Source: a bacterium
GTDB taxonomy: Bacteria; CG03
Length of the DNA: 64,000 bases
Direction: 5' to 3'
Assembly (NCBI GenBank): GCA_043825615.1
Contig: JBDRRS010000012.1
Coordinates: 1 to 64,000 of the forward strand
In this document: positions 1-64,000 of the stretch, one piece after another
Position numbering within the stretch: the first letter of the stretch is position 1
Layout: each line of letters opens with the position of its first letter
The notes under the pieces: model-generated
What the model saw: the letters and a program-made list of their open reading frames with translations, nothing else
What the model was told of the DNA's origin: nothing
The model's database searches: none
Program-made: the position numbers and the translations under genes

Positions 1-50
1 CTGCGTTCGGGACGCAGAGGTCGGCGGTTCAAGTCCGCCCACCCCGACCA
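1..50 (+). tRNA. 3' portion of a tRNA-Pro(CGG) copy (anticodon stem to CCA), cut by the window edge; inverted relative to the complete copy at 1854-1930
   Basis: Bases 1-50 are identical to the 3' 50 nt of the complete tRNA at 1854-1930 (anticodon stem CTGCG/CGCAG, loop TTCGGGA, T-arm GGCGGTTCAAGTCCGCC, acceptor CACCCCGACCA). Confidence 0.6.
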
Positions 51-203
51 TTTCAAACTTGTTGCGCGATTTTCAAAAAAATTCGGTGAGCGGAGCTCAC
101 CGTTCTTTTCGGAATTTCCGGAATCCCCCTCTGAAGAAAACAAAAAAGACCACGGCTTTTCTAAATCCAGAAGAAAGGTTTTGTCCAGCAGGCGGCGGTT
201 CGT
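1..203. repeat. Left arm of a ~203-bp inverted repeat (tRNA-Pro 3' part plus ~150 bp of downstream flank with a terminator-like hairpin); it may continue left of the window
   Basis: The reverse complement of 1-203 matches 1701-1903 with only about three mismatches (position p pairs with 1904-p). Confidence 0.85.
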
Positions 204-1567
204 TCCGATTTTTTTAACAAAAGATTTTATTTCGGGTAAATCTTTTGACAAAGCAAGTTCTCCGGCGTGGTGAGCGTCGTTAATCCAGTTTCTCAATGGT
301 TCGATCCAATTGTTCCCCTTACGCCCAAAATTTGTTTTTTTCTGTAGTAGTTCCACTTTTGTCTTTATCAGTTCATCTTTCTTTTGAAGGTAAATGTCTT
401 TTTCAATAATGCCATCAAGAAAGGCATTTACCAGCTTATCAAGTTTTTGTTCTGTGTCTTTTATTTTCTTTTTGAGATTTTGGGCGGAAGACTGCGAAGA
501 CTGGGCTCCTTCCTTTTCCCATATATCTACCTGCGCTAACATTTTTTCTTTCCAGTCTTCGCAAAGAGCGACTTTTGAAATCTTATCTCTTAATTGGTCG
601 GCAAGAGGTTCTTCCCTTAAATAACCTTGACTGCAAGGGCCAAGCCGTTTGGTACAGCGATAATAGCGGTATGTCCCGCCGTTGCCGTGGGCGTATTGCG
701 CGGTTATAGCGGCTCCGCATTCTCCGCATCTCATTAAACCTGTAAACGGGAAATCATGACCTTTTTTACTTTTTCTCGGCTTGGCTCTTTCTTTTAATAT
801 TTGCTGAACTTTTTCAAAAGTCGCTCCGGAAATAATTGCCGGAAAACAGCCCTCATAACTTTCACCATTCTGAACAATGATTCCAAGATAAACTTTATTC
901 GTAAGCATTAGCTTTAGAGTGGCCTTGCAGAGCGGTTTTCCGGTTTTGCTCTCCACGCCCCAAAAACTCAGGCGGTTGCTCAAACTTTTTAAAGTGTGTT
1001 TCCCCTGAGAAAATTCGTCAAAAGCTTTCTTGATGGCTCTCGCCTTAAAAGAATCCGGCTCAATATTTCTTGTCTTCGGATTATTAACATAACCCAGAGG
1101 GGCGAGAGTCGGCCATTCTCCCCGCCTGAGTTTTTGTCGCATCCCGCGCTTTACATTCTGTGAAAGGTTATCAGAATAGTATTTGCTCTGACCAAAGGCG
1201 ACCTGGAGCATAAAAAGCCCTTGCGGTGTCGGTTCAAACCAGAAAGTAGGAAATCGCAAAGAAGCAATATTTTCTGTATCAATTAAATAAATTATCTGAC
1301 CGCCGTCTATTGAGTTTCTTGCCAGGCGGTCGGGATGCCATGCTAATAATCCGATTGCTTCTTTGCTCTGCTTGATTTTATCAATCATCCGATTGAAAAT
1401 TTCTCTGCCGGGCTTTTTTGCGCTCTTGCTTTCAATAAATTCCTCTAATATCTCAATTTTTTCTTTTTCAGCATATTCTCGAAGTTCGGCAATTTGAGCT
1501 TCAATAGACATTATTTGCCGTTCTTCGTCCTCAGTAGATTTACGGGCATAAAGAAAAAATTTAGTTT
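1..1567 (-). CDS. Large serine recombinase (resolvase catalytic domain, recombinase domain, zinc ribbon, coiled coil). The ORF has no stop codon inside the window and reads through the inverted-repeat arm into the tRNA fragment.
   Basis: Manual translation from the ATG at 1567: MKTKFFLYARKSTEDEERQIMSIEAQ...WHPDRLARN...CGECG...YRYYRC...coiled-coil KKKIKDTEQKLDKLVNAF. An SD-like AGGAGG lies upstream. The six-frame track does not list it because the ORF runs off the window edge. Confidence 0.85.
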
Positions 1568-1700
1568 TCATAAAAATAACCTCCTGGGTCGCCTTTGGTT
1601 AAAGTGCGGGATTCAAAAATAAACTTGCTTTGTATTTCGCTTTTAGCGAAAGTTAAAAAAACAGGAGACAAAAACTTTTTTTGTAGGGAGCTTAGCGACG

Positions 1701-1903
1701 ACGAACCGCCGCTTGCTGGACAAAACCTTTCTTTTGGATTTAGAAAAGCCGTGGTCTTTTTTGTTTTCTTCAGAGGGGGATTCCGGAAATTCCGAAAAGA
1801 ACGGTGAGCATCGCTCACCGAATTTTTTTGAAAATCGCGCAACAAGTTTGAAATGGTCGGGGTGGGCGGACTTGAACCGCCGACCTCTGCGTCCCGAACG
1901 CAG
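1701..1903. repeat. Right arm of the ~203-bp inverted repeat
   Basis: Near-identical reverse complement of 1-203. It includes the hairpin GGTGAGC-atc-GCTCACC followed by a T-run, which is the terminator of the tRNA. Confidence 0.85.
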
Positions 1904-1930
1904 CGCCCTAGCCAACTGGGCCACACCCCG
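1854..1930 (-). tRNA. tRNA-Pro (anticodon CGG), 77 nt with encoded CCA
   Basis: Cloverleaf folded by hand: acceptor CGGGGTG/CACCCCG, D-arm GCCC-AGTTGGCTA-GGGC, anticodon arm CTGCG-TTCGGGA-CGCAG, variable AGGTC, T-arm GGCGG-TTCAAGT-CCGCC, then A-CCA. Confidence 0.85.
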
Positions 1931-1960
1931 TCGTTTTATTCGTTTTAATAAACTAATAAT

Positions 1961-2038
1961 AACCGCCGACCTCCCGCCCTTGGCGTCTTCGTCCGCCTGC
2001 GGCGGGGCGGACACCCTAGCCAACTGGGCCACACCCCG
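1961..2038 (-). repeat. tRNA-Pro-derived pseudo-tRNA repeat, copy A. It carries the tRNA 5' 26 nt, a 41-nt GC-rich hairpin insert in place of the anticodon arm, and the variable region plus T-stem 5' strand, and lacks the 3' half.
   Basis: It shares CGGGGTGTGGCCCAGTTGGCTAGGG and AGGTCGGCGGTT with the real tRNA, and has the internal hairpin GTCCGCC-CCGCCGCAG-GCGGAC. It is about 94% identical to copy B. Confidence 0.7.
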
Positions 2039-2039
2039 T

Positions 2040-2282
2040 CTATTTGGATAAAATATTTTTCAAAAATTTGCGGCCTAAACCGCTTTTGAAAAACCTTTCT
2101 CTTTTCATCGCTGTCGCTCGCGACAAAAACTTTTCATAATATACTATTTTCCAGAGTCCCCGTATACCGGCATAATGTCTTTTTTCATTATTATGTTCAA
2201 ACAATCTTCTTTCCAAATTATTCGTATGTCCGTAATAATATTTCCCGCTGTTCTCGCTTTTTAAAACATAAGCAAAATACAT
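2040..2282 (-). CDS. Small GIY-YIG (URI-domain) endonuclease family protein
   Basis: 80 aa with YVLKSENSGKYYYGHTNNLERRLFEHN, i.e. the GIY..YIG, Arg, Glu and Asn catalytic core. Confidence 0.75.
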   Translation of the reverse strand: MYFAYVLKSENSGKYYYGHTNNLERRLFEHNNEKRHYAGIRGLWKIVYYEKFLSRATAMKRERFFKSGLGRKFLKNILSK

Positions 2283-2287
2283 TTAAT

Positions 2288-2365
2288 AACCGCCGACCTT
2301 CCGCCCGAGGCGTCTTCGTCCGCCTGCGGCGGGGCGGACGCCCTAGCCAACTGGGCCACACCCCG
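2288..2365 (-). repeat. tRNA-Pro-derived pseudo-tRNA repeat, copy B, a direct repeat of copy A
   Basis: 78 bp with the same architecture as 1961-2038 and 4-5 substitutions; it sits immediately upstream of the GIY-YIG start codon. Confidence 0.7.
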
Positions 2366-2404
2366 AAAGAAGTATTAAATATCAAAAAAAAGAGTTTTAT
2401 TCAA

Positions 2405-2755
2405 TTATTTGGAAAGTATTTTGAAGATGGAATCAAGTTCCTTCTTTGCCTTTTTAAGCATATCTATCGCCACAGGATTCTGTTCTATCGGAAGTTGTAT
2501 CTGCTTGTCGCTGGTTTTCGATTTCAGGAGTTCTTTCTTTGCGCCGGCAATCGTAAACTTCTTTTTGTAAAGAAGGTCCTTTATTTCTTCTATCAGGTGT
2601 ATGTGCGACACCGTATATCTTCTCTGGCCGGACTCCCTTCTGATGGGCCGGAGCATCCTGAATTCCTTCTCCCAGTAGCGCAGAACATGCGGAGGAACTT
2701 TCGTCATGCCGCTCGTTTCTTTAATCGTAAAAAATTTCTTGCCTGGAATAAGCAT
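2405..2755 (-). CDS. MerR-family transcriptional regulator
   Basis: N-terminal HTH FTIKETSGMTKVPPHVLRYWEKEF is typical of MerR; 116 aa; translationally coupled to the upstream HU/IHF gene. Confidence 0.8.
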   Translation of the reverse strand: MLIPGKKFFTIKETSGMTKVPPHVLRYWEKEFRMLRPIRRESGQRRYTVSHIHLIEEIKDLLYKKKFTIAGAKKELLKSKTSDKQIQLPIEQNPVAIDMLKKAKKELDSIFKILSK

Positions 2756-3015
2756 TATTTAAACACCTTCGGAGACATAATGAATTTTACCACATTATGC
2801 GGGGGGACGTAAACCTTCTCGCCGGTTTTGGGATTCCTCGCCTCGTACGGTTTCTTCAGACGAACATGAAAGGAGCCGAAATTCTGGACAACAACCTTCT
2901 CCTTTCTCCTGAGCGCCAGCGTAATTTCTTCAAAAACCCTGTTCACGGCGTCCTTCGCTTCGCTTTTCGCGCAGGTCACATTACTTACCGCCTCTATCAA
3001 ATCAATCTTGTTCAT
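2755..3015 (-). CDS. HU/IHF-family DNA-binding protein (integration host factor-like)
   Basis: 86 aa with LIEAV..., RRKEKVVVQNFGSFHVR... and ARNPKTGEKV, the bacterial histone-like fold. Confidence 0.85.
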   Translation of the reverse strand: MNKIDLIEAVSNVTCAKSEAKDAVNRVFEEITLALRRKEKVVVQNFGSFHVRLKKPYEARNPKTGEKVYVPPHNVVKFIMSPKVFK

Positions 3016-3195
3016 CCGTCTCCTCCATTATACTTACTCGCCCGCTTATAATTCCCGGCTGCTTGACTCAATAGGGGGGATTCTCCCCCCTGATTGTGCT
3101 CCTCACGCGCTTACCAGCGCATTCGTCGCTTGTCACCCCCCATATGGTAAAAACTTTGTAGCTTTGCACGACCATACACGCCTCGAAAATCGCGC

Positions 3196-4194
3196 TTACA
3201 ACTTTTCATCCTCTTTTCTCACCGGTCTTAACATCAGGTTTTTTACCGCTTTCGCCGGAGACCGCCCTTTGTACAGAACCGCGTAAACCTCATCCGTTAT
3301 GGGCGCTGAAATTTTATTAGACGCCGTCAGCTGCCGGAGCGCTTTTACCGTTTCAGCTCCTTCCGCCGTTGTTTTTACTTTTTTCTTCGCCTCCGCAAGA
3401 TTTAACCCCCTGCCTATCGCCTCGCCGAGGTTCCTGTTCCTGCTGTATTTTGAAAAACACGTTACCATCAGATCGCCGAGCCCCGACAGACCGCAGAAAG
3501 TCGCAGGTCTCCCGCCGAGGGAAACCCCTATTCTCGTCATTTCCACAAGGCCCCTTGTAACAAGAGCCGACTTGGCATTCGCTCCGAGGCCGAGACCGTC
3601 GCTTAAACCCGCGGCGATTGCCATAACGTTTTTAACCGCGCCTCCAAGAGCAACGCCTCGGATATCCGTATGAACGTACGGCCTCAGAAATGACCTTTTA
3701 AAAAGGCGCTGGAGTTTCTCCGCAAGACGGATATTCCTTGAAGCGATTACAACGCTCGTCGGAAGGCGCCGGCTCAATTCTTCAGCATGCGACGGGCCCG
3801 ATAAAACAGCGACGGGAAAATTTGCGCCGAGCTCCTCGCTGCAAACCACATCCATACTTTTCAGAGTGGAAATTTCAATGCCCTTGCTCAGGACAAGAAC
3901 GGGTATTTTAAAACGTTTTATATCCCCTGCAATTTTGCGAAGCGTCGCCCTCACGCTCTGCGAAGAAATCGCCACAACAACAAGCCCTGTCCCGGGAGAA
4001 ATTTTCAACTCGTCGGTTATTCTGACGTTCTTCAATCTGGCATACGGAAAAAAGGGGGGATGCCTGTATTTTTTCAGATACCTGTATTTTTTCCTGTCCC
4101 ACTCCCATACCGTGACGGATGCTTTTTCACTTAAAACTTCTCCCACGGTTCCGCCCCAGCAACCGCCGCCAAGAATAAAGATATTACCGTACAT
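3196..4194 (-). CDS. gpsA: NAD(P)H-dependent glycerol-3-phosphate dehydrogenase
   Basis: 332 aa with an N-terminal Rossmann motif ILGGGCWG and the GpsA core ...GVALGGAVKNVMAIAAG... Confidence 0.9.
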   Translation of the reverse strand: MYGNIFILGGGCWGGTVGEVLSEKASVTVWEWDRKKYRYLKKYRHPPFFPYARLKNVRITDELKISPGTGLVVVAISSQSVRATLRKIAGDIKRFKIPVLVLSKGIEISTLKSMDVVCSEELGANFPVAVLSGPSHAEELSRRLPTSVVIASRNIRLAEKLQRLFKRSFLRPYVHTDIRGVALGGAVKNVMAIAAGLSDGLGLGANAKSALVTRGLVEMTRIGVSLGGRPATFCGLSGLGDLMVTCFSKYSRNRNLGEAIGRGLNLAEAKKKVKTTAEGAETVKALRQLTASNKISAPITDEVYAVLYKGRSPAKAVKNLMLRPVRKEDEKL

Positions 4195-4244
4195 AATTTT
4201 ATAACTTTGATATTTTACTTTAACTCTGTGTTTTTGTCAAAGGA

Positions 4245-4280
4245 GCAAAATAATAATTTGCGGTCCGCCTGAGGCGGATG
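4245..4280 (-). terminator. Putative rho-independent terminator after the SPFH gene
   Basis: On the minus strand the hairpin TCCGCC-tca-GGCGGA is followed by a T-rich tract (ccgcaaattattatttt). Confidence 0.4.
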
Positions 4281-4301
4281 AGAACTTCCCCTTCTGCCTG
4301 T

Positions 4302-5057
4302 TTATTTTTGTTCTTTTTTATTTTCCATAAACGCCTTGAACAGGTCAATCGGAATCGGGAATACCGTCACGGAATTGTTCTCGGTTGCGATTTCCGTAAG
4401 CGTTTGAAGATACCGCAGCTGCACAGCGACCGGGCTCTGGCTCATTATTTTCGCAGCGTCGGTAATCTTTTGCGCCGCCTGAAATTCTCCTTCGGCGTGT
4501 ATGACTTTCGCGCGGCGGTCCCTTTCCGCTTCCGCCTGGCGGGCAATGGCTCTCTGCATATCCGCGGGGATTTGAACATCCTTTATTTCAACTCTTGAGA
4601 CCTTGATTCCCCACGGGTCCGTCGCCTGGTCTATAATCCTCTGAAGTTCCGAATTTATCTTATCCCTCTTGGAAAGCACCTCGTCAAACGAGACCTGCCC
4701 CACGACGCTGCGGAGGGTTGTCTGCGAAATCTGGCTGGTCGCCATGATGAAGTCCTCTATTTCCACAACGGCCTTCTCCGGATCCATAACCCTGAAATAG
4801 CAGACGGCATTTACCTTAACCGGCACGTTATCCATGGTGATAACTTCCTGCGAGGGCACATCCAGCGTAACAGTCCTCAAATCTATCTTAACCCATTTTT
4901 CAAGGAAAGGGATTATAAAAAAAAGACCCGGGCCGCGGGCGCCGACAAGACGTCCCAGACGGAAAACCACGCCTCTTTCATACTCCTTGGCGATTTTTAC
5001 CGCGTTCATCAGAAAAATTACAACGAGAATAATCAGCAGATACATAAATCCTCCCAT
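4302..5057 (-). CDS. SPFH/band-7 (stomatin/prohibitin-like) membrane protein
   Basis: N-terminal TM helix, then the conserved band-7 domain ([12 protein letters not shown] ... coiled-coil AERDRRAKV). Confidence 0.85.
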
Positions 5058-5086
5058 TCACGGTTACAACCGCGTTTATACCAACC

Positions 5087-6463
5087 TTATGTTTTTCTCT
5101 GGATTTTCACCCTGAGTGTCGCTGGGAACTTTGCCTTGAGAATTTCTTCCGCTTTTTTCGCCGAGGCAATTGCCCTCGCTTTAACGAGAGGGTCGTAATC
5201 CTCAATCAGCGTTTCCAGAAAGTTCATCACCGAAATATCGGCAATCTCTCCCGCCGCCCAGGCGGCGGAAATGCGGTCCCATTTATTTTCCGACTGTACC
5301 ATTTCTTTCAACGTATTTTCCGAGGCGACGGCGTCGAACCTGAACATTTCAACCGCGGCATCCGCCCTGACCCTGTTGTTTTTATCTTTTAAAAACGGCG
5401 CAATAAGGCGCGCGGCGAGCGCGGGGTTGTTTACCGCCCTGGCAATTGAAACGACGCTTTTGGCGCGGGCGCGGTTGGCCGAAGAAATATCGGTTATAAC
5501 ACTCCGGGAAACCGCGCTTTCGAATTCCACATTCTCCGTCGAAGCAGATGCGCCTTTCACGCTTTTTTCCACAACGCTTATCAGATTTTCCGCCTGCTTC
5601 ATCAAATTCTCTTCCAGCGGATGCGAGCGGTTCGCCGCAATCTTCTCAAGCAGTTCCGCGTTCGCGCTTTTCAAGTCATCAAGAGAGGCGCCGACATCGC
5701 CCTTCGCCGCAAGTTCGTGAATAAGTTCTGCCGTCCTGTCGGAACTCCTGGAAAATTCTTCTCTTAGCCGCAGACTTATATTTGAAACGACCCTTGACGA
5801 TATCAGAAAACTCGCCGCAACAACGATAAAAACTGCGATTGAAAAAAAGATAAGCCATCTGGTCGCGATTATGTGCGTCTGCTGTCTTAATATTTCTATT
5901 TCCTCTTTTCTTTCCCCCAGGTCTTTCTTCGTTTTTTCTATTTCCCCGCGCATTGACTTTTCCCTTTCCTCCCTGATTCTCGTTTCTTCCGCAAGGCGCT
6001 GGTTGCTTTCTGCACGCAGTTTTTCCCGCGCGAGTTCTTCTTCCCTTTCCCTTTTTGCCGCATAGGCTCGTCTTTTCTGCTCTTCAATTTTTACGTCGTC
6101 CCTTTTCTCTATATCTTTTGTTATGCTTGCCTGCGCGTCTCTTGCTTCTTTCAGTTCCGGCGTGTATTTCAGCGCCTCTTCCGCCACACTCAGCGCGCCG
6201 TCGAGGTCGCCGGCCGCATGGCTGTCCTTGGCAAGAGACGTCAACGCCCTGCCGAGAAGCCCTATCGCCTTTAAATTACCGGGGTCTTTTTTAACGACCT
6301 CTTTCAAATCGGCCGCAGCTCCTGCCCAGTCATGCGCAAGATATTTTTCCGCCGCCTGGTCGAACAGTTTTTCCACTTCAGGCGGCTGAGCAAACAGAGT
6401 GAAGAGTGAAGAGTGAAGAGTGAAGAATAAGAAAGAGAAAAACAGGAACTTATATTTTTTCAT
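5087..6463 (-). CDS. Hypothetical secreted or membrane protein with a signal peptide, TPR-like N-terminus, long coiled coil, one TM helix and C-terminal HEAT-like repeats
   Basis: 458 aa. The N-terminus is hydrophobic, the middle is a charged coiled coil, IIATRWLIFFSIAVFIVVAASFLI is a TM helix, and the C-terminus has PBS-lyase HEAT-like repeats. Confidence 0.55.
   Translation of the reverse strand: MKKYKFLFFSFLFFTLHSSLFTLFAQPPEVEKLFDQAAEKYLAHDWAGAAADLKEVVKKDPGNLKAIGLLGRALTSLAKDSHAAGDLDGALSVAEEALKYTPELKEARDAQASITKDIEKRDDVKIEEQKRRAYAAKREREEELAREKLRAESNQRLAEETRIREEREKSMRGEIEKTKKDLGERKEEIEILRQQTHIIATRWLIFFSIAVFIVVAASFLISSRVVSNISLRLREEFSRSSDRTAELIHELAAKGDVGASLDDLKSANAELLEKIAANRSHPLEENLMKQAENLISVVEKSVKGASASTENVEFESAVSRSVITDISSANRARAKSVVSIARAVNNPALAARLIAPFLKDKNNRVRADAAVEMFRFDAVASENTLKEMVQSENKWDRISAAWAAGEIADISVMNFLETLIEDYDPLVKARAIASAKKAEEILKAKFPATLRVKIQRKT
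6397..6424. repeat. Perfect heptanucleotide tandem repeat (GAGTGAA)x4, equal to (TTCACTC)x4 on the coding strand, inside the signal-peptide codons of the 5087-6463 gene
   Basis: Read directly from the sequence; the unit length is not a multiple of 3. Confidence 0.8.
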
Positions 6464-6752
6464 TTTCTATTTTCCATTTATTATTTACCTTTGTTATTTT
6501 CACGCCTTCCGATTTTAGCAATTTTATCTTTTCTTTAACACCCCTTGAATAACCGCCGATACAGCCGTCTTTCCTTATAACCCTGTGGCAGGGAATCAGC
6601 ACCGGCTTTTTATTTTTCCTCAGGGTGGCACCGACAGCGCGGTCGCTTCCCGCCCGGCCGATCCTTTCGGCAATTTCGGAATACGAACAAACGGAACCCC
6701 TCGGTATTTTTGAGACCTCTTTTAGAACCGAAAAATTAAATCCGCTTTTCAA
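6450..6752 (-). CDS. MGMT-family protein containing only the methylated-DNA-protein-cysteine methyltransferase DNA-binding domain
   Basis: 100 aa with the PCHRV active-site motif (IPCHRVI). Confidence 0.7.
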   Translation of the reverse strand: MKSGFNFSVLKEVSKIPRGSVCSYSEIAERIGRAGSDRAVGATLRKNKKPVLIPCHRVIRKDGCIGGYSRGVKEKIKLLKSEGVKITKVNNKWKIENEKI

Positions 6753-7465
6753 ACTTTGATAATCAGATTTATCATATATGTCAGAAAACCCACAAGCGAA
6801 GAAAAACCGAGAGAAAGTATGCCCCTGTAAAGAGGCTGCTGCTTCAAACCGGATAAACGCAGCAGGAAAAGAAACGGTATAAACAAAAAGAAAAAACCGC
6901 CCTGCATAACGAATATCACCACGAAAATTCTTTCCATAACTCCGTAACTTCTCTCAAACCGGTTCAGGGCTTCCTGTTCAATCTTATAAATACTTTTATC
7001 AAGATAGAACAGCAGCACGCAGCCGCCCCAGCCGGAAAGAACAATCGCCGAAAGAATGTTTATAAATTGCGGGTCGTTGTAATAAATAAGCCAGCCGGGC
7101 GGAAGAAACGTCCCCCAGTACTGCGCGTCACCGCTGAACTTGAAAAGAAGCGCCGCAAAAATAAATGCGTAGTGGAGTATCTGGTCAAGCAGAAAATATG
7201 TAATTTTGTCGTCTTCCGCTCTTTTCCACAGTTTTATCTTGGCCCTGTCCTGAACGCTGTGCACCGCAACCAGAATAACCACATAAGCCCAGAATGAACC
7301 GTCTTTCCAGCTTCCCGCAAAGAGTCCGACAATCACCAGAACGTGAATAAGAGAATGCAGCAGGCAGCCCAGGAAACTTTTCTTTTTTAGTTTGAAAATT
7401 AAATCAAACTGCAGGGGAAAATCGGCGATAAAATGAGCGAGGAAAAGCCGCGCTACAGCGCCCAT
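6749..7465 (-). CDS. Hypothetical polytopic membrane protein
   Basis: 238 aa with several hydrophobic helices; no motif recognised. Confidence 0.45.
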   Translation of the reverse strand: MGAVARLFLAHFIADFPLQFDLIFKLKKKSFLGCLLHSLIHVLVIVGLFAGSWKDGSFWAYVVILVAVHSVQDRAKIKLWKRAEDDKITYFLLDQILHYAFIFAALLFKFSGDAQYWGTFLPPGWLIYYNDPQFINILSAIVLSGWGGCVLLFYLDKSIYKIEQEALNRFERSYGVMERIFVVIFVMQGGFFFLFIPFLFLLRLSGLKQQPLYRGILSLGFSSLVGFLTYMINLIIKV

Positions 7466-8346
7466 TTCTTCTCCTCCAGACGATTTTTCATCATCTCCGC
7501 CTGCTTCATCCGCAAATTTGAAATAACGGGAGTTATCATATTACAGATGGTGCCGATAAGAACCCTGTCTTCCCAGGAAAATTCCGAACCGGACAGAATA
7601 CCGATAAAACCGATTAAGCCGTCTTCGTTTGTAAGAGTGTTCAGAAAACAGAAACCCTCTCCGAAATCGGAATTTTGCAGCGGCAGATGCTTTTCCGTTT
7701 TTAATCTTTTAATAATCTCCTGCTCCGAAGAGATTGGTTGCGTATTCTTAACGCTGCCGCATGTTTTTACGCACCCGTATTCATCGTTATACATATCATA
7801 GGAGTAGAAAAAAGAACCCGTTATGTTCAGGGAATTCGAGATATATTCAAGCACCACCCCCGAAAGTTCTTCCGTATCCCCGCACGCTCCTATCTGCAGG
7901 GCTATTTCATAAACCGTTGTAAAGTATCTGTCCATATTTCTCAAACGCGAGGACGAGACCGCAATTATTTTCATCAGAATGCCGAAGCTCTCCTCCGGTT
8001 TTTCGGACAGGAATCGTCTGAAGTCGTCACCGCTGATATCAAGAATTTCCGACTGCGTCATCGCAAAAGCGGTGGCGGAACGCGGAGCGTTCTCAAAAAG
8101 AGCCATTTCGCCGAATATGTCGCCTTTTCTCATTATTGCTATCGTTTTGCTGCCGGAAGAAATTTTTTTCCTTATGCCTATCCGGCCGTCAAGAAGAAAG
8201 TAGATATCTTTTGACTTCTCGCCTTCCTTGAAAATAACTTCCCCTTCCTTAACCTGCCTTATTCGGGATATTCTGCTTAGGTCGTTCATTTCAACGGCGC
8301 CGAGATGTTCAAACAGCTTTATGTCGGATATTTTCTTTAAGGACAT
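7453..8346 (-). CDS. Cyclic-nucleotide-binding domain protein with a C-terminal GAF-like domain
   Basis: The N-terminal cNMP-binding fold has ...FKEGE..IYFLLDGRIGI...GDIFGEMAL...; the C-terminal half is GAF-like. Confidence 0.6.
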   Translation of the reverse strand: MSLKKISDIKLFEHLGAVEMNDLSRISRIRQVKEGEVIFKEGEKSKDIYFLLDGRIGIRKKISSGSKTIAIMRKGDIFGEMALFENAPRSATAFAMTQSEILDISGDDFRRFLSEKPEESFGILMKIIAVSSSRLRNMDRYFTTVYEIALQIGACGDTEELSGVVLEYISNSLNITGSFFYSYDMYNDEYGCVKTCGSVKNTQPISSEQEIIKRLKTEKHLPLQNSDFGEGFCFLNTLTNEDGLIGFIGILSGSEFSWEDRVLIGTICNMITPVISNLRMKQAEMMKNRLEEKKWAL

Positions 8347-9467
8347 CAGAATTTTCTTACGGCCTTTTTGTGCGCTTCGGATGCCTCATCCTGCGCGGCG
8401 ACTTTTGACGTTTTAATTTTTATTTTCAGGTCATTCGGATTGTTGCTGACGCCGAGGGCTTCCTCTTCGGTAATCAGGTCTTTCTGCAAAAGCGCATACA
8501 GCGACTGATTCAATGTGCACATGTTATAAAACGAGGCGGACTCGGCGATAAACTGCTGTATTTTATTCGTCTGGTTATCTTCTATGGCTTTGGCAATCAC
8601 GGGCGTGTTTAGCATTATTTCATGGGCGGCGACTCTTCCTTTCTGGTCTTTCGTTTTGCACAGACGCTGTGAAACAATCGCAACCAGCGCCAGTGCAAGC
8701 TGGTGTCTCGTAAAGTCCTGCGTGTCGCCCGGGAACGTGTCAACGATTCTTTCAATCGTCTGCTTTGCGTCGTTCGTGTGCAGCGTTGAAAATACAAGGT
8801 GCCCCGTTTCCGCGGCGCTGAGCGCGATTGATATCGACTCCTGGTCCCTCATCTCCCCGATGAGTATGCAGTCGGGGTCCTGACGGAGCGCTCTTTTCAG
8901 CGATGACGACCACGAAGCGGTGTCCATTCCTATTTCCCGCTGGTTTATGATTGCTTTTTTGTCGGAATGCACAAACTCTATGGGGTCCTCGACAGTGATT
9001 ATGTTGACGGGGTTCTTTTCATTCACCTCGTTAATCATTGCAGCGAGAGTCGTTGATTTGCCCGACCCCGTGGGGCCCACTACCAGTATCAGCCCCTGAT
9101 TTTTTTTGACGATTTCCTTTAGAACGGGAGGAAGCCCCATTTCGTCTATGGTGGGAATTTCCTCCGGAATTACCCTGAAAACGCCTCCCGGAAAATTCTT
9201 CTGAAAAAAAAGATTCGCCCTGAACCTGCCGAAGCCCTGTATCGCTATGGCAAAATCATATTCTTTTTCTTCGCAGAATTTTTTGTATTTTTCTTCTCCG
9301 ACTTCTCTCCTGAAAAGTTCCGTTATTTTCTCCTCCGTCAGCGGTTCTTCTTCGCTTCTGTCGAGCAGACCGCGGAGGCGGTAAATCGGCGGCTGACCGA
9401 CTTTTATGTGAAGGTCGCTGCCCTTCAATTCCACAAGTTTTTTCAAATAATCCCTGAGTTCAGCCAT
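8346..9467 (-). CDS. pilT: Type IV pilus retraction ATPase PilT/PilU family. The real start is probably the internal Met at 9467 (MAELRDYLKK...); the track ORF extends to 9578.
   Basis: Walker A GPTGSGKSTTLAAM plus ASP box, Walker B and His box typical of PilT. An SD AGAGGA lies 6 nt upstream of the ATG at 9467. Confidence 0.85.
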   Translation of the reverse strand: MAELRDYLKKLVELKGSDLHIKVGQPPIYRLRGLLDRSEEEPLTEEKITELFRREVGEEKYKKFCEEKEYDFAIAIQGFGRFRANLFFQKNFPGGVFRVIPEEIPTIDEMGLPPVLKEIVKKNQGLILVVGPTGSGKSTTLAAMINEVNEKNPVNIITVEDPIEFVHSDKKAIINQREIGMDTASWSSSLKRALRQDPDCILIGEMRDQESISIALSAAETGHLVFSTLHTNDAKQTIERIVDTFPGDTQDFTRHQLALALVAIVSQRLCKTKDQKGRVAAHEIMLNTPVIAKAIEDNQTNKIQQFIAESASFYNMCTLNQSLYALLQKDLITEEEALGVSNNPNDLKIKIKTSKVAAQDEASEAHKKAVRKF

Positions 9468-9522
9468 ATTTCCTCTATTGGGGACGGTTCCTACACCCTT
9501 CACCCTTTCTTTTCTTTCTTTT

Positions 9523-10659
9523 TCAAAAAGATCTTTTTTTCGCCTCGCCGCCGGGCACTGAGGAAGATGACCCCTCAAACCCGCTGCGGGAGGGCCCCGC
9601 TCCTATCAGTTGAGCGAGGACTTCCGGCTTGTTTGCTTTCATCATCGCCATCTCCTTGGAAATTTTACCCGCTTTTACAAGCTGAGCGAGGGATTTGTCC
9701 ATCGGAATCATGCCGACTTTGACGCCCGTATCCAGAGCGCCGTAAATCAAGTGCGTTTTGCCCTCTCTTATGAGATTGGCTATCGCGGGAGTTACGATAA
9801 GAATTTCTCTCGCAGCCACGCGCCCCTTACCGTCAACGGTCGGGAGAAGCTGCTGAGTGATTACCGCCTTGAGCGTCACCGAAAGCTGCATCCTCACCTG
9901 CTGCTGCTGGTATGGCGGGAAAACATCTATTATTCTGTCCACCGTCTGCGGAGCGTCCGTCGTGTGGAGCGTCCCGAAGACAAGATGCCCCGTTTCGGCA
10001 ATGGTTAAAGCCGCGCCGATTGTTTCAAGGTCTCTCATCTCGCCGACCAGAACAATATCGGGGTCTTCTCTGAGAGCGCTCCTTAAAGCGTTCGTAAAAC
10101 TCTTGGTGGAACTTCCCACTTCTCTCTGCGTAAAAACGCAGCCCTTTGACTCATAAACAAATTCAATCGGGTCTTCAATCGTGAGCACATGCTCCTTACG
10201 CTGTTCGTTCAGCATGTCCAGGAGGCAGGCGAGAGTCGTGGTCTTCCCGCTGCCGGTGGGCCCCGTGACGAGAACCATCCCCCGCGCATATTTCGTGCAC
10301 GCGATCATTGCAGGCGTAAAAGCGAGCGCTTCCGGAGACGGAATTTTTGAAGATATGACGCGAAGGACAGCGGCGGTGCCGTCCTTCTGCATAAGGACAT
10401 TTACCCTGAAACGGCTGACATTTTCTATCTGGAACGAGCAGTCCAGTTCATGGTTTTCCTCGTATTTCTGTTTCTGCTCATCATAGAGAATGCTGTAAAT
10501 CAAATCTTTCGTGTCTTCTGCCGTTAAAACAGTATCCTTGTAAGCGGGAAGAGGAATAAGTTCGCCGTGCAGACGAACCATCACTGGTTTCCGGGGCACA
10601 ATGTGTATATCCGAAACATCGCTCCGTACCGCCTCGGTCAAAACGTCTATCATATCCAT
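9523..10659 (-). CDS. Second PilT/PilU-family twitching-motility ATPase (paralog)
   Basis: 378 aa with GPTGSGKTTTLA and GEMRDLETI; same architecture as the adjacent pilT. Confidence 0.85.
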   Translation of the reverse strand: MDMIDVLTEAVRSDVSDIHIVPRKPVMVRLHGELIPLPAYKDTVLTAEDTKDLIYSILYDEQKQKYEENHELDCSFQIENVSRFRVNVLMQKDGTAAVLRVISSKIPSPEALAFTPAMIACTKYARGMVLVTGPTGSGKTTTLACLLDMLNEQRKEHVLTIEDPIEFVYESKGCVFTQREVGSSTKSFTNALRSALREDPDIVLVGEMRDLETIGAALTIAETGHLVFGTLHTTDAPQTVDRIIDVFPPYQQQQVRMQLSVTLKAVITQQLLPTVDGKGRVAAREILIVTPAIANLIREGKTHLIYGALDTGVKVGMIPMDKSLAQLVKAGKISKEMAMMKANKPEVLAQLIGAGPSRSGFEGSSSSVPGGEAKKRSF

Positions 10660-10661
10660 AT

Positions 10662-10706
10662 ATTACTCCTTATTAGGGACGGTTCCTAATTCCCTGAATT
10701 AGGAAC
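10662..10706. promoter_or_regulatory. Perfect 45-bp palindrome (21-bp arms, 3-nt loop) immediately 5' of the second pilT SD/ATG. It shares the 17-nt motif TAGGAACCGTCCCyAATA with the first pilT leader at 9477-9494.
   Basis: ATTAGGGACGGTTCCTAATTC-CCT-GAATTAGGAACCGTCCCTAAT, read directly. Confidence 0.45.
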
Positions 10707-10747
10707 CGTCCCTAATTGCTCTAATTGCTGATTTTAACTTAAATTTT

Positions 10748-11236
10748 CTAATCCGGCAACTCACATATTCTGTAAGACAGGTCATCCGTATTCAGAATAA
10801 CAATTGTTTTCTTTCCCGTAAGCCACCCGCCTGCCTCACCCGGATTTATTATCAGGGATGTCCCCGCTTTTCTGATATCAGTTTTGTGAGTATGCCCGTA
10901 TATGATCACATCGTATTTCCCGCCCTCGGCAAGCTCTTCAATAAAATCGGGACAGTGAGTCATAAAAATTTTTCTGCCGCCGGCAGTGCCGCTGTAAAAA
11001 TTATGGAACAGGGCAAGCCCTTTGAATTTTTCTTTCAGATATTCCCTGTCGCCGTCGTTGTTTCCGAAAGTAAAAATCAGCGGACAATTGAGTTCTTTAA
11101 ATTCCTTATGCGCTATCGGAGAAATTATGTCGCCGGCGTGAAAAACGATTTTAACCGCCTCTTCTTTAAAAATTTTTACGGCGGCGGCTATCGCCGGCAT
11201 GTTTTCGTGCGTGTCCGAAATAATCCCTATTTTCAT
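10748..11236 (-). CDS. Metallophosphoesterase, YfcE/MJ0936 family
   Basis: 162 aa with DTHEN ... GD ... GNND ... GHTH, the calcineurin-like phosphoesterase motifs. Confidence 0.8.
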   Translation of the reverse strand: MKIGIISDTHENMPAIAAAVKIFKEEAVKIVFHAGDIISPIAHKEFKELNCPLIFTFGNNDGDREYLKEKFKGLALFHNFYSGTAGGRKIFMTHCPDFIEELAEGGKYDVIIYGHTHKTDIRKAGTSLIINPGEAGGWLTGKKTIVILNTDDLSYRICELPD

Positions 11237-11293
11237 TGAAATTTACATTCCCCCTCTTTCAAAATATAGAGAATGATGCTTTCTCAAACATAA

Positions 11294-12142
11294 TTATTTT
11301 CCCGCCTTGGCCGCTATTTCTTTTGCTTTGTTATAAGAAATTCTTAAGACCTCGTCAGGGTCTTCAAATCTCGAACTGCCGAGAATTTCAAGCATAAAAA
11401 TACCGTTAAAATCCGAATCCATGAGCGCGGCGGCAAATTCATCCCAGTCTATCTTTCCCTGTCCGGGGGGGAGGTGAGCGGAGTACGAACCGTCGTTATC
11501 GGAAACATGCAGCGTAAAAAGCCGGCCGGAAATGTCTCTGAGAAATTCCGAAGGATTGCCTATCATATTGGCGTGGCCCGTATCGAGACAAACGCCGACG
11601 ACATCCTTCGGAAAATCCCCGATTATTTCAAGGAGGTCGGCTGCCCAGCCGCCTAAAAGATGGGGCGCCGGATTTTCGCAGGAGACCTTCACCCTGTGCA
11701 GCAGCGCGTTTTCGCAGATTTGTTCCATGCTCTTTTTTATCCGCGCGGTTTTTTTCCTTATGAACTCGATGTCCGTAACGGGAAAGACCTTCACGCACGG
11801 ATGAATGATAAGATGCTCTGTTTCAAAAAATTCACAGATATTCACCGCTTTTTTAATTTCATTCACAGCAATATTCCTCTGCATTTCGTCAATCGAGGAA
11901 ATATCAAGCAGACCGCTGAACGGGGCGTTTATGGAACAGACGTTAAGATTCATCCCGCGGAGGTGCGATTTTATTTTTTCAAGAACATCCCCGTCATTAT
12001 AGTTGAAGTGGGTATTCCTGCCCCATTTTTTCGCGCCCGCCCAGAGTTCCACATTCTTAAAACCCGCATTTTTTATTTTATCCAGACAGGAAAAAATATC
12101 CTTGTGGTAAAAAAGACCCGTTGAAATCCCGACGTCAAGCAT
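11294..12142 (-). CDS. Sugar phosphate isomerase/epimerase (xylose-isomerase-like TIM barrel)
   Basis: 282 aa with the overall pattern of a TIM-barrel AP-endonuclease-2 family protein. Confidence 0.7.
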   Translation of the reverse strand: MLDVGISTGLFYHKDIFSCLDKIKNAGFKNVELWAGAKKWGRNTHFNYNDGDVLEKIKSHLRGMNLNVCSINAPFSGLLDISSIDEMQRNIAVNEIKKAVNICEFFETEHLIIHPCVKVFPVTDIEFIRKKTARIKKSMEQICENALLHRVKVSCENPAPHLLGGWAADLLEIIGDFPKDVVGVCLDTGHANMIGNPSEFLRDISGRLFTLHVSDNDGSYSAHLPPGQGKIDWDEFAAALMDSDFNGIFMLEILGSSRFEDPDEVLRISYNKAKEIAAKAGK

Positions 12143-13565
12143 TCCTTCCCCTCTTTTTTCTGCGAATTAATTTTCCATAAAGTTTTATGTACTCCTCTGC
12201 GGATTTATCCCACGAAAAAGACAATCTCATAATTCTTTTCACCAGCCGCGCCCATTTCTGTTTCATCAGCCAGCACGCCTGAGCCGAGCGGACGGACGAG
12301 ACAAGAGACGCCGAACTGTATTTCCTCATAAAAAAACCTGTGCCTTTGCCGGCAGATGGATTATACGGGGACACAGCGTCCTTCAAGCCGCCGACGGGAT
12401 TGACCACAGGCACGCTGCCGTACGAAAACGCAATCATGGACCCGAGACCGCAGGGTTCGTACAGCGAAGGCATAAGAAAAACGTCGCTGCCGGCATAAAT
12501 CCTGTGCGAAAGAACATTATTAAAACAGAGGTTCAGCGAAATTCCGGAAGGGAATTTTTTCTTGACCGCTTGCAGTTTCCGACGGTAAATGTCGTCCCCG
12601 GTTGCCAGAACGGCGACCTGAACGTTACTTTTTAAAATTTCCGAAAGAGCGGGAATAATAATGTCCACGCCTTTCTGCTCGGCGAGACGGCTGATAAAGG
12701 CGACCAGCATGGAATCACTCGCGGGAAGACCCAGCCGGCGCTGAAGTTCTCTCTTACATTTAATTTTTCCGCCGGGGTTTTCCGCATCGTACTTTTCGGC
12801 AAGCATTCCGTCGGAAGCAGGGTTCCATTCGGAATAATCAATCCCGTTCAAAATGCCTTTTAAACAGGCATCTCTTTTTCTCAGAAGAAAATCCAGACCG
12901 AAACCGAATCGTTTTGTTTTAACTTCCTCCGCATACGACGGGCTCACCGTGGTTATCGCATCCGCGGCGGCGAGACCCGAATACAAAAAATTAAACCTTC
13001 CGTTCAGAAGAACCCTCTTTCCCTCAAGCCCAGCGTAAGATGCGAATTTCGGCTCGTAAATCCCCTGGTAGGCAAGGTTGTGTACGGTCAGAACAGCAGG
13101 GACTCCCTCCTCCGCGGCAAATTCAGGAATCAGCGCCGTCTGCCAGTCGTTCAGATGAAACACGTCGGGTTTTATTCCAAGATTCCGGACCGCCGCAAGA
13201 ACCGCTCTCTGAAAAAAAATGAACCGCTGCGCATTGTCCGCAAAATCTCCTTTTGCCGTTCCATAAAGCCCCGAGCGTGCGAACATTTTATCCCGCTCTA
13301 TAAAATAAAAATCAACGCCGTCGCAGGCAGTGTGGAAAACGCCGAAATCAAGCTTCATTACGCTCAGATTCTTTTTCTTTCTTATTAAAAATTCCTTCTT
13401 TTTTATCCCCTTATAAAGCGGCATAAAAACGCTTATTTTGAGTCCTTTCTTTGCGAGAGCCCGCGGAAGGGCGCTTGAAACGTCGGCGAGCCCGCCTGTC
13501 TTGGCGAACGGCGCGACTTCCGATGAAACGAACACGACTTTCATAATTTTATTTATCCGCTCCAA
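12135..13565 (-). CDS. glgA: Glycogen/starch synthase (ADP-glucose type)
   Basis: N-terminal KVVFVSSEVAPFAKTGGLADV is the GlgA signature; 476 aa. Confidence 0.85.
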   Translation of the reverse strand: MERINKIMKVVFVSSEVAPFAKTGGLADVSSALPRALAKKGLKISVFMPLYKGIKKKEFLIRKKKNLSVMKLDFGVFHTACDGVDFYFIERDKMFARSGLYGTAKGDFADNAQRFIFFQRAVLAAVRNLGIKPDVFHLNDWQTALIPEFAAEEGVPAVLTVHNLAYQGIYEPKFASYAGLEGKRVLLNGRFNFLYSGLAAADAITTVSPSYAEEVKTKRFGFGLDFLLRKRDACLKGILNGIDYSEWNPASDGMLAEKYDAENPGGKIKCKRELQRRLGLPASDSMLVAFISRLAEQKGVDIIIPALSEILKSNVQVAVLATGDDIYRRKLQAVKKKFPSGISLNLCFNNVLSHRIYAGSDVFLMPSLYEPCGLGSMIAFSYGSVPVVNPVGGLKDAVSPYNPSAGKGTGFFMRKYSSASLVSSVRSAQACWLMKQKWARLVKRIMRLSFSWDKSAEEYIKLYGKLIRRKKRGRNA

Positions 13566-13577
13566 AAAACGCCAATC

Positions 13578-14051
13578 TCATCTTAACTGCTTTTTCAGAA
13601 TTCCGTAAATTTTTTCCGGAGCCGATGAAATTACTCTTGTTTTTGAAACTGCCGTCATAAAGTTCACATCGCCCGGCCAGCGCCCGACGACGTGCAGGTG
13701 GATGTGTCCCGCAAAGCCGGCGCCGGAGGCGGCGCCCTGATTTATGCCGATATTGAAGTTCCGGCATTTGAAAACTTTTTTGAAAACAACCGTCATTTTC
13801 TGCGCGATTTCCATCATCTCATCCAGTTCTTTTTTCTTTAGTTTACACAAATCCGCACAGTGCCTATACGGGGCTATCATAACATGCGCCGACGTGTAAG
13901 GAAAAATGTTAAGCATCGCAAAGCAGTGCTTCCCGCGAAAGACAACAAAATTTTTCCCGTCCGACTTTGATTTAGACGCTCTGCAGAAAATGCAGCCCTG
14001 TTTTCCCCGCTCAAAATAAACGTCCCTCCACGGAGCGTAAAGATATTTCAT
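13578..14051 (-). CDS. HIT-family (histidine triad) hydrolase
   Basis: The histidine triad HIHLHVV is present near the C-terminus. Confidence 0.75.
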   Translation of the reverse strand: MKYLYAPWRDVYFERGKQGCIFCRASKSKSDGKNFVVFRGKHCFAMLNIFPYTSAHVMIAPYRHCADLCKLKKKELDEMMEIAQKMTVVFKKVFKCRNFNIGINQGAASGAGFAGHIHLHVVGRWPGDVNFMTAVSKTRVISSAPEKIYGILKKQLR

Positions 14052-14428
14052 TCTGACTTACTCAAAAGACTTTTTAGAAATTTCTTGAGTCTGACCCTTG
14101 TGAAAAAGCTCGTTAAAACAAACTCCACACCGTAAGAATAGGTAACTGCCGCGCGCACGACCCTTATTATAACACCCTCTAAAACATATTCGTCGCCGTT
14201 TTCAAGGGTAAAAACAAGATCAATTTTATCGCCTTTATTAAACTGGCTCGAACTCTCAAAACCCACTCCGCCCATGCCTATATCTGTCAGGCACGCCTTG
14301 CTCTTTTCCTCGAAGGCGCCCGGCTTATAGACATCCAGCAAAACCGTATCCTTTACCCGGTCGTATTTCCTCTTCACATTCTTCCTTGGGTCCATAATAT
14401 AAATAGTTTTCTTCATTCTATCCTGCAA
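14048..14428 (-). CDS. PilZ-domain (c-di-GMP-binding) protein
   Basis: RKYDR (RxxxR) and D-I-G-M-G-G motifs; paralog of the next gene. Confidence 0.7.
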   Translation of the reverse strand: MQDRMKKTIYIMDPRKNVKRKYDRVKDTVLLDVYKPGAFEEKSKACLTDIGMGGVGFESSSQFNKGDKIDLVFTLENGDEYVLEGVIIRVVRAAVTYSYGVEFVLTSFFTRVRLKKFLKSLLSKSE

Positions 14429-14461
14429 ATTTTCATCTACCTTATGCGCAGCATGAACATT

Positions 14462-14848
14462 TTATCCTGACTCGCTCAAAAGACCTTTTACAAACTTCCT
14501 GAGGCGAAGCTTTGCGAAAAACCCCATCTCAACAAACTGCACGCCGTAAGAGTATGTCACCGCCGAGCGGGCAACCCTTCTTATGACACCCTCCAGAACA
14601 TATTCCTTCCCTTCTTTAATGCAAAACACAAGATCTACTTTATCCCCCATATTAAACTGGCTTGAACTCTCAAAACCCAAACCGCCGATACTTATATCCG
14701 TCAGACAGGCGCGGCTCTTCTCTTCGAAGGCGCCCGCCTTATAGACATCCAGCAAAACCGTTTCTCTTTTCCGGTCGTATTTTCTTTTCGCGTCCATGGT
14801 ATAAATTATACATTGATTGGCGCAGTTTAGCAAGTTGCTTTTTATCAC
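14462..14848 (-). CDS. PilZ-domain protein, tandem paralog; the real start is probably the Met at about 14797 (MDAKRKYDR...)
   Basis: About 70% identical to the 14048-14428 product, with RKYDR and DISIGGLGF motifs. Confidence 0.7.
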   Translation of the reverse strand: MIKSNLLNCANQCIIYTMDAKRKYDRKRETVLLDVYKAGAFEEKSRACLTDISIGGLGFESSSQFNMGDKVDLVFCIKEGKEYVLEGVIRRVARSAVTYSYGVQFVEMGFFAKLRLRKFVKGLLSESG

Positions 14849-14869
14849 ATAATTTGGTAGAATACTCTT

Positions 14870-15370
14870 ATGATTGAACAGACACTCGTGCTAATAAAGC
14901 CCGACGGGCTTAAGAAATCGCTGACGGGCAACATTCTGACGCGCCTTTCGGAAACAAAACTTGAGATTGCGGGCGCAAAAATAGTGCACGTCACGAAGGC
15001 CCACGCCGAACAGCACTACCTGCACATGAAAGACAAACCCTTTTTCAAGGAACTGATAAATTACCTGACGGGAGAACTGCACGACAGAAGAAAAGTCATG
15101 GCTCTCGTCTATCACGGAGAAAACGCAATAACGCTGGTAAGAAAAATCTGCGGCACGACGAATCCCGAAACAGCGGATCCGACGTCAATCCGCGGCGCTT
15201 ACGGCAGAATAACGACGCGGGGTCTGTTTGAAAATATCATCCACGCATCATCCAACACGGTTGAGGCGGAAAGAGAAATAAAACTCTGGTTCAACCCTGA
15301 GGAACTGGTTTACAGAATTTACCCGGCTTCCATAATCAAAAAAGAATCGGAAGAACTCACCTGGGAATAA
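14870..15370 (+). CDS. ndk: Nucleoside diphosphate kinase
   Basis: LVLIKPDG ... NIIHAS active-site region; the only clear plus-strand gene in the window. Confidence 0.9.
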   Translation: MIEQTLVLIKPDGLKKSLTGNILTRLSETKLEIAGAKIVHVTKAHAEQHYLHMKDKPFFKELINYLTGELHDRRKVMALVYHGENAITLVRKICGTTNPETADPTSIRGAYGRITTRGLFENIIHASSNTVEAEREIKLWFNPEELVYRIYPASIIKKESEELTWE

Positions 15371-16636
15371 CTATAAGTAGTAAATAACGAAGTTAAAAAT
15401 TAAACTTTTTACCGTCTCGATTTCGCCTTTTAAGGGATGGGTGACTTTCTGCTTCTGTATTTTTGACAACTGAAAAATAATTTCTAACGGCTGTACCTGA
15501 ATAGAATAATTTTTACCTTCTTCAATTTCATCCACGGGAACAGAAATTTCGCGCGAAATTTCGCCGATATTCAAACCTTCCGTGTTTATCTGCTCATCAA
15601 TCGCGAAACCGGCGGTATCCGCCGTCGGAACTATCTTCACGCTGCCTCCGAGAACGAGCGGCTGGAGAATAATTTTTAAAGCCACGACGCCCAGAGGGAC
15701 ATTATTCTTCAGGAGAAGTATGTTCTGATTTTTGGAAACGCCCCTGGCGAGCGCAACGCTTCTTTTCACAATTTCAGGTCTTTTCCCCTTTACGTCCACC
15801 TCAAATTTTACGGGAGACACAAGGGCGAATTCGGGGACGGTATCGCTGACAATCCGGGCCGAAATAACTGTTTTCCCGGGTTTATTGAACCTCAGAATTT
15901 TTGTTACGGCAAGACCTTTTTTATCGGTGAGAACCGACTCATTCTCAATAAAACCGGAGCCCTCCTCAAATGAAAAAAGAACGTTTACGTCGGACACCGG
16001 GCTTTCCTCTTTCCCGAAAACACTTACAAGGACACCGGCTTCGCCCTGCAGCCCGAACCTTGTGTCCGCCGTTCTCGCATATTCCATCGGCCTCAATTTT
16101 ACTCTCGTGGTGAGTTCCTTTATCAGGTTTGAAAGTTCGTCTTTTTTCACGGAAGGAAGACGCGTGTCGGCCTTCGCTCGCGAGACCACTCCGATGGCGT
16201 CAATAATTCTGTCCTTTGAGGAAAGTTTCTTTGACCTCTCGACCGCGCGGTTAAAAATGCCGTCTATCTGCCTGCGGCGGCTTTCCTCCATAAATTCCCT
16301 GTCGCGAGAGGCGGTCGCCGGATATCTGGCGAGAAGAAAACAGGTAAAAATCTCCGTTTTTATGTCCTTTGAATAGGTCTCTTTCGTTACTTTAATCTGG
16401 GTTTTTTCAAAAAAATCCCCGATATATGCGGCCGCCTGACTTACAATATCGCTATGCGCGGCTCTAAACGCCTCATTTTTCGAGCATTCTGTGCTGGATG
16501 CCAGAAAATAAAAAAACTCCTCGTTTTCGGGAGGAGACAAGAACCAGGAAGGTGTTTTTGCGAAAGCGCCGATACTTAAAAACAATAGTAGAAAGACAGG
16601 GCAACCCCGCATTAAAGGTTTATCCCCGTAGAGCAT
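15371..16636 (-). CDS. Hypothetical secreted protein or lipoprotein
   Basis: 421 aa with an N-terminal signal sequence; no catalytic motif recognised. Confidence 0.45.
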   Translation of the reverse strand: MLYGDKPLMRGCPVFLLLFLSIGAFAKTPSWFLSPPENEEFFYFLASSTECSKNEAFRAAHSDIVSQAAAYIGDFFEKTQIKVTKETYSKDIKTEIFTCFLLARYPATASRDREFMEESRRRQIDGIFNRAVERSKKLSSKDRIIDAIGVVSRAKADTRLPSVKKDELSNLIKELTTRVKLRPMEYARTADTRFGLQGEAGVLVSVFGKEESPVSDVNVLFSFEEGSGFIENESVLTDKKGLAVTKILRFNKPGKTVISARIVSDTVPEFALVSPVKFEVDVKGKRPEIVKRSVALARGVSKNQNILLLKNNVPLGVVALKIILQPLVLGGSVKIVPTADTAGFAIDEQINTEGLNIGEISREISVPVDEIEEGKNYSIQVQPLEIIFQLSKIQKQKVTHPLKGEIETVKSLIFNFVIYYL

Positions 16637-16646
16637 CAGCAGCCGG

Positions 16647-17444
16647 TTACCTGCTTCTCCGCGGCGGGCGTTTCGACCTTCTTTCCTGCACCGCGCGTTT
16701 TTTCATATCTTGATTCCTGTGCAGAATTGCTTTTTCCTTCTTCTTAAGCAGCTGCTTCCGGTTTTTTATAATTTCCTTCTTCAATTTGTTCCGGCGGGCA
16801 CGGTCATTCAGCAACCTTTTGCGGACGTTCTTTATTTCTTTTGAAAATTCCTTCAGAACTTCCGGCTTTTGGTAAAGGCGGACGTGCGTTTCCTGCATTT
16901 TCTTTATTATTTTCGCCTGTTTTGAAAGTTTGCCGCTCTTCTCGTAATGGAACACGCCGACTTTACCGGAAAAAACCGCCGCTTTCGTCAGTTTGTCCTT
17001 TGATGACTGCACGACGAACTCCGTTCCCCTGACCGCGCAGACCGCCTGAGGAGTCCGCACGCTGTAATCAAGCCCCTTTTCAATCGTTGACAGAAGTTCC
17101 CCTATTTCAAGATCAAGTATCGCCCTTTTTAAATGTTTTTTGTCCCCTGAAAGGTCCTGAATCTTGAGCGTCGAGCGTTCCCCTATTTCAAAAATGGTGC
17201 CGTCAATGAGGTAAAGTTCGCACATCGCATCCTCGCCTGTTTTTATAATATCCCCGCTTGCAAAAACATCATCTTTGTTCACGGTAATCCACTGCGAAGC
17301 GCCTTCTTTGAGAGCGGAAACGCTGCCGGAAATCCGGTTGACCACTGCTATGCAGTCATCCTGCGCGAAAGAAATTTCCGCGCGGAAGGAACAAACTGCA
17401 AGACAATAAAACAACAGAGCAGTAAACTTTTTTCCTGTCGTCAT
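16647..17444 (-). CDS. FecR-domain secreted protein with a basic coiled-coil C-terminal tail
   Basis: Signal peptide, then a FecR-like beta region (...VCAVRGTEFVV...), then a Lys/Arg-rich tail. Confidence 0.55.
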   Translation of the reverse strand: MTTGKKFTALLFYCLAVCSFRAEISFAQDDCIAVVNRISGSVSALKEGASQWITVNKDDVFASGDIIKTGEDAMCELYLIDGTIFEIGERSTLKIQDLSGDKKHLKRAILDLEIGELLSTIEKGLDYSVRTPQAVCAVRGTEFVVQSSKDKLTKAAVFSGKVGVFHYEKSGKLSKQAKIIKKMQETHVRLYQKPEVLKEFSKEIKNVRKRLLNDRARRNKLKKEIIKNRKQLLKKKEKAILHRNQDMKKRAVQERRSKRPPRRSR

Positions 17445-17713
17445 AACTTTACATTACCCCCTCTCATTATTTGGAGTGCATGCCTTCTTCCGGTCAAACT
17501 TTCCCGCCACGGCGGACAGGCGTTTGACACTCCTTTATAGTATCCGCCATTGCCATTCAGGTAATTGCCATATACCGTAATACGGCAACTACTGGATAAT
17601 TCCAACCGGGAAACCTACGCCCGGGACGCTTGATGGTTGGGGACAGTTGATAGTTGGGGACAGGTCTTGAAAAGCCCTGTCCCCTTCAATAAGACCTGTC
17701 CCCTTCCACTATT

Positions 17714-18310
17714 TTACTGAAGTTTGTCGAGAAGGCCCATCGCCGCTTCTTCCGCCGCCTTGTTCTGCTCTTCTTTCGCTTTATCCGCAAGACCGTTAAT
17801 TGCCCTGTTTCTCGCCTGCTTATAGTCCTGTACGGGGAGCTGGAATAGAACCGAGCAGTTGTAAAAATATTTCACGCCGACTTCCGTGATTTCCTCCACT
17901 TTCTCGTAATAACTCTCCGCCGGAAGAAGACCGCTGATGTTGATGTTGTCCGCCGTCATTGCAATGCCGTCCTGGACAAATCTTCCGAGGTCGTCGGGAC
18001 TGAGATTCGCTCCGCGGGTGTTCTGAACAAATTCCGTTTTGGCTTTCGTCTGGATGGACTCGGCAACATTTTTCATCGCCTCCGCCTTCGCCTGACGAAG
18101 ACCGACGGCATAATCGCCGACGCCTTTCAGTGCGCCGGAAAAATACATCGTCGTTTCATCTTCAAAAAAGGGCACCATAACCCACTCGGGGGTCTTGTCG
18201 GCGCTCTTTTCAATAACCGTCTGCGAGCCAACCGGACGGACAACAGGACCGCCGCAGCCGACCAGCGAAAACACAAAAACCGCAACAAACAAACCAACAA
18301 ACTTCTTCAT
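17714..18310 (-). CDS. Lipoprotein, LPP20/FlgP-like
   Basis: Lipobox LVGC after the signal peptide; 198 aa. Confidence 0.55.
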   Translation of the reverse strand: MKKFVGLFVAVFVFSLVGCGGPVVRPVGSQTVIEKSADKTPEWVMVPFFEDETTMYFSGALKGVGDYAVGLRQAKAEAMKNVAESIQTKAKTEFVQNTRGANLSPDDLGRFVQDGIAMTADNINISGLLPAESYYEKVEEITEVGVKYFYNCSVLFQLPVQDYKQARNRAINGLADKAKEEQNKAAEEAAMGLLDKLQ

Positions 18311-18339
18311 CTTTTCCTCCTATTACACTTTCCACAAAC

Positions 18340-19176
18340 TCAAATCCCGACGGGCCGTGATAAAACAATAACATTCTTCCCGCCGCGCGGGATAACCGAT
18401 ATATTATACAATTTTTCCCCTTTGGAAAAACTCATATTGAACGTTTGGACATTTTTTCTGCCGGAAGAAATTTCATAACCCAATTCCGCCATTTTTTTCT
18501 GATAAAAAAGTTTTATATCGCTTGCGTTTGAATTTGTTTCATATACCGTGAGATTTATTCCCTCCTCCGTCCCAGATGATTTAAAAACCGCGCCGGAGGG
18601 ATACAGCATGCTTAAGCCTTCGGGCTTTGGAACCGCGGGCGGGGTTTCCTTTGCGGCGGAAACCGTTCCGGCGGGAGGCGCCTTAACTTTTTTCGATGGT
18701 CCCGTTAAAAACTTCAGAGCAACAACTGCTATTAAAACAACCGCGAGCGCAGCCGCAGGGACAAGAAGATTTTTTTTGCTTAACTTAAATTTCGCTTTTG
18801 ACGGCTTCGCCGGCTCATCCTTCTTCGGCGGGAGTTCCTCATACTTTTTTATGAGGTCGTCTATGTCGCCGCCTTCTCCCTCCAATACGGCGGGCCGTTC
18901 TTCAATCAACGGTTCCCGGGAAACGTCCGCGCTTTCCGGAACTGCGGAAGCAGCGTCGGCGTCCCCCGCCGGCTCCGGGGGAACGTCCGTTTCTTCTTCC
19001 GGAGATGCGGCTCCGGCATCAGGGCTCTGTTCCTCAATCACCGGTTCCTCCGGAACTCCGCCTGAATCAGCGGATTGTTCCGGACGGTTTTCGGAAGCGC
19101 CTTCCGATTCGCCGATAAAACCGGCCAGTTCCTCAATGTCTACGGTCTCGTCCGGACTTTCTTTATCTTCTTTCAC
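18340..19176 (-). CDS. Hypothetical acidic Pro/Glu/Ala-rich protein with one TM helix
   Basis: Low-complexity acidic N-terminal half, TM LLVPAAALAVVLIAVVAL, globular C-terminal domain. Confidence 0.45.
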   Translation of the reverse strand: MKEDKESPDETVDIEELAGFIGESEGASENRPEQSADSGGVPEEPVIEEQSPDAGAASPEEETDVPPEPAGDADAASAVPESADVSREPLIEERPAVLEGEGGDIDDLIKKYEELPPKKDEPAKPSKAKFKLSKKNLLVPAAALAVVLIAVVALKFLTGPSKKVKAPPAGTVSAAKETPPAVPKPEGLSMLYPSGAVFKSSGTEEGINLTVYETNSNASDIKLFYQKKMAELGYEISSGRKNVQTFNMSFSKGEKLYNISVIPRGGKNVIVLSRPVGI

Positions 19177-19243
19177 TATCTTACTCCTTGTCTCTCCCCA
19201 TCATTTTACAATACTTGCGGATATCTTGTCAATGTAATTTATG

Positions 19244-20023
19244 TCACAACTTGACTTGTTCCAGAATCTCGGCGTGGAAAAGCCCGTTGGAAACGACATA
19301 CCCGACAGTATCCAAACCGCACCGGCCGCCTTCCAAATCCGTCGCGGTTCCTCCCGCTTCTTCCACCAAAAGAAGCCCCGCAGCAAAATCCCATACCATA
19401 TCGCTGAACTCCACCTCGAATTCCGCGCGGCCGTTTGCTATATGAGACAAACCGGCGACGGTCGAGCCCAGCATCCTTATATTAAACACCTTATCATGAA
19501 GTTTCGCCAGCGCCGCAAAACTCTTTTCCGTGTTGCGGACGAGAGAACTGTCAAAAATCATTGTCGAATCGCGCATCTTTCTCTTTGAAACGGAAATTCC
19601 CTCGCCGTTGCAGAAAGCGCCGCCTCCCCTGACTGTTCTGTAGAGACAATCTGTCATCGGAAGATAGATGGCGCCCGCTTTTACTTCATTGTCTTTGCAA
19701 ACGGCAATGGATGTTCCGAAAATATCAATCCCCTTTATGTAATTGTGCGTGCCGTCAAGAGGATCTATAATCCACAAAAACCCGCTGGCGGAATTGAGGG
19801 AATCCGGCAGAGTCGCCTCCTCGGCCAAAACCCCGTCGTCGGGAAAACGCGCTTTTATCCCGGAAACAATTTTTCTTTGCGCCATTATGTCGATATCCGA
19901 GACGAGCGAACCGTCGTCTTTTGTTTCAAAATGAAACGCCTTCCTGAAATTCGATTTAAGAATTTCCCCCGCCGCACGCGCCATATCGCAGGCTTCATCC
20001 AGTCTTGTTTCTATTTCCCGCAT
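19244..20023 (-). CDS. Inositol monophosphatase family protein (SuhB-like)
   Basis: WIIDPLDGTHNY and other IMPase motifs. Confidence 0.85.
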   Translation of the reverse strand: MREIETRLDEACDMARAAGEILKSNFRKAFHFETKDDGSLVSDIDIMAQRKIVSGIKARFPDDGVLAEEATLPDSLNSASGFLWIIDPLDGTHNYIKGIDIFGTSIAVCKDNEVKAGAIYLPMTDCLYRTVRGGGAFCNGEGISVSKRKMRDSTMIFDSSLVRNTEKSFAALAKLHDKVFNIRMLGSTVAGLSHIANGRAEFEVEFSDMVWDFAAGLLLVEEAGGTATDLEGGRCGLDTVGYVVSNGLFHAEILEQVKL

Positions 20024-20321
20024 TTAAGAATTCCGGCTTTTATTTTTTCGTCTTCGGGAACCAGCGCACAGGCGATTATACTGACCTCGCCGCCGACATT
20101 GCCCTTGCGCGCAGCAGGCCAACACAGGACAAACCCGCTTTCTCCTCAATATCATACGTTTCAAACGGCTCGCCGTTGTTGTAATTCAGCGCCATATCTT
20201 TTTCCTCCGCAGGTTTTTACGCTTTTAGATGCTCCCTTCGCAATACTCGTTAGAAATTTCCTTTCGGAAGAATTTTTTTTCACATAATCAATAACTTTAT
20301 TCTCACAATTTCTAACAGGAT

Positions 20322-20585
20322 TCATCTTAACTTCCAGATTATAACATTTTTTTTCTTTCCCCAAACGGATGCAATTTTTTGTAAATTAACAAGTTCTTTA
20401 ATTTTTTCTCCAAAAGGAATTTTCGCCCGCTCTCTGCGAAATCTTTCTTTTCCCTCGAACAATTCCTCGCGCGTCATTACCTCATCGCCGATAACAAACC
20501 TCTGGTCACCCCGCAAGTTGTCTTCGCCTTGAAATCCGCGCGGCAGATTACAAGGACAGTTTGACTTACGAGGTTTATTTTTCAT
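20322..20585 (-). CDS. Small hypothetical protein translationally coupled (ATGA overlap) to the upstream nucleotidyltransferase-fold gene
   Basis: 87 aa; no recognised motif and no histidines. Confidence 0.3.
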   Translation of the reverse strand: MKNKPRKSNCPCNLPRGFQGEDNLRGDQRFVIGDEVMTREELFEGKERFRRERAKIPFGEKIKELVNLQKIASVWGKKKNVIIWKLR

Positions 20586-21091
20586 AAATATTTCCTTCTT
20601 AATCTGACGAACTTACCGGACAATTTATACTTTTTCAAAATTCTGTCTAGTTTTTTCCTGTTTATTTGCGCCTGCTCTAAAAGCATTTCCGTTTTTCTTA
20701 TATCCTTATCTCTCGATGCCCTTAAAAAAAGAGCGATAAGAAACTCGGGAGTAATTACTTTCGTTTTAACACCCTCATATTCCGTCTCTTCGGCGTCGGC
20801 CACCGCTTCTTTTTCAAGATTGTCTGCGGGGAAAAAATCAACGGGCACGCCGTCAACAACAAGCCATTGCCCTTCCCATAAACATCCTTTTTTTTTAAGA
20901 TATTCATACAAAGGCGTCAACACGATTAAATCCTTTCCCTTCGGCTCTTGCGCAAGAATAACAAAAACATCCAAATCACGTGTAAAGAAAGGCTCAACCC
21001 ATCTCAAAGCGCCGACAGCTCCGCCGACGGCATAATCCTTTATCAGACCCGCCGCCTGCATCTCATTTATAAGTTCTAATGTTTTCTTCAT
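20582..21091 (-). CDS. Nucleotidyltransferase-fold protein (minimal NTase-like hG[GS]...DxD motif)
   Basis: GGAVGALRW...TRDLDVFV fits the Pol-beta-type NTase signature. Confidence 0.4.
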   Translation of the reverse strand: MKKTLELINEMQAAGLIKDYAVGGAVGALRWVEPFFTRDLDVFVILAQEPKGKDLIVLTPLYEYLKKKGCLWEGQWLVVDGVPVDFFPADNLEKEAVADAEETEYEGVKTKVITPEFLIALFLRASRDKDIRKTEMLLEQAQINRKKLDRILKKYKLSGKFVRLRRKYL

Positions 21092-21365
21092 TAAACTTCT
21101 TTCAAAATCATCTTCTACAACTCTCCCGCAATTTCTTTTCAGGTGCTTCCCTCTGTTTTCTAAAACCTGTTTATTTTAACAAAACATCCCGACTTTTAGC
21201 AATTGATAAGATTCTTAAATCTGCATTATTCATACTCTCCGGGGAAAATAGGGTCACCTCTATTTATTGGAAAATGGGTCACTTCTGATTTATTTGAAAA
21301 CTCCCTCATTATGAATAATGCAGAATAAGATTCTTAAATCACAACGCACTTATTGAATAAAGGTT

Positions 21366-22193
21366 TTACTTTATGATTTTAAATCTTCTTCCGTTGCTTT
21401 TAACAACTACCGTTCCGCGATTTTCCGTTGAAAGCACTTTAATTCCGAGTTCTTCTAAAATTGAAAGCACTTTTTCTTCATCTTCGGGCTTTCTCCATTC
21501 GCTCTCACCGGTCGAGATAACAGCAATACTTGGATCGACGGTTTTAAAAAACACGCGGGACGGCTGCTTGCCGTGATGGGGCGCTTTCAAAACTTCGCTT
21601 TTAAGTTTGTCTCCGTATAATCCTGCCAACTCTTCGCATATTCGCGAACTGATATCTGCCGTGAAAAGAAATCTCACACCGCCGTGGGTCATCTTTAAAA
21701 CCAGGGCGGATTCGTTTAGATTGTTGCCGGGCTTCTCAGGATGCAGAACTTCTATTTTAAAATCCGGTTCATCAACCATTATATCGCCGCGTTTTAAAAT
21801 TACGCATTCAATGTTTTTTCCCGAAGACAGTTCCCTGAGTTCCGCCCATTCTTTTCTCCCCGTCATGCCTTCGTTTGTCAGAAGTTTCCCGACCTCAATG
21901 TTTTGGAGAACTTCCGGCAGACCTCCGATGTGGTCTGGATGCGGGTGCGTGGCGACAACAAGGTCCAATCTTTCAATTTCCTCCTCTTTCAGATAATTTA
22001 AGATTTTATCCGATTGTTCCGGATAACCCCCGTCTATAAGAAGATTCCCGCAAATTTCATTTTCTATCAAAATACAGACCCCGTAACCGACATCGATGAA
22101 ATGTACACCCAGTTTGTTTTTCTCCTTACAACCCAAACAAAATAAAGTCAGAACTAAAAGTATTATTATTTTTTTCTTAATCATTTTATCCAA
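21366..22193 (-). CDS. MBL-fold metallo-hydrolase (ComEC C-terminal-domain-like) lipoprotein
   Basis: HPHPDHIGG metal-binding motif, and a lipobox LFCLGC. Confidence 0.75.
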   Translation of the reverse strand: MDKMIKKKIIILLVLTLFCLGCKEKNKLGVHFIDVGYGVCILIENEICGNLLIDGGYPEQSDKILNYLKEEEIERLDLVVATHPHPDHIGGLPEVLQNIEVGKLLTNEGMTGRKEWAELRELSSGKNIECVILKRGDIMVDEPDFKIEVLHPEKPGNNLNESALVLKMTHGGVRFLFTADISSRICEELAGLYGDKLKSEVLKAPHHGKQPSRVFFKTVDPSIAVISTGESEWRKPEDEEKVLSILEELGIKVLSTENRGTVVVKSNGRRFKIIK

Positions 22194-22471
22194 TTCTGCA
22201 TTAAGTATTTTTCTTCAAATTCATCAATTATCGTTTCTTTGCTCCGTTCATTTATCCTAAAAGAACGCCCGTTTTCTCCCAACCGCTCAGCAACGTCCTT
22301 ATTTTTTTTCAATTTATAAATATTTTCCCTTAATTCTTCCGGTTTTTCCGGAAAAATTACTATCCCAAATTTATATTTTCTTGCAATGTGCGATATTTCA
22401 CAATTATCCGCAGCCGCTATAATCAACGGTTTGCCCGCAGAAGCCGGGCCGAATACTTTAGAAGGCATCAC
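22181..22471 (-). pseudogene. Remnant of a GT-B (family 1/4) glycosyltransferase C-terminal domain
   Basis: 96 aa resembling only the C-terminal E..G.P.I motif region (VFGPASAGKPLIIAA...) with no N-terminal domain. Confidence 0.4.
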
Positions 22472-22485
22472 TATGTCCCCTCCGC

Positions 22486-23661
22486 CTAATGAAATACGAC
22501 TACCTGTTTATACACCTCACAAGTTTTTGCAGCAATTTTATCCCAGTTATAATTTTCTTTTAGATTCTTTTTTTGGCTATTTTTTTCTTCTTCGCTGATG
22601 CCCAAATTAAATAAGTTAATCATCGTCTTCGACAAATCATTTACATTGCCAGTTTCAAAAAACCTAAAATCAGGCAAATGAACTTCTCTGTTCTGTGGTA
22701 TATCACTCGCAAGTACGGGCAAACCATAACTCAACGCCTCGAGCAAAGCAATCGGCAAACCTTCATAGTAGGACGGCAAAACAAAAAGTCCTGCATTAGA
22801 AAACAACTCCTGTAAGGGCTCTCCAGATATAAATCCAGTCAGAATAACCCCCGCTGTCTCTTTCGCCAATCTTTTGAGTTGCCTGCTATATTCTGTTTCA
22901 TGGTCAGCATCTCCGGCAATAACAAGTTTAAATTCCGAATTTTCAATCCTTCTGTATGCCTTAATTAAATCATGTAGCCCTTTCTCGGGAACAAACCTGG
23001 CGGCGGTAAAAACATATTTTCGCGGTTCAAGAGAAAATCGCTCCAATGCCTTCCCCTCCGAAACAATGTCAGGAAATGTAACACCATTCGGGATATAGCC
23101 TGATTTTTCGGCACTACATGTTTTTTTTTCCAGTCTTTGTTTTATCCCTCGTGAAATTGCTATTATCCTGTTGGCAAATGAGATACCCATATATTCACCT
23201 GCCCTTAAAACCAATTTAGCAGCAGACCCCCATTTTTTTCTCTCATAATCCGGCCCGTGATGTGTCATCACAACTTTTAATCCTAATAGTCTTGCCAACG
23301 GGACTAACAGCGACGGACCAATAGCATGAATATGCAGAATATCAGGTGATTTTCGCCAGGATACGATTACCCCCAGAAAAGTGTGGATAATCGCTTCAAA
23401 ACTTTTTTTTCTCGGACACCAGAGGTGAATAAATTTTATTCCCCTCCACTCCGTTAATCTTTCCTCCGCAGGAATATACGGCGTTCTTGTAAAAACCGTA
23501 ATATCGCAGCCCAGTTTCACCAGCCTCGGATAAAGTTCCTCACAATGTTTTTCCACCCCGCCCTGAACATGCGGAAAACCTCTTGTTCCAAGTACAATAA
23601 TTTTTATTTTATGCAAATTTTCTTTCCAAGTAATGATTTGATTTTGCTTTTCAAAACCCAT
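22486..23661 (-). CDS. Glycosyltransferase family 4 (GT-B)
   Basis: 391 aa with a C-terminal EGLPIALLEALSYGLPVLASD motif. Confidence 0.75.
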   Translation of the reverse strand: MGFEKQNQIITWKENLHKIKIIVLGTRGFPHVQGGVEKHCEELYPRLVKLGCDITVFTRTPYIPAEERLTEWRGIKFIHLWCPRKKSFEAIIHTFLGVIVSWRKSPDILHIHAIGPSLLVPLARLLGLKVVMTHHGPDYERKKWGSAAKLVLRAGEYMGISFANRIIAISRGIKQRLEKKTCSAEKSGYIPNGVTFPDIVSEGKALERFSLEPRKYVFTAARFVPEKGLHDLIKAYRRIENSEFKLVIAGDADHETEYSRQLKRLAKETAGVILTGFISGEPLQELFSNAGLFVLPSYYEGLPIALLEALSYGLPVLASDIPQNREVHLPDFRFFETGNVNDLSKTMINLFNLGISEEEKNSQKKNLKENYNWDKIAAKTCEVYKQVVVFH

Positions 23662-24593
23662 GCGGCCGGTTTAAAAATATTTTTTTTCATAGCCGGAGAA
23701 GCGGTTCCAATCATCCAGCAGTTTTTAGCGCATTTCCCAATATCCGATTTTATTTTCACAGCTTTTTCGCTGTTCCATATTTCATCAAAAGTGTTTTCAT
23801 TCAAATTACCCATGCTGTTTTCGGAGGAATCAGTATCCAGACCGTTGCATGGCCTTATTTCGCCGAAAGGATCAAGAAAAAACATATTCTTACCCGCTCC
23901 GCAGGGCAAAAGCCGGGTATTGCCTTTTATGTAATTTACCAGTCCGTAATTAAAATATGCGCGAAACCAATTCTTTATCCTGTTGGTTCTAAGAAGCTCA
24001 TTCACAATCTCTTCAAAACTGCTTATAACCTCTTTTTTGTTTTCAATGCTGTTATCATGCTTATGAAAATAATAGGAATTATGCACCGCCGCGGTGGCGA
24101 ACTCAACATTCATAGATTTTGCAAGCTGATAAAGTTCCAGCATATCCCTGTGATTTCGGTCAGATACGGTTATACCGAAACCTATGTCTTTCAAACCTAA
24201 GCGCTGTAATTCAAGCAAAGTTCTAATGCCGTGGTCAAAACCATCCTTTATTCCCCTGAGTTCGTCATTAGCCGCCGGAAGCCCCTCTATACTTATTCTC
24301 ACCCCGAGACGATTGTTTCCAAGTGTTTTCGCAAGCGTCACTATTTTTTCAGTAAAATAACCGTTTGTGCTGATTACCACTCTGTCTGCTTTTTTTAAAA
24401 GTATCTTTACAATATCTTCAATATCAACCCGCAGAAAGGGCTCACCTCCGGTCACATTCGCAAATTTCAAATGAGGCAGTTTTTCAAGTATCTCCGGCTT
24501 AAATTCCTCTTCTATCGTCGTAGGATACTGCCAGATATTGCACATCACACATTTGCAGTTGCACCTATACGTCGTTATTATTGCTGCTTCCAT
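23604..24593 (-). CDS. Radical SAM enzyme with a probable C-terminal SPASM/twitch Cys cluster
   Basis: CNCKCVMCNIW (CxxxCxxC) at the N-terminus, with additional Cys motifs near the C-terminus. Confidence 0.8.
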   Translation of the reverse strand: MEAAIITTYRCNCKCVMCNIWQYPTTIEEEFKPEILEKLPHLKFANVTGGEPFLRVDIEDIVKILLKKADRVVISTNGYFTEKIVTLAKTLGNNRLGVRISIEGLPAANDELRGIKDGFDHGIRTLLELQRLGLKDIGFGITVSDRNHRDMLELYQLAKSMNVEFATAAVHNSYYFHKHDNSIENKKEVISSFEEIVNELLRTNRIKNWFRAYFNYGLVNYIKGNTRLLPCGAGKNMFFLDPFGEIRPCNGLDTDSSENSMGNLNENTFDEIWNSEKAVKIKSDIGKCAKNCWMIGTASPAMKKNIFKPAAWVLKSKIKSLLGKKICIK

Positions 24594-25280
24594 TATTTTT
24601 TCTCTACCAAAGCAATTAAATTTCCTGTGATACCAAAAATTTTTTGTTTATACAATCTTACTTTAATTTTCTTTGGAAAAAGTGAAAGAAATCTCTTCCC
24701 TGTTAAAAGATTGAGATGATTTATATCAGCCCAGTACTCTCTTCCAAACTTCTTGTAAATCCAGAACTTCATTTTGGGGGGCAACCAATGAGCAAATGGG
24801 AGTAACGTATGAGGATCAACTGGAAAACAATAATTTGGGGTAGTAATAAATGCCTTCTTGCTTACTCTCAAAATTTCATGGATAAATCGCTTCTGTTCAT
24901 TCCCCCCCCCCTACATGTTCTACCACTGCATTTGAGAATACAATATCAAAACAATTATCGGGGAATGGGAGGTTTTTACCATCACCAAAAACTAATCTTA
25001 CCTTCGGGAAACGTCTATTAAAATTTTTAAACTTTTCAGATTCATCATTGGTCAAAGCCGTAATATTTTCTGGATAAGGATACCATAATTCTAAAAAATT
25101 AGTCGCTCTGCCCAAAAAAGGACTAACCCCCACATCAAGAAGTTTCTCTACCCGTCTTGGTTTCATAAGAGAAATAAACAAATCATATTTGTTTTTTCTT
25201 GATTTCAATATTATCTTTTCAGTTTTTTTCCAAAGCAATCCGTCAGGCCATTGCAAAAGTTTTTCTTTAATCTGTTTCAT
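24593..25280 (-). pseudogene. Class I SAM-dependent methyltransferase split into two ORFs (24897-25280 and 24593-24871) by a frameshift at a G10 homopolymer; a candidate phase-variable gene or a homopolymer sequencing error
   Basis: The N-terminal ORF ends ...VEHVGGGE* at the G10 run. Removing one G gives in-frame read-through (GGGNEQKRFIHEILRVSKKAFITTP...) into the downstream ORF. Confidence 0.6.
24902..24911. repeat. Homopolymer C10 (G10 on the coding strand) that causes the frameshift
   Basis: Read directly. Confidence 0.9.
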
Positions 25281-26235
25281 CGGTACTTAATTTACTGCCG
25301 TTTCCATAATTAGTGTTTCCTTTTTCTTTAGCCCCAAATAAAAGAAATGATTTTATTCTAATATCTTCTTTAGAGGCATTTCTAAATTTTTTAGACAGCC
25401 AAATTTTTGATTTCTTTACATACTTCTCTTTATAGACCCTGTTTGGTTGAATTTTTACATTCTTAAAACTTTCGTTTACGAGCATTTTGTGATATTCCGA
25501 AGGAAGTACTCTATTAGGAGAACCTTGAAACTTCAGCAAATTCCATAAAAAATCAGAATAACGGTAAAGGTTCAAAGGATCAATATCTCTTAAAATACCC
25601 GTATGCGTTCCTGTATCAACCTCACCAAATATAATTCCGTTTTTCCTCATTTTTCTATATATTTCTTTAATAACCCAACTAGGGTTATCAAGATGTTCCA
25701 TTACCGCTTGGCTTATAACTAAATCGTATCGCCCGCTCAGATGCATGTCAATGTTGTATTGCCTGTCCGAAATATACATGAAATTTCCCGAAAATTCCCC
25801 ATTACTGATTTTTTCAACCGCATTTTTAGCTCTCTCAAAAAAAGGATAATTCTTCAATTTTTCAAGTAATATCTTATAAAATAGAAGCGGCGTTTGCCTA
25901 ATAAGACGAAATTTGTCAAACGCAGTATAACTTCGAGCGCCGAAAGCAAGAAGTATTACCCCTGTGCCTAAATCGGGACCTGGGCCAAGTTCCAGTATAT
26001 CCTTGTTCTCAAAAACTAACTTGCTTTCACTATATTCCCTTAGATATCTTCTCCATTTTTCCACATAATCAAAAACATGTAGAACGCTTCTTTCTACCTG
26101 CTTGGAAGAAAAAGTTCTAGGGCTGGTATAGCCCATAAGGAAATGTCTATATTTGTTACCCCACCGCAACAAAAGCCCCAACAAAAAACAGAAACACTGA
26201 TTGGCGCGTGAAGGGCCTACCGTTTCTATTCTCAC
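25267..26235 (-). CDS. Class I SAM-dependent methyltransferase
   Basis: ILELGPGPDLGTG glycine-rich SAM-binding motif. Confidence 0.7.
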   Translation of the reverse strand: MRIETVGPSRANQCFCFLLGLLLRWGNKYRHFLMGYTSPRTFSSKQVERSVLHVFDYVEKWRRYLREYSESKLVFENKDILELGPGPDLGTGVILLAFGARSYTAFDKFRLIRQTPLLFYKILLEKLKNYPFFERAKNAVEKISNGEFSGNFMYISDRQYNIDMHLSGRYDLVISQAVMEHLDNPSWVIKEIYRKMRKNGIIFGEVDTGTHTGILRDIDPLNLYRYSDFLWNLLKFQGSPNRVLPSEYHKMLVNESFKNVKIQPNRVYKEKYVKKSKIWLSKKFRNASKEDIRIKSFLLFGAKEKGNTNYGNGSKLSTDETD

Positions 26236-27470
26236 TTTAAGTTACCTTTGTTTTTTTCTATTGCCAACTGATATAATCTCATCAATTCTTTATAATGTTT
26301 TTCGGCATTAAACTTTTCTTCAACAAATTTCCTCGCATTTTTACCCATCTGAACAATTTTCTCAGGAGATGATATCAAATCCATGATCTTTTCTCTTAAA
26401 TCTCCTGCATTCCCTGCCTCGAAAGTATAGCCGGTATCAGCATCTTTGACAAGCTCCGGTATTCCGCCAATCCTTGCTCCAATGACAGGTTTGCCTAAGG
26501 CAAACGCTTCCAAAACTGTTCTTGGATTATTTTCATACCATTCAGAAGGAATAACAACCGCAGACGAGTTTTTAATTTCATTATCTAAATCATTCCCTGT
26601 TTTATAACCTAAGAATCTAATGTTTTTAACTCCATGGTCTTCAATGTAATGTTTAAGCTTTTCCTTTATCTGGCCATCCCCGATAATTTTCAATTCAACA
26701 TCATCCAGTCCTTTCATTGCCTTTATCAAAGTAACTAAACCTTTTTCATGCGAAAGGCGGCCAAAATAACAAATTGATTTTCCGTTGTTTTCATACTTAG
26801 GGATAAATTCTCCCGGATATATACAATTCGGCAAATATTCAATTTTGTGCTTGAACCCCATTTCTTTGAGTTTCTCTTTCAAAAACATACTAGGCGAAAT
26901 AAAAATATCAATGTCATCGTAAATATGCAGAATTTTATGATGTAAATACATCTCCACAACATTTATAAAACTTTTCAAATAAGAATTTTTTGTACATTTT
27001 TTGACAAAGCACCAATAATATTTGCTGTTTTTGCACCTTTCACACGGTACCCCGTCAACTAACATAGAATAAGACGGACAAACAAGCTTATAATCATGCG
27101 AAGTCATCACAACAGGAATGTTGCGTTTTTTAAAAACATGCAGTATAGACGGCGATATCTGATGCGCAAAATTATGCAGATGGATTATGTCAAATGACTC
27201 ATGGGATAAAAGCCTCTTGATTTTGTTTTTTGCCTCTAAAGAATATAAAATCTTTAATACAAAACTTATGCTCGTTTTAAAACCGCTTGTTTTATAATCT
27301 ACTTTATCCACAAAAAAAACTTCATATTTAAACTCCAAATTTTTTTCATGCCGCATTCCCCAATATGCGACTTTATGCCCTTTTTCTTTAAGGAGTTTCC
27401 CAGTATTAAAAGTTACTATCGCATCCCCCCCTTTAGGGTATAAAAATTTATTTATCAGCAAAACTTTCAT
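26232..27470 (-). CDS. Glycosyltransferase family 4; contains a G7 tract at codons 13-15
   Basis: 412 aa with a C-terminal EWYENNPRTVLEAFALGKPVI motif. Confidence 0.8.
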   Translation of the reverse strand: MKVLLINKFLYPKGGDAIVTFNTGKLLKEKGHKVAYWGMRHEKNLEFKYEVFFVDKVDYKTSGFKTSISFVLKILYSLEAKNKIKRLLSHESFDIIHLHNFAHQISPSILHVFKKRNIPVVMTSHDYKLVCPSYSMLVDGVPCERCKNSKYYWCFVKKCTKNSYLKSFINVVEMYLHHKILHIYDDIDIFISPSMFLKEKLKEMGFKHKIEYLPNCIYPGEFIPKYENNGKSICYFGRLSHEKGLVTLIKAMKGLDDVELKIIGDGQIKEKLKHYIEDHGVKNIRFLGYKTGNDLDNEIKNSSAVVIPSEWYENNPRTVLEAFALGKPVIGARIGGIPELVKDADTGYTFEAGNAGDLREKIMDLISSPEKIVQMGKNARKFVEEKFNAEKHYKELMRLYQLAIEKNKGNLK

Positions 27471-28160
27471 TTACTTTTTAGCTATTACGACTATTGTTTC
27501 TGAAATGCCAGGCAAAAGCGGAAGAAATTTTATTCTGCTCAGCCCGCATTGTTTCAGCTCTTTGTCAATTTGATGATATGTAACAGGATGCCATTCTGCC
27601 CTCCTTTGTTTCCTTCTTATTAGATTTTTGATACAATTTTTATGATAATAAGCCAAAATAAGAACACTCCGTGATACCCTCTTTAACTCAAGAATTATTT
27701 TTTTTCTATTGTTTTCGGGGGTATGCCCAAATAAGCGTAATGAAACACAGGCATCAAAACTATTTTCAGGATATGTTAATTTTTCTGCATCTTTTTCTTC
27801 TACCACTATATTTTCCTCTAAATTGAGCGATTTTAGTTTTTCTCTTGTACACATAACCATTTCGTTCGAAAGATCTACCCCTACAACTTTATATCCCTTA
27901 CTAGCCAAATAAATGGATAATCTCCCTGTCCCGCAAGGAACATCAAGGAGCCTATTCGGCGGTTTTATATTTGCCAAATTTAGAGCCCTCCCTATTAATT
28001 TCAGCTCCATTTTATTAACAATTTTACCTTTAAAATTCGTAAACCGATCCTTATCATACGTTTGAACAACTCTCTTATTCTGGTACACCTTTCGCGCCCT
28101 ATACCCTCCGTTTCTTTGTTGAGAAACCGCATCCTTACTAAAATCATTCTTGTCCGCCAT
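27471..28160 (-). CDS. Class I SAM-dependent methyltransferase
   Basis: LLDVPCGTGRLSIYLA motif I. Confidence 0.75.
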   Translation of the reverse strand: MADKNDFSKDAVSQQRNGGYRARKVYQNKRVVQTYDKDRFTNFKGKIVNKMELKLIGRALNLANIKPPNRLLDVPCGTGRLSIYLASKGYKVVGVDLSNEMVMCTREKLKSLNLEENIVVEEKDAEKLTYPENSFDACVSLRLFGHTPENNRKKIILELKRVSRSVLILAYYHKNCIKNLIRRKQRRAEWHPVTYHQIDKELKQCGLSRIKFLPLLPGISETIVVIAKK

Positions 28161-29370
28161 ATAATGCCTCCCAATTCTTCAAATACTCTTCACATATTTT
28201 TTCAATATTAAATTCTTCAGCAACAAATTCCCTCGCTTTATTTGAAATTATATTTAGATTAAAACTTTTTACTTCTATACATTTTGATATGATATCCGAA
28301 TAATCATCTACAACAAAACCGGTTTCGCCGTCTTCTATTAATTCCCCCCCCCCCCTTACTCCTGTAGTCATGACAGGCGTCCCCATGCTCATCGCTTCAA
28401 TCCATGTCAATGGCGGCGCTACTGTTGATTCTTTTTTTCCAACAGGAGAAAAGAACACATCAGCCGATTCAAGAAGTTTATTAAATTCATCTACATTTGT
28501 AATAATTTGCACCTTTTGACACGCCTTTTTAATATATTTTGTTTTATAACTTTCAGGCTTGAAAGCAAAAATAAATTCTATATCATCGCATTTTTGTACC
28601 ACTTCTTTTGCACTATCAACTGCGCGGTAAAAATCATCTTCCTGTATCTGTTGAATTCGCCCTGACCATAAAAACAATTTATTTTTCACGGAGCATCCGT
28701 ACTTCATTTTGATTGCATTTTTTTCTTCGAACGAAAGCCTTTTTTTAGGCATTTTTACACCCCAATGTATAACTTCCATTGTTTTGGGGGATATTCCTAT
28801 ATCAAAAAGTATTTCTTTATATGCCTTCGTAAAAGGAAACAATCTATCCAATTTCTTAAAACTGAGCTTAAGATAATTGTCATAAAATTTTCCTCGGGGG
28901 TTATAACTCGCTGGCGAATAAGTCATTTTTATATGTGGATATTTTTTCTTTAAATGCGGCATCACTAATCCAAAATTATCCATAAAATGTATCACCCCTA
29001 TATTTGATTTCTTAATAATTTCTGAAATATACTTTTCATACCACACAATAGTCAAGAATCTTTCTATCATTTCCCGGGGTTGTTTATGTTCGTGGTGATA
29101 ATATATTTTATCATTTATGCGTCTATAAAATCTTTTCCTATATAAATGGAAAGGACGTTTTAAATTGTGTATCATTACTTCTTCTTTTCCTGTTTTTTGA
29201 ATATATATTGGGACATCTTGATCATTGATAGATATTACTTCCGCCTTAACTTTTTCTGTTTTGACAAGTAAATCAATCATTTGACAATAAAAATTCTTCT
29301 CACCTGCTGTTATATACGGAAAATAACCCACGCCTATAAACATAACATTCTTCTTGTTTTCTTTATTCAT
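28144..29370 (-). CDS. Glycosyltransferase (GT-B, family 1/4); contains an in-frame G12 homopolymer
   Basis: C-terminal WIEAMSMGTPVMTTGVRGGGELIEDGETGFVVDD; the GGGG is encoded by the G12 run. Confidence 0.75.
   Translation of the reverse strand: MNKENKKNVMFIGVGYFPYITAGEKNFYCQMIDLLVKTEKVKAEVISINDQDVPIYIQKTGKEEVMIHNLKRPFHLYRKRFYRRINDKIYYHHEHKQPREMIERFLTIVWYEKYISEIIKKSNIGVIHFMDNFGLVMPHLKKKYPHIKMTYSPASYNPRGKFYDNYLKLSFKKLDRLFPFTKAYKEILFDIGISPKTMEVIHWGVKMPKKRLSFEEKNAIKMKYGCSVKNKLFLWSGRIQQIQEDDFYRAVDSAKEVVQKCDDIEFIFAFKPESYKTKYIKKACQKVQIITNVDEFNKLLESADVFFSPVGKKESTVAPPLTWIEAMSMGTPVMTTGVRGGGELIEDGETGFVVDDYSDIISKCIEVKSFNLNIISNKAREFVAEEFNIEKICEEYLKNWEALYGGQE
28344..28355. repeat. Homopolymer C12 (G12 on the coding strand) inside the glycosyltransferase ORF
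   Basis: Read directly. Confidence 0.9.
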
Positions 29371-30284
29371 TTTTGTAAAACAATTTTAAATATTCCTTTA
29401 GCAAACCCATATATCGGGTTAAAACTGAAAAATTTAATTGCCATTACTATACTCTCTATAAAAACACCTATGGTTGACCACCAAAAACAAAACCAAGTCT
29501 TTGAAGTTTTCTCAATATTTTTCATGAAGAAATAATAATGGTTATATGTTTTCATAAAACAAAATTGCCTACTGTTTATTCTTGAAACTGGTGAAGATTT
29601 ATGAAACACTTTGGCATATGGGGTGTAAATAAGTTTATATTTTCTGGATACCCTATACGAAAAGTCAATATCTTCCATAAGACCGTACCCCTTCATATTC
29701 TCATCAAATTGAAAGTTATTGAACACTTCCTTTCTATAACTGCAAATACCGCAAAAAACTTCTGTCTCAGCAACAGTGCTTCTATTGGTAATAAACTGAA
29801 ATGCCTGAAAACCTGAAGGCTGCATATTTCCAAACCCATCAGAACGAGACAACATAAATAATCTCCTAATAAATTTTGCAAAAAAAGAACTATTTTGGAT
29901 ATTTGTCAACAAGCCGAAGACCCCTCCGATATCGTTTTTTTTATCATCCGAATATATCCTGTTTATCTCTTCCAGATAGTCTCTTTCCAGAATTACATCG
30001 TCATCCATAAAGTGTATTATTTCCGCTTCGGTTGTTTTTATTCCAATATTTCTCTGCAATGTCAAACATGGCACAGTATGCACATATTGAATTTTGAAAG
30101 GCACTTCATATTCTATTTGATTTATAAAACTCTTCGTCTTATTATTCTTGCTGCTATCAACAATGATTAATTCATTAGGTAGCACGGTTTGAATAAATAT
30201 GGAATCTAAATACTCTTTTAAATCTTGAAGTCGATCTTTTGTACATATTATAATTGCGGTTTTTCGATAATCTACCTTATTCAT
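29367..30284 (-). CDS. Glycosyltransferase family 2
   Basis: N-terminal IIICTKDR...DSS...DDD-type GT-A motifs. Confidence 0.8.
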   Translation of the reverse strand: MNKVDYRKTAIIICTKDRLQDLKEYLDSIFIQTVLPNELIIVDSSKNNKTKSFINQIEYEVPFKIQYVHTVPCLTLQRNIGIKTTEAEIIHFMDDDVILERDYLEEINRIYSDDKKNDIGGVFGLLTNIQNSSFFAKFIRRLFMLSRSDGFGNMQPSGFQAFQFITNRSTVAETEVFCGICSYRKEVFNNFQFDENMKGYGLMEDIDFSYRVSRKYKLIYTPYAKVFHKSSPVSRINSRQFCFMKTYNHYYFFMKNIEKTSKTWFCFWWSTIGVFIESIVMAIKFFSFNPIYGFAKGIFKIVLQK

Positions 30285-30285
30285 A

Positions 30286-31521
30286 TCAAGTGACTTCCTT
30301 TATGTATATTTTTTGAATTGCGAATACGAAAGCAATGATAATCCAAAAATAAGACACCAATGCTTGATTAATAAATATTCCATCTGCCATACTTGCAATT
30401 GAAATACACATTATTATTGCAAATAAAGTATGCAAAATATTTTTCAAAAACGGGTCGCCTATTCTCTTCCCCAAGTATAATGCTTTCTTCAAGCTAAGAT
30501 AAATAATAGAAAGATATGCTATCAGAGCTACCCCACCCAATTCCACAAATATTAGTAAATAATCATTATGCGTAGCAATATTTTGCCCCATAATCTCGTT
30601 AGATATATAGGTACTGGTTCCCAATCCATTTCCAATAAATATATACCTCGGGATAATCTTAAGATAACTATGCCAGATATATAATCTGGCATGCAAGGTT
30701 GATTGAGCAATAGGTGATGTAATATCAAGATTTTTTATATGCGTAAAAACATCTTGAATTATCGGGGTATATCCTATTAACAGCACACTCATACCTGCAA
30801 TAATAAATTTATATATTTTATTGTTTCTTAAACATAAAATCCCTACCAAACAAGCTAACCATGCCCCTCTTGAAAAAGTAAAACCAAGCAATATAAACAG
30901 GATACTAGAAAAAAATAACCAGAATGTTTTTTTTAAAAACGCTTTATGCGATAAGAAATAGTTTAATGAAAAAAGAATAATGATACACAAAAAATATCCA
31001 TAACTGTTTGCGTGGTTAAATGGTCCGGCTATTCTTACCCCGTCCGGTCGTTTTATTATACCTTTTACAAAAAATGTTATAAAATTGCCGTAGTCCCCTG
31101 TGAAAATATTATAAATGCCCCAAAATACCGGAATTATTGCAGATACCAATATAACCTTTAAATAATATTTCAATTTGTTAACGTCCTTTATTCTATGAAA
31201 TATATAAAGTGCCAACAAATAATCTGAAAACAATCTGATTATTTTTCTCAATGAGAACATCATGTTCGGAGAATGCCATAATGAAAGAACAGAAAAAAAT
31301 ATCATAATTAGCCAATATTTTTTCAACAGGAAATGATATTCCCTTTTCTTATTCCAGTTATTTAACATTAAGATACCCACCAAAACTATGTTGATTATTC
31401 CATCGATAGACATTGCCGATGCGACGCCTGTTTGATTGGCAAACGCATTTTCAAAACAAAAAACAGTCCCAATCCAAGGACGCGTTACGAGGACAAATGT
31501 CACAAAATATTCACACCGCAT
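30286..31521 (-). CDS. O-antigen ligase/polymerase-like (Wzy-type) polytopic membrane protein
   Basis: About 10-12 TM helices with a large periplasmic loop, the general O-antigen-ligase domain pattern. Confidence 0.6.
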   Translation of the reverse strand: MRCEYFVTFVLVTRPWIGTVFCFENAFANQTGVASAMSIDGIINIVLVGILMLNNWNKKREYHFLLKKYWLIMIFFSVLSLWHSPNMMFSLRKIIRLFSDYLLALYIFHRIKDVNKLKYYLKVILVSAIIPVFWGIYNIFTGDYGNFITFFVKGIIKRPDGVRIAGPFNHANSYGYFLCIIILFSLNYFLSHKAFLKKTFWLFFSSILFILLGFTFSRGAWLACLVGILCLRNNKIYKFIIAGMSVLLIGYTPIIQDVFTHIKNLDITSPIAQSTLHARLYIWHSYLKIIPRYIFIGNGLGTSTYISNEIMGQNIATHNDYLLIFVELGGVALIAYLSIIYLSLKKALYLGKRIGDPFLKNILHTLFAIIMCISIASMADGIFINQALVSYFWIIIAFVFAIQKIYIKEVT

Positions 31522-31666
31522 ACAACAATCCAGCCTCCCTCGTAAAAATACCCATAAATAAACTCACTTTAAATAGACCCGAAATTTTCAAAATCGAAGC
31601 AAAAGACAAGCCATTAACACAGCAACTATAACATTTTGTGGGAATTAATATCAGCATACGTGCTTT

Positions 31667-32842
31667 TTATAAAAGCAAATTTCTATACATGCCCTTATAT
31701 GTATCCGCAATATTAGCAATATCATACCTATTCTCTATTGTCTTTCTTGCTGCTGCACCTATCTTAACAAATAGCTCTTTATCCATAAAAAGCTTTAATA
31801 TATTTCCTGCCATACTTTCAATATCTTCTTGCTCACACAAATACCCATTCAAACCATGGTCAATTATATGATCAGTTATCTGGGGAATTCTGCTTACAAC
31901 ACACGGAAGACCGCATGACATTGCTTCCAGTAAGACATTTGGTAATCCCTCACGCCGTGAAGGAAAAAGAAAAACATCAGAGCACATTAAATATTTTTCG
32001 GGATTCTTAACTTCACCAACAAATTTAATCTTTGATTCAAGCTTTAAACACGAAATTGTTTTATGTAATTTCCTATTAAAAGATACACTGAATTCTGAAT
32101 TTCCCTCAATATATTCCGGCCCAACTAATAGCAGTTGGAGTTGCTTGCCATATTTCAAAGAAACTTTATTCCACGCTTCAATTAACACATCTATTCCCTT
32201 TCTATCAATGATAGCGCCCATAAATAGGGCGATTTTGGCATTAACTGGCAGTAATAATTTTTCTCTATATTCAAATTTTTCATATTTATTTTTTACTGGC
32301 CGGAATATTTTTGTATTTACTCCATTGGGGACTTCATCATAATTATGAAAATATTTACTGTTTCTAAGAGTATCCGTTAAAGCTGGACTAACAGATACTA
32401 TTTGATTTACTTTGGACATTAAAAGAAGTTTTATAATTCCAAGTTTGTGTTTTTTTATCGTCACTATATCATCTTCGCCCATTAATGTTAATTTCTGAAT
32501 GATTCTTTTCCGCAGAATAAAACCTGCCAAAAGACTTGATAGAGACAGGCAATGTATATGCAATATATCAATTTTGCTTCTATTCCTGTAGATGGTTAAG
32601 AAAATTTTAATCATTTCTTTAATTTTATCCTTAATGGTTCCCTTCTGGTTTACGAATATTGTTTCAACAGAAATTCCATCAATACTATACTTGGGCTCTT
32701 TCCTGTCATTTGAAAAAGATATGACAAATGCCTCAACTTTCCTTTTTTTTAATTCCCGCAATAAACTATAACATTGAATTGCCGCTCCACTATATTGTGG
32801 CAAAAACCTACTAACGAACATGCAAACTTTTATTACTTTCAT
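31667..32842 (-). CDS. Glycosyltransferase family 4
   Basis: C-terminal REGLPNVLLEAMSCGLPCVVS. Confidence 0.8.
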   Translation of the reverse strand: MKVIKVCMFVSRFLPQYSGAAIQCYSLLRELKKRKVEAFVISFSNDRKEPKYSIDGISVETIFVNQKGTIKDKIKEMIKIFLTIYRNRSKIDILHIHCLSLSSLLAGFILRKRIIQKLTLMGEDDIVTIKKHKLGIIKLLLMSKVNQIVSVSPALTDTLRNSKYFHNYDEVPNGVNTKIFRPVKNKYEKFEYREKLLLPVNAKIALFMGAIIDRKGIDVLIEAWNKVSLKYGKQLQLLLVGPEYIEGNSEFSVSFNRKLHKTISCLKLESKIKFVGEVKNPEKYLMCSDVFLFPSRREGLPNVLLEAMSCGLPCVVSRIPQITDHIIDHGLNGYLCEQEDIESMAGNILKLFMDKELFVKIGAAARKTIENRYDIANIADTYKGMYRNLLL

Positions 32843-32846
32843 TGAT

Positions 32847-34703
32847 TTATTTATCTATAAATTTTCTGCACCACAATTCAAATGTTAACAGTCCCCATAT
32901 TTGAACGGACCAATCCTTTTTTCCACTAAAAAACTCACCTAACATACAATGCACAGAATTAATATTGAAGTACCCTCTTCTCTTTAGCGCTGAATCCGAC
33001 AATATATCAAGTGTATATTCCCGCAGTTCGTCTTTAAGCCACACATCAATCGGGACATTAAACCCATGTTGTTTTCTGTTCAAAATACTTTCCGGCACTA
33101 CCTTTCGGCTTACTTTTCTCAGCAATGCTTTGGTAACATTTCCATTAATTTTATATTTTGAAGGAATTGATAAAGCAAATTCTACTAATTGATAATCTAA
33201 AAAAGGCACTCTCGCTTCCAGGGAGTGAGCCATACTCATCTTATCGATTTTTAGCAAAAGATCATCCACCATCCAACTGTTTATATCAATCAATGGAAAT
33301 ACCATTTGGGAATCCCGTTCTATTATTTCAGGGGGTATTAAACTGTCAAAAGGATGTGTGTAATTTTTTAATACTTCCGCAAAATCGTCTGAAAGAATAT
33401 TTTGTTTGTTGCTAAATAATGTATAGGTCTTAAATAAATTAATTATATTCGTACTGGCATCATTTAATTTTCCCAATTCATCATGCTTAATCGGCAAATT
33501 TGAAACCATTTTCTTAAATATCTTCGGAAATTTTTTATATTGATTTATTAATACTAATCGCTTATGTAATAGATATTTTGAATATCCGAAATTTGTCTCG
33601 TCAGAACCTTCTCCAGTTAAAACAACGGTCACATGCTTCCTGGCAAATTCTGAAAGTAAATAAGTGGGGATTATTGCAGGATCAACAATGGGTTCTTCCA
33701 TATGGTAAATTATCTTATCAATTTGTTCTAATGATACTGGTTTCACAGTCAATTCATGGTGGTCTGTTTTAAAATAATTCGCAGTAATCCTAGCGTATTT
33801 TAATTCATCTATAGGCGCTCCCCGGCCAAACCCAACAGAAAAAGTCTTAATCGGTTCTTTGGCTATCTGTGACATAAATCCAACGACAACGCTCGAATCA
33901 AGCCCCCCACTTAAATATGCTCCTAACGGGACATCGCTGATTAATCTTCTTTTAATGGATTTCCGAAGAAGCTCAGTATACGCTTCAATGTAGAAAGCCT
34001 CATCTTTGTTGTTATTGAGCAATATTTTGCTGAATATATTCCAATATTGACGAATTTTAATTTTGCCATTTTCTATTTCCAAAAAATGTCCTTGTTTTAA
34101 CTTGCAAATGTCCTTAAACATAGTTTTAGGCGCCATGACATATCTAAGATTTAAATATTCTACAAGAGCGGATTTATTAACTCCTGTTTTAACCTTCGGG
34201 TGCTGTAATATTGTTTTTATCTCTGAACCAAAAACAAACACTCCATTTTTATGAAAATAATACAATGGCTTTATTCCCAACCTATCCCTGGCAATAAATA
34301 ATTTATTATTTCTTTTATCCCATATTGCGAATGCAAACATGCCATTAAATCTTTCAAGACAGCTTGTTCCCCATTCCCTATAAGAATGCAGAATAACTTC
34401 TGTATCGGTATTTGACTTGAATTTATAGCCCTTCTTTACAAGGGACTCTTTAATTTCTTTAAAGTTGTACGCTTCTCCATTATAAACTATCCAAAGCATC
34501 CCATCCTCGTTTGACATCGGTTGATGTCCAGCAGAAGACAAATCAACAATACTTAGTCTCTTATGTCCAAGACCAATATTCTTATCTACCATTATGCCTT
34601 CATCATCAGGACCTCGATGAGAAATAACACTAACCATTTTCCTTAAGATAGAATCCGGGACCGATTGTTTGTTAAAGTTATAAATACCTGCTATTCCGCA
34701 CAT
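32847..34703 (-). CDS. asnB: Asparagine synthase (glutamine-hydrolysing)-type amidotransferase
   Basis: N-terminal MCGIAGI nucleophile, a PP-loop SGGLDSS, 618 aa. Confidence 0.85.
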   Translation of the reverse strand: MCGIAGIYNFNKQSVPDSILRKMVSVISHRGPDDEGIMVDKNIGLGHKRLSIVDLSSAGHQPMSNEDGMLWIVYNGEAYNFKEIKESLVKKGYKFKSNTDTEVILHSYREWGTSCLERFNGMFAFAIWDKRNNKLFIARDRLGIKPLYYFHKNGVFVFGSEIKTILQHPKVKTGVNKSALVEYLNLRYVMAPKTMFKDICKLKQGHFLEIENGKIKIRQYWNIFSKILLNNNKDEAFYIEAYTELLRKSIKRRLISDVPLGAYLSGGLDSSVVVGFMSQIAKEPIKTFSVGFGRGAPIDELKYARITANYFKTDHHELTVKPVSLEQIDKIIYHMEEPIVDPAIIPTYLLSEFARKHVTVVLTGEGSDETNFGYSKYLLHKRLVLINQYKKFPKIFKKMVSNLPIKHDELGKLNDASTNIINLFKTYTLFSNKQNILSDDFAEVLKNYTHPFDSLIPPEIIERDSQMVFPLIDINSWMVDDLLLKIDKMSMAHSLEARVPFLDYQLVEFALSIPSKYKINGNVTKALLRKVSRKVVPESILNRKQHGFNVPIDVWLKDELREYTLDILSDSALKRRGYFNINSVHCMLGEFFSGKKDWSVQIWGLLTFELWCRKFIDK

Positions 34704-35482
34704 TTTTTACTCCGACATATTGCAATAAAATGTTTTGCATTTTTGAGATCACCATTTTGTATTAAAATATTTTTAGCAGTTGCTTTTTGCCAAAAAGGGC
34801 TATACTTATAAATATATATTTTGAATATTTTTTTAAGTAATTTTCTTGTCGAAACGGGTAGAAGCAAAAATATTGACTTTATTCTTAAAAATAACAATCC
34901 CCGCTCTCTTTTTGTATCATTACCCGTTCTCTCTAAAACATTAAATCCCTGCCCCAGTAAAGCAACCTGGTCAAAATAGTGCTGCAACAAACTTCTGAAT
35001 TCTAATTCATTATATTCTTTTGTATGGTACGGGTATCCCTTTTCATGGAGGGCATTTGGAGTAGATAATAACAATTTCCCTTCGGGTTTTAAAACTCTTC
35101 TTACCTCTTTCAAGAATTGTTCTGGATTATTTAAATGCTCAATAATATCAAACCCACATATTATATCAAATACATTATCTTTAAATTTCAACTTATCACT
35201 GCAATCCATTACATAAAATGCAAGATTTTTCCGTATATATTTTTTTTTAAGGTATGATATTAAATCTTTATGATAGTCAATTCCGATTGCACTTTTTGCA
35301 ACCTTTGATAACAAATATGTGCCTTTCCCGTACCCGCAACCAATATCCAGAAGATTTAAACCTTGCGCAAAACTACGGGCATATTTATATCTTGCGTTAT
35401 GCTCTTTCTCACAAATTGCAGTTTCAGGAGCATAACATTCGAAATACTCATTTAATTTTAGTTCTCTTTCATCTTTTTTCAC
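34691..35482 (-). CDS. Class I SAM-dependent methyltransferase
   Basis: LLDIGCGYGKGT motif I. Confidence 0.75.
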   Translation of the reverse strand: MKKDERELKLNEYFECYAPETAICEKEHNARYKYARSFAQGLNLLDIGCGYGKGTYLLSKVAKSAIGIDYHKDLISYLKKKYIRKNLAFYVMDCSDKLKFKDNVFDIICGFDIIEHLNNPEQFLKEVRRVLKPEGKLLLSTPNALHEKGYPYHTKEYNELEFRSLLQHYFDQVALLGQGFNVLERTGNDTKRERGLLFLRIKSIFLLLPVSTRKLLKKIFKIYIYKYSPFWQKATAKNILIQNGDLKNAKHFIAICRSKKCAE

Positions 35483-35543
35483 ACCACCCCCCTGCGTAAC
35501 TCAATTAAACATGCGATAAAATTAAATTCAAATTTACTTTTCA

Positions 35544-37385
35544 TTATTTTAACACACTCTTAAAGAGCTCCTTCCATTTTAACAATGATTTTTCCCCAGT
35601 ACATTCAACTATATTATTGGCAAAGTAATTTTTCTTGATATTTTTCCTAATTTTCAAACCGTGTTCTATTTCGTCTATCTTATTAATTACTTCATCTGAA
35701 TCCCCACAAAAATGAACAACATCAAATTTCTTATAATTTATCATAAACTTTTCATATTCGCTATCTAATGTTTGACAGATTATCACTTCTAAATTATTCA
35801 TAATGGCGTCAAAAACTAATGTTGAGGAAGAAAATGAAACCAGAATCTCCGCTTCATTAAATTGTTTATACGCATCGCCTTGAGAAAAAGTAATATTGCT
35901 ATGATTAAATGTTCTCATCCAATATTTTAAATTATCCATCGGATGAACCATCAAATGCAATTTGTTGTTTTTTGAAAAATGATTAACAAAATCAGTTAAA
36001 GAATGTAACCATTTATAATAAATATAACTGCTGGCTATAGGAGTAAAAATTTCAATGTTATTTCTATACTGACTTTTGCCAATAATTTGAGGTACCTCAA
36101 TAAGTATTTTTTGCGGTTGTTTTTCAAAGAAAGATTCGTCATTTGTTTTATACAGGGGGTGTCCGACAATCCTAACTTTATCCGTATTTGAACTATGCAG
36201 TCCGCTGTATGAATCGACTGACAATTTACCCCACACTCCCAAAACGTCAGTGTATATAATATCTGAAGATAATCTCAAGTCGTTCATCAGCCCATGCTCC
36301 GTCGCTATAGTAACAGCATTTACCTTTTTTGCTAATACGTTTAAAATTCTTTGTTCCACAGAAACGTAACTGCCCATTAAAATAATTTTCGGTTTGATTC
36401 TACTAATCATCCATAAATAATTTAATATTGATCTTTTCAAATACGGCATTCTATTAACGTATTTTCTTAGCATGCCCTCTATAAGATAGGATGCAACTTG
36501 GCTATTTGCAGAAAAATGATCACTAATATGCAAAACAATATCATCTTTTATCTTTAATAATATTTTTTCTGATATTTTCTTGCTCCGGTATTTTTCAAAA
36601 ACATTAAACCAAATTCTTATTAATAAACTTATTAAATTAGGCGATATTGTTTTAACATTTTCATTTACGTTATTTATTTTTCCTTCAGTATAAAACATGT
36701 ACTCGTCTGATTTTGATAAATATTCAATAATTGGAATAGTATTTCGATGAGAACCTGCTAATATATTTATTTTATTAGACTTTTTAAGAAAAAAAATTCT
36801 GAATGTATTTTTTATTAATTGAATTATTTTTTGAAGGATAATGTTTTTGTTATCAGACGAAATTGTATTGTCTACGTGCTTTATGAGAGAACTTCTTTTA
36901 ATTAACTCGCAATTGCAATTCTTCGTTTTTGCCTGCTCTTGCACAAAATCGTCATATTCAGTATTGCCTGATACCAATGTAATCTTTTTAATCAATGGAT
37001 AAGATTTAAACACAAAATCTATAATTAAAGAATCTCTTAGTATCCATGAAAACTGAGAACCCCAAAAGATTTCATCAATTTCAAATAGATTAATCCCTTT
37101 AAATATGCTGTTTTTTTTTATATCGGCATCAAATTCTTTATAAAAGTTTCGAGCCAAATTCCAAACATAATTAGATAGTCCCTTAAGGTTATCGTATTTT
37201 TTTAATATGTCCAAATAAAATATGACTTCAAATGGCGGTTGCCAAATAGTTTTCAATAATGCAAGATCATCAGGATTATAATAGATAACGACATCATGAT
37301 GAGCTATCTTTAAAATCAACTCACTTGCTTCCTTCTCATCCCAATAACCCCAATCCGGACTAAATAATAAAATATTTTTACTCAT
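35544..37385 (-). CDS. Hypothetical protein, possibly a GT-B-fold or TagF/KpsC-like polysaccharide biosynthesis enzyme
   Basis: 613 aa with no definitive motif; the assignment rests on context only. Confidence 0.35.
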   Translation of the reverse strand: MSKNILLFSPDWGYWDEKEASELILKIAHHDVVIYYNPDDLALLKTIWQPPFEVIFYLDILKKYDNLKGLSNYVWNLARNFYKEFDADIKKNSIFKGINLFEIDEIFWGSQFSWILRDSLIIDFVFKSYPLIKKITLVSGNTEYDDFVQEQAKTKNCNCELIKRSSLIKHVDNTISSDNKNIILQKIIQLIKNTFRIFFLKKSNKINILAGSHRNTIPIIEYLSKSDEYMFYTEGKINNVNENVKTISPNLISLLIRIWFNVFEKYRSKKISEKILLKIKDDIVLHISDHFSANSQVASYLIEGMLRKYVNRMPYLKRSILNYLWMISRIKPKIILMGSYVSVEQRILNVLAKKVNAVTIATEHGLMNDLRLSSDIIYTDVLGVWGKLSVDSYSGLHSSNTDKVRIVGHPLYKTNDESFFEKQPQKILIEVPQIIGKSQYRNNIEIFTPIASSYIYYKWLHSLTDFVNHFSKNNKLHLMVHPMDNLKYWMRTFNHSNITFSQGDAYKQFNEAEILVSFSSSTLVFDAIMNNLEVIICQTLDSEYEKFMINYKKFDVVHFCGDSDEVINKIDEIEHGLKIRKNIKKNYFANNIVECTGEKSLLKWKELFKSVLK

Positions 37386-38878
37386 TACTGAACAATACCA
37401 TATTTGAAATAAACTTTTTTAGTCAAAACCGATTTAAATCGTTTTACCAATATAACTGTCAAAATAATCAGAAAAGTAAAAAAAACAACACCTTGAAAAT
37501 AGATAGTATTGTTTACATTAAATATTTTTGGAATATTAATGAAAAAGAAATAATAAACACCTACCATACCGGCAGGCGCAGTAGTAGCAATTATTCTCTT
37601 TACTATTAAATACTTATTCAAATTCACATATCTATACGAAAGCATGGTTACACCAAGTCTATATATTATGAGTGAAATTATTGTACCAATAGCAACTCCT
37701 GCAAGGCCAAATGAGTGCTTAATCAAAAACATGCTAATAAAAACATTAATAACTACTGCAATGAATTGTATAACCAAAGAATACCATTGCCTATCTATCG
37801 TGTTCAATATTGAACCACCGGAAACAGAAGCGCCTATACAAAATATAGAGGCCGGCAAAATACCCGCTGAATACTTTTTTAGAAATATCGGCACAAGATA
37901 CGATATAAATAAAATTAGTACAACTGATAATATTGCGAACAGCACAGACATAACATATCCGGGGATAAACAAAAGAAAATCCAAACTATCCGCGCGTTTT
38001 GTTACGCCATATTTTTGATTCATACGCGGATAAACAATTTCACCTATTCCATTAGAAATTGAACTGTAAATTACTCCGACCATCAGCAATAAACTGTAAT
38101 AACCAAGTTGAGTTGTATCAAAATATTTCAGTATTATAATTCTATCTACAGTTGTTAATAATCCATACAAGAATCCCACCATCATGATAGGAAACCCAAT
38201 GCGGATAAGGCGGATACTTTTTGCAAATGAAATAATGGGCATAATTTTGTATCGGCCTATATATACCAAAACACTTATAGTTAATATTTCAGCAATAAAA
38301 ACAGTTATATATGGAGCCCTTGATTTCCATATAAAGGCACTAATGATAGCCAGCGTATTAATCATGATTGACAAAATAAAATTCACTTTCGAGAACGTGA
38401 CAAAACGCAAATCGGCAAATAATAGACGCACGAAATAATTATGAATCATAAGAAGCATAACATTTATTGAAGTCATAAAAATAGCAAATTTCATGAGTCC
38501 GGCAGACAAAGTCAAACTATACATTGCCATTAAGATAGCTATTAAAAATGGGACCGTAAAAATTTGGCCAAAACCTATATTCCTTATTTCTTCAATCTCT
38601 TTTAACTTTCCTTCTCCGCGCAATCGTGGTATTTCTCTGGATAAACCATTTTGTGTCCCAAATGTTGTGTATTGATGGTATAGTTGTAGAATTTCTATAC
38701 CCTTCCACGTTCCAAAATTTGTGGGTCCTAAAATTTTTGCAACGATAAATCCCTTCACGAAACCAAACATCATCCCAGAAATCGTTGCAAATGACATAGT
38801 ACTATAATCCAAAATCGCTTGACCATACGGCAAGAGAATTATTTTTTGTTTTATAATATTTTTGATTTTTTTCATCAA
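37385..38878 (-). CDS. Oligosaccharide flippase (Wzx, MOP superfamily)
   Basis: 497 aa with about 12-14 TM helices, the typical Wzx topology. Confidence 0.7.
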   Translation of the reverse strand: MMKKIKNIIKQKIILLPYGQAILDYSTMSFATISGMMFGFVKGFIVAKILGPTNFGTWKGIEILQLYHQYTTFGTQNGLSREIPRLRGEGKLKEIEEIRNIGFGQIFTVPFLIAILMAMYSLTLSAGLMKFAIFMTSINVMLLMIHNYFVRLLFADLRFVTFSKVNFILSIMINTLAIISAFIWKSRAPYITVFIAEILTISVLVYIGRYKIMPIISFAKSIRLIRIGFPIMMVGFLYGLLTTVDRIIILKYFDTTQLGYYSLLLMVGVIYSSISNGIGEIVYPRMNQKYGVTKRADSLDFLLFIPGYVMSVLFAILSVVLILFISYLVPIFLKKYSAGILPASIFCIGASVSGGSILNTIDRQWYSLVIQFIAVVINVFISMFLIKHSFGLAGVAIGTIISLIIYRLGVTMLSYRYVNLNKYLIVKRIIATTAPAGMVGVYYFFFINIPKIFNVNNTIYFQGVVFFTFLIILTVILVKRFKSVLTKKVYFKYGIVQ

Positions 38879-38888
38879 GCTTTAAACA

Positions 38889-40838
38889 CTAATATATAGA
38901 AAAAGAAATTGAACCGTTAAGTTTCAACGGAAATTTCGCTGTTTCATCGGTTTCAGCGATAGAATGATAAATCCTTAAAAAATAAGTATCATCAATTTTC
39001 TGAAACTTTACCATCGGCACACAATACATCTCTGTCTTATCCGAGTAAATTCTGATACTCTTTTGATTATCTCCAAATTCGGTCCAGCCTTCCGTTGAAC
39101 CAAGACAATGAGATGAAGATATTAAACTGTTCACTTCTTTCAGATGGTCAACATTCTCTTCTATGTTAAAACTTTCAGGCTCAAATCCGCCGTTTACCGT
39201 CTTATAATAGAGAGATTTTTCATCAAACGAGTATGGCATAAACGTCACAATGCCCATTTTAACGGAAGCCGGCGTTTTAATTACAAGTTTAAATTTATAA
39301 TTTATATCCACTCTGCTGAGCTTTTTGTATATTTTTATTTCCTTTTCAATATCCCCTGCTAAAGTTTTTATATTAGCTTTGATCGATATAAAATCAGCCA
39401 TATCCCTAAACACAGGCTTTACACACAGCAAATCCGTAATTTTTGGTTTTCCCTGAAATTCAATTATTGTGTGCCCCGTATAAAAATCAGCGGCGTATGA
39501 TATATCATCATAATAACCGTGATACAGCGTTCCTATCAACGGCTCTGAAGAAACTTTTTTAAAAAAAAGTTTATGTATCGCAAGCCCCCTATCTCTGTTA
39601 AGCGTTATTTTTACCTGCGGCGTGTCTATATCCATGAGATTATTTCTTTCCGTTATTTTGTTTGACTTTTTTTCATACACGCATTTTTTTTCTTTCAATA
39701 TTCCCTTTTTATCCCCTGCCCCTGATTCCTTTAACGCTGTATCTAATTCTTTTCTGTATTTTTGAAATCTTTTTTCATCAATGTGCGTCCGAAAATCACT
39801 GCTCCAAAGATAACAAAGTTTTTCCCACAAAAAATCTGTTTTTTCAGTACGCTGTTTGCCGTTTTTAAGAGCCTCATATATCTGCCAGCATTTCGTATTT
39901 ATTTTTGTGTCGTCCCTGCCTGTTACCGCCCATCTTGTAATATTATATTTCCCCTGTTTCTTCACCGGAATCGGACAATCCGTAGATTCAAGTTTTAATT
40001 TATGCCCTGACAAAGATTTTGCGCTAAAACTCAGCGCTTCCGACGGACATATCAGGTTAAATCTTTTATCTTCCTTTAACCTGCCAAACAGTTTGGAAAT
40101 TCTGTTCCATTCGCCGCCACGACCAAGCTTCGCCTCCGTAAAAAATCGCCCCGGCCTGTAATCAAATATTTCAGCGTCATTTCCATAAAGCGCCAAAATT
40201 CTTTTTTCCCCGCTGATTTCCGAATGCAAATACTTAAAATATGTTTCCATATCCGTTTCTCTGTGAACATATCTTTGGAATTTTTGAAATGCTATGGCAT
40301 TGTTCCATATCACTGAAATTTTATTACCTTGATTATCCACAGCATACTGCGGATAAAACTGCCATTCCCTTTTCCATTCAGGATGAAATTTATACGGGTT
40401 GTTCCACTCCATTATTATCGCTTTATACCCCGCTTTAAGATAATGCGTTATTATTCCTGAAGAATACGCCTGTTCGTTTACCAAAGCAATCTTCGGCTTA
40501 ACTCCCAATATTTTTTGATATGTTTCCATTCCAAAACGCTGATTCTTTTCATTGACTTCCGCCGGAACAAGCGGCCCGATTATCTGCATATAACCGCTTC
40601 CTATCAGTTCGCATTTTTTCTTACGCAGTAGTCTGCGAAAAACATTCACCCACTTTTTATCCAGTTTATTTACAACTTCCAGCGACGCGCCGGATATTTC
40701 GATACCTACGGGCACATCAAACTTTTCAGCCAATTTAAGTATGGGACAATAACATTTCTCAATTACTGTTTTTCTCTTATTTTTCGGAATGGAGGAATAA
40801 AACATATTCAGATGAAATAGCGAATACAAAGATAGCAT
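38889..40838 (-). CDS. Hypothetical protein, tentatively a GH57-like glycoside hydrolase or deacetylase fold
   Basis: 649 aa with weak resemblance to GH57 N-terminal regions; low confidence. Confidence 0.3.
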   Translation of the reverse strand: MLSLYSLFHLNMFYSSIPKNKRKTVIEKCYCPILKLAEKFDVPVGIEISGASLEVVNKLDKKWVNVFRRLLRKKKCELIGSGYMQIIGPLVPAEVNEKNQRFGMETYQKILGVKPKIALVNEQAYSSGIITHYLKAGYKAIIMEWNNPYKFHPEWKREWQFYPQYAVDNQGNKISVIWNNAIAFQKFQRYVHRETDMETYFKYLHSEISGEKRILALYGNDAEIFDYRPGRFFTEAKLGRGGEWNRISKLFGRLKEDKRFNLICPSEALSFSAKSLSGHKLKLESTDCPIPVKKQGKYNITRWAVTGRDDTKINTKCWQIYEALKNGKQRTEKTDFLWEKLCYLWSSDFRTHIDEKRFQKYRKELDTALKESGAGDKKGILKEKKCVYEKKSNKITERNNLMDIDTPQVKITLNRDRGLAIHKLFFKKVSSEPLIGTLYHGYYDDISYAADFYTGHTIIEFQGKPKITDLLCVKPVFRDMADFISIKANIKTLAGDIEKEIKIYKKLSRVDINYKFKLVIKTPASVKMGIVTFMPYSFDEKSLYYKTVNGGFEPESFNIEENVDHLKEVNSLISSSHCLGSTEGWTEFGDNQKSIRIYSDKTEMYCVPMVKFQKIDDTYFLRIYHSIAETDETAKFPLKLNGSISFSIY

Positions 40839-40843
40839 AACAG

Positions 40844-42061
40844 TTATTTCATCTTCACTTTAATCAAATTAATTATTCGATTTGCCCGGCTTACTGCCTG
40901 CTGACGGGTTTTTCCGCAAACCAACACAGTACCTTTGCGCATAGTATGATTTTCAATATTAAATATTTTTTCTCCAACTTTTAAATTCACATCGTAATAT
41001 TTTACCCAATCCGGTAAAGTATCCCGTTTAGGGCAATTAATACTCTTTACAACACCGCTATCCACGAATAAAAACCTATTTGACTGATATACTTTATGTT
41101 GTAACTGTTTCGGAGGCGAGACTTCCTCCGCTAAAGAAATCGATATAGCGGCTTTAACTAAATTTATCCCATAAACCAGAGGTATTGTTATTGTTGAAAA
41201 AAAACCACCACTTAATCTTATCGCAACTTCAATGATATACGGCTGCCCGTTCTTAATAACAATATCCCCTTTCAAAACGCCATTTCTTATACCTATGGCT
41301 TTGGCAGCTGCATCTAAAATATTATTAAGTTTGCTTTTAATTTTAGAATAATATTTACTTGGCGTCTCCCCTCCGTTCTCTACCACAAACGGGTACGTTT
41401 TATCCAACATGGAATAATTCCTATCCGCAACGCCGCACAAATATGTTTTGCCGTTTAGCACCAGCGACTCCGTACTGATTTGCTGCCCAGACAACCATTC
41501 TTCTAAAATTAATTTCCCAAGTTTCGAAAATTGCTTTGAATACTCATATGCCCATGATAAATCCGAATCTTTATTAACTCTCACTACACCGCGAGCCCCC
41601 CGGCTGTCTATGGGTTTCAAAACAGATTCTTTGAAATATTTAATTTTATTTTTCAATTCTTCTTCTGAATTAATATCGGTGAATCCCCCAATCGGCAGAC
41701 CTTCTTCTTTAAAACATTTTTTCATTTTGTATTTATCGGTTGAAAGAACGGCCTGTTCCATACCAGGCGATGGTAATTTAAGGTATTCAGCAACTCTCGC
41801 TACAGATCTAACAGCATCACTCGCTATAGTTATTACCCCATTAATTTTATCCTTATCTCGATATGCCGCAACAGCTTCTAGTACTTCTTCTGGGTCATAT
41901 ATGCTGGCATGTATAAAATCATCTCCTATGTAATTTGCTGGAGCATTTACATTTCCGTCGCAAATAATCACCCTCAAACCCATTTCTTTGGCAACTGTTA
42001 TACCCTCAATAGCTTCTTGGCCGCCCGAAAGTACTAAAAGCGTCTTGCTTATCTGACCCAT
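40844..42061 (-). CDS. ATP-grasp domain ligase
   Basis: 405 aa with an ATP-grasp central domain (...VLKPIDSRGARGV...). Confidence 0.7.
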   Translation of the reverse strand: MGQISKTLLVLSGGQEAIEGITVAKEMGLRVIICDGNVNAPANYIGDDFIHASIYDPEEVLEAVAAYRDKDKINGVITIASDAVRSVARVAEYLKLPSPGMEQAVLSTDKYKMKKCFKEEGLPIGGFTDINSEEELKNKIKYFKESVLKPIDSRGARGVVRVNKDSDLSWAYEYSKQFSKLGKLILEEWLSGQQISTESLVLNGKTYLCGVADRNYSMLDKTYPFVVENGGETPSKYYSKIKSKLNNILDAAAKAIGIRNGVLKGDIVIKNGQPYIIEVAIRLSGGFFSTITIPLVYGINLVKAAISISLAEEVSPPKQLQHKVYQSNRFLFVDSGVVKSINCPKRDTLPDWVKYYDVNLKVGEKIFNIENHTMRKGTVLVCGKTRQQAVSRANRIINLIKVKMK

Positions 42062-42780
42062 GCTCCCCCGTTTACACTCAAAGTTTGAGCCGTCATATAC
42101 GACGATTCATCCGATGCTAAAAATATGGCGGCGCCAACCATTTCTTCATATCTTGCAAATCTCTTTATCAGCATTAAGGACAGCGCTGTCTCGCGCACTT
42201 CCGGAGCCATTGTCTTTTCAGTCAATTCTCCGGCGATCACACCCGGAGAAAGCGTATTAACACATATATTGCGCGACCCGAGAAAACGGGCAAGATTATG
42301 CGTCAACGCCATAACCCCCATTTTCGCGCAGGCGTATGAAGGAGTCCTCGGTCCGCCATATTCACCCGAGAGAGAACCGATGTTAATAATGCGCCCATAA
42401 TCCGTAATAAACGGCAAAACTTCTTGACAGCATCGGAATACACCCGTTAAATCGACATCTATAACTTCTTTCCATTCTTCATCTGTTTGCTTGTCAAAAT
42501 CAGCAGTTCTATTAATACCCGCGTTATTGACCAAAACATTAATATGCCCATACCGTTCCGCTACTTTCCTAAATGCCTCACGAACACTTCCGCGATCACG
42601 CACATCCAGAGGAAGAACTAATTCTGTGTTTAACTTCTTTGCCAACTCTTTTGCTTTTTGCTTCTGTGAAACATAAGTAATTACTACTTTTGCTCCTTCT
42701 TTTGCAAAACCCGCGGTTATGGCAGCCCCAATTCCCCTGCTTGAACCCGTCACAATGCACACTTTATCTTTTAAACGCAT
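42049..42780 (-). CDS. SDR-family oxidoreductase (FabG-like)
   Basis: TGSSRGIG cofactor motif and a YxxxK catalytic pair. Confidence 0.85.
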   Translation of the reverse strand: MRLKDKVCIVTGSSRGIGAAITAGFAKEGAKVVITYVSQKQKAKELAKKLNTELVLPLDVRDRGSVREAFRKVAERYGHINVLVNNAGINRTADFDKQTDEEWKEVIDVDLTGVFRCCQEVLPFITDYGRIINIGSLSGEYGGPRTPSYACAKMGVMALTHNLARFLGSRNICVNTLSPGVIAGELTEKTMAPEVRETALSLMLIKRFARYEEMVGAAIFLASDESSYMTAQTLSVNGGAWVR

Positions 42781-42791
42781 TATTCAACTCC

Positions 42792-43466
42792 TTAATCTAT
42801 TGACTCATATAATTCTCTCACGCTGACCGATAATTGTTTCCAACTATCCAAAAATTCCTTTTCGCCTAACTGAAAAAGCGGATTATTATAAACCTTCTCC
42901 CAACATGACGGCGGAACCGTTATTGCATCAGAACCGGCGATAATAGCGTCGATGAGATAATTAGGATCCCTTATTGATGCTGATAATAACTTCGTCGGGC
43001 TTTCCATTTTGACTATTGCCTGTTTCATCTGTGAAATAGCCTCAATATTACTTAAACCAAAATCTTCAACTCGCCCGATAAACAGACTCACATAATCCAC
43101 GCCCAGCTTGATAAACGGAATCGCCTGAGAAGGATGAAAAATCAATGTCACATTCATTTTGAGACCGGCGGCTTTCATATCCTGAGCGGCAAGAAGTCCC
43201 TGTACTGAAGCAGGAACCTTAATAACAATATTATCAGCTAATTTATTGAGTTTCATTGCTTGCTTTACCATACCTGCAGGATCAGGATGGGTCACTTCAA
43301 CGGAAATTGGACCGGAAACTAATGAAGCAATTTTTTTTATCTGCTCAACCGGCTCATTTCCCTCTTTTGCCAGTAATGCGGGATTAGTTGTAATCCCGTC
43401 GACAAGACCTAAAGGATTGTACTCCTTAATGTCTTCAATTGATGCCGTGTCTAGAAAATATTCCAC
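42792..43466 (-). CDS. Fructose-6-phosphate aldolase / transaldolase family protein (short form)
   Basis: 224 aa; MEYFLDTASIEDIKE...GVDGITTNP... is the Tal/FSA signature. Confidence 0.8.
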   Translation of the reverse strand: MEYFLDTASIEDIKEYNPLGLVDGITTNPALLAKEGNEPVEQIKKIASLVSGPISVEVTHPDPAGMVKQAMKLNKLADNIVIKVPASVQGLLAAQDMKAAGLKMNVTLIFHPSQAIPFIKLGVDYVSLFIGRVEDFGLSNIEAISQMKQAIVKMESPTKLLSASIRDPNYLIDAIIAGSDAITVPPSCWEKVYNNPLFQLGEKEFLDSWKQLSVSVRELYESID

Positions 43467-43525
43467 AAACCCTCCTTAATTCCGGTATTTCATAATTTTC
43501 GGAATCCAACACAAAATCTCACAAT

Positions 43526-44737
43526 TTACAAAATCTCAATTTCTGATTCGACTTTTTTCAAACTATCCAAAGCATTTTTATAGTTATCCCCCCTTACAAA
43601 CACACTCGCCACGCCGGATAAAGCACTTTTCGATTCAGCAGATTTAATATTATTCATATAAATAAACCAAGAAAACAAACCTTCTAATTTTTCGGGGTCA
43701 CTCTTAAAGCGAATTGCCTTGATATCCCGTTTTTTACTCAATATAACTTTGCACAGAGCCACTTTTGTTCTAGTGGGTTTTACATATGCTATATCGGGCT
43801 CGTCACCGACAATGCATTGTATCATAAAGTTGAAAGGTTTAATGCCCGTAGCTTCGGGAAATATTTGTAGTGACCCGTTTGGCCCGTGTAGCCGGGGAGC
43901 TATTTCAATAATTTTCAAGTCTCCTTCGCGGGTCAAAATAAAATCACCCCCTATCGGACCCCATTCTATACCCATGGCTTTAGCCGCTGTTTCGAGCAAA
44001 CTATAAACATTCTCGATTACCGCAGGGCTTTGCAAAGAAGGGCATATATTAAAATTCTCTACTGGATTATATTGCCTATATTCCTCCGTATCATTGGAAA
44101 AAAAACTGTCAGCAGTTCCACCGCGATGAAATTTGCCATCGCTGAATATCCCCTGAGCGTCAATAAAAGTTCCTGACAAGCACTCTTCCAATATTAGAAC
44201 GGGAAATTTGCTAACCTGCCTAACTTCAGTATATGCTTTTTCAATGCCACTTAGATTCTCAATCTTTTTTATACCTCTTCCCCCGCAACTATCAACAGCT
44301 TTCATAAACATATGCCCTCTGCCCAACTTTTTATAGGCTTTTTCAGCAGCCTTTAAAGAAGCTATTTCAAAATAGTCAGCTGTAGGCAAATTGTGTTTTT
44401 TAAAATTTCTTTTCATCAGGACTTTATTATCACAATTCATTACAACTTCAATGGAAATTGTCGGCAATGCCGTAGCCGAAGCCACAATAGCGACTGTGGG
44501 CGCCTGATTAATGAGCGTAAAGATACCGGATATATTCAGATGATCCTTGTTGAGCAATATCCATGCTATAAGACTTTGCACATCACGCGCATCTATATTA
44601 ACAGGAACATCTGCTTTTTCAAATGCGGGGGCTTTACCATTCATATCTGTTACAATAACCCTGTATCCCATATCTTGAATAATTCCGACGGCCTTACTTT
44701 CCTGAATCCCACCACCGACCATTACAACAGACTTCAT
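43526..44737 (-). CDS. ATP-grasp domain ligase
   Basis: 403 aa with an ATP-grasp fold (...FMKAVDSCGGRGI...). Confidence 0.7.
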   Translation of the reverse strand: MKSVVMVGGGIQESKAVGIIQDMGYRVIVTDMNGKAPAFEKADVPVNIDARDVQSLIAWILLNKDHLNISGIFTLINQAPTVAIVASATALPTISIEVVMNCDNKVLMKRNFKKHNLPTADYFEIASLKAAEKAYKKLGRGHMFMKAVDSCGGRGIKKIENLSGIEKAYTEVRQVSKFPVLILEECLSGTFIDAQGIFSDGKFHRGGTADSFFSNDTEEYRQYNPVENFNICPSLQSPAVIENVYSLLETAAKAMGIEWGPIGGDFILTREGDLKIIEIAPRLHGPNGSLQIFPEATGIKPFNFMIQCIVGDEPDIAYVKPTRTKVALCKVILSKKRDIKAIRFKSDPEKLEGLFSWFIYMNNIKSAESKSALSGVASVFVRGDNYKNALDSLKKVESEIEIL

Positions 44738-45981
44738 GACGCTTTCCCAGCGGTATTCATTTTTGCTTCTAATTTCCTCACTTCATTCTCCGCAGCAAGT
44801 AATGCTTTCTTACGAGATGGGCCTTTAGTTATAACCCATGCCACGACATCCGCCAACGATTTCGGAGAACAAACAATAGCTCCCGATGTTTTATTCCATT
44901 CACATATGATATCTTTCCCTATATTCAAACCTCTTGTATATAATGCAAGTTCACGTAACAACATCTTTTTGTTAGCAAACATAAAATGCAGAGCGCAAGC
45001 CTCTTTAAAATTAAAATCAGTATCCATGTTTTTTTTACCGATGGCAATGTTAATAAGAATATCATAAATATCAACATTAAGGGATCTGAATAATCTATCC
45101 AATTTCGCATCCATTAACATCCCAGCTTCCAACACATATAAAACCTTATCCTTTGTCAGAATAAGGTCTACGCTAAATAGATAATTATTTATTCCTAATG
45201 CTCGCACTGTTTTTGCAACAAGTCTCTTGATTCTCACATAGTCTCTATTCTTTTTACCCGTTTTATTCCTAATTCCCGCAACAAACCCAGAAGTAATAAA
45301 CGACTTTTTTCGACCAAGATTAAACTTGTCAATAATATCAACGATAAATACTTCCCCGTCATCAACGTAACCCGAAATATTCAATTGTTTGCCACGAATA
45401 TATTCCTCTATAATTAAAGGTTTTTTAAATTTGTATTTTCTCATATACTCCGCCATATCCTTACTCTTCCCAAAAAAATACACCCCTGCCGAACCCACTG
45501 AGTCTACAGCGGGTTTAACAACAACGGGAAATTTAAATTTATAATCTTTCATTGCGGATATTTCATCTTTATTCCGCAGCATAATATATTTAGGCGTAGG
45601 AATATGAGAATCAACTAAAATATTTTTCATCTTTTGCTTATTCGTAGTATTCTGCACCGCTTTAACAGAAAAGGATTTTATATTGAATTCTTTTGCAGCA
45701 AGAGCACACGTTTTAAGAGCCGCAGTAGACGATGAATAAGTTATAATACCCACCAAATTATATTGCTTTCGAAAATTACGTATTTCCTTTATTATTGATT
45801 CCGTATCATATATGCTTAATTCAATAAAAACATCCGCATACTTGCTACAAAACGCTTTTTTATTTTGGTCAAATACAAAAGCACATAAACATTTTTTCTT
45901 TGCGGTTAATACAAAATCAAGGTGTGATTTACTGCCACCAAGAATTATTAATACATTTAGTTTAGATTTATTTCTGCTCAT
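44734..45981 (-). CDS. ATP-grasp domain ligase
   Basis: 415 aa with ...FPVVVKPAVDSVGSAGVYF... Confidence 0.7.
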   Translation of the reverse strand: MSRNKSKLNVLIILGGSKSHLDFVLTAKKKCLCAFVFDQNKKAFCSKYADVFIELSIYDTESIIKEIRNFRKQYNLVGIITYSSSTAALKTCALAAKEFNIKSFSVKAVQNTTNKQKMKNILVDSHIPTPKYIMLRNKDEISAMKDYKFKFPVVVKPAVDSVGSAGVYFFGKSKDMAEYMRKYKFKKPLIIEEYIRGKQLNISGYVDDGEVFIVDIIDKFNLGRKKSFITSGFVAGIRNKTGKKNRDYVRIKRLVAKTVRALGINNYLFSVDLILTKDKVLYVLEAGMLMDAKLDRLFRSLNVDIYDILINIAIGKKNMDTDFNFKEACALHFMFANKKMLLRELALYTRGLNIGKDIICEWNKTSGAIVCSPKSLADVVAWVITKGPSRKKALLAAENEVRKLEAKMNTAGKAS

Positions 45982-46037
45982 AATGCCCTAAATAATTTTC
46001 ATATCTTTCCTTAACTATCATTTTATTTTCTTCGCTA

Positions 46038-47216
46038 TTAATCTTTTACGCAAACAAAAGCTACTGCATTTCTGGCTTTATCTAAATCACTGTAAACGCC
46101 GCGCGAAACGCCAAAGGATTTAACAATTCTAAATTGTTTCGACAATATTTTTTTTAGCCCCCCTGTCGTATATTCTCTATAATGTCCCGCATAATTTTCC
46201 GTTGCTTTAACCAACGGCTCATTATTATAAATAAATGGCCGCCTCATTCTCAGAGGAGCTTCTATAAAGAGAATTCCGTGTGCACATAACACTCGCGCGA
46301 GTTCTTTTAAGAAGAGACTATCTTTTTTTATATGTTCTATAGTATGAACTGACACCACCCTATCAAACAAATTTGACCCAAATCCTGTCTTAACAGCGTC
46401 GCTGGTTACATATTTCAAATTAGCCATTGAGTATTTTTTTTTAGCATATTCTATATATTCTTCCGAAATATCCACTCCTATGGCTTCCTTGCATTTTTTT
46501 GCCAAAATCGCTGTCCCATTACCCCACCCGCATGCCAAATCAAGAACACTATCGGAAGAATTGATATAATTCAAAGCATAAGCATATTCATGATAATAAA
46601 AATTTTTACCATAGTTCCATGCCACAGGAGCTGTTTCTACCATCTTTTTTCTTAACTGATAAAAATATCTATTTGAATAAATTGGAACATCATTATACGT
46701 TTCTGTTTTCCAAAGTTTTTTGGAATTTTCTTCCAAATAAAACCAAGGGCGAAATGCATATAATTTTTTAGTATCCGGTTCTTTTTGAAATATTGTTAAA
46801 AGAGCCGATATTGCTTTTTGTGAAACGACATCTGCTCCAAACTTAATATCGAAATCATAGGGTAATTTTAAATAATCAGCATTTGACTTTTCCATATGTT
46901 GCACCATACCAGCAATAAGAGGTACGTCCACATAAAACCAATCTATAAGTATCCTTACCACAATATCAGCACGATATTTTTGCAACACCTGATTCATTCT
47001 TTCAACTAAATTATTAGCGGATCCATAAAATATTTCCAAATTCCATTTCCTTGCAAAACCTTCAAGAATTCTATTCTCAGGTAAATCCGCTACAGCAAGC
47101 ACAATATCGCTGAAAATCCCTGAATTCTTAATTTTCCTGACAGAATAAAAGGCCTCATCTGTACTCCTGCCCTTTAGATCCGTATAATGGCACTGAATAA
47201 AACAAACCGATTTCAA
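46038..47216 (-). CDS. Two-domain protein: N-terminal cytidylyltransferase-like or unknown domain plus C-terminal class I SAM methyltransferase
   Basis: C-terminal VLDLACGWGNGT motif I; the N-terminal domain assignment is uncertain. Confidence 0.55.
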   Translation of the reverse strand: MKSVCFIQCHYTDLKGRSTDEAFYSVRKIKNSGIFSDIVLAVADLPENRILEGFARKWNLEIFYGSANNLVERMNQVLQKYRADIVVRILIDWFYVDVPLIAGMVQHMEKSNADYLKLPYDFDIKFGADVVSQKAISALLTIFQKEPDTKKLYAFRPWFYLEENSKKLWKTETYNDVPIYSNRYFYQLRKKMVETAPVAWNYGKNFYYHEYAYALNYINSSDSVLDLACGWGNGTAILAKKCKEAIGVDISEEYIEYAKKKYSMANLKYVTSDAVKTGFGSNLFDRVVSVHTIEHIKKDSLFLKELARVLCAHGILFIEAPLRMRRPFIYNNEPLVKATENYAGHYREYTTGGLKKILSKQFRIVKSFGVSRGVYSDLDKARNAVAFVCVKD

Positions 47217-48115
47217 ATTTTAATCCTCCTTTTAGCATAAATTATTGATTCCCTTCCAAGTCCTTCGTCAGCCAAAAAGCTATAAAATTTTTGTCTAAAT
47301 TTAGACATCCCCCTTTTAGATAAAATAATGTCCCAATTTTTTCTTTTCTTATGGCACTCTCTGCCAACGTCGTCATTACCAACATAATTCTCGCCCATAA
47401 TCAAAAACAATTCCATCGGAAACATTACATCTTTTTTAACTATGTCAAACCCATTACGTTCAACAAGACAAGAAATCATTTGTTGATTGAAATAATTAAT
47501 ATGAACTTTCGGAGAGAGCCAATATGGCGAAAAACCCTCTTTGAGAAGAAGTTTCTGAAAAGGATTATAATCATTTGGAACGCAAATACATAAAATCCCG
47601 TTAGGCTTAAGTAATTTCCAACTTTCCTGTAAAATTGCATCAGGACATGGCACATGTTCCATTACTTCTGATAAATGTACTACATCAAATGGCGCATAAC
47701 GACATAAATCGACCTCACCAAAAAGACCATTGATAACCTTTATTCCCATTTTTTTTGAATAAGAACAAGCTTTTTTGCCGGGCTCCACACCCAAAACATC
47801 CCAGCCTTTTTTTTTGCCATAATTTAAAAAATGCCCCAAACCACTCCCTATATCAAGAATATTGGGCTTTTTTTTCTTCGGGAAAAATTTTCTAAAATTC
47901 TCATACCTGTCAGAATAAATGAGATTCCACCATTCTAAGTCTTCACTGAATCTATCAGTATAAAGCGGCCTTTCTTCAATAAACTCATTCTGATAATATT
48001 TTTTCAATTTCTCATTAGAGGGATACGGTAAAATATGAATAAAACCGCAGGTTTTGCAGTCAATTATCCTGTATTTCCCTTTCTTATCAATAACTTTCCC
48101 TATATGCTTTTTCAT
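47213..48115 (-). CDS. Class I SAM-dependent methyltransferase with an N-terminal Zn-ribbon-like CxxC motif
   Basis: ILDIGSGLGHF motif I, preceded by CKTCGF. Confidence 0.7.
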   Translation of the reverse strand: MKKHIGKVIDKKGKYRIIDCKTCGFIHILPYPSNEKLKKYYQNEFIEERPLYTDRFSEDLEWWNLIYSDRYENFRKFFPKKKKPNILDIGSGLGHFLNYGKKKGWDVLGVEPGKKACSYSKKMGIKVINGLFGEVDLCRYAPFDVVHLSEVMEHVPCPDAILQESWKLLKPNGILCICVPNDYNPFQKLLLKEGFSPYWLSPKVHINYFNQQMISCLVERNGFDIVKKDVMFPMELFLIMGENYVGNDDVGRECHKKRKNWDIILSKRGMSKFRQKFYSFLADEGLGRESIIYAKRRIKI

Positions 48116-48127
48116 AATTACCTCTCC

Positions 48128-49102
48128 TCAATTTATAACAATTTTTGCTATTCTACAAGCTCCGGCAGAATCAACAACTTTTTTGAAATTATTCTGCTCT
48201 TCTATTATATCATTAACCGCTTCCCACACGGCGCGGCCTGTAACACTTTTATAATAACCCAAAGACTTAGTCAGATTTCTATTTTTCAGCAAAATAGAAT
48301 CCTTTTTGTCTTCCTTATAATTATTTATAACCACAACAGGTACCGAGAAATAATTGGCCTCATATATAGACACTCCTAAAGCCGTAATAAACAAATCCGC
48401 TGTGGATAAAATCTGCGGAAATAATTTACTGTCATCTATTACATCAACTTTCATTTCATATTTCGCAACGTAATCCCGTATAATTTGTTTGTTTTTGAAA
48501 GCCGAGCCTAATATAATTTTTATATTATGTTCTTGCAGATGAGCATTCAAAATTTTTAACATCTTCAATGATAAATTGTTCGGGTCTGCGCCGCCAAAAG
48601 AAATTAGTATATTCTTTCCTTTTTTTATAGTCTTCTTTTTTCTTTTATGCTTTAAAAAATCTTTTCTTAACGGAAAATACTTGGCGCCGTAATAAAGTTT
48701 TCCTTCAGCTTTGCTCCAATCCAGAGCGTCCGGATCAAAATGCTCAATGGGATAAATAACATTATTCACCAATAAACGGGCGTTCGTCGCGTTGTCCATC
48801 AAGGTAACCTTGCAATTATTCCGCTTTACTTTTCTTATTATGCCGCTTACATTTTTCTTGGAATCTATAAGAACCCGTTTATCTTTTATATTCAAATCGC
48901 ATTTTATAATAGAAGACACTGTTTGAAAAGGGAATTTATAGTTTTTCAAAGTCTCTGTGACGTTTTTTTCTTTGTTGACTATAAAAATAGGCGTTCGTCC
49001 TTTATCTCTTACGCGCTCGGCCACCGCGATAGATCTCATTAAATGACCCATGCCTATTTTTGAGCCGCCTTCCGTGATAAAAATAATTTCCTTATCTTTC
49101 AT
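48128..49102 (-). CDS. PseG-like UDP-sugar hydrolase / GT28 (MurG-like) family protein
   Basis: N-terminal TEGGSKIGMGHLMRS resembles the PseG GxGHxxR signature. Confidence 0.55.
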   Translation of the reverse strand: MKDKEIIFITEGGSKIGMGHLMRSIAVAERVRDKGRTPIFIVNKEKNVTETLKNYKFPFQTVSSIIKCDLNIKDKRVLIDSKKNVSGIIRKVKRNNCKVTLMDNATNARLLVNNVIYPIEHFDPDALDWSKAEGKLYYGAKYFPLRKDFLKHKRKKKTIKKGKNILISFGGADPNNLSLKMLKILNAHLQEHNIKIILGSAFKNKQIIRDYVAKYEMKVDVIDDSKLFPQILSTADLFITALGVSIYEANYFSVPVVVINNYKEDKKDSILLKNRNLTKSLGYYKSVTGRAVWEAVNDIIEEQNNFKKVVDSAGACRIAKIVIN

Positions 49103-49106
49103 AACA

Positions 49107-50030
49107 TTACATTTCCGGCCAATTGGCTGGATTCAGCCAGAATTTATCCGCTATCCCCATATCCAAAAGTTTATTATATTCCGTGTCCGGCGCTCTGCCC
49201 TCTTTTTCTGTTTCAAGAGCAAACGCAAGTTCATCCATTGATCTGACTCCTGCCAGAACCGACGATATACCTTCCGTTGAAAAACAGAACCTTAATGCCG
49301 TTTTTGTTAAATCCTCCCCTTCGGATAGATTCAAATCTCTTTTGATTTTACCGGCAGCTTCTTTCAAAACACTGAATCTGTCGTCCAGAAAGTCGGCCTT
49401 TTCCGTGAGAACGCCTTTCAGATAAGCTGAGCGGCTTATAATCCCCACGCCTTTTTTCACCGCTTCGGGAAAAACTTCCGTTCTCATCCTCTGGTCTAAA
49501 ATATTATAAGCAATCTGCAAAACATCAAAATACCCCGAATCCAGCGCCGCGATGGCGTTTTCCGGCTCGTAGACCGAAGCGCCTATAAATCTGACGATTC
49601 CCTTCTTTTTAAATTTAAGCAGCATTTCGGGAATATCCGAATGCAAAATTGTTTCCACCGTCGCATTATGTATCTGAACAATATCGAGGGCATCTCTTTT
49701 CAGATTTTTCAAACTTGCCAGCAATGATTTTTCAATGAACATCTCCGCGTTTTCGCCCGGCGGAGGGATATTAATTTTCGTCGCAAAATAACATTTTTCT
49801 CCGCCTAATATATCTCCGAGCAAATTTTCACTTTCTCCGTAAGCGGGCGCCGTATCAAACAAATTTATTCCCGAATCAACCGCTTTTTTAAGTATTCTTG
49901 CCGACTCCGTTCTGTCCGGCTTGCCATATTCACCCGGTTTTTTAATGCCGTAAGCCACTCCAAGCTCAACGGTTCCCAAACTTAAAGCCGAAACCAGCAA
50001 ACCTGTTTTTCCTAAAGCCCTGTATTCCAT
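49107..50030 (-). CDS. Aldo/keto reductase family oxidoreductase
   Basis: LGTVELG...DTAPAYG AKR motifs. Confidence 0.85.
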   Translation of the reverse strand: MEYRALGKTGLLVSALSLGTVELGVAYGIKKPGEYGKPDRTESARILKKAVDSGINLFDTAPAYGESENLLGDILGGEKCYFATKINIPPPGENAEMFIEKSLLASLKNLKRDALDIVQIHNATVETILHSDIPEMLLKFKKKGIVRFIGASVYEPENAIAALDSGYFDVLQIAYNILDQRMRTEVFPEAVKKGVGIISRSAYLKGVLTEKADFLDDRFSVLKEAAGKIKRDLNLSEGEDLTKTALRFCFSTEGISSVLAGVRSMDELAFALETEKEGRAPDTEYNKLLDMGIADKFWLNPANWPEM

Positions 50031-50034
50031 AATT

Positions 50035-51345
50035 CTAATTTTTCACAAACCTGTGAAAACCTCTCAGCGCAACGGGACATTCCAATTGCGATTCAACTTT
50101 TTCACCGTCAACGGCCTTTTTTATCTTCACAAAGACATCCTTCGCGGCTCTCAAATATTTATCAATGTGCTGTTTTTTGTGCGCATAGGACGGCTTGAAC
50201 TGCACCCACGCGAGAAAACCTTTTTTCAGCATCTCCTGAGTAAAATATGTTGTTATGGCAAGCTCATTTTTATAATCAAAAGAAAAATGGCAAAGTGTCG
50301 AGATGCCGGAAACATGTATTTTCAGACCCGTTTCTTTCGCTACATTTTCCAGCCCTTTCATGAACATATTGCCTATTTTTATGATGTGCTTCTCAACTTT
50401 ATTTTTTTTGTATTTTTTTATTGTGGCTATGGCCGCCGCGGGGCCGGTCCTTTCCGTCCAGTTAGTGCTGCTTATAAATGTTTTCTGGGCCGCCTGCATA
50501 ACTTTTCTTTTCCCTATTATGGCTCCTATAGGATAACCGTTGCCCATTGATTTGGCAAAAACCGCCATATCCGGATTGACTCCGAGCAAAAGATGAATCC
50601 CTCCGCATGTCATTCTGAAGCCGGTGGTTATTTCGTCAAATATCAAAATTGCTCTCGTTTTGTCGGCTATTCTTCTGACTTTTTTCAAAAAACTTTTATC
50701 GGGCATGCCTCTGGCCGGCTCCATTATTATGATGCCCAGTTCTTTCCCGTGTTTTTTTACAATATTTTCCAGTTCTTCCGTGTTGCCGTAATTAAAAGGA
50801 AATACCGTGTTTCTCAAACCGCGGGGAACGCCGCCCGGCGGAAGGCCGGGCATCAATGACCCGTCCAGCGCTTTTTTGCCTGACAAATTGGCCGCCAGGT
50901 ACCAGTCACACCAGCCGTGATAGCCGCAAAAAGCTATTTTATCTTTTCCTGAATATGCTCTTGCTATTCTTACGGCTATCGAAACGGCCTCGCCGCCGCC
51001 TCTGCAAAATCTCGCCATATCCGCCCAGGGATGAAGTTTACAAAGCATTTCCGCAAGCTCCACTTCTTCAGGGCAATTCAGCGTTGAAGCGGAACCGTTA
51101 TCAACGGCGTTTTTAACCGCTTTATTAACTTCCGCATCCGCATAACCGAGAACACACGCCCCTACGCCGAATATACTCATATCAATATATTTTTTGCCGT
51201 CCAGATCCGTGACTTCAACACCTTTAGCTTTTTTATAATACGCCGGCCACAAATCGGGAAGAAACATTTCCGGCCTTTTTGAAAAAAGCTGCGTTCCGCC
51301 CGGCATAACTTTCAGCGCCTTTTTATAAAGTTTTTGACCTTTCAT
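50035..51345 (-). CDS. Class III aminotransferase (glutamate-1-semialdehyde 2,1-aminomutase-like)
   Basis: 436 aa with the PLP fold type I and HemL-like N-terminal pattern (MPGGTQLFSKRP...). Confidence 0.8.
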   Translation of the reverse strand: MKGQKLYKKALKVMPGGTQLFSKRPEMFLPDLWPAYYKKAKGVEVTDLDGKKYIDMSIFGVGACVLGYADAEVNKAVKNAVDNGSASTLNCPEEVELAEMLCKLHPWADMARFCRGGGEAVSIAVRIARAYSGKDKIAFCGYHGWCDWYLAANLSGKKALDGSLMPGLPPGGVPRGLRNTVFPFNYGNTEELENIVKKHGKELGIIIMEPARGMPDKSFLKKVRRIADKTRAILIFDEITTGFRMTCGGIHLLLGVNPDMAVFAKSMGNGYPIGAIIGKRKVMQAAQKTFISSTNWTERTGPAAAIATIKKYKKNKVEKHIIKIGNMFMKGLENVAKETGLKIHVSGISTLCHFSFDYKNELAITTYFTQEMLKKGFLAWVQFKPSYAHKKQHIDKYLRAAKDVFVKIKKAVDGEKVESQLECPVALRGFHRFVKN

Positions 51346-51356
51346 AATTATTCTCC

Positions 51357-53528
51357 CTATTTTAATATATTAGAATTAACCTCAAATACAGTGATGCTTG
51401 ACGTAGCAAAAACTGGCTTTAATTCACTTCTAAATGGAAAATCCGACAAGCCGGATTTATAGTATAGTAAATAATTTATATTATACTTCCTGAATATTTT
51501 CTTAGCCAAACCAATATCCTTAATTTTGCTTAATTGCCGGAAGACTTCGTCTCTCTTATCAGTTTCGCTTTTGTAAATAACAGACATTGTCCAAACACTC
51601 TCAAAAAATGCCCGCCTGCCGGTAAACGCAGAAAAAATATGTCCCTTTTGCCGGTTGCTAATTATCACTGAATTAACAGGTGTTTTATCTCTTAAAAAAC
51701 AATACGCCAAATATTGATCCTTATTAAATTTTTGTACATGTGAAACGTTAATTGGGTTTCTCTTTTCAGCTATGAGCAATGACCGTGGGAAAATATAATT
51801 AAAAAACATAATTGTGCATGTAACAAATAAACTTTTTTGATAAAAAAATGTTTTCGTACCCAGTAATACTTTTATTTTCTTATAGAACAAATTAAAACCA
51901 CTTATCCCTAAAATTACAGAAAACAAACTTACAATTGTTGCTGAATGCCCCGCTACATTCCATGATGTAAATCGACCGGCATCTTCCTGAATAAGAAAAA
52001 GACTTACAAAAATTACTCCAAGCCATCCCATAAAAATGCTGTAATCAAGGAAATTTAAAGTTTTAGACCTTATTTTTTTAACAATATATACCAATATAAA
52101 AGGGAAATAAATCCCCGGCATCCTTATGAAAAATTGAATAAAAATTACAACAATCCGTCTTATATCTACTGGCAAACGTCCGACAAGGTGTAAAATTTTT
52201 CCTGTTATAAAGTATTGACTATATACATGATCTGCATATAACCCATATTTAATTCCTATTTTGGCCACTACAGGCGACTGCATAGAATAAAATATGAATA
52301 TAATTCCAAAGCAGACAATAAATAAAAAACAATACAGGTAACCCCTGTTATAGATTTCACTTTTCTGTTTATGATTTTTTCTTGAAAAAGCAGAGGGAAC
52401 TCCATACAAATAAGATAAATCTTTGTAAAAATACTGCTTGTATATATGTACCAGCCCAATAATTACAGCAAAAGATGGAAATATAACAATAAAAAAATTT
52501 GCCTTAAATTGAAACATTACTATAGAAAAGAACGCTGCCATATAAAGAAAAACAATCCTTTTCTGTCGGTCAAAAAAATTAAGAGAGAGGAAAAATCCCA
52601 TATAAATCAAAAACCCAGCATATGCCGGAGGGTTATGAAAAAGATATTTTAAAAGTCCTGCATTATCATTTCCTATGATCGTTACTTGCCCATTTGTGAA
52701 AAAATACAAATAAAACATTATAATGGCTACATAGCCCATTACAGTGGAAGTTGTCAGCCTTCTGATTAAAATAAATAAACTTGAGGCAAACAAAATATCG
52801 CGGAAAATGGGAAGAAAAATATGATAGATTTGAAACATATCTATCTTGCTGAATTTTGCCATAACAGCTATAAACACATCGGGAAATACATGATATACTG
52901 GAAAGGGATATCCCGCCAAGCAAGGATTTTGCTGAGGCGGACAGTTTTTTAAAATTTCCTGCACAAAACTTAAGTGGATTAAATGATCATGATATTGTGT
53001 ATAAATAAATTTAAAAGGGGATTCAACCAAAAAATATTGTAAATCATGAGCATTAATAATTATTACCAAACAAATTAATAGAAGAAGCATAAAATCGACT
53101 TCTTTTATTTTATGCGATATCACAACATTTTTCTTTTTCAAAGCACCAATTAATATATACATATGGGAAACTACCGCTAATCCGCAAATAGCAAAATATC
53201 CCATTTCAAAACCTATCCCACTTAGAACAAAGAAAAGAGCAGTGGTCAGAGGATATCCAATAAGACAGGAGAAAACAATTTTTTCAAACAAATTTAAATT
53301 ATTTATTTGCGCTAACCATACAACTGCCCATCCTATTGAAAATACAAGAACATATATTGAAAATGCAAACCCGTAAAATTCTTTCCAAGAAAAAAATAAA
53401 AAACTTCTTAAAAACAAAACAGTAAAAATTGAGATGGCAATTATTCCAAACACTTTCAATTGGTTTTTTAAAACATCTGATAAATTAAACTCTCTATGGA
53501 ACAATAAATAATTAAGAGTTTTTTTCAT
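51357..53528 (-). CDS. Large polytopic membrane protein, a candidate GT-C-type glycosyltransferase/oligosaccharyltransferase-like enzyme
   Basis: 723 aa with more than 14 predicted TM helices; no soluble catalytic motif identified. Confidence 0.4.
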   Translation of the reverse strand: MKKTLNYLLFHREFNLSDVLKNQLKVFGIIAISIFTVLFLRSFLFFSWKEFYGFAFSIYVLVFSIGWAVVWLAQINNLNLFEKIVFSCLIGYPLTTALFFVLSGIGFEMGYFAICGLAVVSHMYILIGALKKKNVVISHKIKEVDFMLLLLICLVIIINAHDLQYFLVESPFKFIYTQYHDHLIHLSFVQEILKNCPPQQNPCLAGYPFPVYHVFPDVFIAVMAKFSKIDMFQIYHIFLPIFRDILFASSLFILIRRLTTSTVMGYVAIIMFYLYFFTNGQVTIIGNDNAGLLKYLFHNPPAYAGFLIYMGFFLSLNFFDRQKRIVFLYMAAFFSIVMFQFKANFFIVIFPSFAVIIGLVHIYKQYFYKDLSYLYGVPSAFSRKNHKQKSEIYNRGYLYCFLFIVCFGIIFIFYSMQSPVVAKIGIKYGLYADHVYSQYFITGKILHLVGRLPVDIRRIVVIFIQFFIRMPGIYFPFILVYIVKKIRSKTLNFLDYSIFMGWLGVIFVSLFLIQEDAGRFTSWNVAGHSATIVSLFSVILGISGFNLFYKKIKVLLGTKTFFYQKSLFVTCTIMFFNYIFPRSLLIAEKRNPINVSHVQKFNKDQYLAYCFLRDKTPVNSVIISNRQKGHIFSAFTGRRAFFESVWTMSVIYKSETDKRDEVFRQLSKIKDIGLAKKIFRKYNINYLLYYKSGLSDFPFRSELKPVFATSSITVFEVNSNILK

Positions 53529-54315
53529 TGATATTGTTCCTTTGCATATTCTTTTTATTAAAATCTTTGTCCGTTTTTAAGGACTGCAAATAACCTTCAT
53601 TTCTTATAATATGCATATTTATTTTTGCCAACTCCGGTTTCCTCCGTAGTAACTTGAATATATCCTGATATGTGAAATTTTTTTTATCTTCTTTGCAAAG
53701 TTCATCAAAAATAGCCTTCAAAAACTCATAATCTTCCGGCTCGTCAATAGTCCATCTATAATTTACTTTATTCCTGAACTTTTTGTAGCCACCCACTTTA
53801 AACCGGTCTTTGCTTTTCTCAATAAAAGCGCCAGCGACATGCTCCCTTTCCGACGGTAAAATTGTCTCTTTAAAGGCCTCTTCCAGCGCTTTAAACGAAT
53901 ACACCGTCACATCAAGACCGTCGGGAAAATCACCAGACAAACCGTAATAATCAAAGCCGCCTTTTATAAACCGTTCCACCACCTCATCAACTATGCCCGG
54001 ATCTATTACAGGGCAATCCGCCGTCACTCTGACAATATTATCCAAGCCGTATTTTTTCGCCGCGTAATAATACCTCGCAAGCACGTCGTTAAGACTACCG
54101 AAAAAAACAGGAATCCCCAGTTCGTCCGCAACTTTTTTCAATTTCCTATCCGATTTTTCGGTTGAAGTGGCAAGAATAACACAATCAAGCTTCCGGCAGC
54201 TCTTCAATCTCTTTAAAACATGCCATAGAACCGGCTTTCTTGATAAGGGCAAGAGCACTTTTCCTGGCAATCTTTCGGAGCTCAGTCTTGCTTGAACAAT
54301 TGCACCTGTTTTCAT
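53512..54315 (-). CDS. Acylneuraminate cytidylyltransferase family protein (CMP-nonulosonic acid synthetase, PseF/SpsF-like)
   Basis: N-terminal AIVQARLSSERLPGKVL signature. Confidence 0.75.
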   Translation of the reverse strand: MKTGAIVQARLSSERLPGKVLLPLSRKPVLWHVLKRLKSCRKLDCVILATSTEKSDRKLKKVADELGIPVFFGSLNDVLARYYYAAKKYGLDNIVRVTADCPVIDPGIVDEVVERFIKGGFDYYGLSGDFPDGLDVTVYSFKALEEAFKETILPSEREHVAGAFIEKSKDRFKVGGYKKFRNKVNYRWTIDEPEDYEFLKAIFDELCKEDKKNFTYQDIFKLLRRKPELAKINMHIIRNEGYLQSLKTDKDFNKKNMQRNNINEKNS

Positions 54316-55475
54316 TTTTTATCACCGGGAAAAATTGCAATTTCAAACTTTTTTATTTCTTTAATGATTATTTTTTGATCTCTTTTCCTTAATTTATTAT
54401 AAAACGGTAACCTTACTAATCTTGAGCTAAAATCCTCCGCAATTGGAAAATCCCCTTTTTTATATCCAAATTTTTTTCCCATCACAGAAAGATGCAAGGG
54501 GACATAATGAAATATTGCGCATATTTTTTTCTCTTGCAGTTTTTGAATTAGCTTATCTCTTAATTTATGCGATGGCAATAACAAATAAAACATATGATAA
54601 TTTGGCTTAGTATTTTGGGGGATCACTGGAAGTTTTATATACCCCTGCTTTTCCAATGGTTTCAAATTTTCATAATAAAACCAAAATATTTTTTTTCTCA
54701 TTTCTTGTATCTTTTCCATACTTTCCAATTGAGCATATAAATAAGCTGCAAGTAAATCAGACAATAAATAACTTGACCCCACATCAACCCACGTATATTT
54801 ATCAATCAAGCCCATATTAAACTTCTTTCTATTTGTACCCTTCTGTCTTATTATATCCGCTCTTTCAAGGAATTTATCATTATTAATAATTAATGCCCCT
54901 CCCTCACCGCAACTGTAATTTTTTGTTTCATGAAAACTGTACGCTCCAAAATCACCTATGGTTCCTAAATATTGATTTTCATATTTTGCGTTAACTCCCT
55001 GGGCGGCGTCTTCAACAACATACAAATTATGCGCCTTTGCTATTTGCATTATCTTGTTCATTTCGCATCCAATACCGGCATAATGAACAGGGACTATGGC
55101 TTTTGTTTTTTTCGTGATTTTTTTTTCTATTTCATTTTCATTTATATTCAAGGTATCTTCTCTTATATCCACAAATACCGGTTTTGCCCCCCTTAAAACA
55201 AAACTTGTCGCTGTTGACGGGAATGTATAAGCAGGCATTATTACTTCATCTCCTGCTTTTAAATTAAGTAAAAGTGCCGCCATTTCCAGTGCAGAAGTAC
55301 AAGAAGGTGTTAAAAGAACCTTCTTTGCACCAATAATTCTTTCTAACAGTTTAGATACTTTTTTTGTAAACTCACCATCACCGGAAATACATAAATTTTT
55401 CAAAGCTTTTTTCATATATTTAATTTCTTTATAAGTTCCATATGGTTTGTTAAAAGCAATTATTTTTCGTTTCAT
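54312..55475 (-). CDS. DegT/DnrJ/EryC1/StrS-family PLP-dependent sugar aminotransferase
   Basis: 387 aa with conserved fold-type-I motifs. Confidence 0.8.
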   Translation of the reverse strand: MKRKIIAFNKPYGTYKEIKYMKKALKNLCISGDGEFTKKVSKLLERIIGAKKVLLTPSCTSALEMAALLLNLKAGDEVIMPAYTFPSTATSFVLRGAKPVFVDIREDTLNINENEIEKKITKKTKAIVPVHYAGIGCEMNKIMQIAKAHNLYVVEDAAQGVNAKYENQYLGTIGDFGAYSFHETKNYSCGEGGALIINNDKFLERADIIRQKGTNRKKFNMGLIDKYTWVDVGSSYLLSDLLAAYLYAQLESMEKIQEMRKKIFWFYYENLKPLEKQGYIKLPVIPQNTKPNYHMFYLLLPSHKLRDKLIQKLQEKKICAIFHYVPLHLSVMGKKFGYKKGDFPIAEDFSSRLVRLPFYNKLRKRDQKIIIKEIKKFEIAIFPGDKK

Positions 55476-56383
55476 TATTGTTCTAAAATGGCCAAACCTA
55501 TACCGGTCTTGCCGTAGCCATTACCGTTGTAAAGCATGTATTTTTTACCATTATGTTCAAAAACATGAGCATAGCATATCATTTCGGAATCCCAGCCCGT
55601 GTCGGACACATCAATGCCCACCTCATTGTCCTTCCTTTCCCACCGTAACCCATCTTTAGATTCGGCATAGCCGATTCTGTAACTCTTCCCGCGATAAGAA
55701 TACCACATTTTATAAATACCGTTTTCCTTGAGAACGCAGGGGCGGGCAATAGCATATTCATCCGGCGATTTAAAATCTATACAAACAATCCCTTTTCTAT
55801 CCCATATAATTCCGTCCTTAGATTCAGCATACTTGATATGATAATAATGTTTTGGCGCGTTGTTTTCCACTGTCCATTTTATTCCGGACACATACCACAT
55901 TCTCCAAATGTTATTTTCAATCAAAACGCAAGGGCTTGCCACAAAACAGGCATCATAGATGCTTCTATCCACGACAGGTCCGTCACCATATTTCTCAAAC
56001 GTCCTTCCTCCATCATAACTAAGCGCCAAACCTATAGAATTTCTAAACGGCAATGTTCCCCCAGTATTCCATCCTATATAATACAAGTACATGCAATTGC
56101 TATACTCGCATAACCACGACGCCATAGCCCCTGACTCATCAAAAGTGCCGAACTCACCAGTTTTTATTATTGGTTCACTTGCTATACTAAAAACTTCTTC
56201 TGGCTTATTGATATTAATTTCAATGAATCCAATTTGGGATTTATTAAATATACTACGTCCACTAAAATAGATACGATATAAATCATGGTCTATCCTAAAT
56301 GCAAACGGAACCGCGGCATGGAAAACCATCCATTTCAGATTCTTCGGCGGCTCAAAGATAAGACCTTTTTTTATCCACTTCAT
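55475..56383 (-). CDS. Hypothetical beta-propeller protein, glycoside hydrolase family 32/43-like
   Basis: Repeated W/Y-rich blade motifs (WYVSG, MWYSYRG, YAESKDG x2). Confidence 0.4.
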   Translation of the reverse strand: MKWIKKGLIFEPPKNLKWMVFHAAVPFAFRIDHDLYRIYFSGRSIFNKSQIGFIEININKPEEVFSIASEPIIKTGEFGTFDESGAMASWLCEYSNCMYLYYIGWNTGGTLPFRNSIGLALSYDGGRTFEKYGDGPVVDRSIYDACFVASPCVLIENNIWRMWYVSGIKWTVENNAPKHYYHIKYAESKDGIIWDRKGIVCIDFKSPDEYAIARPCVLKENGIYKMWYSYRGKSYRIGYAESKDGLRWERKDNEVGIDVSDTGWDSEMICYAHVFEHNGKKYMLYNGNGYGKTGIGLAILEQ

Positions 56384-56401
56384 TTATTAAGTTTATATGC
56401 C

Positions 56402-57061
56402 CTACAATTTTATCTTATCGCTGTTTATTTTAAAAAGCGGGGTCCTCTGCGGAACATATACTCCTTTCTCAACAGTATCTTTCATAATAATCGCTCCGGC
56501 ACCAATTAATGTTTCAGCTGCAATTGTAATTGAATTACGCAAAGTCGCATTAACACCTATAAAACAATACTTACTGATATGAACATTTCCCGACACAACA
56601 ACATGCGATGTAATAAAGCAGTGGTCTTCAATAACCGAATCATGCCCTATATGGTTTCCGCTCCACAGTGTCACGTTATTTCCTATCTTCACAAAAGGCT
56701 GGATTGTGTTGTTTTCCAGAATAAAGCAGTTATCCCCCACAGGTTTGTCGCTTAGAAAAGTGCATTTGCTGCTGATGTATGATACCAACTGATAACCCTT
56801 TTCTTTCGCCATGCAAAACTTCTGCGCTCTAATTTTATTCATTTCGGCATAACTAAGAGCTATGAACATCTTATGGGTTGATGGAGAACATCTGTCTACA
56901 ATAGCTTCAAAATCAATAATCGGCAATCCCATAAAATTATCACCTGTCATATACTTGCTGTCAATGGTAAAACCAACCACTTCATGCTCGCTATCACAAG
57001 AAAAATAATGGTGCGCCAGTTTTGCAATATCGCCTGTTCCAAAAATAATTAGTTTAGCCAT
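56402..57061 (-). CDS. PglD/NeuD-family sugar N-/O-acetyltransferase (left-handed beta-helix)
   Basis: N-terminal Rossmann-like IIFGTGDIAK plus C-terminal hexapeptide repeats. Confidence 0.75.
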   Translation of the reverse strand: MAKLIIFGTGDIAKLAHHYFSCDSEHEVVGFTIDSKYMTGDNFMGLPIIDFEAIVDRCSPSTHKMFIALSYAEMNKIRAQKFCMAKEKGYQLVSYISSKCTFLSDKPVGDNCFILENNTIQPFVKIGNNVTLWSGNHIGHDSVIEDHCFITSHVVVSGNVHISKYCFIGVNATLRNSITIAAETLIGAGAIIMKDTVEKGVYVPQRTPLFKINSDKIKL

Positions 57062-57705
57062 TATTCCTCTTTTCTCACCAGTATAGTGAACTCATATAAT
57101 GGATAATCATGTAATACGGCAATCAATCTTGAGAAGTTTTTTTTGCAATAGTCAAATAAAAAAAGTGGATCTGCATAAAAAAGATTATGCCTCATAAATT
57201 CGGGGTCAGAATACTTTGTCAACATATTGAAAGCAAAGCCTTTCTTGCTTATTTCCGCTAATTTTCCGAGAGTGCGAAGCACATAATCTTTCCATGCGTC
57301 ATCGCTCGTTCGCATCTTGACATTAAATATACCGCTGGCAACCGTATAATCTGTAATACTAATGTCCTTTTCATCGGAAGTAAAAGCACAATTTTTTAAA
57401 CTGCCGTATTTTGCTCGAGCCGCATCAATCATGTGTACTGATATATCAAATCCATTATATTCAAATTGGTACCCTTTTTCCGCTAAATACCCTGCCAGTG
57501 CGCCATAACCGCAACCATAGTCAGTTAATGTAAAATACTGACTCGTGTTAAAGATCTTGAGGAGTTGTTCGAATCTTAATTCCTGAGACTGCGCCGAATT
57601 CCAATCTACACCTTTTGGGAATGGGCCATAAACATCAAGTTTTTTATCATAATATTGTTTTGTTTGAAATAAAATATCGTCAAATATCATTTTTTTACCT
57701 TTCAT
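57061..57705 (-). CDS. Class I SAM-dependent methyltransferase
   Basis: TDYGCGYGALAGYLA motif I. Confidence 0.65.
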   Translation of the reverse strand: MKGKKMIFDDILFQTKQYYDKKLDVYGPFPKGVDWNSAQSQELRFEQLLKIFNTSQYFTLTDYGCGYGALAGYLAEKGYQFEYNGFDISVHMIDAARAKYGSLKNCAFTSDEKDISITDYTVASGIFNVKMRTSDDAWKDYVLRTLGKLAEISKKGFAFNMLTKYSDPEFMRHNLFYADPLFLFDYCKKNFSRLIAVLHDYPLYEFTILVRKEE

Positions 57706-58615
57706 AAATTTTTCTTATTATAGTGTACGGCCTGTCTTTGGTTTCCATAAAAACCCTTGAGAGATAAATGCCTATTAAGCCCACGCAAAAAATCGTTAAT
57801 CCTCCAAAAAACCATATAGTCACAATCAGGGACGGCCAACCTGCAAGAAGCACGCCGAAAAACGCCCTCTTTATTACAAGGTATAATGCGGTTATACTGG
57901 ATACAAGAAGAATTACACAGCCAAGGTAGAAGATAAATAACAAAGGTTTGTTACTGAACGACGTAATGGAATTTACCAATAAGGAAAATTTTTTTCCTAT
58001 ATCATAGCTGGTTGTTTTCTTATCCCTCTTCTCAACCATTAGAGGAACCTGCTTAAATCCGGTAATAGCCCAGAGACCTGCCATAAAAACCTCGCGGTCC
58101 TTATGTTTCACCAGATTGTTGACATATCTTTTGCTCATCAAGCGGGATGTTACCAGATTTGCAGGAATAGGGTAAGTTGAAAGAATATTAATCAACCAGT
58201 AAAAAATATTTCCTGACAACTTCTCAAAAAATCTCCCCTTGCGTGACTTTTGCACACCATAAACAACATCTATATCGTCATTTTTTATGTATTCTGCATA
58301 AAAACTTTCCACAAGCTCTGGATCTTCCTCTAAATCACAATCTATAAGAAAAACGATATCTCCCTGAGCGTGCATAAGGCCTGTCATCATTGCTTTGTGA
58401 TGGCCAAAATTTCTTGAAAAATCAATAATTTTGACCTTTGGGTCTTTTTCGTATAAGTATACGGCAATATTAAGCGAGTTATCCGGAGAGCCGTCGTTTA
58501 CAAAAATTATTTCGTAATTATTGGTAATTTTTCTTGCGGAAATGCTTATTTTCTTATAGAACTCTTTTAAATCTGGTTCCGAATAGTAAAGAGTAGTAAT
58601 TATTGATAATCTCAT
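57695..58615 (-). CDS. GT2 polyprenyl-phosphate glycosyltransferase (ArnC/GtrB/DPM1-like) with two C-terminal TM helices
   Basis: IITTLYYSE ... VNDGSPD ... DCDLEEDP motifs, plus C-terminal TMs. Confidence 0.8.
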   Translation of the reverse strand: MRLSIITTLYYSEPDLKEFYKKISISARKITNNYEIIFVNDGSPDNSLNIAVYLYEKDPKVKIIDFSRNFGHHKAMMTGLMHAQGDIVFLIDCDLEEDPELVESFYAEYIKNDDIDVVYGVQKSRKGRFFEKLSGNIFYWLINILSTYPIPANLVTSRLMSKRYVNNLVKHKDREVFMAGLWAITGFKQVPLMVEKRDKKTTSYDIGKKFSLLVNSITSFSNKPLLFIFYLGCVILLVSSITALYLVIKRAFFGVLLAGWPSLIVTIWFFGGLTIFCVGLIGIYLSRVFMETKDRPYTIIRKIYER

Positions 58616-58616
58616 C

Positions 58617-59318
58617 TTAATTCTTAAAACTCCTCATAAACTTTGCAGCATTAGGACCCTCATTAAAAATTAAATCAATAATACTTACATTATGTTCAAA
58701 CGGTGGATATAATTGATTATATTCTTGGTAGTCTGAATAATCAAACCAGGTTAATTTAATTTTTTCCTGCTTAAAAAGTTCTTCCTCAATATAATCTTTT
58801 GCTGCTGTACCGGAAATATATTCTGTTGCTCCCACTTTTTTACAAATATGTAATAACGCCTTAGTTTTGCATTCTGTTTTTTCGTAATCATTTAACCAAG
58901 ATATTTGAGTAGCAATATTAAGTATTTTGTTGATAACTTTGATAAACTTATAATTGATTTGACTTAGATATTTTTCGTTACTGCTCAAATATAAATCCTC
59001 GAACAACTTTTTATAATCTTTAAAATATTTTGCTTTTGAATAATTTTGCAATATCTTATTCCAGTGTCTTTTGCCCCAATCTTTCTGAGCAATTTTTGTT
59101 TCATTGATTTTTTGAAAGTATTTACCTTTTACTTCCACAGGTATCGTAAGCCATCTTAAACCTTCCGGGGTTTTTATTTTATTTCTATTTCTCCAATCTC
59201 TTTGTGTATATTGCACATTATCATATAAAATAAATTCATTCACCCTATTTATAATATCAAAATATCCCTTCCACGGGATATAATTTGATTGTATAATTGC
59301 TATTTTTTTGTCTTTCAT
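58617..59318 (-). CDS. WbqC-family protein
   Basis: N-terminal IIQSNYIPWKGYFD signature. Confidence 0.7.
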   Translation of the reverse strand: MKDKKIAIIQSNYIPWKGYFDIINRVNEFILYDNVQYTQRDWRNRNKIKTPEGLRWLTIPVEVKGKYFQKINETKIAQKDWGKRHWNKILQNYSKAKYFKDYKKLFEDLYLSSNEKYLSQINYKFIKVINKILNIATQISWLNDYEKTECKTKALLHICKKVGATEYISGTAAKDYIEEELFKQEKIKLTWFDYSDYQEYNQLYPPFEHNVSIIDLIFNEGPNAAKFMRSFKN

Positions 59319-59356
59319 TCTAAAATTAATATCCTTTATATTTTATATTTGAATAA

Positions 59357-60214
59357 TTACTTTCTGATCTTTAATATCGGCCTTAACCCGTCTTTAGTAT
59401 CAGCCCTCCATTCTCTTTCAGCTAACTCAATTCCAGCGGGTTCTTTTAAACCCGTACCGTCAGCAGTAAAACTTTCTCTTATGTCTTTTATAACCGCGCC
59501 GATTTTATGAGGCAGCCAGCAGTGCCCCGATTTAAATTCCTCGCCTTCTCCGTCCAGATCCAGATGAAACTCTACAATCCGCGCCTGCCATCTGCACACG
59601 GCTCGCCATATAACATTTTCTTTAACCGTATGATCGGACCAGCCGACGGGACAATTAAATTTATCGGCGAGTGTCTTTATCGCCGCTAAATTACAGTCTT
59701 TGACCGGAACAGGGTAAGACGAAACACAATGAAGAAGAGACATGTCTTCACAGCCCGAATCCCGCAAGACCCGCACCGCTTTTTCAACCTCTTTTAACGT
59801 GGCCATGCCCGTTGATAGAATAATCGGTTTCCCCGTTTTCGCGCATTTCTTCAGCAAATCATCCCACAGCAATTCGTAAGATGCTATTTTATAAAAATCT
59901 ACATACGGCAATAATTCATCCACAGCATCCAGATAGAAAGGAGTGCATGAAAACTCTATACCTTCGTTTTTACATGCCTGGGCTAATTCGGGCAGAAAAG
60001 CGACGGGAAGCTCCCATTGCTTTCTTTTCTGAATTTCTTTGTTTTTTTTGACAATTTCCGGCGCGAAAAGTTTATCTATTTTGAATAATTGAAATTTTAC
60101 CGCATCGCAGCCTATTTCCGCCGCTGTTTTAATAAACCTTAAGCATCTTTTCAAATCCCGATTATGATTGCTTGAAACTTCGGCTATAAATTTTACAGAA
60201 TTTTTATTTCGCAT
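59357..60214 (-). CDS. NeuB/PseI-family nonulosonic acid synthase, short form without the C-terminal SAF domain
   Basis: VKFIAEVSSNHNRDL...DAVKFQLF TIM-barrel motif; 285 aa. Confidence 0.75.
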   Translation of the reverse strand: MRNKNSVKFIAEVSSNHNRDLKRCLRFIKTAAEIGCDAVKFQLFKIDKLFAPEIVKKNKEIQKRKQWELPVAFLPELAQACKNEGIEFSCTPFYLDAVDELLPYVDFYKIASYELLWDDLLKKCAKTGKPIILSTGMATLKEVEKAVRVLRDSGCEDMSLLHCVSSYPVPVKDCNLAAIKTLADKFNCPVGWSDHTVKENVIWRAVCRWQARIVEFHLDLDGEGEEFKSGHCWLPHKIGAVIKDIRESFTADGTGLKEPAGIELAEREWRADTKDGLRPILKIRK

Positions 60215-61373
60215 TTTTCAGAACAATCCTCCTGAAAACTTTTATCACATAATTCTGCGATTTCTTATCCAGTGATGGAAAAATGGGCAGACTGATACAT
60301 TCTCCGTAATATTTTTCTGCGTTTTTTAGGAAAACATTTTTACAAATATACTTTTTATAATACGGTTGTTGGTGTATCGGGATGTAATGCACTTGTGGGA
60401 ATATTCCGGCTTTATTTAAATTTGCGAATAGTTCTTTTCTGTTAATTTTCAGTTTTTCAAATTTTACGCGCAGCACATACAAATGCCATGAATGTTTTTT
60501 ATCCTTCTTGGTATATTCGGGCAATCCGACAAATTTACTAATCTCTCTAAATGCTTCATTATATCTTCCGGCAATTTGCCGCCGCCGGGCTACGAATTTA
60601 TCTATTTTTTCAAGCTGGCTGATTCCCAAAGCGCATTGAAAATCCGTAATCCGGTAATTAAAACCCAAATCCCTCATTTCATAATACCACTGACCTTTTT
60701 TTGCCGTGGAACTGTCTTTGTAAATTCCGTGGGTTTTTAACGCTTTTAATTTTCTATAAAGTTTTTGACTGTTTGTGGTAATAGCTCCGCCCTCACCCGT
60801 CGTGATATGCTTAACCGGATGAAAACTGAAAACCGTCATATCGGAATATCTGCAATTTCCAACTTTTTCCCATTGTCCGTTGATTTTATACTCGGCACCC
60901 AAAGCATGACAGGCATCCTCAATAATCATAATCTTATTTTTTTCAGCTATAAAGAATATTTCCTTCATGTCACAAGGGCACCCCGCGAAATGGACAGGAA
61001 CAATCGCTTTTGTTTTATTTACGATTTTGCTTTTTATCTTTTCGGGAGAAATGTTTGCGCTATCATAATCAATATCGGCAAATATCGGTTTCGCTCCCAC
61101 ATATAAAGCGGCATTCGCCGTTGACAGAAAAGTAATCGGCGTCGTTATAATCTCATCACCTTTTCCAAAGCCCGCCGCGAGATAAGCCAAATGAAGCGCC
61201 GCTGTGCCTGATGAAACGGCAACCGCATATTTCGCGCCGCAGAATTTCGCAAGTTTTGTCTCAAATCCCTCAATTTTAGGACCTTGCGTAAGCCAGTCAG
61301 AGCTCAAAACCGCCATTACCGCCTTTATGTCCTCTTTGTCTATGTGCTGTTTTCCGTAAGGAATTTTATTCAT
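60204..61373 (-). CDS. DegT-family aminotransferase, PseC-like; the start is taken at the Met at 61373 (MNKIPYGKQ), which overlaps the pseB stop by ATGA
   Basis: IPYGKQHI...TTPITF motifs typical of PseC/ArnB-like enzymes. Confidence 0.8.
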   Translation of the reverse strand: MNKIPYGKQHIDKEDIKAVMAVLSSDWLTQGPKIEGFETKLAKFCGAKYAVAVSSGTAALHLAYLAAGFGKGDEIITTPITFLSTANAALYVGAKPIFADIDYDSANISPEKIKSKIVNKTKAIVPVHFAGCPCDMKEIFFIAEKNKIMIIEDACHALGAEYKINGQWEKVGNCRYSDMTVFSFHPVKHITTGEGGAITTNSQKLYRKLKALKTHGIYKDSSTAKKGQWYYEMRDLGFNYRITDFQCALGISQLEKIDKFVARRRQIAGRYNEAFREISKFVGLPEYTKKDKKHSWHLYVLRVKFEKLKINRKELFANLNKAGIFPQVHYIPIHQQPYYKKYICKNVFLKNAEKYYGECISLPIFPSLDKKSQNYVIKVFRRIVLKNAK

Positions 61374-62356
61374 CAATATTTTTCTTTCTTTGCCATGGCT
61401 TTTAAATCGTTTACCGTCAGCCATTTCGTATTGTTATCGCTTCTGTAACCTTTAAACCCAATTCCTAAATATTTGCCTTCTTTCGCCTTCTTTTTCAACC
61501 GTTTCACAACCCGCGCATATATCGCATATTTATCTTTAAATTCATAACTGAATGGTCCATCGTCCTCACTTAGAAGCGTTTCATTCAGTTTCTCACCGGG
61601 ACGAATTCCTATTATATCCTGCCGGCAGTCAGGACAGATGGCTTTAGCGAGGTCCGTTACTTTCATGCTAGGAATTTTGGGGATAAAAATCTCTCCGCCT
61701 ACCATATCTTTCAGACATGATAACACAAAATTAACACCCTGTTCCAAAGTTATCCAGAATCGTGTCATTCGCTCATCAGTAATAGGCACTACCCTTTTCT
61801 TTCTGCATTCCTTAAAAAACGGCACGACACTGCCCCTCGAACCAAAAACATTGCCATACCTGACAACACTGAACTTTGTTCCCCGCGGTGAATAATTATT
61901 CGCCGCAACAAACATTTTCTCTGCGCAAAGCTTTGTCGCTCCGTAAAGATTAATAGGATTCGCCGCCTTATCTGTACTGAGAGCAATAACTTTTTTGACA
62001 CCGTTGTCTATCGCAACATTTATAACATTTTCCGCACCCATTATATTTGTCTTTACCGCCTCAAACGGATTGTACTCCGCCGTCGGCACAATTTTCAAAG
62101 CCGCAGCATGAATAACAATATCAACGCCGTTAAATGCCCGATGCAGCCTGTCGGCATCTCTGACATTCCCTACAAAATACCTTAAATTCCTGTATTTAGC
62201 ATCACTAAATTCCTTTCTCATTTCATATTGCTTCATTTCATCCCTGCTGAATATTATCAATTTCTTTGGTTTATATTTCCTAAGAACTATTTCTGTAAAT
62301 TTCTTACCGAATGAACCTGTTCCCCCTGTTATCAAAATGACTTTACCATTTAACAC
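61373..62356 (-). CDS. pseB: UDP-N-acetylglucosamine 4,6-dehydratase (inverting), PseB/FlaA1/CapD family
   Basis: MLNGKVILITGGTGSFGKKF...YGATKLCAEK, the YxxxK short-chain dehydratase. Confidence 0.85.
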   Translation of the reverse strand: MLNGKVILITGGTGSFGKKFTEIVLRKYKPKKLIIFSRDEMKQYEMRKEFSDAKYRNLRYFVGNVRDADRLHRAFNGVDIVIHAAALKIVPTAEYNPFEAVKTNIMGAENVINVAIDNGVKKVIALSTDKAANPINLYGATKLCAEKMFVAANNYSPRGTKFSVVRYGNVFGSRGSVVPFFKECRKKRVVPITDERMTRFWITLEQGVNFVLSCLKDMVGGEIFIPKIPSMKVTDLAKAICPDCRQDIIGIRPGEKLNETLLSEDDGPFSYEFKDKYAIYARVVKRLKKKAKEGKYLGIGFKGYRSDNNTKWLTVNDLKAMAKKEKY

Positions 62357-62583
62357 AATATCCTCCTCTTTTTTACAAACTGCGACTCAAAACTTCCACT
62401 ATCCTGACTGCCAATTTTTACACCGGACATTTTGTCCGAATCAGAAATGTCTATAACTATTTTCCCGACGCGGGTACTGCCGAAAGCGGCGATTGTCTTG
62501 ATTATTTCTTTCCATTCGCCGGCGGATTTTTTAAATTCCAGCGTTTCCGATTCGCCTTGTAAAACCAGTTTTCTCAAATCCAT
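62350..62583 (-). pseudogene. Fragment of an AlbA_2 (divergent AAA/Schlafen-like DNA-binding) domain protein
   Basis: 77 aa beginning ...ESETLEFKKS..., the AlbA_2 N-terminal motif, with no downstream domains. Confidence 0.3.
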
Positions 62584-62586
62584 TTT

Positions 62587-63663
62587 TTATTTCTTCGGGA
62601 CTTCCAACTCCCGCACATAGTTTTCATAGTACATTTTCAGGCCGGTTTCAATATTTATGCGGCTCTGCCAGCCGAGATTTTTCAGTTGTGATACATCCAA
62701 AAGTTTGCGCGGAGTGCCGTCGAGTTTCGAGAGGTCTTTTTTTATTTTCCCTTTGAAACCGACCACGTTTTTTATTATTTCGGCATATTCGGCTATTGTT
62801 TTATCCCGCCCGCAGCCGATGTTTACGAATTCACCGATTTCCTTACAGCCGTATTTTCCCATAAGAAAAACACACGCATCGGCGAGGTCGTCGGAATATA
62901 GAAACTCTCTGTAAGGTTTCCCTGTTCCCCAAATCGTAACATAATCTTTCGTTATGCCTGTTTCCCCTAATATCCCATCAATGGAGTTTCTGTCGGTTAT
63001 GTCTATTCGCTCGTCGCGGCCGCTTCCGAGCGGATACTTTTTTATATCAGCCGCTATCGCGTCGTAATTCTCATCTGAAAGCATTTTTGCAAGATGAAAT
63101 TTTCTTATCAGCATGGGGAGTACATGCGCTGTTTCCAGATTGAAGTTATCATTTGGACCGTAAAGATTTGTCGGCATCACGGAAATATAATCCGTACCAT
63201 ACTGCTCATTATAATGTCTGCACAACTTAATCGCGGCTATTTTTGCTACGGCATACGGCTCGTTTGTGGGTTCCAGCAAACCTGTCAATAAATACTCTTC
63301 TTTCAAGGGCTGGGGAGCAAGTTTCGGATATATGCACGATGAACCGAGATTTAAAAGTTTTTTAACGCCGTATTTATACGCCGAATTTATCACATTCGCG
63401 GCAATCATTATGTTTTCATAAATGAACTGCGCCGTATATGTGCTGTTGGCGAGGATTCCGCCGACTTTTGCGGCGGCAAGAAAAACATATTCCGGTTTTT
63501 CTCTTTCAAAAAAACTCTCCACTTCCGCCTGTCTGGTAAGGTCCAATTCTTCAAAATTACGGTGAACAAGATTGATATACCCCTTGCCTTTTAAATTCCT
63601 TACGAGCGCGGTGCCCACAAGCCCCGTATGGCCTGCTATATAAATTTTTGAGTTCTTATTCAC
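62587..63663 (-). CDS. fcl: GDP-L-fucose synthase (GDP-4-keto-6-deoxymannose 3,5-epimerase/4-reductase)
   Basis: IYIAGHTGLVG ... YAVAKIA core motifs. Confidence 0.85.
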   Translation of the reverse strand: MNKNSKIYIAGHTGLVGTALVRNLKGKGYINLVHRNFEELDLTRQAEVESFFEREKPEYVFLAAAKVGGILANSTYTAQFIYENIMIAANVINSAYKYGVKKLLNLGSSCIYPKLAPQPLKEEYLLTGLLEPTNEPYAVAKIAAIKLCRHYNEQYGTDYISVMPTNLYGPNDNFNLETAHVLPMLIRKFHLAKMLSDENYDAIAADIKKYPLGSGRDERIDITDRNSIDGILGETGITKDYVTIWGTGKPYREFLYSDDLADACVFLMGKYGCKEIGEFVNIGCGRDKTIAEYAEIIKNVVGFKGKIKKDLSKLDGTPRKLLDVSQLKNLGWQSRINIETGLKMYYENYVRELEVPKK

Positions 63664-63681
63664 AATTTACCTTTCATCTTT

Positions 63682-64000
63682 TCATTCCTCGCTTCGGGAA
63701 TTGAAAGAAACCCGGTGCTCCGTATAGCCGAAGCCCTTCTCCTTTGAAACTTTAATGCCTGCGCCGGCAGGCACGAGGCCTGTTGTTTTCATATCATAAT
63801 CAATCATGATTTTAACAAGTTCCCCAAAAGAAACCCGAGGCTGCCAGCCGAGAACCTTTTTCGCCTTCGTTATATCCGCTTTAAGATTGTCAACCTCCGT
63901 CGGGCGAAAATATTTAGGGTCGATTTCAATTATGACGTCTCCCGTTTTTAAAGTTTCCTCTCGGCCTTTTTCCAAACTTTTTATAATGCCCCGTTCTTTT
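63682..64000 (-). CDS. gmd: GDP-mannose 4,6-dehydratase, C-terminal part; the gene continues past the window end
   Basis: C-terminal ...[28 protein letters not shown]... matches the Gmd C-terminus. Confidence 0.8.

Follow-up and report, generated by a model that had tools for sequence, protein, structure and literature searches.

Serine integrases are usually described at protein-coding or intergenic target sites, with attP located next to the integrase gene. The inversion systems Gin, Cin, Hin and the shufflon rely on small serine invertases or on the tyrosine recombinase Rci; they act on sites of about 20-30 bp and vary a surface protein of the host or of the phage. The recombinase Flp is also a tyrosine recombinase, and the 2-micron element, a plasmid of eukaryotic nuclei, has a replication origin of its own. 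The 'suicidal' tyrosine integrases of the SSV type, from archaeal viruses and plasmids, have their att site inside the integrase ORF, and integration into a tRNA gene partitions the gene (PMC7253208, PMC8371274). Among the tycheposons, a minority carry a large serine recombinase, or LSR (bioRxiv 10.1101/2020.12.28.424599).

The window analysed here is a DNA stretch of 64,000 nt, of which the first 1,930 nt contain an LSR gene between two tRNA-Pro(CGG) sequences. A first reading, made from the sequence without database searches (the sequence-only reading), had described two convergent tRNA-Pro(CGG) copies, each included in an inverted repeat of about 203 bp and about 98% identity that also carries a terminator hairpin. 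ARAGORN and Rfam recovered the two tRNA copies, and the arms and hairpins were found as described (Table 1). The partial tRNA-Pro is composed of the anticodon arm, the variable loop, the T arm, the 3' strand of the acceptor and ACCA; the recombinase ORF runs through it on the antisense strand. In the alignment, positions 1-50 are 100% identical to the reverse complement of positions 1854-1903. The two arms, of 203 nt each, are 98% complementary, far beyond chance expectation. Their outer 92 nt are identical and the only four differences are localized at positions 93, 94, 170 and 191, which indicates that the arms are two physical copies. The segment between them contains the LSR gene only, and no further copy of the arm was found in the 64-kb window. 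A 523-aa protein identical to the product of this gene (P0001) is labelled 'partial' by NCBI and sits on a contig of 99,935 bp; position 1 of the window is therefore, in all likelihood, the end of the contig. Leftward extension by exact-protein look-ups (GpsA, a MerR-like protein, a GIY-YIG protein and P0001) returned one short Logan contig stopping near position 3115, or nothing. Through this Logan contig, an identical GpsA is placed in SRR26275509.

Table 1. Features of the recombinase locus in the first 1,930 nt of the window.
Feature	Position	Strand	Remarks
tRNA-Pro(CGG) 3' part, canonical nt 27-76	1-50	+	Cut at contig end; Rfam tRNA match 1-47, model positions 26-71
Core CGACCA (tRNA nt 71-76)	45-50	+	C-terminal-side junction; read by the ORF as TGG TCG (Trp-Ser)
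Left arm of the inverted repeat	1-203		50 nt of tRNA and 153-nt element arm
Terminator-like hairpin, left copy	84-102	both	Within the ORF, before any stop codon
LSR ORF	3-1571	-	ATG at 1571-1569; 523 sense codons, stop-free to the window edge
Recombinase upstream region	1572-1700	-	GGAGG ribosome-binding site (reverse complement of 1580-1584)
15-nt box	1652-1666		Inverted relative to 204-218; relatives carry similar boxes of 15-18 nt
Right arm of the inverted repeat	1701-1903		Arm 1701-1853 and tRNA nt 27-76 at 1854-1903
Terminator-like hairpin, right copy	1802-1820	both	Terminator of the complete tRNA-Pro gene
N-side core, last 6 nt of the complete tRNA-Pro	1854-1859		TGGTCG on the + strand; joins the N-side arm
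tRNA-Pro(CGG), complete	1854-1930	-	ARAGORN; Rfam 66 bits

The product of the ORF displays the domains PF00239 (Resolvase, E = 3.2e-23, residues 6-153), PF07508 (Recombinase, E = 1.1e-12) and PF13408 (Zn_ribbon_recom, E = 1.2e-11). The N-terminal resolvase catalytic domain has the nucleophilic serine, and its motif YARKSTEDEERQ is invariant in 19 homologs. The protein matches the 'integrase' family PHROG 95 (E = 6.5e-82) and, with E values of about 1e-9, the SPbeta integrase chains; a PHROG family annotated 'DNA invertase' covers its first 261 residues only. The scores obtained with the NCBIfam equivalogs are below the cut-offs for XisF (95.5 bits versus 375), CcrB (92 versus 900), CcrA (79 versus 700) and CcrC (58.5 versus 900). 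The IS607-family serine transposase model gives 28 bits for a cut-off of 110 and matches the catalytic domain only; IS607-family enzymes are small serine recombinases with an N-terminal HTH, whereas the LSR of the window exceeds 500 aa. Likewise, the Hin/Gin type has about 190 aa and a C-terminal HTH, whereas at least 456 residues precede the arm here, with the LSR domain set.

Codons 1 to 456 of the ORF are encoded by unique sequence, codons 457 to 507 by the arm, and the codons from 508 onward by the antisense strand of the tRNA. The sequence-only reading was right in describing a stop-free ORF that crosses the repeat, since the 523 codons are open to the window edge, but the inner boundary of the repeat is crossed after codon 456 and not at about codon 454. 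From this crossing it had deduced a recombination junction inside the 3' end of the gene; the relatives show that the inner boundary (203/204) is no such junction. More than 100 homologs have a tail related to the peptide that the arm encodes (consensus ...KIGTN|RRLLDxKxxFDFxxPFDLIPKY...), and of 73 related loci, 72 have no stop in this frame from the arm into the antisense tRNA. The left arm is both a replacement tRNA trailer and codons 457-507 of the recombinase; its hairpin is also present in the related locus L086. We infer that the junction is localized at the outer end of the arms, in the core CGACCA, and that native C-terminal codons have been replaced by antisense tRNA. The native C-terminal peptide of the family is absent from the ORF of the window.

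An inverted repeat of 45 to 273 nt brackets the LSR gene in 119 of 161 related loci. Identity between the arms is 100% in 52 of these repeats and at least 95% in 104. A convergent tRNA was found at the C-side arm end in 75 loci, representing 15 amino-acid types, and in 69 of these 75 loci with a called adjacent tRNA the arm overlaps the 3' end of the tRNA by 4-6 nt. The outer edge of the repeat is normally at tRNA nt 70/71, and the nucleotides at the arm ends change in step with the type of tRNA. The adjacent tRNAs are intact (Rfam 52-69 bits), with nt 71-76 supplied by the arm. Rfam recognised no RNA family other than tRNA in the arms or in the blocks X and W described below. The family spans Patescibacteria, Omnitrophota, Elusimicrobia, Planctomycetia, Bacteroidales and others; a full-text literature search found no published description of this architecture, and the family is apparently both widespread and undescribed. 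Two candidate associations were rejected. An all-against-all comparison of upstream ORFs, looking for a conserved neighbour such as a recombination directionality factor (RDF) or a partner, revealed only DNA methylases common to a few loci, and a search for a phage origin found only two partial matches among 2.9 million viral contigs.

These relatives also bear on the proposal that the left copy of the repeat is an assembly artefact, either a fold-back or a chimeric contig end. In the window the repeat stands at the very end of the contig, with its outer 92 nt identical to the right copy, as such an artefact would predict. However, the arms carry four mismatches and the continuity between arm and ORF is kept in more than 100 homologs. 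The same architecture is present in CP060229, a record titled whole chromosome (994,774 bp), and in contigs of 6.2, 1.0, 0.64 and 0.46 Mb; moreover, another locus with tRNA sequence on both sides, L037, lies well inside its contig. The artefact proposed by the sequence-only reading is in our opinion extremely improbable.

On the C-terminal side of the gene, the arm of the family members is followed by one of two sequences, a tRNA or a conserved block of about 40 nt, named X; the arm located upstream of the LSR gene normally abuts X. Counting from tRNA nt 71-72, the sequence GGTTCGAGC lies in X at the half-site positions 24-16. In the tRNA, the T-arm sequence GGTTCRAGY (G52-N60) occupies the positions 19-11 from the same nucleotides, as counted from tRNA numbering. 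The T-arm 9-mer is thus 5 bp further from the core in X than in the tRNA. In the LI integrase, the ZD-motif positions are 16-24 in attP and 11-19 in attB (PMC3783163). The 5-bp shift therefore suggests that X has the register of attP and the tRNA that of attB. From these registers, the crossover dinucleotide is predicted to be tRNA nt 71-72 (CG). The outer half-site of the arm (Y) showed no clear ZD motif and may be of the P' or of the B' type. All the att sites mentioned here are predictions from such sequence patterns.

In 45 of 54 loci, the arm and the reverse complement of X encode the peptide WS-xLLNEARTYFE followed by a stop, 12-18 codons after the core. Among the best 120 homologs, about 28 end with a peptide of this type and about 76 with an antisense-tRNA tail. 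The antisense strand of X is thus predicted to encode the conserved C-terminus and the stop codon of the LSR. The conservation of this peptide could be a by-product of the conservation of X as a putative binding site in DNA, rather than the mark of a functional C-terminus. A role of X as a sigma-70 promoter was also considered and dropped, as scanning L086 with the consensus gave no hit within X.

All three of the flank states that the model predicts were found, namely (X,X), (tRNA,X) and (tRNA,tRNA). The state (X,X) is represented by L118, where the LSR is comprised between two full copies of W-X-core-arm forming a 273-nt repeat of 100% identity. The state (tRNA,X) occurs in both orientations, as seen in L035 and L045, which have a common host flank and an inverted LSR; the orientation frequencies are biased, the sample of loci having been ranked against a query with a tRNA-antisense tail. 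In L166 and L167 the LSR reads into X and then into cargo. Among the closest relatives of the window, L082 and L031 have the tRNA on the N-terminal side, as in the window, and L031 also has an arm homologous to that of the window. Another of them, L086 (89% identity), has the common form with a canonical X and a nearly identical arm. The state (tRNA,tRNA) is found in the window and in L037. Neither the X motif nor the native tail peptide was found anywhere in the 64-kb window, so that the window is probably a locked derivative.

The two orientations at one host flank, together with the two classes of C-terminal tails among homologs and the near identity of the arms, could suggest a self-contained invertible switch. 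The recombinase would flip its own gene between the arms and toggle its C-terminus or promoter context, and the window would be one phase. The core CG of the tRNA-Pro group is palindromic and would in principle allow inversion by a serine recombinase. However, both arms of the window carry equal tRNA sequence, and flipping the segment would alter neither the tail nor the flanks; X and the native tail are missing from the 64 kb. The core is non-palindromic for most other tRNA types, so that LSR-catalysed inversion is not generally possible; flipped forms are not limited to palindromic cores (CG or GC), since L031 is flipped at a tRNA-Leu whose core is CC. The segment does not bring any adjacent host gene under its control. 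We consider such a switch improbable.

The state of the window may have arisen by another route, homologous recombination of the RecA type, with two elements resident at two tRNA-Pro genes as partners, or else an arm and a tRNA fragment that had been displaced. The arms of L037 match, in their outer parts, two different loci, L029 on the N-side and L035 on the C-side, as expected of a recombinant between two elements. In the window, the four differences between the arms are at inner positions while the outer 92 nt are identical, and two copies are present in some genomes (CP060229, the 6.2-Mb Bacteroidales contig and L059). Nevertheless, by reasoning rather than computation, a simple crossover between two inverted copies, within the LSR gene or the arms, would leave X on the N-terminal side, so that the event would have to be more complex. 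The data fit this route and a second attP x attB reaction catalysed by the LSR alike. We regard homologous recombination as unlikely, though by no means negligible.

In 24 loci, with 1.1-8.2 kb of cargo, the distal end of the element was delimited by another perfect inverted repeat that stops precisely at the core. The identical flanks are of 131-608 nt on the cargo side and of 45-273 nt on the LSR side. The cargo often includes restriction-modification and Abi genes. Past the distal copy, the sequence that follows X-core differs from locus to locus; in two of the five loci inspected it has a terminator-like hairpin, as expected of a native tRNA trailer, and a similar distal X-core junction was found in L086. 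We read this junction as the predicted attR. A direct repeat of the tRNA 3' segment is absent from the distal end, and the three sites share only a core of 2-21 nt. In the smallest elements (cargo of 1.1-1.3 kb), no gene for a recombination directionality factor was recognised. Among the fetched loci there was no circular or episomal contig and no terminal direct or inverted overlap, and no replication gene was seen. The predicted free form, with two attP copies, is drawn mainly from the single short contig L118.

The second repeat was not found in 29 of the 51 loci with at least 3 kb of upstream sequence, nor was cargo within the available flank. This could suggest that the locus of the window is a minimal IS-like transposon, reduced to a recombinase gene with terminal inverted repeats of 200 bp and inserted between two convergent tRNA-Pro genes or accompanied by an inverted duplication of the target. 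The presence of the LSR gene alone between the arms, the multiple copies per genome, the broken assemblies and the many contigs that start within the arm or some 50 nt away from it point in the same direction. This explanation is nonetheless very doubtful. X, which carries the native stop codon, lies outside the repeat, and complete elements end past the cargo, at the distal junction between X-core and trailer. In addition, the repeat of the family stops at tRNA nt 70/71; that of the window reaches 50 nt into the tRNA only because tRNA sequence flanks both sides.

As the sequence-only reading had pointed out, the ordinary formation of attL and attR is inadequate for an inverted duplication of 200 bp. 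Its two other proposals, an invertible segment and a novel recombinase-borne element using tRNA-Pro, were each partly right. In the model that we favour as probable, the positions 1-1930 of the window correspond to the recombinase module of an LSR element that inserts at the 3' ends of tRNA genes. The comparison shows that each arm of the family starts with tRNA nt 71-76 and continues as a new tRNA trailer with a bidirectional terminator, and that this sequence also encodes some 50 codons of the LSR immediately before the core. The arrangement tRNA-core-arm would be an attL-type junction and X-core-arm would be attP. The LSR gene would span attP, the antisense strand of X providing the stop codon and the 12-18 codons before it, and integration at a tRNA would exchange this native tail for antisense-tRNA codons. 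The free element would contain two inverted attP regions separating an LSR segment from a cargo segment, and the use of one attP would give the common (tRNA,X) forms in both orientations. Since both arms of the window are joined to tRNA-Pro(CGG) sequence, both attP copies would have been consumed here, probably through a second attP x attB reaction with another copy or fragment of tRNA-Pro. The LSR of the window would thus be locked between two attL-type junctions, cut off from any cargo and lacking the native C-terminus. The contig would end on the left because the repeat and the second context of tRNA nt 27-76 break the assembly graph.

A broader joint reading is put forward tentatively, as possible rather than probable. 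The family would be an undescribed one in which the universal T arm of tRNAs serves as an attB-type half-site and the identity of core nt 71-73 retargets the LSR among tRNAs. Integration would be 'suicidal' for the native C-terminus, given that the gene spans its own attP. The spare inverted attP may permit alternative integration isomers and restoration of the gene by inversion, as well as double integration between tRNA genes resembling cassette exchange, and this spare copy might also drive chromosomal inversions; the window would be the end state of such a double integration. The elements would deliver small defence cargos of restriction-modification and Abi genes.

Several consequences would follow. 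The architecture explains hundreds of 'partial' recombinase genes found at contig ends beside tRNA genes in metagenome-assembled genomes, as well as predicted C-termini that are antisense-tRNA translations. It also marks such loci as hot spots for restriction-modification and abortive-infection genes. From the comparison, half-sites of the attP and attB types can be predicted for tRNAs of 15 amino-acid types, and the combination of a conserved T-arm half-site with a short core covarying with the tRNA suggests a simple rule of target choice, of possible use in genome engineering.

The large serine integrases (Listeria A118/LI, Bxb1, phiC31 and SPbeta SprA) have in common with the protein of the window the Resolvase, Recombinase and Zn-ribbon domains, and the 5-bp shift of the ZD motif between attP and attB fits here at the sequence level. 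In contrast to these integrases, the family targets tRNAs of 15 amino-acid types at their T-arm and acceptor end, the ORF is predicted to span the attP core, the attP region is predicted to be present twice in inverted orientation, and the smallest elements lack an evident RDF. The tRNA-targeting islands, both tyrosine-integrase islands and tycheposons, resemble the family by a small cargo at the tRNA 3' end, an integrase that adjoins the tRNA and a tRNA that element sequence restores. The family differs from them by the lack of a distal direct repeat, by long inverted repeats and by an integrase ORF that runs in antisense into the tRNA. As in the Mu Gin G-segment, P1 Cin and the R64 shufflon, which exchange gene 3' ends, and in Hin, whose gene is located inside the invertible segment, a recombinase gene is enclosed by inverted repeats, the 3' end attached to a gene body depends on the inversion, and both orientations are found in nature. 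Unlike in these systems, it is the C-terminus of the LSR itself that is affected, the repeats are of 45-273 nt, and in the window inversion would change nothing. With the yeast 2-micron plasmid, where Flp/FRT is located in inverted repeats of 599 bp, the free form proposed from L118 would share two unique segments, one of them with the recombinase gene, and long repeats bearing the target; contrary to that plasmid, no circular form or replication gene was seen here. The SSV-type integrases are similar in that the att site is predicted here too inside the integrase ORF, which is open through the arm and the core. However, theirs are archaeal tyrosine recombinases split into two large parts, whereas here only bacterial serine domains are found, only the last 12-18 codons are lost, and a spare inverted 3' end is kept in most elements. 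The logic of an integrase gene that spans its own att site would thereby be extended from archaeal tyrosine recombinases to bacterial serine recombinases, with the addition of a spare inverted 3' end.

The window protein is a large serine recombinase (LSR), with Resolvase, Recombinase and Zn_ribbon_recom domains. What the sequence-only reading had described around its gene was borne out in every respect: two tRNA-Pro copies, an inverted repeat of about 203 bp and about 98% identity with a terminator hairpin in each copy, and a recombinase ORF running without a stop codon into the tRNA sequence. Here, an arm is a copy of this repeat, the N-side arm lying upstream of the start codon and the C-side arm forming the 3' end of the ORF. 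In a pairwise alignment the two arms differ at four sites (left-arm positions 93, 94, 170 and 191) and agree throughout the outer 92 nt. The first base of the left arm corresponds to canonical tRNA nt 27, the start of the anticodon stem. An identical 523-aa protein is labelled "partial" by NCBI, on a 99,935-bp contig, so window position 1 is almost certainly the contig end. In the window and in relatives, 15-18-nt inverted boxes extend the repeat past an interruption, one copy lying just inward of the C-side arm (codons ...KKIG...) and the other in the stretch from the N-side arm to the start codon; these may be binding sites or remnants of a longer repeat.

Coordinates of features in the window and in fetched loci encoding related LSRs (L-numbers)
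Sequence	Feature	Positions	Strand	Remarks
Window	tRNA-Pro(CGG), complete	1854-1930	minus	only tRNA called by ARAGORN in the whole 64 kb
Window	tRNA-Pro 3' part	1-47	plus	truncated at 5' end (Rfam)
Window	Inverted arms	1-203; 1701-1903		203 nt, 98% complementary (repeat finder)
Window	Terminator-like hairpins	84-102; 1802-1820	both	one per arm
Window	LSR ORF	ATG 1571 to window edge	minus	523 codons without stop
Window	Inverted boxes	204-218; 1652-1666
Window	82-nt direct repeats	1957-2038; 2284-2365	minus	95% identical
Window	GIY-YIG ORF	2040-2282		80 aa
L062	X-side arms	1945-2061; 3718-3834
L127	X-side arms	8344-8460; 9716-9833
L067	Conserved ORF	2323-3276		no Pfam match
L072	Conserved ORF	2464-3270		no Pfam match
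L059	Two adjacent family elements	393-5600
L059	Second LSR	417-2042		own arms
L059	tRNA abutting second LSR	2031-2117
L082	Split N-side tRNA-Pro	9241-9446		115-nt insert in anticodon loop
L082	tRNA-Pro(TGG), complete	9313-9386		within the insert

A protein search with the window LSR recovered more than 100 homologs (65-89% identity, source names from many phyla). The repeat boundary had been proposed to mark a recombination junction inside the 3' end of the gene, near which homologs might stop; most of them align with the query right up to its final residue. Their alignment reveals a conserved peptide spanning the inner boundary (...KIGTN/RRLLDxKxxFDFxxPFDLIPKY, boundary at the slash), followed by a variable linker and by WSGRxDLNxRP..., the translation of the antisense tRNA. 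Because this peptide is conserved across the boundary, the 203/204 join of the unique gene part and the repeat is native, and not a recombination junction.

Related loci were fetched from species-representative genomes (80), from metagenomes (80) and, for a few more, by exact protein look-up. With the LSR set on the plus strand, 119 of 161 loci contain the inverted repeat, its N-side and C-side arms placed as defined above; most of the remainder simply lack flanking sequence. The repeat has a median length of 131 nt (range 45-273) and is 100% identical in 52 loci and at least 95% identical in 104. A convergent tRNA ends the C-side arm in 75 loci, 33 of them with Pro and the others with Glu, Ala, Gln, Arg, Met, Lys, Trp, Ile, Ser, Phe, Asp, Leu, Gly or Tyr. 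Arm and tRNA overlap by only 4-6 nt in 69 of these 75, and the sequence at the start of both arms covaries with tRNA type (Pro CGACCA, Ala CCACCA, Gln CAGCCA or GAGCCA, Glu TCAC, Arg GCAC, Lys GGAC, Met CAAC). Of the 73 loci whose tRNA junction is well defined, 72 have the LSR frame open across the full arm, hairpin included; the first stop codon falls within the antisense tRNA (41 loci), past it (29) or off the locus end (2), and this tRNA-joined state has no conserved C-terminus.

An assembly artefact had also been considered for the window. It is ruled out by the four mismatches between the window arms and by the presence of the same architecture deep within long contigs, namely CP060229 (994,774 bp, titled whole chromosome) and contigs of 6.2, 1.0, 0.64 and 0.46 Mb. 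Many short-read contigs begin within the upstream arm or about 50 nt beyond it, which fits the break that an inverted repeat should cause in a de Bruijn graph. Both element copies in the 6.2-Mb Bacteroidales contig (L067, L072) carry a conserved ORF of about 270-320 aa that terminates where the N-side arm begins, 580 nt separating the arm from the LSR start codon. In L059, the distal X-core end of the first element (X and core are described below) begins about 50 nt past the tRNA abutting the second LSR.

In the common form, the upstream arm adjoins not a tRNA but a conserved block of about 40 nt, X (consensus ttCAAAAtAGGTTCGaGCaacGTTtAgaATatc, 65 loci). With the reverse complement of X placed after the arm, the reading frame runs on as WS/xLLNEARTYFExx, and in 45 of 54 loci it stops 12-18 codons past the core (the last tRNA nucleotides, CGACCA, nt 71-76, for Pro). 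On the opposite strand, CGACCA reads TGG TCG, the codons for Trp-Ser. Among the 120 top-ranking homologs in the database, about 28 end in exactly this native peptide and about 76 in an antisense-tRNA tail. In the contigs of two native-tail proteins, the LSR crosses the core and reads on into X, with cargo coming next; in one case the cargo is a Type III restriction-modification system. From the arm-X frame, the native-tail homologs and these contigs, it follows that the LSR gene spans the core, X being the antisense of its true 3' end, and that joining to a tRNA replaces its last 12-18 codons. Conservation of the tail peptide could partly be a by-product of conservation of X at the DNA level.

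Counting from tRNA nt 71-72, GGTTCGAGC within X occupies half-site positions 24-16 and the T-arm segment G52-N60 of the tRNA (GGTTCRAGY) positions 19-11; AAGTY at positions 14-10 is common to X and tRNA, and the arm mirrors it with AACTT. In LI integrase, the ZD motif lies at positions 16-24 of attP half-sites and 11-19 of attB half-sites, and in either kind of site the recombinase domain contacts identical positions (Rutherford et al., PMC3783163). Because the registers match, X resembles a P-type half-site, and the T-arm of the tRNA resembles one of B type; the crossover would fall at tRNA nt 71-72.

In 24 loci, among them 22 of the 51 having at least 3 kb upstream, a second inverted repeat was detected, 131-608 nt long and in many cases with 100% identity. 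It ends precisely at the core where the LSR arm begins, and its other copy is 1.1-8.2 kb away. Past the distal copy, X-core adjoins locus-specific sequence, as also in L086, an 89% relative; by eye, this sequence contains a terminator-like hairpin, like a native tRNA trailer, in two of five inspected loci. The tRNA-core-arm junction would be attL, X-core-trailer attR, and the internal X-core-arm an intact attP region in inverted orientation, the core common to the three sites being only 2-21 nt. The cargo varies among loci; restriction-modification genes of Types II and III are plentiful, as are AbiEii-like, HEPN-AbiU2 and similar genes, and nearly all cargo genes lie on the strand opposite the LSR. 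In 20 of 24 cargo segments every ORF of at least 100 aa lies on that strand, so the cargo diverges from the internal X-core-arm. The X-side arms of L062 and L127 are 94-95% identical, whereas their LSRs are only 71-75% identical and their targets are tRNA-Ala and tRNA-Pro, respectively, which suggests that cargo-side modules are exchanged between elements.

The simplest free form fitting this anatomy would be a circle in which two inverted attP-region copies separate the LSR segment from the cargo segment. We infer this form from the loci, none of the fetched ones being a circular contig. For the LSR segment, the model predicts three flank states, each of which was found. The (X,X) state is found in L118, where an LSR with the native tail lies between two full 273-nt copies of 100% identity. 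The (tRNA,X) state is the majority and occurs in both orientations, whose frequencies are biased by the ranking query, which itself has a tRNA-antisense tail; the tRNA is on the N-terminal side in L082, L031 and L045, and L035 and L045 have a common host flank (tRNA-Pro(CGG), tRNA-Ala, host genes) with the LSR inverted between them. The (tRNA,tRNA) state is represented by the window and by L037, located between tRNA-Pro(GGG) and tRNA-Pro(CGG).

The window arm is nearly identical to that of L086, which has the common form at tRNA-Pro(TGG) with a canonical X and 6.1 kb of cargo. In the window, the N-side arm adjoins the complete tRNA-Pro(CGG) and then the chromosome (GIY-YIG protein, MerR-like regulator, HU, GpsA), and the C-side arm adjoins tRNA nt 27-76, where the contig ends. 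Since both arms adjoin tRNA sequence and neither the X motif nor a native tail occurs anywhere in the 64 kb, we conclude, on this sequence evidence, that both attP regions were consumed. Most likely, the element would have integrated with the tRNA on the N-terminal side, leaving the LSR intact; a later recombination, between the attP within the gene and either another tRNA-Pro(CGG) copy or a displaced 3' fragment, would have cut off the native tail and separated the cargo. A serious alternative for the last step is homologous recombination between two resident elements, as the outer parts of the two L037 arms match those of two different relatives. Whether by two integrations, which we favour, or by this other route, the cassette appears bracketed by two attL-type junctions, which, from serine integrase directionality (PMC3783163), should not be recombinable by the LSR alone. 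The copy in the window is a derived, probably immobilised one.

Immediately upstream of the tRNA-Pro gene, the 82-nt repeats flank the GIY-YIG ORF. Each consists of tRNA-Pro nt 1-25 or 1-27, a GC-rich hairpin replacing the anticodon arm, and nt 44-55, breaking off in the T-loop; Rfam does not call them as tRNAs. With a breakpoint at nt 27, they exactly complement the tRNA portion in the left arm (nt 27-76). Comparable 5' tRNA fragments precede the tRNA in L014, L018, L026, L108, L124 and L133. In L082, the closest relative (83% identity), the flanks of the insert form an 11-bp extended stem (CCCGACTTTTG / CAAAAGTCGGG), and L014 has a comparable set of 5' fragment, full tRNA and 3' fragment. 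Further along the window, G+C falls from about 0.45-0.50 at 1-20 kb to 0.30-0.36 at 24-40 kb and is mostly 0.31-0.42 to the end; positions 20000-64000 may be a large foreign region or part of a composite contig.

Concerning expression, a T-run follows the minus-strand hairpin (102-84), which is about 27 codons short of the window edge and has no stop codon before it; the hairpin's position within the LSR ORF, ahead of any stop codon, is conserved in relatives. If it terminates transcription, tRNA-joined LSR messages would lack a stop codon, and non-stop transcripts are therefore a possibility in this state. The same hairpin might serve as terminator for the tRNA whose own trailer was displaced.

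The window LSR scores below the cut-offs of XisF, CcrA/B/C and IS607, and the SPbeta integrase is only a distant relative. In a full-text literature search, neither an LSR bracketed by long inverted repeats at tRNA genes nor a serine integrase with an ORF spanning attP was found described. A minority of tycheposons carry LSRs, the text being silent on this architecture (bioRxiv 10.1101/2020.12.28.424599). We classify the family as LSR integrative elements with putative unusual features: a tRNA T-arm as attB half-site, a core covarying with the tRNA, an LSR gene spanning attP, and duplicated, inverted attP regions. For the loss of the gene's own tail on joining to a tRNA, the nearest idea in print is that of the SSV-type "suicidal" tyrosine integrases of archaea (PMC7253208).

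Follow-up and report, generated by a model that had tools for sequence, protein, structure and literature searches.

A hairpin-interrupted tRNA stub and a minimal GIY-YIG nuclease gene as a candidate selfish cassette at bacterial tRNA genes

The question raised by this locus is what a gene for a very small nuclease is doing between two near-copies of part of a tRNA gene, just ahead of the intact tRNA gene. The DNA comes from a bacterium (GCA_043825615.1 JBDRRS010000012.1:1-64000), and "the window" refers to the whole 64-kb stretch that was analysed. A preliminary description of the window had reported an 80-aa GIY-YIG gene bracketed by two 78-bp direct repeats made of tRNA-Pro pieces. It had proposed a module of repeat, nuclease and repeat that could excise or amplify by recombination, with the repeat possibly acting as a tRNA-like structured RNA.

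The features lie on the minus strand in the order promoter-like block, copy B, ATTAA, the 80-aa GIY-YIG ORF, 1 nt, copy A, 30 nt, tRNA-Pro(CGG) and a terminator-like hairpin (Table 1). The coordinates of both repeats, their near-identity (4 mismatches per 78 nt), the gene between them and the distances (ORF start 5 nt from copy B, ORF stop 1 nt from copy A, copy A 30 nt from tRNA-Pro) all agreed with the preliminary description. A repeat search of the window returned the direct repeats as a single 82-nt family (1957-2038 and 2284-2365, 95% identity), which is the 78-nt unit plus four common nucleotides (ATTA) on the ORF side. The reuse of tRNA-Pro pieces was likewise confirmed. Nucleotides 1-27 of tRNA-Pro are identical to nt 1-27 of copy B and copy A matches over nt 1-25 (C26>T); the closing 12 nt of each copy, AGGTCGGCGGTT, end inside the T-loop. 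The division into 26 nt of tRNA and a 41-nt hairpin given earlier is within 1-2 nt of the measured anatomy. The first 25 nt of tRNA-Pro occurred 3 times in 64 kb vs. 0 expected, and ARAGORN called one real tRNA, tRNA-Pro(CGG). At E ≤ 10 Rfam also matched a tRNA fragment at the window edge (1-47), and an inverted tRNA-Pro copy lies at this left end.

Table 1. Positions of the features at the tRNA-Pro locus, counted from the first letter of the window
Feature	Position	Strand	Description
Promoter-like block	2376-2404	minus	TTGAAT (2404-2399), 17 nt, TATTTA (2381-2376); ~10 nt upstream of copy B
Copy B, pseudo-tRNA stub	2288-2365	minus	tRNA-Pro nt 1-27 + 39-nt hairpin insert + tRNA nt 45-56
GC-rich palindromic insert of copy B	2300-2338	minus	TCCGCC...GGCGGA, in place of the anticodon arm
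Minimal GIY-YIG nuclease gene, 80 aa (predicted)	2040-2282	minus	PF01541; SLX1-like / UPF0213 family
Copy A, second pseudo-tRNA stub	1961-2038	minus	Anatomy as copy B; C26>T and three hairpin changes
39-nt GC-rich insert of copy A	1973-2011	minus	
A/T-rich 30-nt spacer	1931-1960	minus	Opens with ATTA, as does the ORF leader after copy B
Intact tRNA-Pro(CGG)	1854-1930	minus	ARAGORN; Rfam tRNA 66 bits
Terminator-like hairpin and T-run	1802-1820	minus	34 nt past tRNA-Pro

Alignment of the orthologous loci showed the TTGAAT-17-TATTTA block to be invariant in all of them, empty and full alike (see below). A strict sigma-70 consensus scan did not call it. The block is probably the native tRNA-Pro promoter, which would now drive copy B, the ORF, copy A and the tRNA, and the terminator-like hairpin is likely to end this transcription unit.

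The product of the ORF is predicted to be a minimal SLX1-like (UPF0213) GIY-YIG nuclease. Pfam GIY-YIG (PF01541) matched residues 1-69 (E 4.6e-14, 52.9 bits vs. a cut-off of 22.6) and was the only Pfam domain in the 80-aa protein, which is thus a stand-alone catalytic domain; no DNA-binding or specificity domain was found in it by Pfam or PDB comparison. The nearest PDB relatives were the UPF0213 entries 1zg2 (E 1.1e-10) and 1ywl (E 4.1e-10), followed by SLX1 (7wme, E 3e-4). Residues Y5, Y16, G18, R26, H30 and E50 were invariant in 6 homologs, and we take the Tyr, Arg, His and Glu residues to be the catalytic positions of the fold. As judged from codon comparison with the closest homolog (locus L001, Elusimicrobia, 75% identical), the ORF is under purifying selection (dN/dS 0.11, with dS saturated). 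The two ORFs are 78% identical in nucleotides and the neighbouring MerR genes 73%; this similar divergence is as compatible with long vertical residence as with recent invasion. The family is large (22,182 clusters of 50% identity at E ≤ 1e-3, with 5,921 remaining at E ≤ 1e-10; almost all fall within 79-130 aa). No identical protein was on record in an exact-protein look-up, and no PHROGs family matched. Among 2.9 million viral contigs only 2 weak homologs were found, one of which lies next to a tRNA stub where its contig ends, so that a phage vehicle is not supported.

The closest homolog stands at the orthologous site, in the order gpsA, HU, MerR, one stub, ORF, one base and intact tRNA-Pro. 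Its stub is composed of tRNA-Pro nt 1-27, 15 nt (TCCGCCGGAGGCGGA) to which the insert of copy B is homologous, and tRNA nt 45-55. Remoter homologs were found 2-28 nt upstream of tRNA-Arg, tRNA-Ile and tRNA-Lys. A scan of one genome per species yielded 422 relatives, from which the best 80 loci were examined, and counting every copy at these loci gave 98 homologous small GIY-YIG ORFs. A same-strand tRNA started between -48 and +100 nt from the ORF stop in 51 of the 98 ORFs (from the best 80 loci), a position at which, on a rough reckoning, chance would place a tRNA in well under 1% of cases. A tRNA ended within 150 nt upstream of the ORF in 16/98, and 64/98 had a tRNA on either side. The earlier view of a small tRNA-associated nuclease module was upheld; the 51 ORFs lie directly upstream of their tRNA. 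At least 14 tRNA identities were involved (Arg, Gln, Ser, Asn, Glu, Gly, Val, Met, Lys, Pro, Ile, Leu, Thr, Asp), and the hosts include Patescibacteria, Bacteroidota, Ignavibacteria, Chlorobiota, Planctomycetota, Omnitrophota and Elusimicrobia. Two of the carriers are cultured strains, Pseudozobellia thermophila DSM 19858 (L081) and Pseudotenacibaculum haliotis KCTC 52127 (L046).

The preliminary description had proposed a search of other genomes for GIY-YIG genes flanked by such a unit. In 45 of the 51 tRNA-adjacent loci the 5' part of the tRNA was found a second time just ahead of the ORF, mostly at 100% identity. The recurrent unit in these 45 loci is a hairpin-interrupted tRNA 5' stub, the ORF and an intact tRNA, and the repeat-nuclease-repeat arrangement was given up as the defining unit. 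In about 23 of the tRNA-adjacent loci the ORF has no stop codon of its own and ends on tRNA U8-A9-G10 (TAG) or on a D-loop TAG; in such cases a given transcript should serve either RNase P cleavage or full-length translation, not both. Mirror-image modules, in which an intact tRNA is followed by the ORF and by a 3' stub with a T-loop hairpin, were also observed (e.g. L016, L025, L026, L059, L085, L087), as were tandem arrays of stub with hairpin and ORF (six identical 391-nt units in L087, two units in L047, four to five in L039). Sub-clades of the protein track tRNA type and hairpin type, a correlation which is confounded by host taxon. The use of the protein tree to infer horizontal transfer was dropped, the taxonomy of MAG bins being unreliable; the tRNA-Arg of the 'Thiohalospira' locus L043, for instance, is identical to that of Bacteroidales loci. 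When metagenomes were scanned for a tRNA-Pro D-arm joined to the TCCGCC hairpin, the only locus returned was L088, which is L001-like and cut off at the locus end, and there was no second occurrence of the expanded 39-nt hairpin form.

The stub duplicate is nearly always interrupted by a GC-rich palindrome with the ends YCCGCC...GGCGGR. In 16 loci the palindrome cleanly separates two neighbouring tRNA positions (most commonly 21|22 of tRNA-Arg), and in 6, L001 among them, it takes the place of some of the tRNA, frequently the anticodon arm, as it does in the window; in the remaining 22 loci with a recognisable stub (22/51), tRNA similarity past the hairpin was absent, or too short or decayed to score. 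Stub ends fall either within the anticodon stem-loop (nt 33-44) or within the T-loop (nt 54-61), and hairpin length varies across loci from 14 to 178 nt. Under a strict definition (6 or more perfect pairs including 5 or more G-C, loop of at most 40 nt) a GC-rich hairpin was found in 38/51 loci vs. 24/604 control windows (4%). A perfect 20-mer, CCTGCCTGCCGGCAGGCAGG, was found again in at least 8 loci, and the palindrome pattern occurred 4 times in the window vs. 0.05 expected.

This inserted palindrome is the only convincing local structure of the 78-nt unit (insert of copy B folded as DNA, -12.5 kcal/mol, z -1.9). Conservation is limited to the hairpin, and palindromy by itself fits a DNA and an RNA role equally. 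The suggestion that the whole unit is a tRNA-like structured RNA was rejected: the two copies folded like their shuffles (z +0.16 and -0.32), the genuine tRNA-Pro having z -2.1, and ARAGORN gave them no score. Rfam 15 at E ≤ 10 found the genuine tRNA, with no match on copies A and B and no intron ribozyme, and on 19 related loci it left the stubs unmatched save for one partial tRNA match in L065. A dispersed REP- or MITE-like repeat was also rejected as an account of the hairpin, since the 64 kb contain only a single other TCCGCC-N3-GGCGGA, which lies at 4264-4278 in a terminator-like setting. A search for a template of the hairpin in the ORF and ~3-kb flanks of the type-1 loci checked found scattered 6-nt half-sites, one in an ORF, but neither a second palindrome nor an obvious template. 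A pure 5'-UTR role of the hairpin is unlikely, because it occurs in the truncated copy both 5' and 3' of the ORF.

Related loci were then compared at the orthologous tRNA-Pro site, for which the neighbouring MerR protein was used as query and the contexts were read and aligned. Four arrangements were distinguished. In the empty allele (L089/L090, L094-L097) the leader is followed by tRNA-Pro; in the full allele (L001/L002/L008/L088) one short-hairpin stub, the ORF and the tRNA are present; in the relic allele (L091/L092) a degenerate stub and hairpin and the last ~25 nt of the ORF precede the tRNA; and the window has copy B, the ORF, copy A, 30 nt and tRNA-Pro. The HU-MerR block of L089/L090, whose site is empty, is 98.2% identical to the window over 624 nt, and tRNA-Pro is 100% identical in all orthologous loci. 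The preliminary description had held that the same two copies in relatives, without polymorphism, would indicate a fixed tandem duplication; comparison of the locus in relatives found a polymorphic site. Its proposal of excision and amplification was borne out in part. Gain and loss alleles exist at the tRNA-Pro site and arrays exist in L087 and L047, but recombination between the repeats as their mechanism stands only as a rival account, and an unlikely one.

In the alignment the native leader precedes the stub and the 3' end of the ORF precedes the intact tRNA, which identifies the stub as the gene's original 5' end; what was duplicated is the stretch with which the working tRNA now begins. 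Copy B stands at the native position behind the native leader, and copy A stands where L001 has its intact tRNA. Copy A had been taken for the right-hand bracket of the module. It is best read, from this alignment, as the stub of a second, tRNA-proximal cassette of which the ORF was deleted, since copy A with its spacer matches the relic state and the spacer has ATTA in common with the leader after copy B. The 30-nt spacer would then probably be a remnant of the deleted second ORF, its similarity to the ORF ends being weak. Copy B and the ORF are, on the best reading, the canonical and live cassette. The tRNA part of the stub is conserved at 27/27 positions between copy B and L001 although synonymous sites are saturated. 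In the same stretch the ORF-less relic L091 differs at 4-5 positions and copy A at one. This points to constraint on the stub, or to gene conversion, lasting only while the ORF is intact.

Our preferred reading, which we hold to be somewhat probable, is that positions 1931-2365 contain two tandem copies, one of them decayed, of a small selfish cassette that invades tRNA genes. We infer that it spreads in a homing-like manner, and nuclease-driven homing is put forward as the mechanism with similarly guarded confidence. The cassette, ~330 bp in length, encodes only a predicted minimal SLX1-like GIY-YIG nuclease. The loci themselves show that it occupies tRNA genes of many types in many phyla, that a partial duplication makes the host tRNA whole, that the truncated copy contains a palindrome, and that the cassette is gained or lost and amplified. 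On its entry into a tRNA gene the 5' part of the tRNA would be duplicated. The copy behind the native promoter and leader would become a truncated stub with a GC-rich hairpin, here with the anticodon arm replaced and an end in the T-loop, and a complete tRNA would be rebuilt directly after the ORF, which leaves the host its tRNA and puts the nuclease under the control of the tRNA promoter. The nuclease would cut cassette-free tRNA genes, which would be repaired from the cassette-bearing copy with tRNA sequences as homology arms. Arrays could come from repeated self-homing, which an intact target beside the cassette would explain, or from unequal crossing-over, and recombination between stub and tRNA would remove the cassette precisely. 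The hairpin may disable the stub as a nuclease target or recombination partner; it may also be a cruciform or hairpin bound by the SLX1-like structure-specific nuclease, or an RNA handle.

Several observations sit uneasily with homing. Sequence-specific homing is hard to picture for an 80-aa bare catalytic domain that has no DNA-binding domain. In classic homing the insertion destroys the endonuclease's own site. In the full allele the stub is broken by the hairpin and the ORF junction, but the intact tRNA is unchanged in sequence and differs only in having the 3' end of the ORF in place of its leader; as the rebuilt tRNA is identical to the presumed target, site destruction is not obvious. 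The homing reading explains neither the escape from self-cleavage nor the conserved hairpin inside sequence derived locally from each new tRNA type, and no obvious horizontal vehicle was seen in the viral contigs. The empty allele could itself represent loss and not a never-invaded site. The cassette is at best HEG-like and not a typical HEG: presence/absence polymorphism was found and a specificity domain was not.

Among the rival explanations, a mini integrative element is unlikely. A small circle carrying a truncated tRNA fragment would recombine with the chromosomal tRNA in Campbell fashion, with the nuclease only stimulating the event. A circle with a 5' fragment would yield stub-ORF-tRNA and one with a 3' fragment tRNA-ORF-stub, both of which were observed, and precise empty alleles and tandem arrays also exist. 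Against it, the cassette has no recombinase, the neighbouring serine recombinase belongs to a separate element, the repeats are short (27 + 12 nt here) and split by the hairpin, and no circular junction or free copy was seen. Doubtful, and a little less probable than the circle, is a locus that is not mobile at all, in which a host housekeeping or repair nuclease is co-transcribed with tRNAs and the tRNA fragments are local tandem duplications fixed by drift. Strong purifying selection, ORF divergence parallel to that of the flanking genes, the very large family (22,182 clusters at E ≤ 1e-3) and the near-absence from viral contigs would all suit such a nuclease. Drift accounts poorly for the three-part architecture with at least 14 tRNA identities in many phyla, for a conserved hairpin within the stub, for empty, full and relic alleles among close relatives, and for arrays of up to 6 identical copies.

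We give no greater credence to a nucleic-acid partner, according to which the hairpin and the tRNA-derived arms, as RNA made from the tRNA promoter or as a DNA cruciform, form a bipartite guide or handle, or the substrate of the SLX1-like enzyme. In its variant as a specificity module, an equally tenuous proposal, the palindrome in the interrupted stub would be the protein's handle (an RNA hairpin within the co-transcript or a DNA cruciform) and the two tRNA-identical arms would address the nuclease to tRNA genes. In its favour, the protein lacks any specificity domain and its SLX1 relatives are structure-specific nucleases (PMC1564403). Target-identical segments flank the hairpin on both sides in at least 16 loci, the hairpin always lies in the transcription unit of the ORF, on its 5' or 3' side, and conservation of the stub goes with a live ORF, decay setting in once the ORF is lost. 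Hairpin type tracks protein clade, subject to the confounding by host taxon noted above. The stub is sense-strand, however, and a guide of this kind would direct the enzyme to the intact tRNA gene in cis as well; past the hairpin the segment is decayed or absent in 22/51 loci, the hairpin ranges from 14 to 178 nt, and the unit as a whole folds no better than shuffles and has no Rfam family. An intron in the tRNA gene, group I with a HEG or other, is very improbable. Stubs do often end in the anticodon loop (nt 33-41), where bacterial tRNA group I introns sit (PMC13011429), and the NCBIfam 'group I intron endonuclease' model gave a weak match (E 0.0025, far below its cut-off). The ORF fills the entire gap, however, Rfam at E ≤ 10 gives tRNA only, and splicing copy B to the tRNA 3' part would produce a molecule without an anticodon; with no ribozyme core, and a complete tRNA after the ORF in place of a 3' exon, the intron reading is effectively refuted. 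An integrase-mediated tRNA island was also set aside, as there is no recombinase between the repeats and the repeat is the 5' part of the tRNA and not its 3' end.

The cassette was compared with known systems. Prophages and islands that integrate at tRNA genes do so by an integrase, with an attP that carries the 3' end of the tRNA. The cassette resembles them in having an intact tRNA and a direct repeat of part of it, and the mirror-image 3' form has the same geometry; it differs in its size (~0.3 kb), in having no integrase, in the commoner 5' duplication and in a repeat interrupted by a palindrome. The T4 protein SegB has about 220 aa and includes a DNA-binding region, whereas the chromosomally encoded protein here is an 80-aa member of the SLX1-like/UPF0213 branch. 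Partial duplication of the target tRNA and the conserved palindromic hairpin in the stub also set the cassette apart, seg genes not being known to have anything of the kind. SegB, encoded within the T4 cluster of tRNA genes, is a free-standing homing endonuclease of the GIY-YIG type with a 27-bp site that includes a conserved tRNA T-arm motif (PMC2330249), and it is the precedent by analogy with which homing is proposed here. The likeness lies in a GIY-YIG gene among or at tRNA genes without an intron, and the tRNA-Pro stub here ends in the T-loop. Like tRNA group I introns with HEGs, the cassette is a selfish insertion in a tRNA gene that keeps a working tRNA, at positions overlapping nt 33-38; unlike them, it rescues the gene at the DNA level, by repeating a 5' or 3' portion of the tRNA, and not by RNA splicing, and it has no ribozyme. 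A 2026 survey of insertions in bacterial tRNA genes lists introns only, with HEGs of the LAGLIDADG, PD-(D/E)XK and HNH types and no GIY-YIG (PMC13011429).

By sequence the protein is a member of the UPF0213 / prokaryotic SLX1-like stand-alone proteins, a minimal catalytic domain with no auxiliary domain. For these proteins, we know of two NMR structures and of no function. They are treated as vertically inherited repair-type nucleases of which the role is not established (PMC1564403), and the phylogenomic study of the GIY-YIG superfamily makes no mention of tRNA linkage, stubs or hairpins (Dunin-Horkawicz et al., 2006, PMC1564403). No description of the module was found in Rfam or in the searchable full-text literature, most subscription journals being outside this coverage, and we provisionally regard it as undescribed.

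The combination of tRNA adjacency, partial tRNA duplication, a conserved palindrome and empty, full and relic alleles would offer the UPF0213/SLX1-like family a testable role as a tRNA-gene-invading selfish element. Partial gene duplication would be a third harmless route into an essential RNA gene, beside intron splicing and the restoration of att sites by integrases. If the hairpin and stub direct the nuclease, this would be a very compact programmable nuclease. If the stub were indeed the specificity module, it would mean homing guided by a nucleic acid or by structure, with the smallest known nuclease fold as its building block, and a biological role for a large family. The cassette would also explain many annotated 'partial tRNA' fragments and over-long GIY-YIG gene calls. 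A serine recombinase lies near the locus, as a second element on the same tRNA. It is separable from the cassette, with only a remnant in L001 and L094 and absence from other loci, and its use of the same tRNA-Pro marks tRNA loci as hot spots.

The tRNA-Pro that adjoins the GIY-YIG cassette in the window is also used by a second mobile or invertible element. An inverted repeat, composed of the 3' part of tRNA-Pro and ~156 nt downstream of it, flanks the gene of a large serine recombinase (coordinates in the table), and as the repeat contains the tRNA-Pro 3' part, a second, inverted copy of the tRNA starts to the left of position 1. At two orthologous tRNA-Pro sites, one with the full cassette (L001) and one empty (L094), the tRNA is followed by no more than a truncated remnant of the recombinase, oppositely oriented, and at another empty site (L089) even this remnant is absent. 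The inverted repeat around the recombinase, together with this distribution of remnants, points to the second element. On the MerR side, window 2366-2405 was compared with L089 1183-1270, and identity, 98% as far as the MerR stop codon, fell sharply at precisely that point to 88% with gaps. Relative to the window, L089 has 47 additional nt ahead of the promoter block, and the 12 nt immediately before the tRNA differ. The break may represent a recombination or co-conversion tract linked to gain or loss of the cassette.

Coordinates and positions of features in the window and in loci of other genomes (L handles)
Feature	Location	Strand	Remarks
Inverted repeat	window 1-203 and 1701-1903		203 nt, 98%; flanks large serine recombinase gene
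Large serine recombinase ORF	window 1571 to <1	minus	Resolvase + Recombinase + Zn_ribbon domains; at least 523 aa, continues past window edge
TCCGCC-N3-GGCGGA hairpin, third in window	window 4264-4278		TCCGCCTCAGGCGGA; directly after SPFH/Band-7 gene
Tandem array	L087 719-2922		six 391-nt units, 3' of tRNA-Lys
Tandem array	L039 839-2293		
Tandem array	L047 1498-2064		
tRNA-Met-like copies	L058 1229-1500		near-full-length
ORF stop, L013, L014, L020, L023, L030, L035, L036, L040, L043, L046, L052, L054, L055, L065, L074	10 nt inside tRNA		
ORF stop, L010, L021, L034, L050, L069, L079, L081	22-23 nt inside tRNA		

At three loci, identical units of hairpin-bearing tRNA stub and GIY-YIG ORF were arranged as tandem arrays, and the stub in L087 carries two hairpins, one in place of the anticodon arm and the other in the T-loop. 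The copies in L058, which lie both before and after the ORF, have TCCGCC-GAAAA-GGCGGA in place of the D-arm and were still scored as tRNA-Met by ARAGORN. For the hairpin at the third site in the window, the position is terminator-like and no tRNA sequence adjoins; the TCCGCC/GGCGGA stem type may therefore be no more than a stem that terminators of this genome commonly have.

In ~23 loci the GIY-YIG ORF lacks its own stop codon and terminates within the tRNA, either at the conserved U8-A9-G10 (TAG) or at a TAG in the D-loop. With the stop located within the tRNA, a precursor cut by RNase P would give a non-stop mRNA. In many database gene calls of the family, 99-130 aa in length, the domain does not begin until residue ~20-40 (representative proteins P0021, P0022, P0024-P0029, and others), and a small number of calls contain two domains in 205-214 aa. 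The additional length probably comes from calls that extend too far, across the GC-rich stub, or from fusion of array copies, and not from genuine N-terminal domains.

The module was also found at tRNA-Arg in two isolates, Pseudotenacibaculum haliotis KCTC 52127 (L046) and Pseudozobellia thermophila DSM 19858 (L081), which are cultured and suitable for experiments.

Follow-up and report, generated by a model that had tools for sequence, protein, structure and literature searches.

In Campylobacter and Helicobacter, pseudaminic acid (Pse) is made through the canonical PseB-PseC-PseH-PseG-PseI-PseF pathway. Pse and Leg derivatives are also incorporated by Wzx/Wzy-dependent loci, such as the K loci of Acinetobacter baumannii and the O-antigen loci of Pseudomonas aeruginosa. 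Like the island described here, these O-antigen and capsule loci are low in GC, co-directional and hypervariable, and they combine nonulosonic acid (NulO) and nucleotide-sugar genes with glycosyltransferases, Wzx and Wzy. The Shewanella flagellin-modification cluster sfmABCDE is the sole studied relative of the NulO cassette that we report. In Shewanella oneidensis, SfmA has 290 aa and a NeuB domain (Bubendorfer et al. 2013, PMC3765264). SfmA-SfmD, among them an SDR (SfmC) and a methyltransferase (SfmD), are required if motility and the O-glycosylation of flagellin are to be normal, and loss of the ATP-grasp protein SfmE only lowers both; in the flagellin glycan a 274-Da NulO bears a 236-Da moiety, which is methylatable (PMC3765264). 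In the streptococcal Pgf system, PgfS works with PgfM1 and PgfM2 (PMC5856776). Here we describe an AT-rich island of ~42 kb of sugar-making genes from an uncultured bacterium, in which ordinary genes for polysaccharide assembly are joined to a pathway, widespread but little studied, for a decorated acidic sugar of nine carbons.

The island occupies 22.2-64.0 kb of the window, the whole 64-kb stretch of DNA that was analysed. Throughout this interval every ORF of at least 100 aa with family support is on the minus strand, as are all features given below, and the gaps between genes range from -58 to +303 bp. These values bear out the single-strand, tightly spaced genes reported in the preliminary description for everything beyond 22.2 kb, but co-directionality is not a hallmark of the locus, because the rest of the window is also on the minus strand with the sole exception of ndk. 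Promoter and terminator counts from a scan of the region are at chance level. The window holds two PilT genes, so type IV pili are present. Absent from the preliminary gene list were the FSA-type aldolase, SDR, aldo-keto reductase, class-III aminotransferase, GH57-like protein, GH130-like beta-propeller, 723-aa membrane protein and 613-aa ORFan.

Composition differs between the housekeeping genes (n = 18; GC 0.476, GC3 0.541) and the locus genes (n = 37; GC 0.360, GC3 0.338), and GC3 splits the two groups without overlap (Mann–Whitney U = 666 = 18 x 37, p = 2e-9). Per-gene GC within the locus is uneven (0.27 to 0.445), with local rises at 42-43.5 kb, 49-51 kb and 59-64 kb. The AT-rich core with GC-richer parts at 49-51 and 59-64 kb, noted previously, is recovered in the computed GC, and the compositional shift is real. 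Best matches are to MAGs of Omnitrophota for PseB (76%), Nitrospirae for the FSA-type aldolase and SDR (70/77%) and Geobacteraceae for AT3 (63%). In a relative with an 86% identical GlgA, synteny is lost at ~20 kb and the flank is replaced. The suggested mosaic origin is backed by the uneven gene GC, by best matches in different phyla and by this synteny break. The GlgA sequence weakly suggests a host lineage near Elusimicrobiota.

The last gene in the window is the 3' part of gmd (63686..63999), encoding the last 105 aa of GDP-mannose 4,6-dehydratase (Pfam GDP_Man_Dehyd profile positions 280-332 of 332, E 1e-13) and continuing past the window end; in locus L002 a complete 382-aa gmd has an HTH_24 gene ahead of it. 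Next to it is an fcl-like gene for a 358-aa GDP-L-fucose synthase (62587..63663; Pfam Epimerase E 5.5e-61). Family matches support both of these previously proposed genes, although the fcl product reaches 446 bits against NF047922, in two matching stretches, and is under the cutoff of 500. As a module, gmd and fcl would provide GDP-L-fucose.

The NulO cassette opens with PseB, an inverting UDP-GlcNAc 4,6-dehydratase (61373..62356; TIGR03589 491 bits, cutoff 408), and the aminotransferase PseC (60204..61424; TIGR03588 517 bits, cutoff 423). Both exceed their equivalog cutoffs, in agreement with the preliminary assignment of PseB and a first DegT protein. The synthase that follows (59357..60214) is a short NeuB-family ulosonic-acid synthase of the SfmA type. 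The proposed family membership stands (Pfam NeuB 220 bits), but at 285 aa the protein lacks the SAF domain and falls under the equivalog cutoffs of PseI (184 vs 340) and NeuB (192 vs 400). The metal motifs SDH and E.H are kept, in register with those of PseI structure 8h2c, there are about 90 invariant columns in its alignment, and from its sequence the enzyme looks active. The CMP-sugar (acylneuraminate-type) cytidylyltransferase (53512..54315) matches Pfam CTP_transf_3 at 97 bits and, in NCBIfam, has weak KdsB matches alone and no PseF match. Downstream of the GT-C gene discussed below, the remainder of the cassette (38889..51345) encodes, by family match, a class-III aminotransferase (50035-51345), an aldo-keto reductase (49107-50030), a PseG-like protein (48128-49102), a methyltransferase (47213-48115), a methyltransferase fused to a weakly CTP_transf_3-like domain (46038-47216), ATP-grasp ligases (44734-45981 and 43526-44737), an FSA-type aldolase (42792-43466), an SDR (42049-42780), an ATP-grasp protein with a LAL_C2 domain (40844-42061) and a GH57-like protein (38889-40838). 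The hydrolase earlier called PseG-like has that family resemblance, but its 114 bits are under the cutoff of 154.

We compared the cassette with 82 loci built around the same short-NeuB type, drawn from many phyla and from archaea, and counted gene presence in the 58 related loci of at least 15 kb. A short-NeuB relative is carried by >571 GTDB species; the 80 kept loci are 59-67% identical. Of these 58 loci, 50 encode the cytidylyltransferase, 44 PseB, 40-42 the ATP-grasp proteins, 34 the SDR, 28 the 300-aa methyltransferase, 26 the GH57-like protein and 16 the class-III aminotransferase. In 35, PseC immediately precedes the short NeuB. Cassette gene order is kept in loci of Acidobacteriota, Burkholderiaceae, Geobacteraceae, Chloroflexota, Nitrospirota and Methanothrix. 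FlgK, flagellin and Maf genes are often alongside, and Wzc sometimes. On this comparative evidence the methyltransferase, ATP-grasp, SDR, aminotransferase, reductase and GH57-like genes are part of the short-NeuB cassette, and the tailoring previously described as unusually heavy is largely its standard gene set. Profile searches uphold most of the earlier family calls and leave a canonical Pse reading unsupported; judged by sequence, the pathway is not canonical Pse.

As their family scores show, PseB and PseC make UDP-4-amino-4,6-dideoxy-L-AltNAc. The ATP-grasp ligases, in place of a PseH acetyltransferase, would acylate its free amino group with a carboxylate- or amino-acid-like unit produced by the FSA-type aldolase, aldo-keto reductase, class-III aminotransferase and SDR. 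The PseG-like enzyme would take off UDP, the short NeuB would condense the sugar with PEP, the cytidylyltransferase would form the CMP-sugar and the SAM methyltransferases would add methyl groups. For the ATP-grasp, aldolase, reductase, aminotransferase and GH57-like proteins, function is predicted from gene context alone.

The synthase adjoins the cytidylyltransferase in 46/68 related loci; here 5.0 kb separate them. Family matches identify the intervening six genes (54312..59318) as WbqC (58617-59318; 261 bits), an ArnC/PgfS-like GT2 with predicted C-terminal TM helices (57695-58615), a methyltransferase (57061-57705), a NeuD/PglB/VioB-type acyltransferase (56402-57061; 174 bits, cutoff 161), a GH130-like beta-propeller (55475-56383) and a second DegT protein, a WecE/VioA-type transaminase (54312-55475; 575 bits, cutoff 375) that is assigned by NCBIfam score to the dTDP-4-amino-4,6-dideoxyhexose (WecE-type) transaminases. 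No orthologues of these genes were found in the 82 short-NeuB loci, where WecE draws only cross-hits from PseC, at ~30% identity, and the GT2 a single match at 27%. Because the synthase and cytidylyltransferase are usually adjacent and the intervening genes are missing from 82/82 loci, the block is an insertion into the NulO cassette, whose reading frames stay intact. WbqC, the NeuD-type acyltransferase and the second DegT, previously placed in the NulO core, are thus present but foreign to loci of this NeuB type. The GT2 can be aligned with PgfS and ArnC over the full length, and its best NCBIfam match is PgfS (E 1e-49), but it scores far under the equivalog cutoffs (PgfS 170 vs 500 bits; ArnC 121 vs 529); its sequence is that of an ArnC/GtrB architecture. 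The transaminase, acyltransferase, WbqC and methyltransferase may make an N-acylated 4-amino-4,6-dideoxyhexose, which the GT2 would put on undecaprenyl phosphate.

A 723-aa membrane protein (51357..53528) has about 13 TM helices followed by a C-terminal globular domain. Two structure searches with a confident predicted model identify it as a GT-C fold glycosyltransferase of an unannotated family, and in structural comparison the globular domain superposes on its counterpart in AglB-S2. Sequence similarity to STT3, AglB and PglB is not significant (profile search, E 0.28 or worse), and no WWDxG-type motif was seen on reading the C-terminal domain sequence. D181, E191, P197, G206, Y212, H213 and R638 are conserved in the family. 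The closest relative adjoins NeuC-like and cytidylyltransferase genes and has no GT2 beside it, which makes the pairing of the GT-C protein with the ArnC-like GT2 uncertain; other relatives occur in varied glycan contexts. If the two do act together, the GT-C enzyme would transfer the lipid-linked sugar outside the cytoplasmic membrane.

Beyond the cassette lie a Wzx-type flippase with about 12 TM helices (37385..38878; Pfam Polysacc_synt 44 bits, cutoff 28) and a 613-aa ORFan (35544..37385), an unproven candidate glycosyltransferase. In a search of 5.8 billion proteins the ORFan finds no match but itself, and it has no Pfam or PDB match; there is a weak DUF6716 match (E 0.31), with HP at 481 and SSS at 519, and its AF2 single-sequence model (pLDDT 37) is unusable. 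That it could be a CMP-NulO transferase is a guess. The assembly and tailoring block (22486..35482) encodes a methyltransferase (34691-35482), an AsnB-type amidotransferase (32847-34703; TIGR01536 523 bits, cutoff 267), a GT4 (31667-32842), a Wzy_C protein (30286-31521), a GT2 (29367-30284), a GT4 (28144-29370), a methyltransferase (27471-28160), a GT4 (26232-27470), a methyltransferase (25267-26235), a frameshifted methyltransferase (24593-25280, in parts 24593-24871 and 24897-25280), a radical SAM/SPASM enzyme (23604-24593) and a GT4 (22486-23661), the glycosyltransferases, methyltransferases and Wzy_C protein being assigned by Pfam and the radical SAM enzyme by family match. The island's 3' edge is marked by a GT4 remnant (22181..22471) of the C-terminal 96 aa (Pfam Glycos_transf_1 profile positions 114-171 of 172, E 1.5e-5).

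AsnB, Wzx, Wzy_C, the radical SAM/SPASM enzyme and all three ATP-grasp ligases of the preliminary description are family-supported. Its count of at least eight methyltransferases is reduced to seven Pfam-supported genes, one split by the frameshift, and its count of at least seven glycosyltransferases to six with Pfam support (four GT4, two GT2), to which the GT4 remnant, the GT-C protein and the orphan candidate may be added. By sequence, the Wzy_C domain is common to polymerases, WaaL ligases and PglL/PilO-type O-oligosaccharyltransferases and does not by itself separate them. The 64-kb window contains no initiating phosphoglycosyltransferase, Wzz/Wzc, Wza or RmlA/RmlB, and the assembly route and dTDP-sugar supply within it are therefore incomplete; no flagellar or Maf genes were found there either. 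Together with Wzx, the block's five cytoplasmic GT4/GT2 enzymes, AsnB, additional methyltransferases, radical SAM enzyme and Wzy_C would build, then flip, an undecaprenyl-diphosphate-linked repeat unit.

We consider it most likely, with a probability of about 0.6 for the explanation as a whole, that the island is a hypervariable, horizontally assembled surface-glycan locus of foreign composition, and that its four modules (GDP-fucose, Sfm-type NulO, inserted block and Wzx/Wzy_C assembly) serve an O-antigen-, capsule- or EPS-like polymer. The product would most likely be a Wzx/Wzy-assembled surface glycan with fucose, acylated NulO and amino-deoxyhexose, favoured because Wzx and Wzy_C are present and flagellar and Maf genes absent. 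The earlier reading of the region as one large island for glycan biosynthesis, foreign in composition, holds, and a glycan with decorated nonulosonic acid and fucose is its very probable product. The modular layout, the spread of per-gene GC, module matches in different phyla, an inserted block unrelated to the cassette and the varied contexts of GT-C relatives would also fit several independent pathways juxtaposed in one variable region, with products on different molecules: for example NulO on one target, lipid A or another glycan decorated by the ArnC-like and GT-C enzymes, and a separate Wzx/Wzy polymer. We hold this possible but doubtful, given genes packed or overlapping over 41 kb with no gap above 303 bp, an insertion that spared the cassette frames, and one flippase and one Wzy_C protein only.

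Protein glycosylation is an unlikely function. It would involve an undecaprenyl-linked oligosaccharide ending in decorated NulO, flipped by Wzx and moved en bloc to type IV pilin or an S-layer protein by the GT-C protein as oligosaccharyltransferase, or by Wzy_C acting like PglL/PilO. The match of the GT2 to PgfS, of streptococcal protein O-glycosylation, the usual service of this NulO cassette to flagellin elsewhere, the type IV pili implied by the PilT genes, and a single Wzy_C protein with no chain-length regulator in the window point that way; the locus lacks an acceptor protein gene, the GT-C C-terminal domain lacks a visible WWDxG-type motif, and five cytoplasmic glycosyltransferases with Wzx and Wzy_C are the usual set for a repeat-unit polymer. 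Synthesis of canonical Pse5Ac7Ac, with the NeuD/PglD-type protein as N-acetyltransferase and the second DegT and WbqC in the core, is highly improbable. PseB and PseC and the presence of a hexapeptide acetyltransferase and of PseG-like, NeuB-family and cytidylyltransferase proteins agree with it, but there is no GNAT PseH in the window, the latter three proteins are under or without the PseG, PseI and PseF models, the acetyltransferase, WbqC and second DegT occur in 0/82 loci of this NeuB type, and that DegT is of the WecE type.

With the canonical Pse pathway the island has in common PseB, PseC and the sequence of UDP-sugar hydrolysis, PEP condensation and CMP activation, and differs in lacking PseH and a PseF match and in having a SAF-less synthase and a sub-cutoff PseG-like protein. 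Unlike Pse/Leg O-antigen and capsule loci, it combines an Sfm-type cassette containing ATP-grasp ligases with seven methyltransferase genes and with genes for GT-C and radical SAM enzymes, and initiating transferase and export genes are absent from the window. The GT2 with C-terminal TM helices recalls the two-step periplasmic systems ArnC/ArnT, GtrB/GtrC and PgfS/PgfM1/PgfM2, whereas there is no GtrA-type flippase and the GT-C protein is of an unannotated family with an AglB-like C-terminal domain. That protein shares with STT3, AglB and PglB the GT-C transmembrane core and, in its C-terminal domain, the likeness to AglB-S2, but not significant sequence similarity or a recognizable WWDxG-type motif. 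Compared with the sfm cluster, the island has no Maf or flagellar genes in the window, an FSA-type aldolase occupies the variable slot in the absence of the TPP-dependent SfmB, the fused methyltransferase is not orthologous to SfmD, and the cassette is set in a Wzx/Wzy_C locus and broken by the six-gene insertion. Both have a short NeuB-domain synthase of ~290 aa, PseB and PseC, and no clear PseH, PseG, PseI or PseF; SDR, SAM methyltransferase and ATP-grasp proteins occur in each (SfmC, SfmD and SfmE in Shewanella), and, as here, the Shewanella profunda cluster runs on into ATP-grasp (38% identity), GH57-like (37%) and cytidylyltransferase genes.

The island that runs from 22.2 kb to the window end is best approached through its short NeuB-family synthase of 285 amino acids (59357-60214, minus strand). 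The protein lacks the SAF domain, since at 285 aa it aligns only to positions 3-269 of the 327-position TIGR03586 model. When aligned to the PseI structure 8h2c it keeps the SDH and E.H metal motifs, and in the short-NeuB family an invariant C-terminal tail (GHCWLP ... REWRADP.DGLRP) replaces the SAF domain. Homologues of about 285 aa number in the thousands, and a scan of one genome per GTDB species recovered a relative in more than 571 species. In the best 80 loci, which were kept, the synthase is 59-67% identical to that of the window over 97-100% of its length. Short-NeuB loci are spread over many phyla, including Desulfuromonadota, Acidobacteriota, Verrucomicrobiota, Chloroflexota, Firmicutes and Gammaproteobacteria (Shewanella among them), and also occur in Methanothrix.

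From 82 related loci built around the short NeuB we drew a working definition of an Sfm-type cassette. Every window protein was compared with these loci using tblastn, and co-occurrence was counted in those 58 that span 15 kb or more. The cytidylyltransferase has a match in 50 of the 58, PseC in 46, PseB in 44, the ATP-grasp genes in 40-42 and the SDR in 34. Matches are less frequent for the PseG-like protein and a 300-aa methyltransferase (28 loci each), a GH57-like protein (26), a class-III aminotransferase (16) and an aldo-keto reductase (15). Most often the cassette opens with PseB and PseC, continues with short NeuB, cytidylyltransferase, aminotransferase, reductase, PseG-like protein and methyltransferase, and closes with SDR, ATP-grasp and GH57-like genes. 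All of these cassette genes are present in the window and in this order, with the adjacency of short NeuB and cytidylyltransferase broken by a 5-kb insertion. Because the genes for methylation, amidation and redox chemistry recur across short-NeuB loci, they are mostly standard cassette content, and the far heavier tailoring load that the preliminary description saw here is largely that of the cassette. The cassette is widespread across bacterial phyla and archaea (Methanocalculus carries one with three ATP-grasp genes) and biochemically little explored; to our knowledge, none of its enzymes has been characterised.

The other ORFs of the 82 loci were clustered to find companion genes. Several frequent companions have no counterpart in the window. 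A split transketolase occurs in ~20 of the loci and an acetolactate-synthase-like TPP enzyme in 15. An FkbM methyltransferase is encoded in 7 loci and a Wzc-like protein in 6, of which three among those listed are from Acidobacteriaceae. FlgK, FlgL and flagellin are present in 5-8 loci each, and Maf forms two clusters, of 4 and 6 loci. Based on these companions, flagellin glycosylation loci and polysaccharide loci alike make use of the cassette. The cassette of Geobacter grbiciae has flaG, flbD and motAB as neighbors and a Maf (MptE-like) protein at its end. The family scans assigned no window protein to a Maf (MptE-like) or flagellar family, whereas both occur in the Geobacter and other loci. 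Given that the cassette can sit in a Wzx/Wzy-type locus, it is not tied to flagella.

Neither a TPP-dependent enzyme (SfmB) nor a split transketolase was found in the window. An FSA-type aldolase adjoins the SDR, an arrangement shared among the loci only with that of a Nitrospirae MAG (L075), to whose proteins the window aldolase is 70% and the SDR 77% identical. The cassette has a variable slot for a carbon-carbon bond-forming or sugar-acid enzyme, and in the window this slot holds the FSA-type aldolase. An aldolase in place of a thiamine-dependent enzyme narrows the hypotheses on the extra moiety.

The preliminary description implied a canonical pseudaminic acid pathway for these genes. For the two early enzymes the assignment stands: PseB (TIGR03589, 491 bits versus a cutoff of 408) and PseC (TIGR03588, 517 bits versus 423) are equivalog-level matches. 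The proteins of the remaining steps fall below or miss the equivalog models. The short NeuB scores 184 bits against the PseI model TIGR03586 (cutoff 340) and 192 bits against the NeuB model (cutoff 400), and the PseG-like protein, encoded 7 kb further down the operon, scores 114 bits against TIGR03590 (cutoff 154) in a near full-length alignment. The cytidylyltransferase (53512-54315) matches Pfam CTP_transf_3 with 97 bits; it has no NCBIfam match to PseF, and only weak KdsB-type matches to its N-terminal 117 residues. A GNAT domain, as expected of PseH, is absent from the Pfam scans of all locus proteins, and the sole acetyltransferase is of the NeuD/VioB hexapeptide type and located in the inserted block. 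We regard the canonical pathway as very improbable.

Of the 68 loci with both genes, 46 have the cytidylyltransferase immediately after the short NeuB. The window instead has 5.0 kb between them, occupied by six minus-strand genes (54312-59318) from WbqC to the WecE-type transaminase. By tblastn, no orthologue was found in the 82 loci for WbqC, the ArnC-like GT2, the 214-aa methyltransferase, the NeuD-type acyltransferase, the GH130-like protein, the WecE-type transaminase, the 723-aa and 613-aa proteins, fcl, Wzx or Wzy. The sole matches were PseC cross-matches to the WecE-type transaminase at ~30% identity and single 23-27% matches to the GT2 and Wzx. The nonulosonic-acid (NulO) core proposed from the sequence alone therefore has to be divided: PseB, PseC, NeuB, the cytidylyltransferase and the PseG-like protein are in the cassette, and WbqC, the NeuD-type protein and the second DegT are absent from the 82 loci. 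This second DegT is a WecE-type dTDP-4-amino-4,6-dideoxyhexose transaminase (575 bits versus a cutoff of 375). The GT2 (57695-58615) aligns over its full length to PgfS and ArnC, and transmembrane helices are located at its C-terminus. For WbqC we found no functional study in the literature and no PDB relative. Judging by the WecE-type and NeuD/VioB-type family assignments, the block would encode a separate pathway for an N-acylated 4-amino-4,6-dideoxyhexose. Its occurrence elsewhere could not be traced, as a metagenome scan with the WecE-type transaminase returned only three short loci.

For the 723-aa protein (51357-53528, minus strand), ~13 transmembrane helices are predicted, together with a C-terminal domain that is soluble. 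A tblastn scan of genome contigs retrieved no relative, and neither sequence nor profile searches of PDB and Pfam produced a significant match. Using HMMER against 1.84 billion representatives, we retrieved 155 relatives, most of similar length, with at most 33% identity apart from one short stretch of 47%. An AlphaFold model built with 33 relatives reached a pLDDT of 83.8 and a pTM of 0.88. The top 22 Foldseek matches to this model are all GT-C proteins (STT3, DPY19, PglB, AglB, AftA, ArnT), and on the strength of the predicted fold we therefore assign the protein to the GT-C glycosyltransferases, as a member of an unannotated family. D181 and E191, nearly invariant in the family, fall in a loop between transmembrane helices of the model. 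No WWDxG motif was seen on reading the C-terminal domain, and the family profile matches the C-terminal domains of oligosaccharyltransferases in PDB only at E-values of 0.28-1.1. GT-C-fold enzymes use lipid-phosphate-linked donors outside the cytoplasm. With the gene of the ArnC/PgfS-like GT2 4 kb upstream, the protein could plausibly take part in a two-step transfer like that of the ArnC/ArnT, GtrB/GtrC or Pgf systems.

The pairing with the GT2 is uncertain, however, given the neighborhoods of the relatives. The nearest relative (L088, 749-4705) directly follows genes for a NeuC-like epimerase and a cytidylyltransferase, another (L089, 4980-10055) is preceded by genes for a radical SAM/SPASM enzyme and a Wzy_C protein, both of which the window also has, and a further one adjoins a GT2-methyltransferase fusion. 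The family appears to be associated with glycan loci of NulO or Wzy type.

The second large protein is a 613-aa ORFan (35544-37385, minus strand), which matches only itself among 5.8 billion proteins. Its gene is intact, has 28.6% GC and lies mid-operon, adjoining Wzx. A single-sequence AlphaFold model is unusable (pLDDT 37), and permissive Pfam searches returned only DUF6716 (E 0.31). An HP...SSS motif is present with a spacing of 38 residues and resembles, as a lead only, the CMP-binding motifs of GT-B sialyltransferases. The orphan may be the missing NulO transferase.

Across the island, Pfam and NCBIfam scans backed most of the family calls made in the preliminary description and refined several. 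In the GDP-fucose module, only part of gmd falls inside the window, the complete gene being present in an independent assembly of the region (L002), and the fcl-like gene (62587-63663) scores 446 bits against a cutoff of 500, matched in two stretches. The fcl-like protein has 358 aa against the 308 positions of the profile, with an insertion of ~40-50 aa near residues 199-239. Wzx is supported as a flippase by Polysacc_synt (44 bits versus a cutoff of 28) and ~12 predicted transmembrane helices, and the Wzy_C protein by Wzy_C (46.6 bits versus 31.7), a domain that Wzy polymerases have in common with WaaL ligases and PglL/PilO oligosaccharyltransferases. No initiating phosphoglycosyltransferase, Wzz/Wzc or Wza was found among the window proteins; such genes may lie elsewhere in the genome. 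Absent from the earlier gene list were the FSA-type aldolase, the FabG-like SDR, the aldo-keto reductase, the class-III (GSA-like) aminotransferase, the GH57-like protein (649 aa), the GH130-like beta-propeller and the two large proteins without family match. Instead of the at least eight methyltransferases counted there, Pfam supports seven genes, one of which is split by a frameshift. This gene (24593-25280) carries a +1 frameshift that separates a 127-aa N-terminal ORF (24897-25280) from a 92-aa C-terminal ORF (24593-24871), and is either a pseudogene or an assembly error. We considered the fused methyltransferase as an orthologue of SfmD and rejected this, the similarity being that of methyltransferases in general.

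The island contains 38 minus-strand genes between 22.2 and 64.0 kb, with gaps of -58 to +303 bp. The strand and tight spacing noted earlier are thus correct, but co-directionality is not a distinctive trait of the island: based on the ORF list, nearly every long ORF of the entire window, beyond 22-64 kb too, is on the minus strand, and ndk (14870-15370) is the sole supported plus-strand gene. The compositional shift, previously claimed by eye, agrees with a sliding GC profile and with per-gene GC and GC3. In the per-gene analysis, the 18 housekeeping genes at 3-20 kb have a mean GC of 0.476 and GC3 of 0.541, and the 37 locus genes 0.360 and 0.338. The two groups are completely separated in GC3 (U = 666 = 18 x 37, p = 2e-9). 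GC within the locus is patchy, being highest in the SDR (0.445), the aldo-keto reductase and class-III aminotransferase (0.44 each), fcl (0.43) and the short NeuB (0.42), and lowest in WbqC (0.27), the 613-aa ORF (0.286) and the 723-aa ORF (0.30). That the island is dead was considered and rejected: one frameshift and one remnant stand against ~38 long intact ORFs in DNA of 29-40% GC.

The remnant is a 96-aa ORF at the 3' edge of the island (22181-22471) whose match to the Glycos_transf_1 profile is confined to the final 58 positions, a GT4 C-terminal fragment that suggests past recombination at this edge. Its start at 22181 is exactly the island start in the preliminary description. Promoter-like counts at the 3' edge are at chance level, and the 9 terminator-like sites found, against 4.8 expected, are only about 1.6 SD above chance; therefore, no boundary can be drawn there from such signals.

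Downstream of the island, the 2-21 kb housekeeping region encodes GpsA, a band-7 protein, two PilT proteins, GlgA, a HIT protein, PilZ proteins, Ndk and an inositol-phosphatase family protein. The two PilT-family ATPase genes are in tandem (8346-10659) and the two PilZ-domain genes are small (14048-14848); based on these genes the organism possesses the machinery for type IV pili. The sequence is part of a metagenome-assembled genome, and the best named GlgA relatives (55% identity) are Elusimicrobiota, a weak taxonomic hint. A relative with 86% GlgA identity (L086) has the same gene order from GpsA through inositol phosphatase. Beyond inositol phosphatase, that locus (1-3558) encodes PanD, small ORFs and a restriction-modification system of the HinfI type; in the window this place is taken by a DUF2204 gene, an MBL-fold gene and the glycan island. 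Because of these different genes, synteny breaks at ~20 kb, which supports the region being variable and acquired. The genes at the break (20322-22193) are a DUF2204 nucleotidyltransferase with an overlapping 87-aa ORF, resembling a toxin-antitoxin pair, and a lipoprotein-like MBL-fold protein. At the far end, L002 reaches 5 kb past the window, where the full-length gmd is preceded by an HTH_24 gene and then the contig end.

At the opposite end of the window, positions 1-200 are an inverted copy, 98% identical, of 1703-1903, which comprises the 3' part of tRNA-Pro(CGG) and about 150 nt downstream (the wider feature extends over 1703-1930). The Rfam scan, which returned tRNAs only, identified at 1-47 on the plus strand a further tRNA, truncated at its 5' end. 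The gene of a large serine recombinase on the minus strand (about 150-1570) is flanked by the inverted tRNA-Pro copies, and the arrangement resembles an element, invertible or integrated, with tRNA-Pro sequences at its borders. Two 82-nt direct repeats (1957-2038 and 2284-2365, 95% identical) start like the 5' half of tRNA-Pro and then diverge; neither was called as a tRNA by ARAGORN or Rfam. By eye, a small GIY-YIG-like ORF lies in their 327-nt interval.

We interpret the locus as a composite surface-glycan island of four modules, with a probability of roughly 0.6. One module would supply GDP-fucose. A second would be the Sfm-type CMP-NulO cassette, in which ATP-grasp ligases may act in place of PseH. 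The inserted amino-dideoxyhexose genes, the presumed polyprenyl-phosphate GT2 and the GT-C protein would form the third, and the Wzx/Wzy_C assembly set, with five cytoplasmic glycosyltransferases, AsnB, methyltransferases and the radical SAM enzyme, the fourth. What the data show are the family and fold assignments, the conserved cassette, the insertion, the shift in composition and the break in synteny; we infer every substrate, the sequence of acylations, the acceptor and the convergence of all modules on one glycan. The modules could instead be independent pathways that merely lie side by side, a doubtful reading that overlaps the composite island in part. It is unlikely that the region is a protein-glycosylation locus in which the GT-C or the Wzy_C protein serves as oligosaccharyltransferase.

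We also consider a more speculative proposal, improbable as a whole. The cassette would make a chemically undefined class of CMP-ulosonic acid, a 5,7-diamino sugar joined by an ATP-grasp amide link to a sugar-acid or amino-acid unit, which would be built by a swappable C-C enzyme (here the FSA-type aldolase) and then methylated. The 723-aa protein, with its AglB-like domain, would represent a new family of GT-C enzymes and attach NulO-bearing glycans to protein or lipid outside the membrane. Unusual new CMP-ulosonic acids are being detected in environmental bacteria with no genes assigned to them, so that a gene-level definition of the cassette is useful (preprint 10.64898/2026.04.20.719630). 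For glycan research the locus also adds two unannotated proteins, the GT-C family with an oligosaccharyltransferase-like domain and the 613-aa orphan.

Low-GC, mosaic, co-directional glycan islands with NulO pathways are a well-known and ordinary kind of locus. Less ordinary are the Sfm-type cassette in a non-flagellar Wzx/Wzy setting, the six-gene block inside it, the aldolase in the variable slot, the GT-C family without annotation and the large orphan ORF. With the canonical PseBCHGIF pathway the window shares PseB and PseC, but not PseH, a SAF-bearing PseI or PseF. The sole studied example of the cassette is that of Shewanella, for which genetics and mass spectrometry are available and the sugar structure is unsolved (PMC3765264). 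In S. oneidensis, the 290-aa NeuB-domain protein SfmA, the TPP enzyme SfmB, the SDR SfmC and the methyltransferase SfmD are needed for normal motility and flagellin O-glycosylation, whereas loss of the ATP-grasp ligase SfmE merely reduces both (PMC3765264). Its flagellin glycan is a 274-Da NulO to which a 236-Da unit is attached, with one or two methyl groups possible on that unit, and the authors remarked on the absence of clear orthologues of PseH, PseG, PseI and PseF (PMC3765264). The cluster of Shewanella profunda runs on into ATP-grasp (38% identity), GH57-like (37%) and cytidylyltransferase genes. The window's synthase is of the SfmA type, but where the Shewanella cluster has SfmB the window has an FSA-type aldolase beside the SDR, and where the Shewanella cluster serves flagellin the window, without Maf or flagellar genes, has Wzx and Wzy_C.
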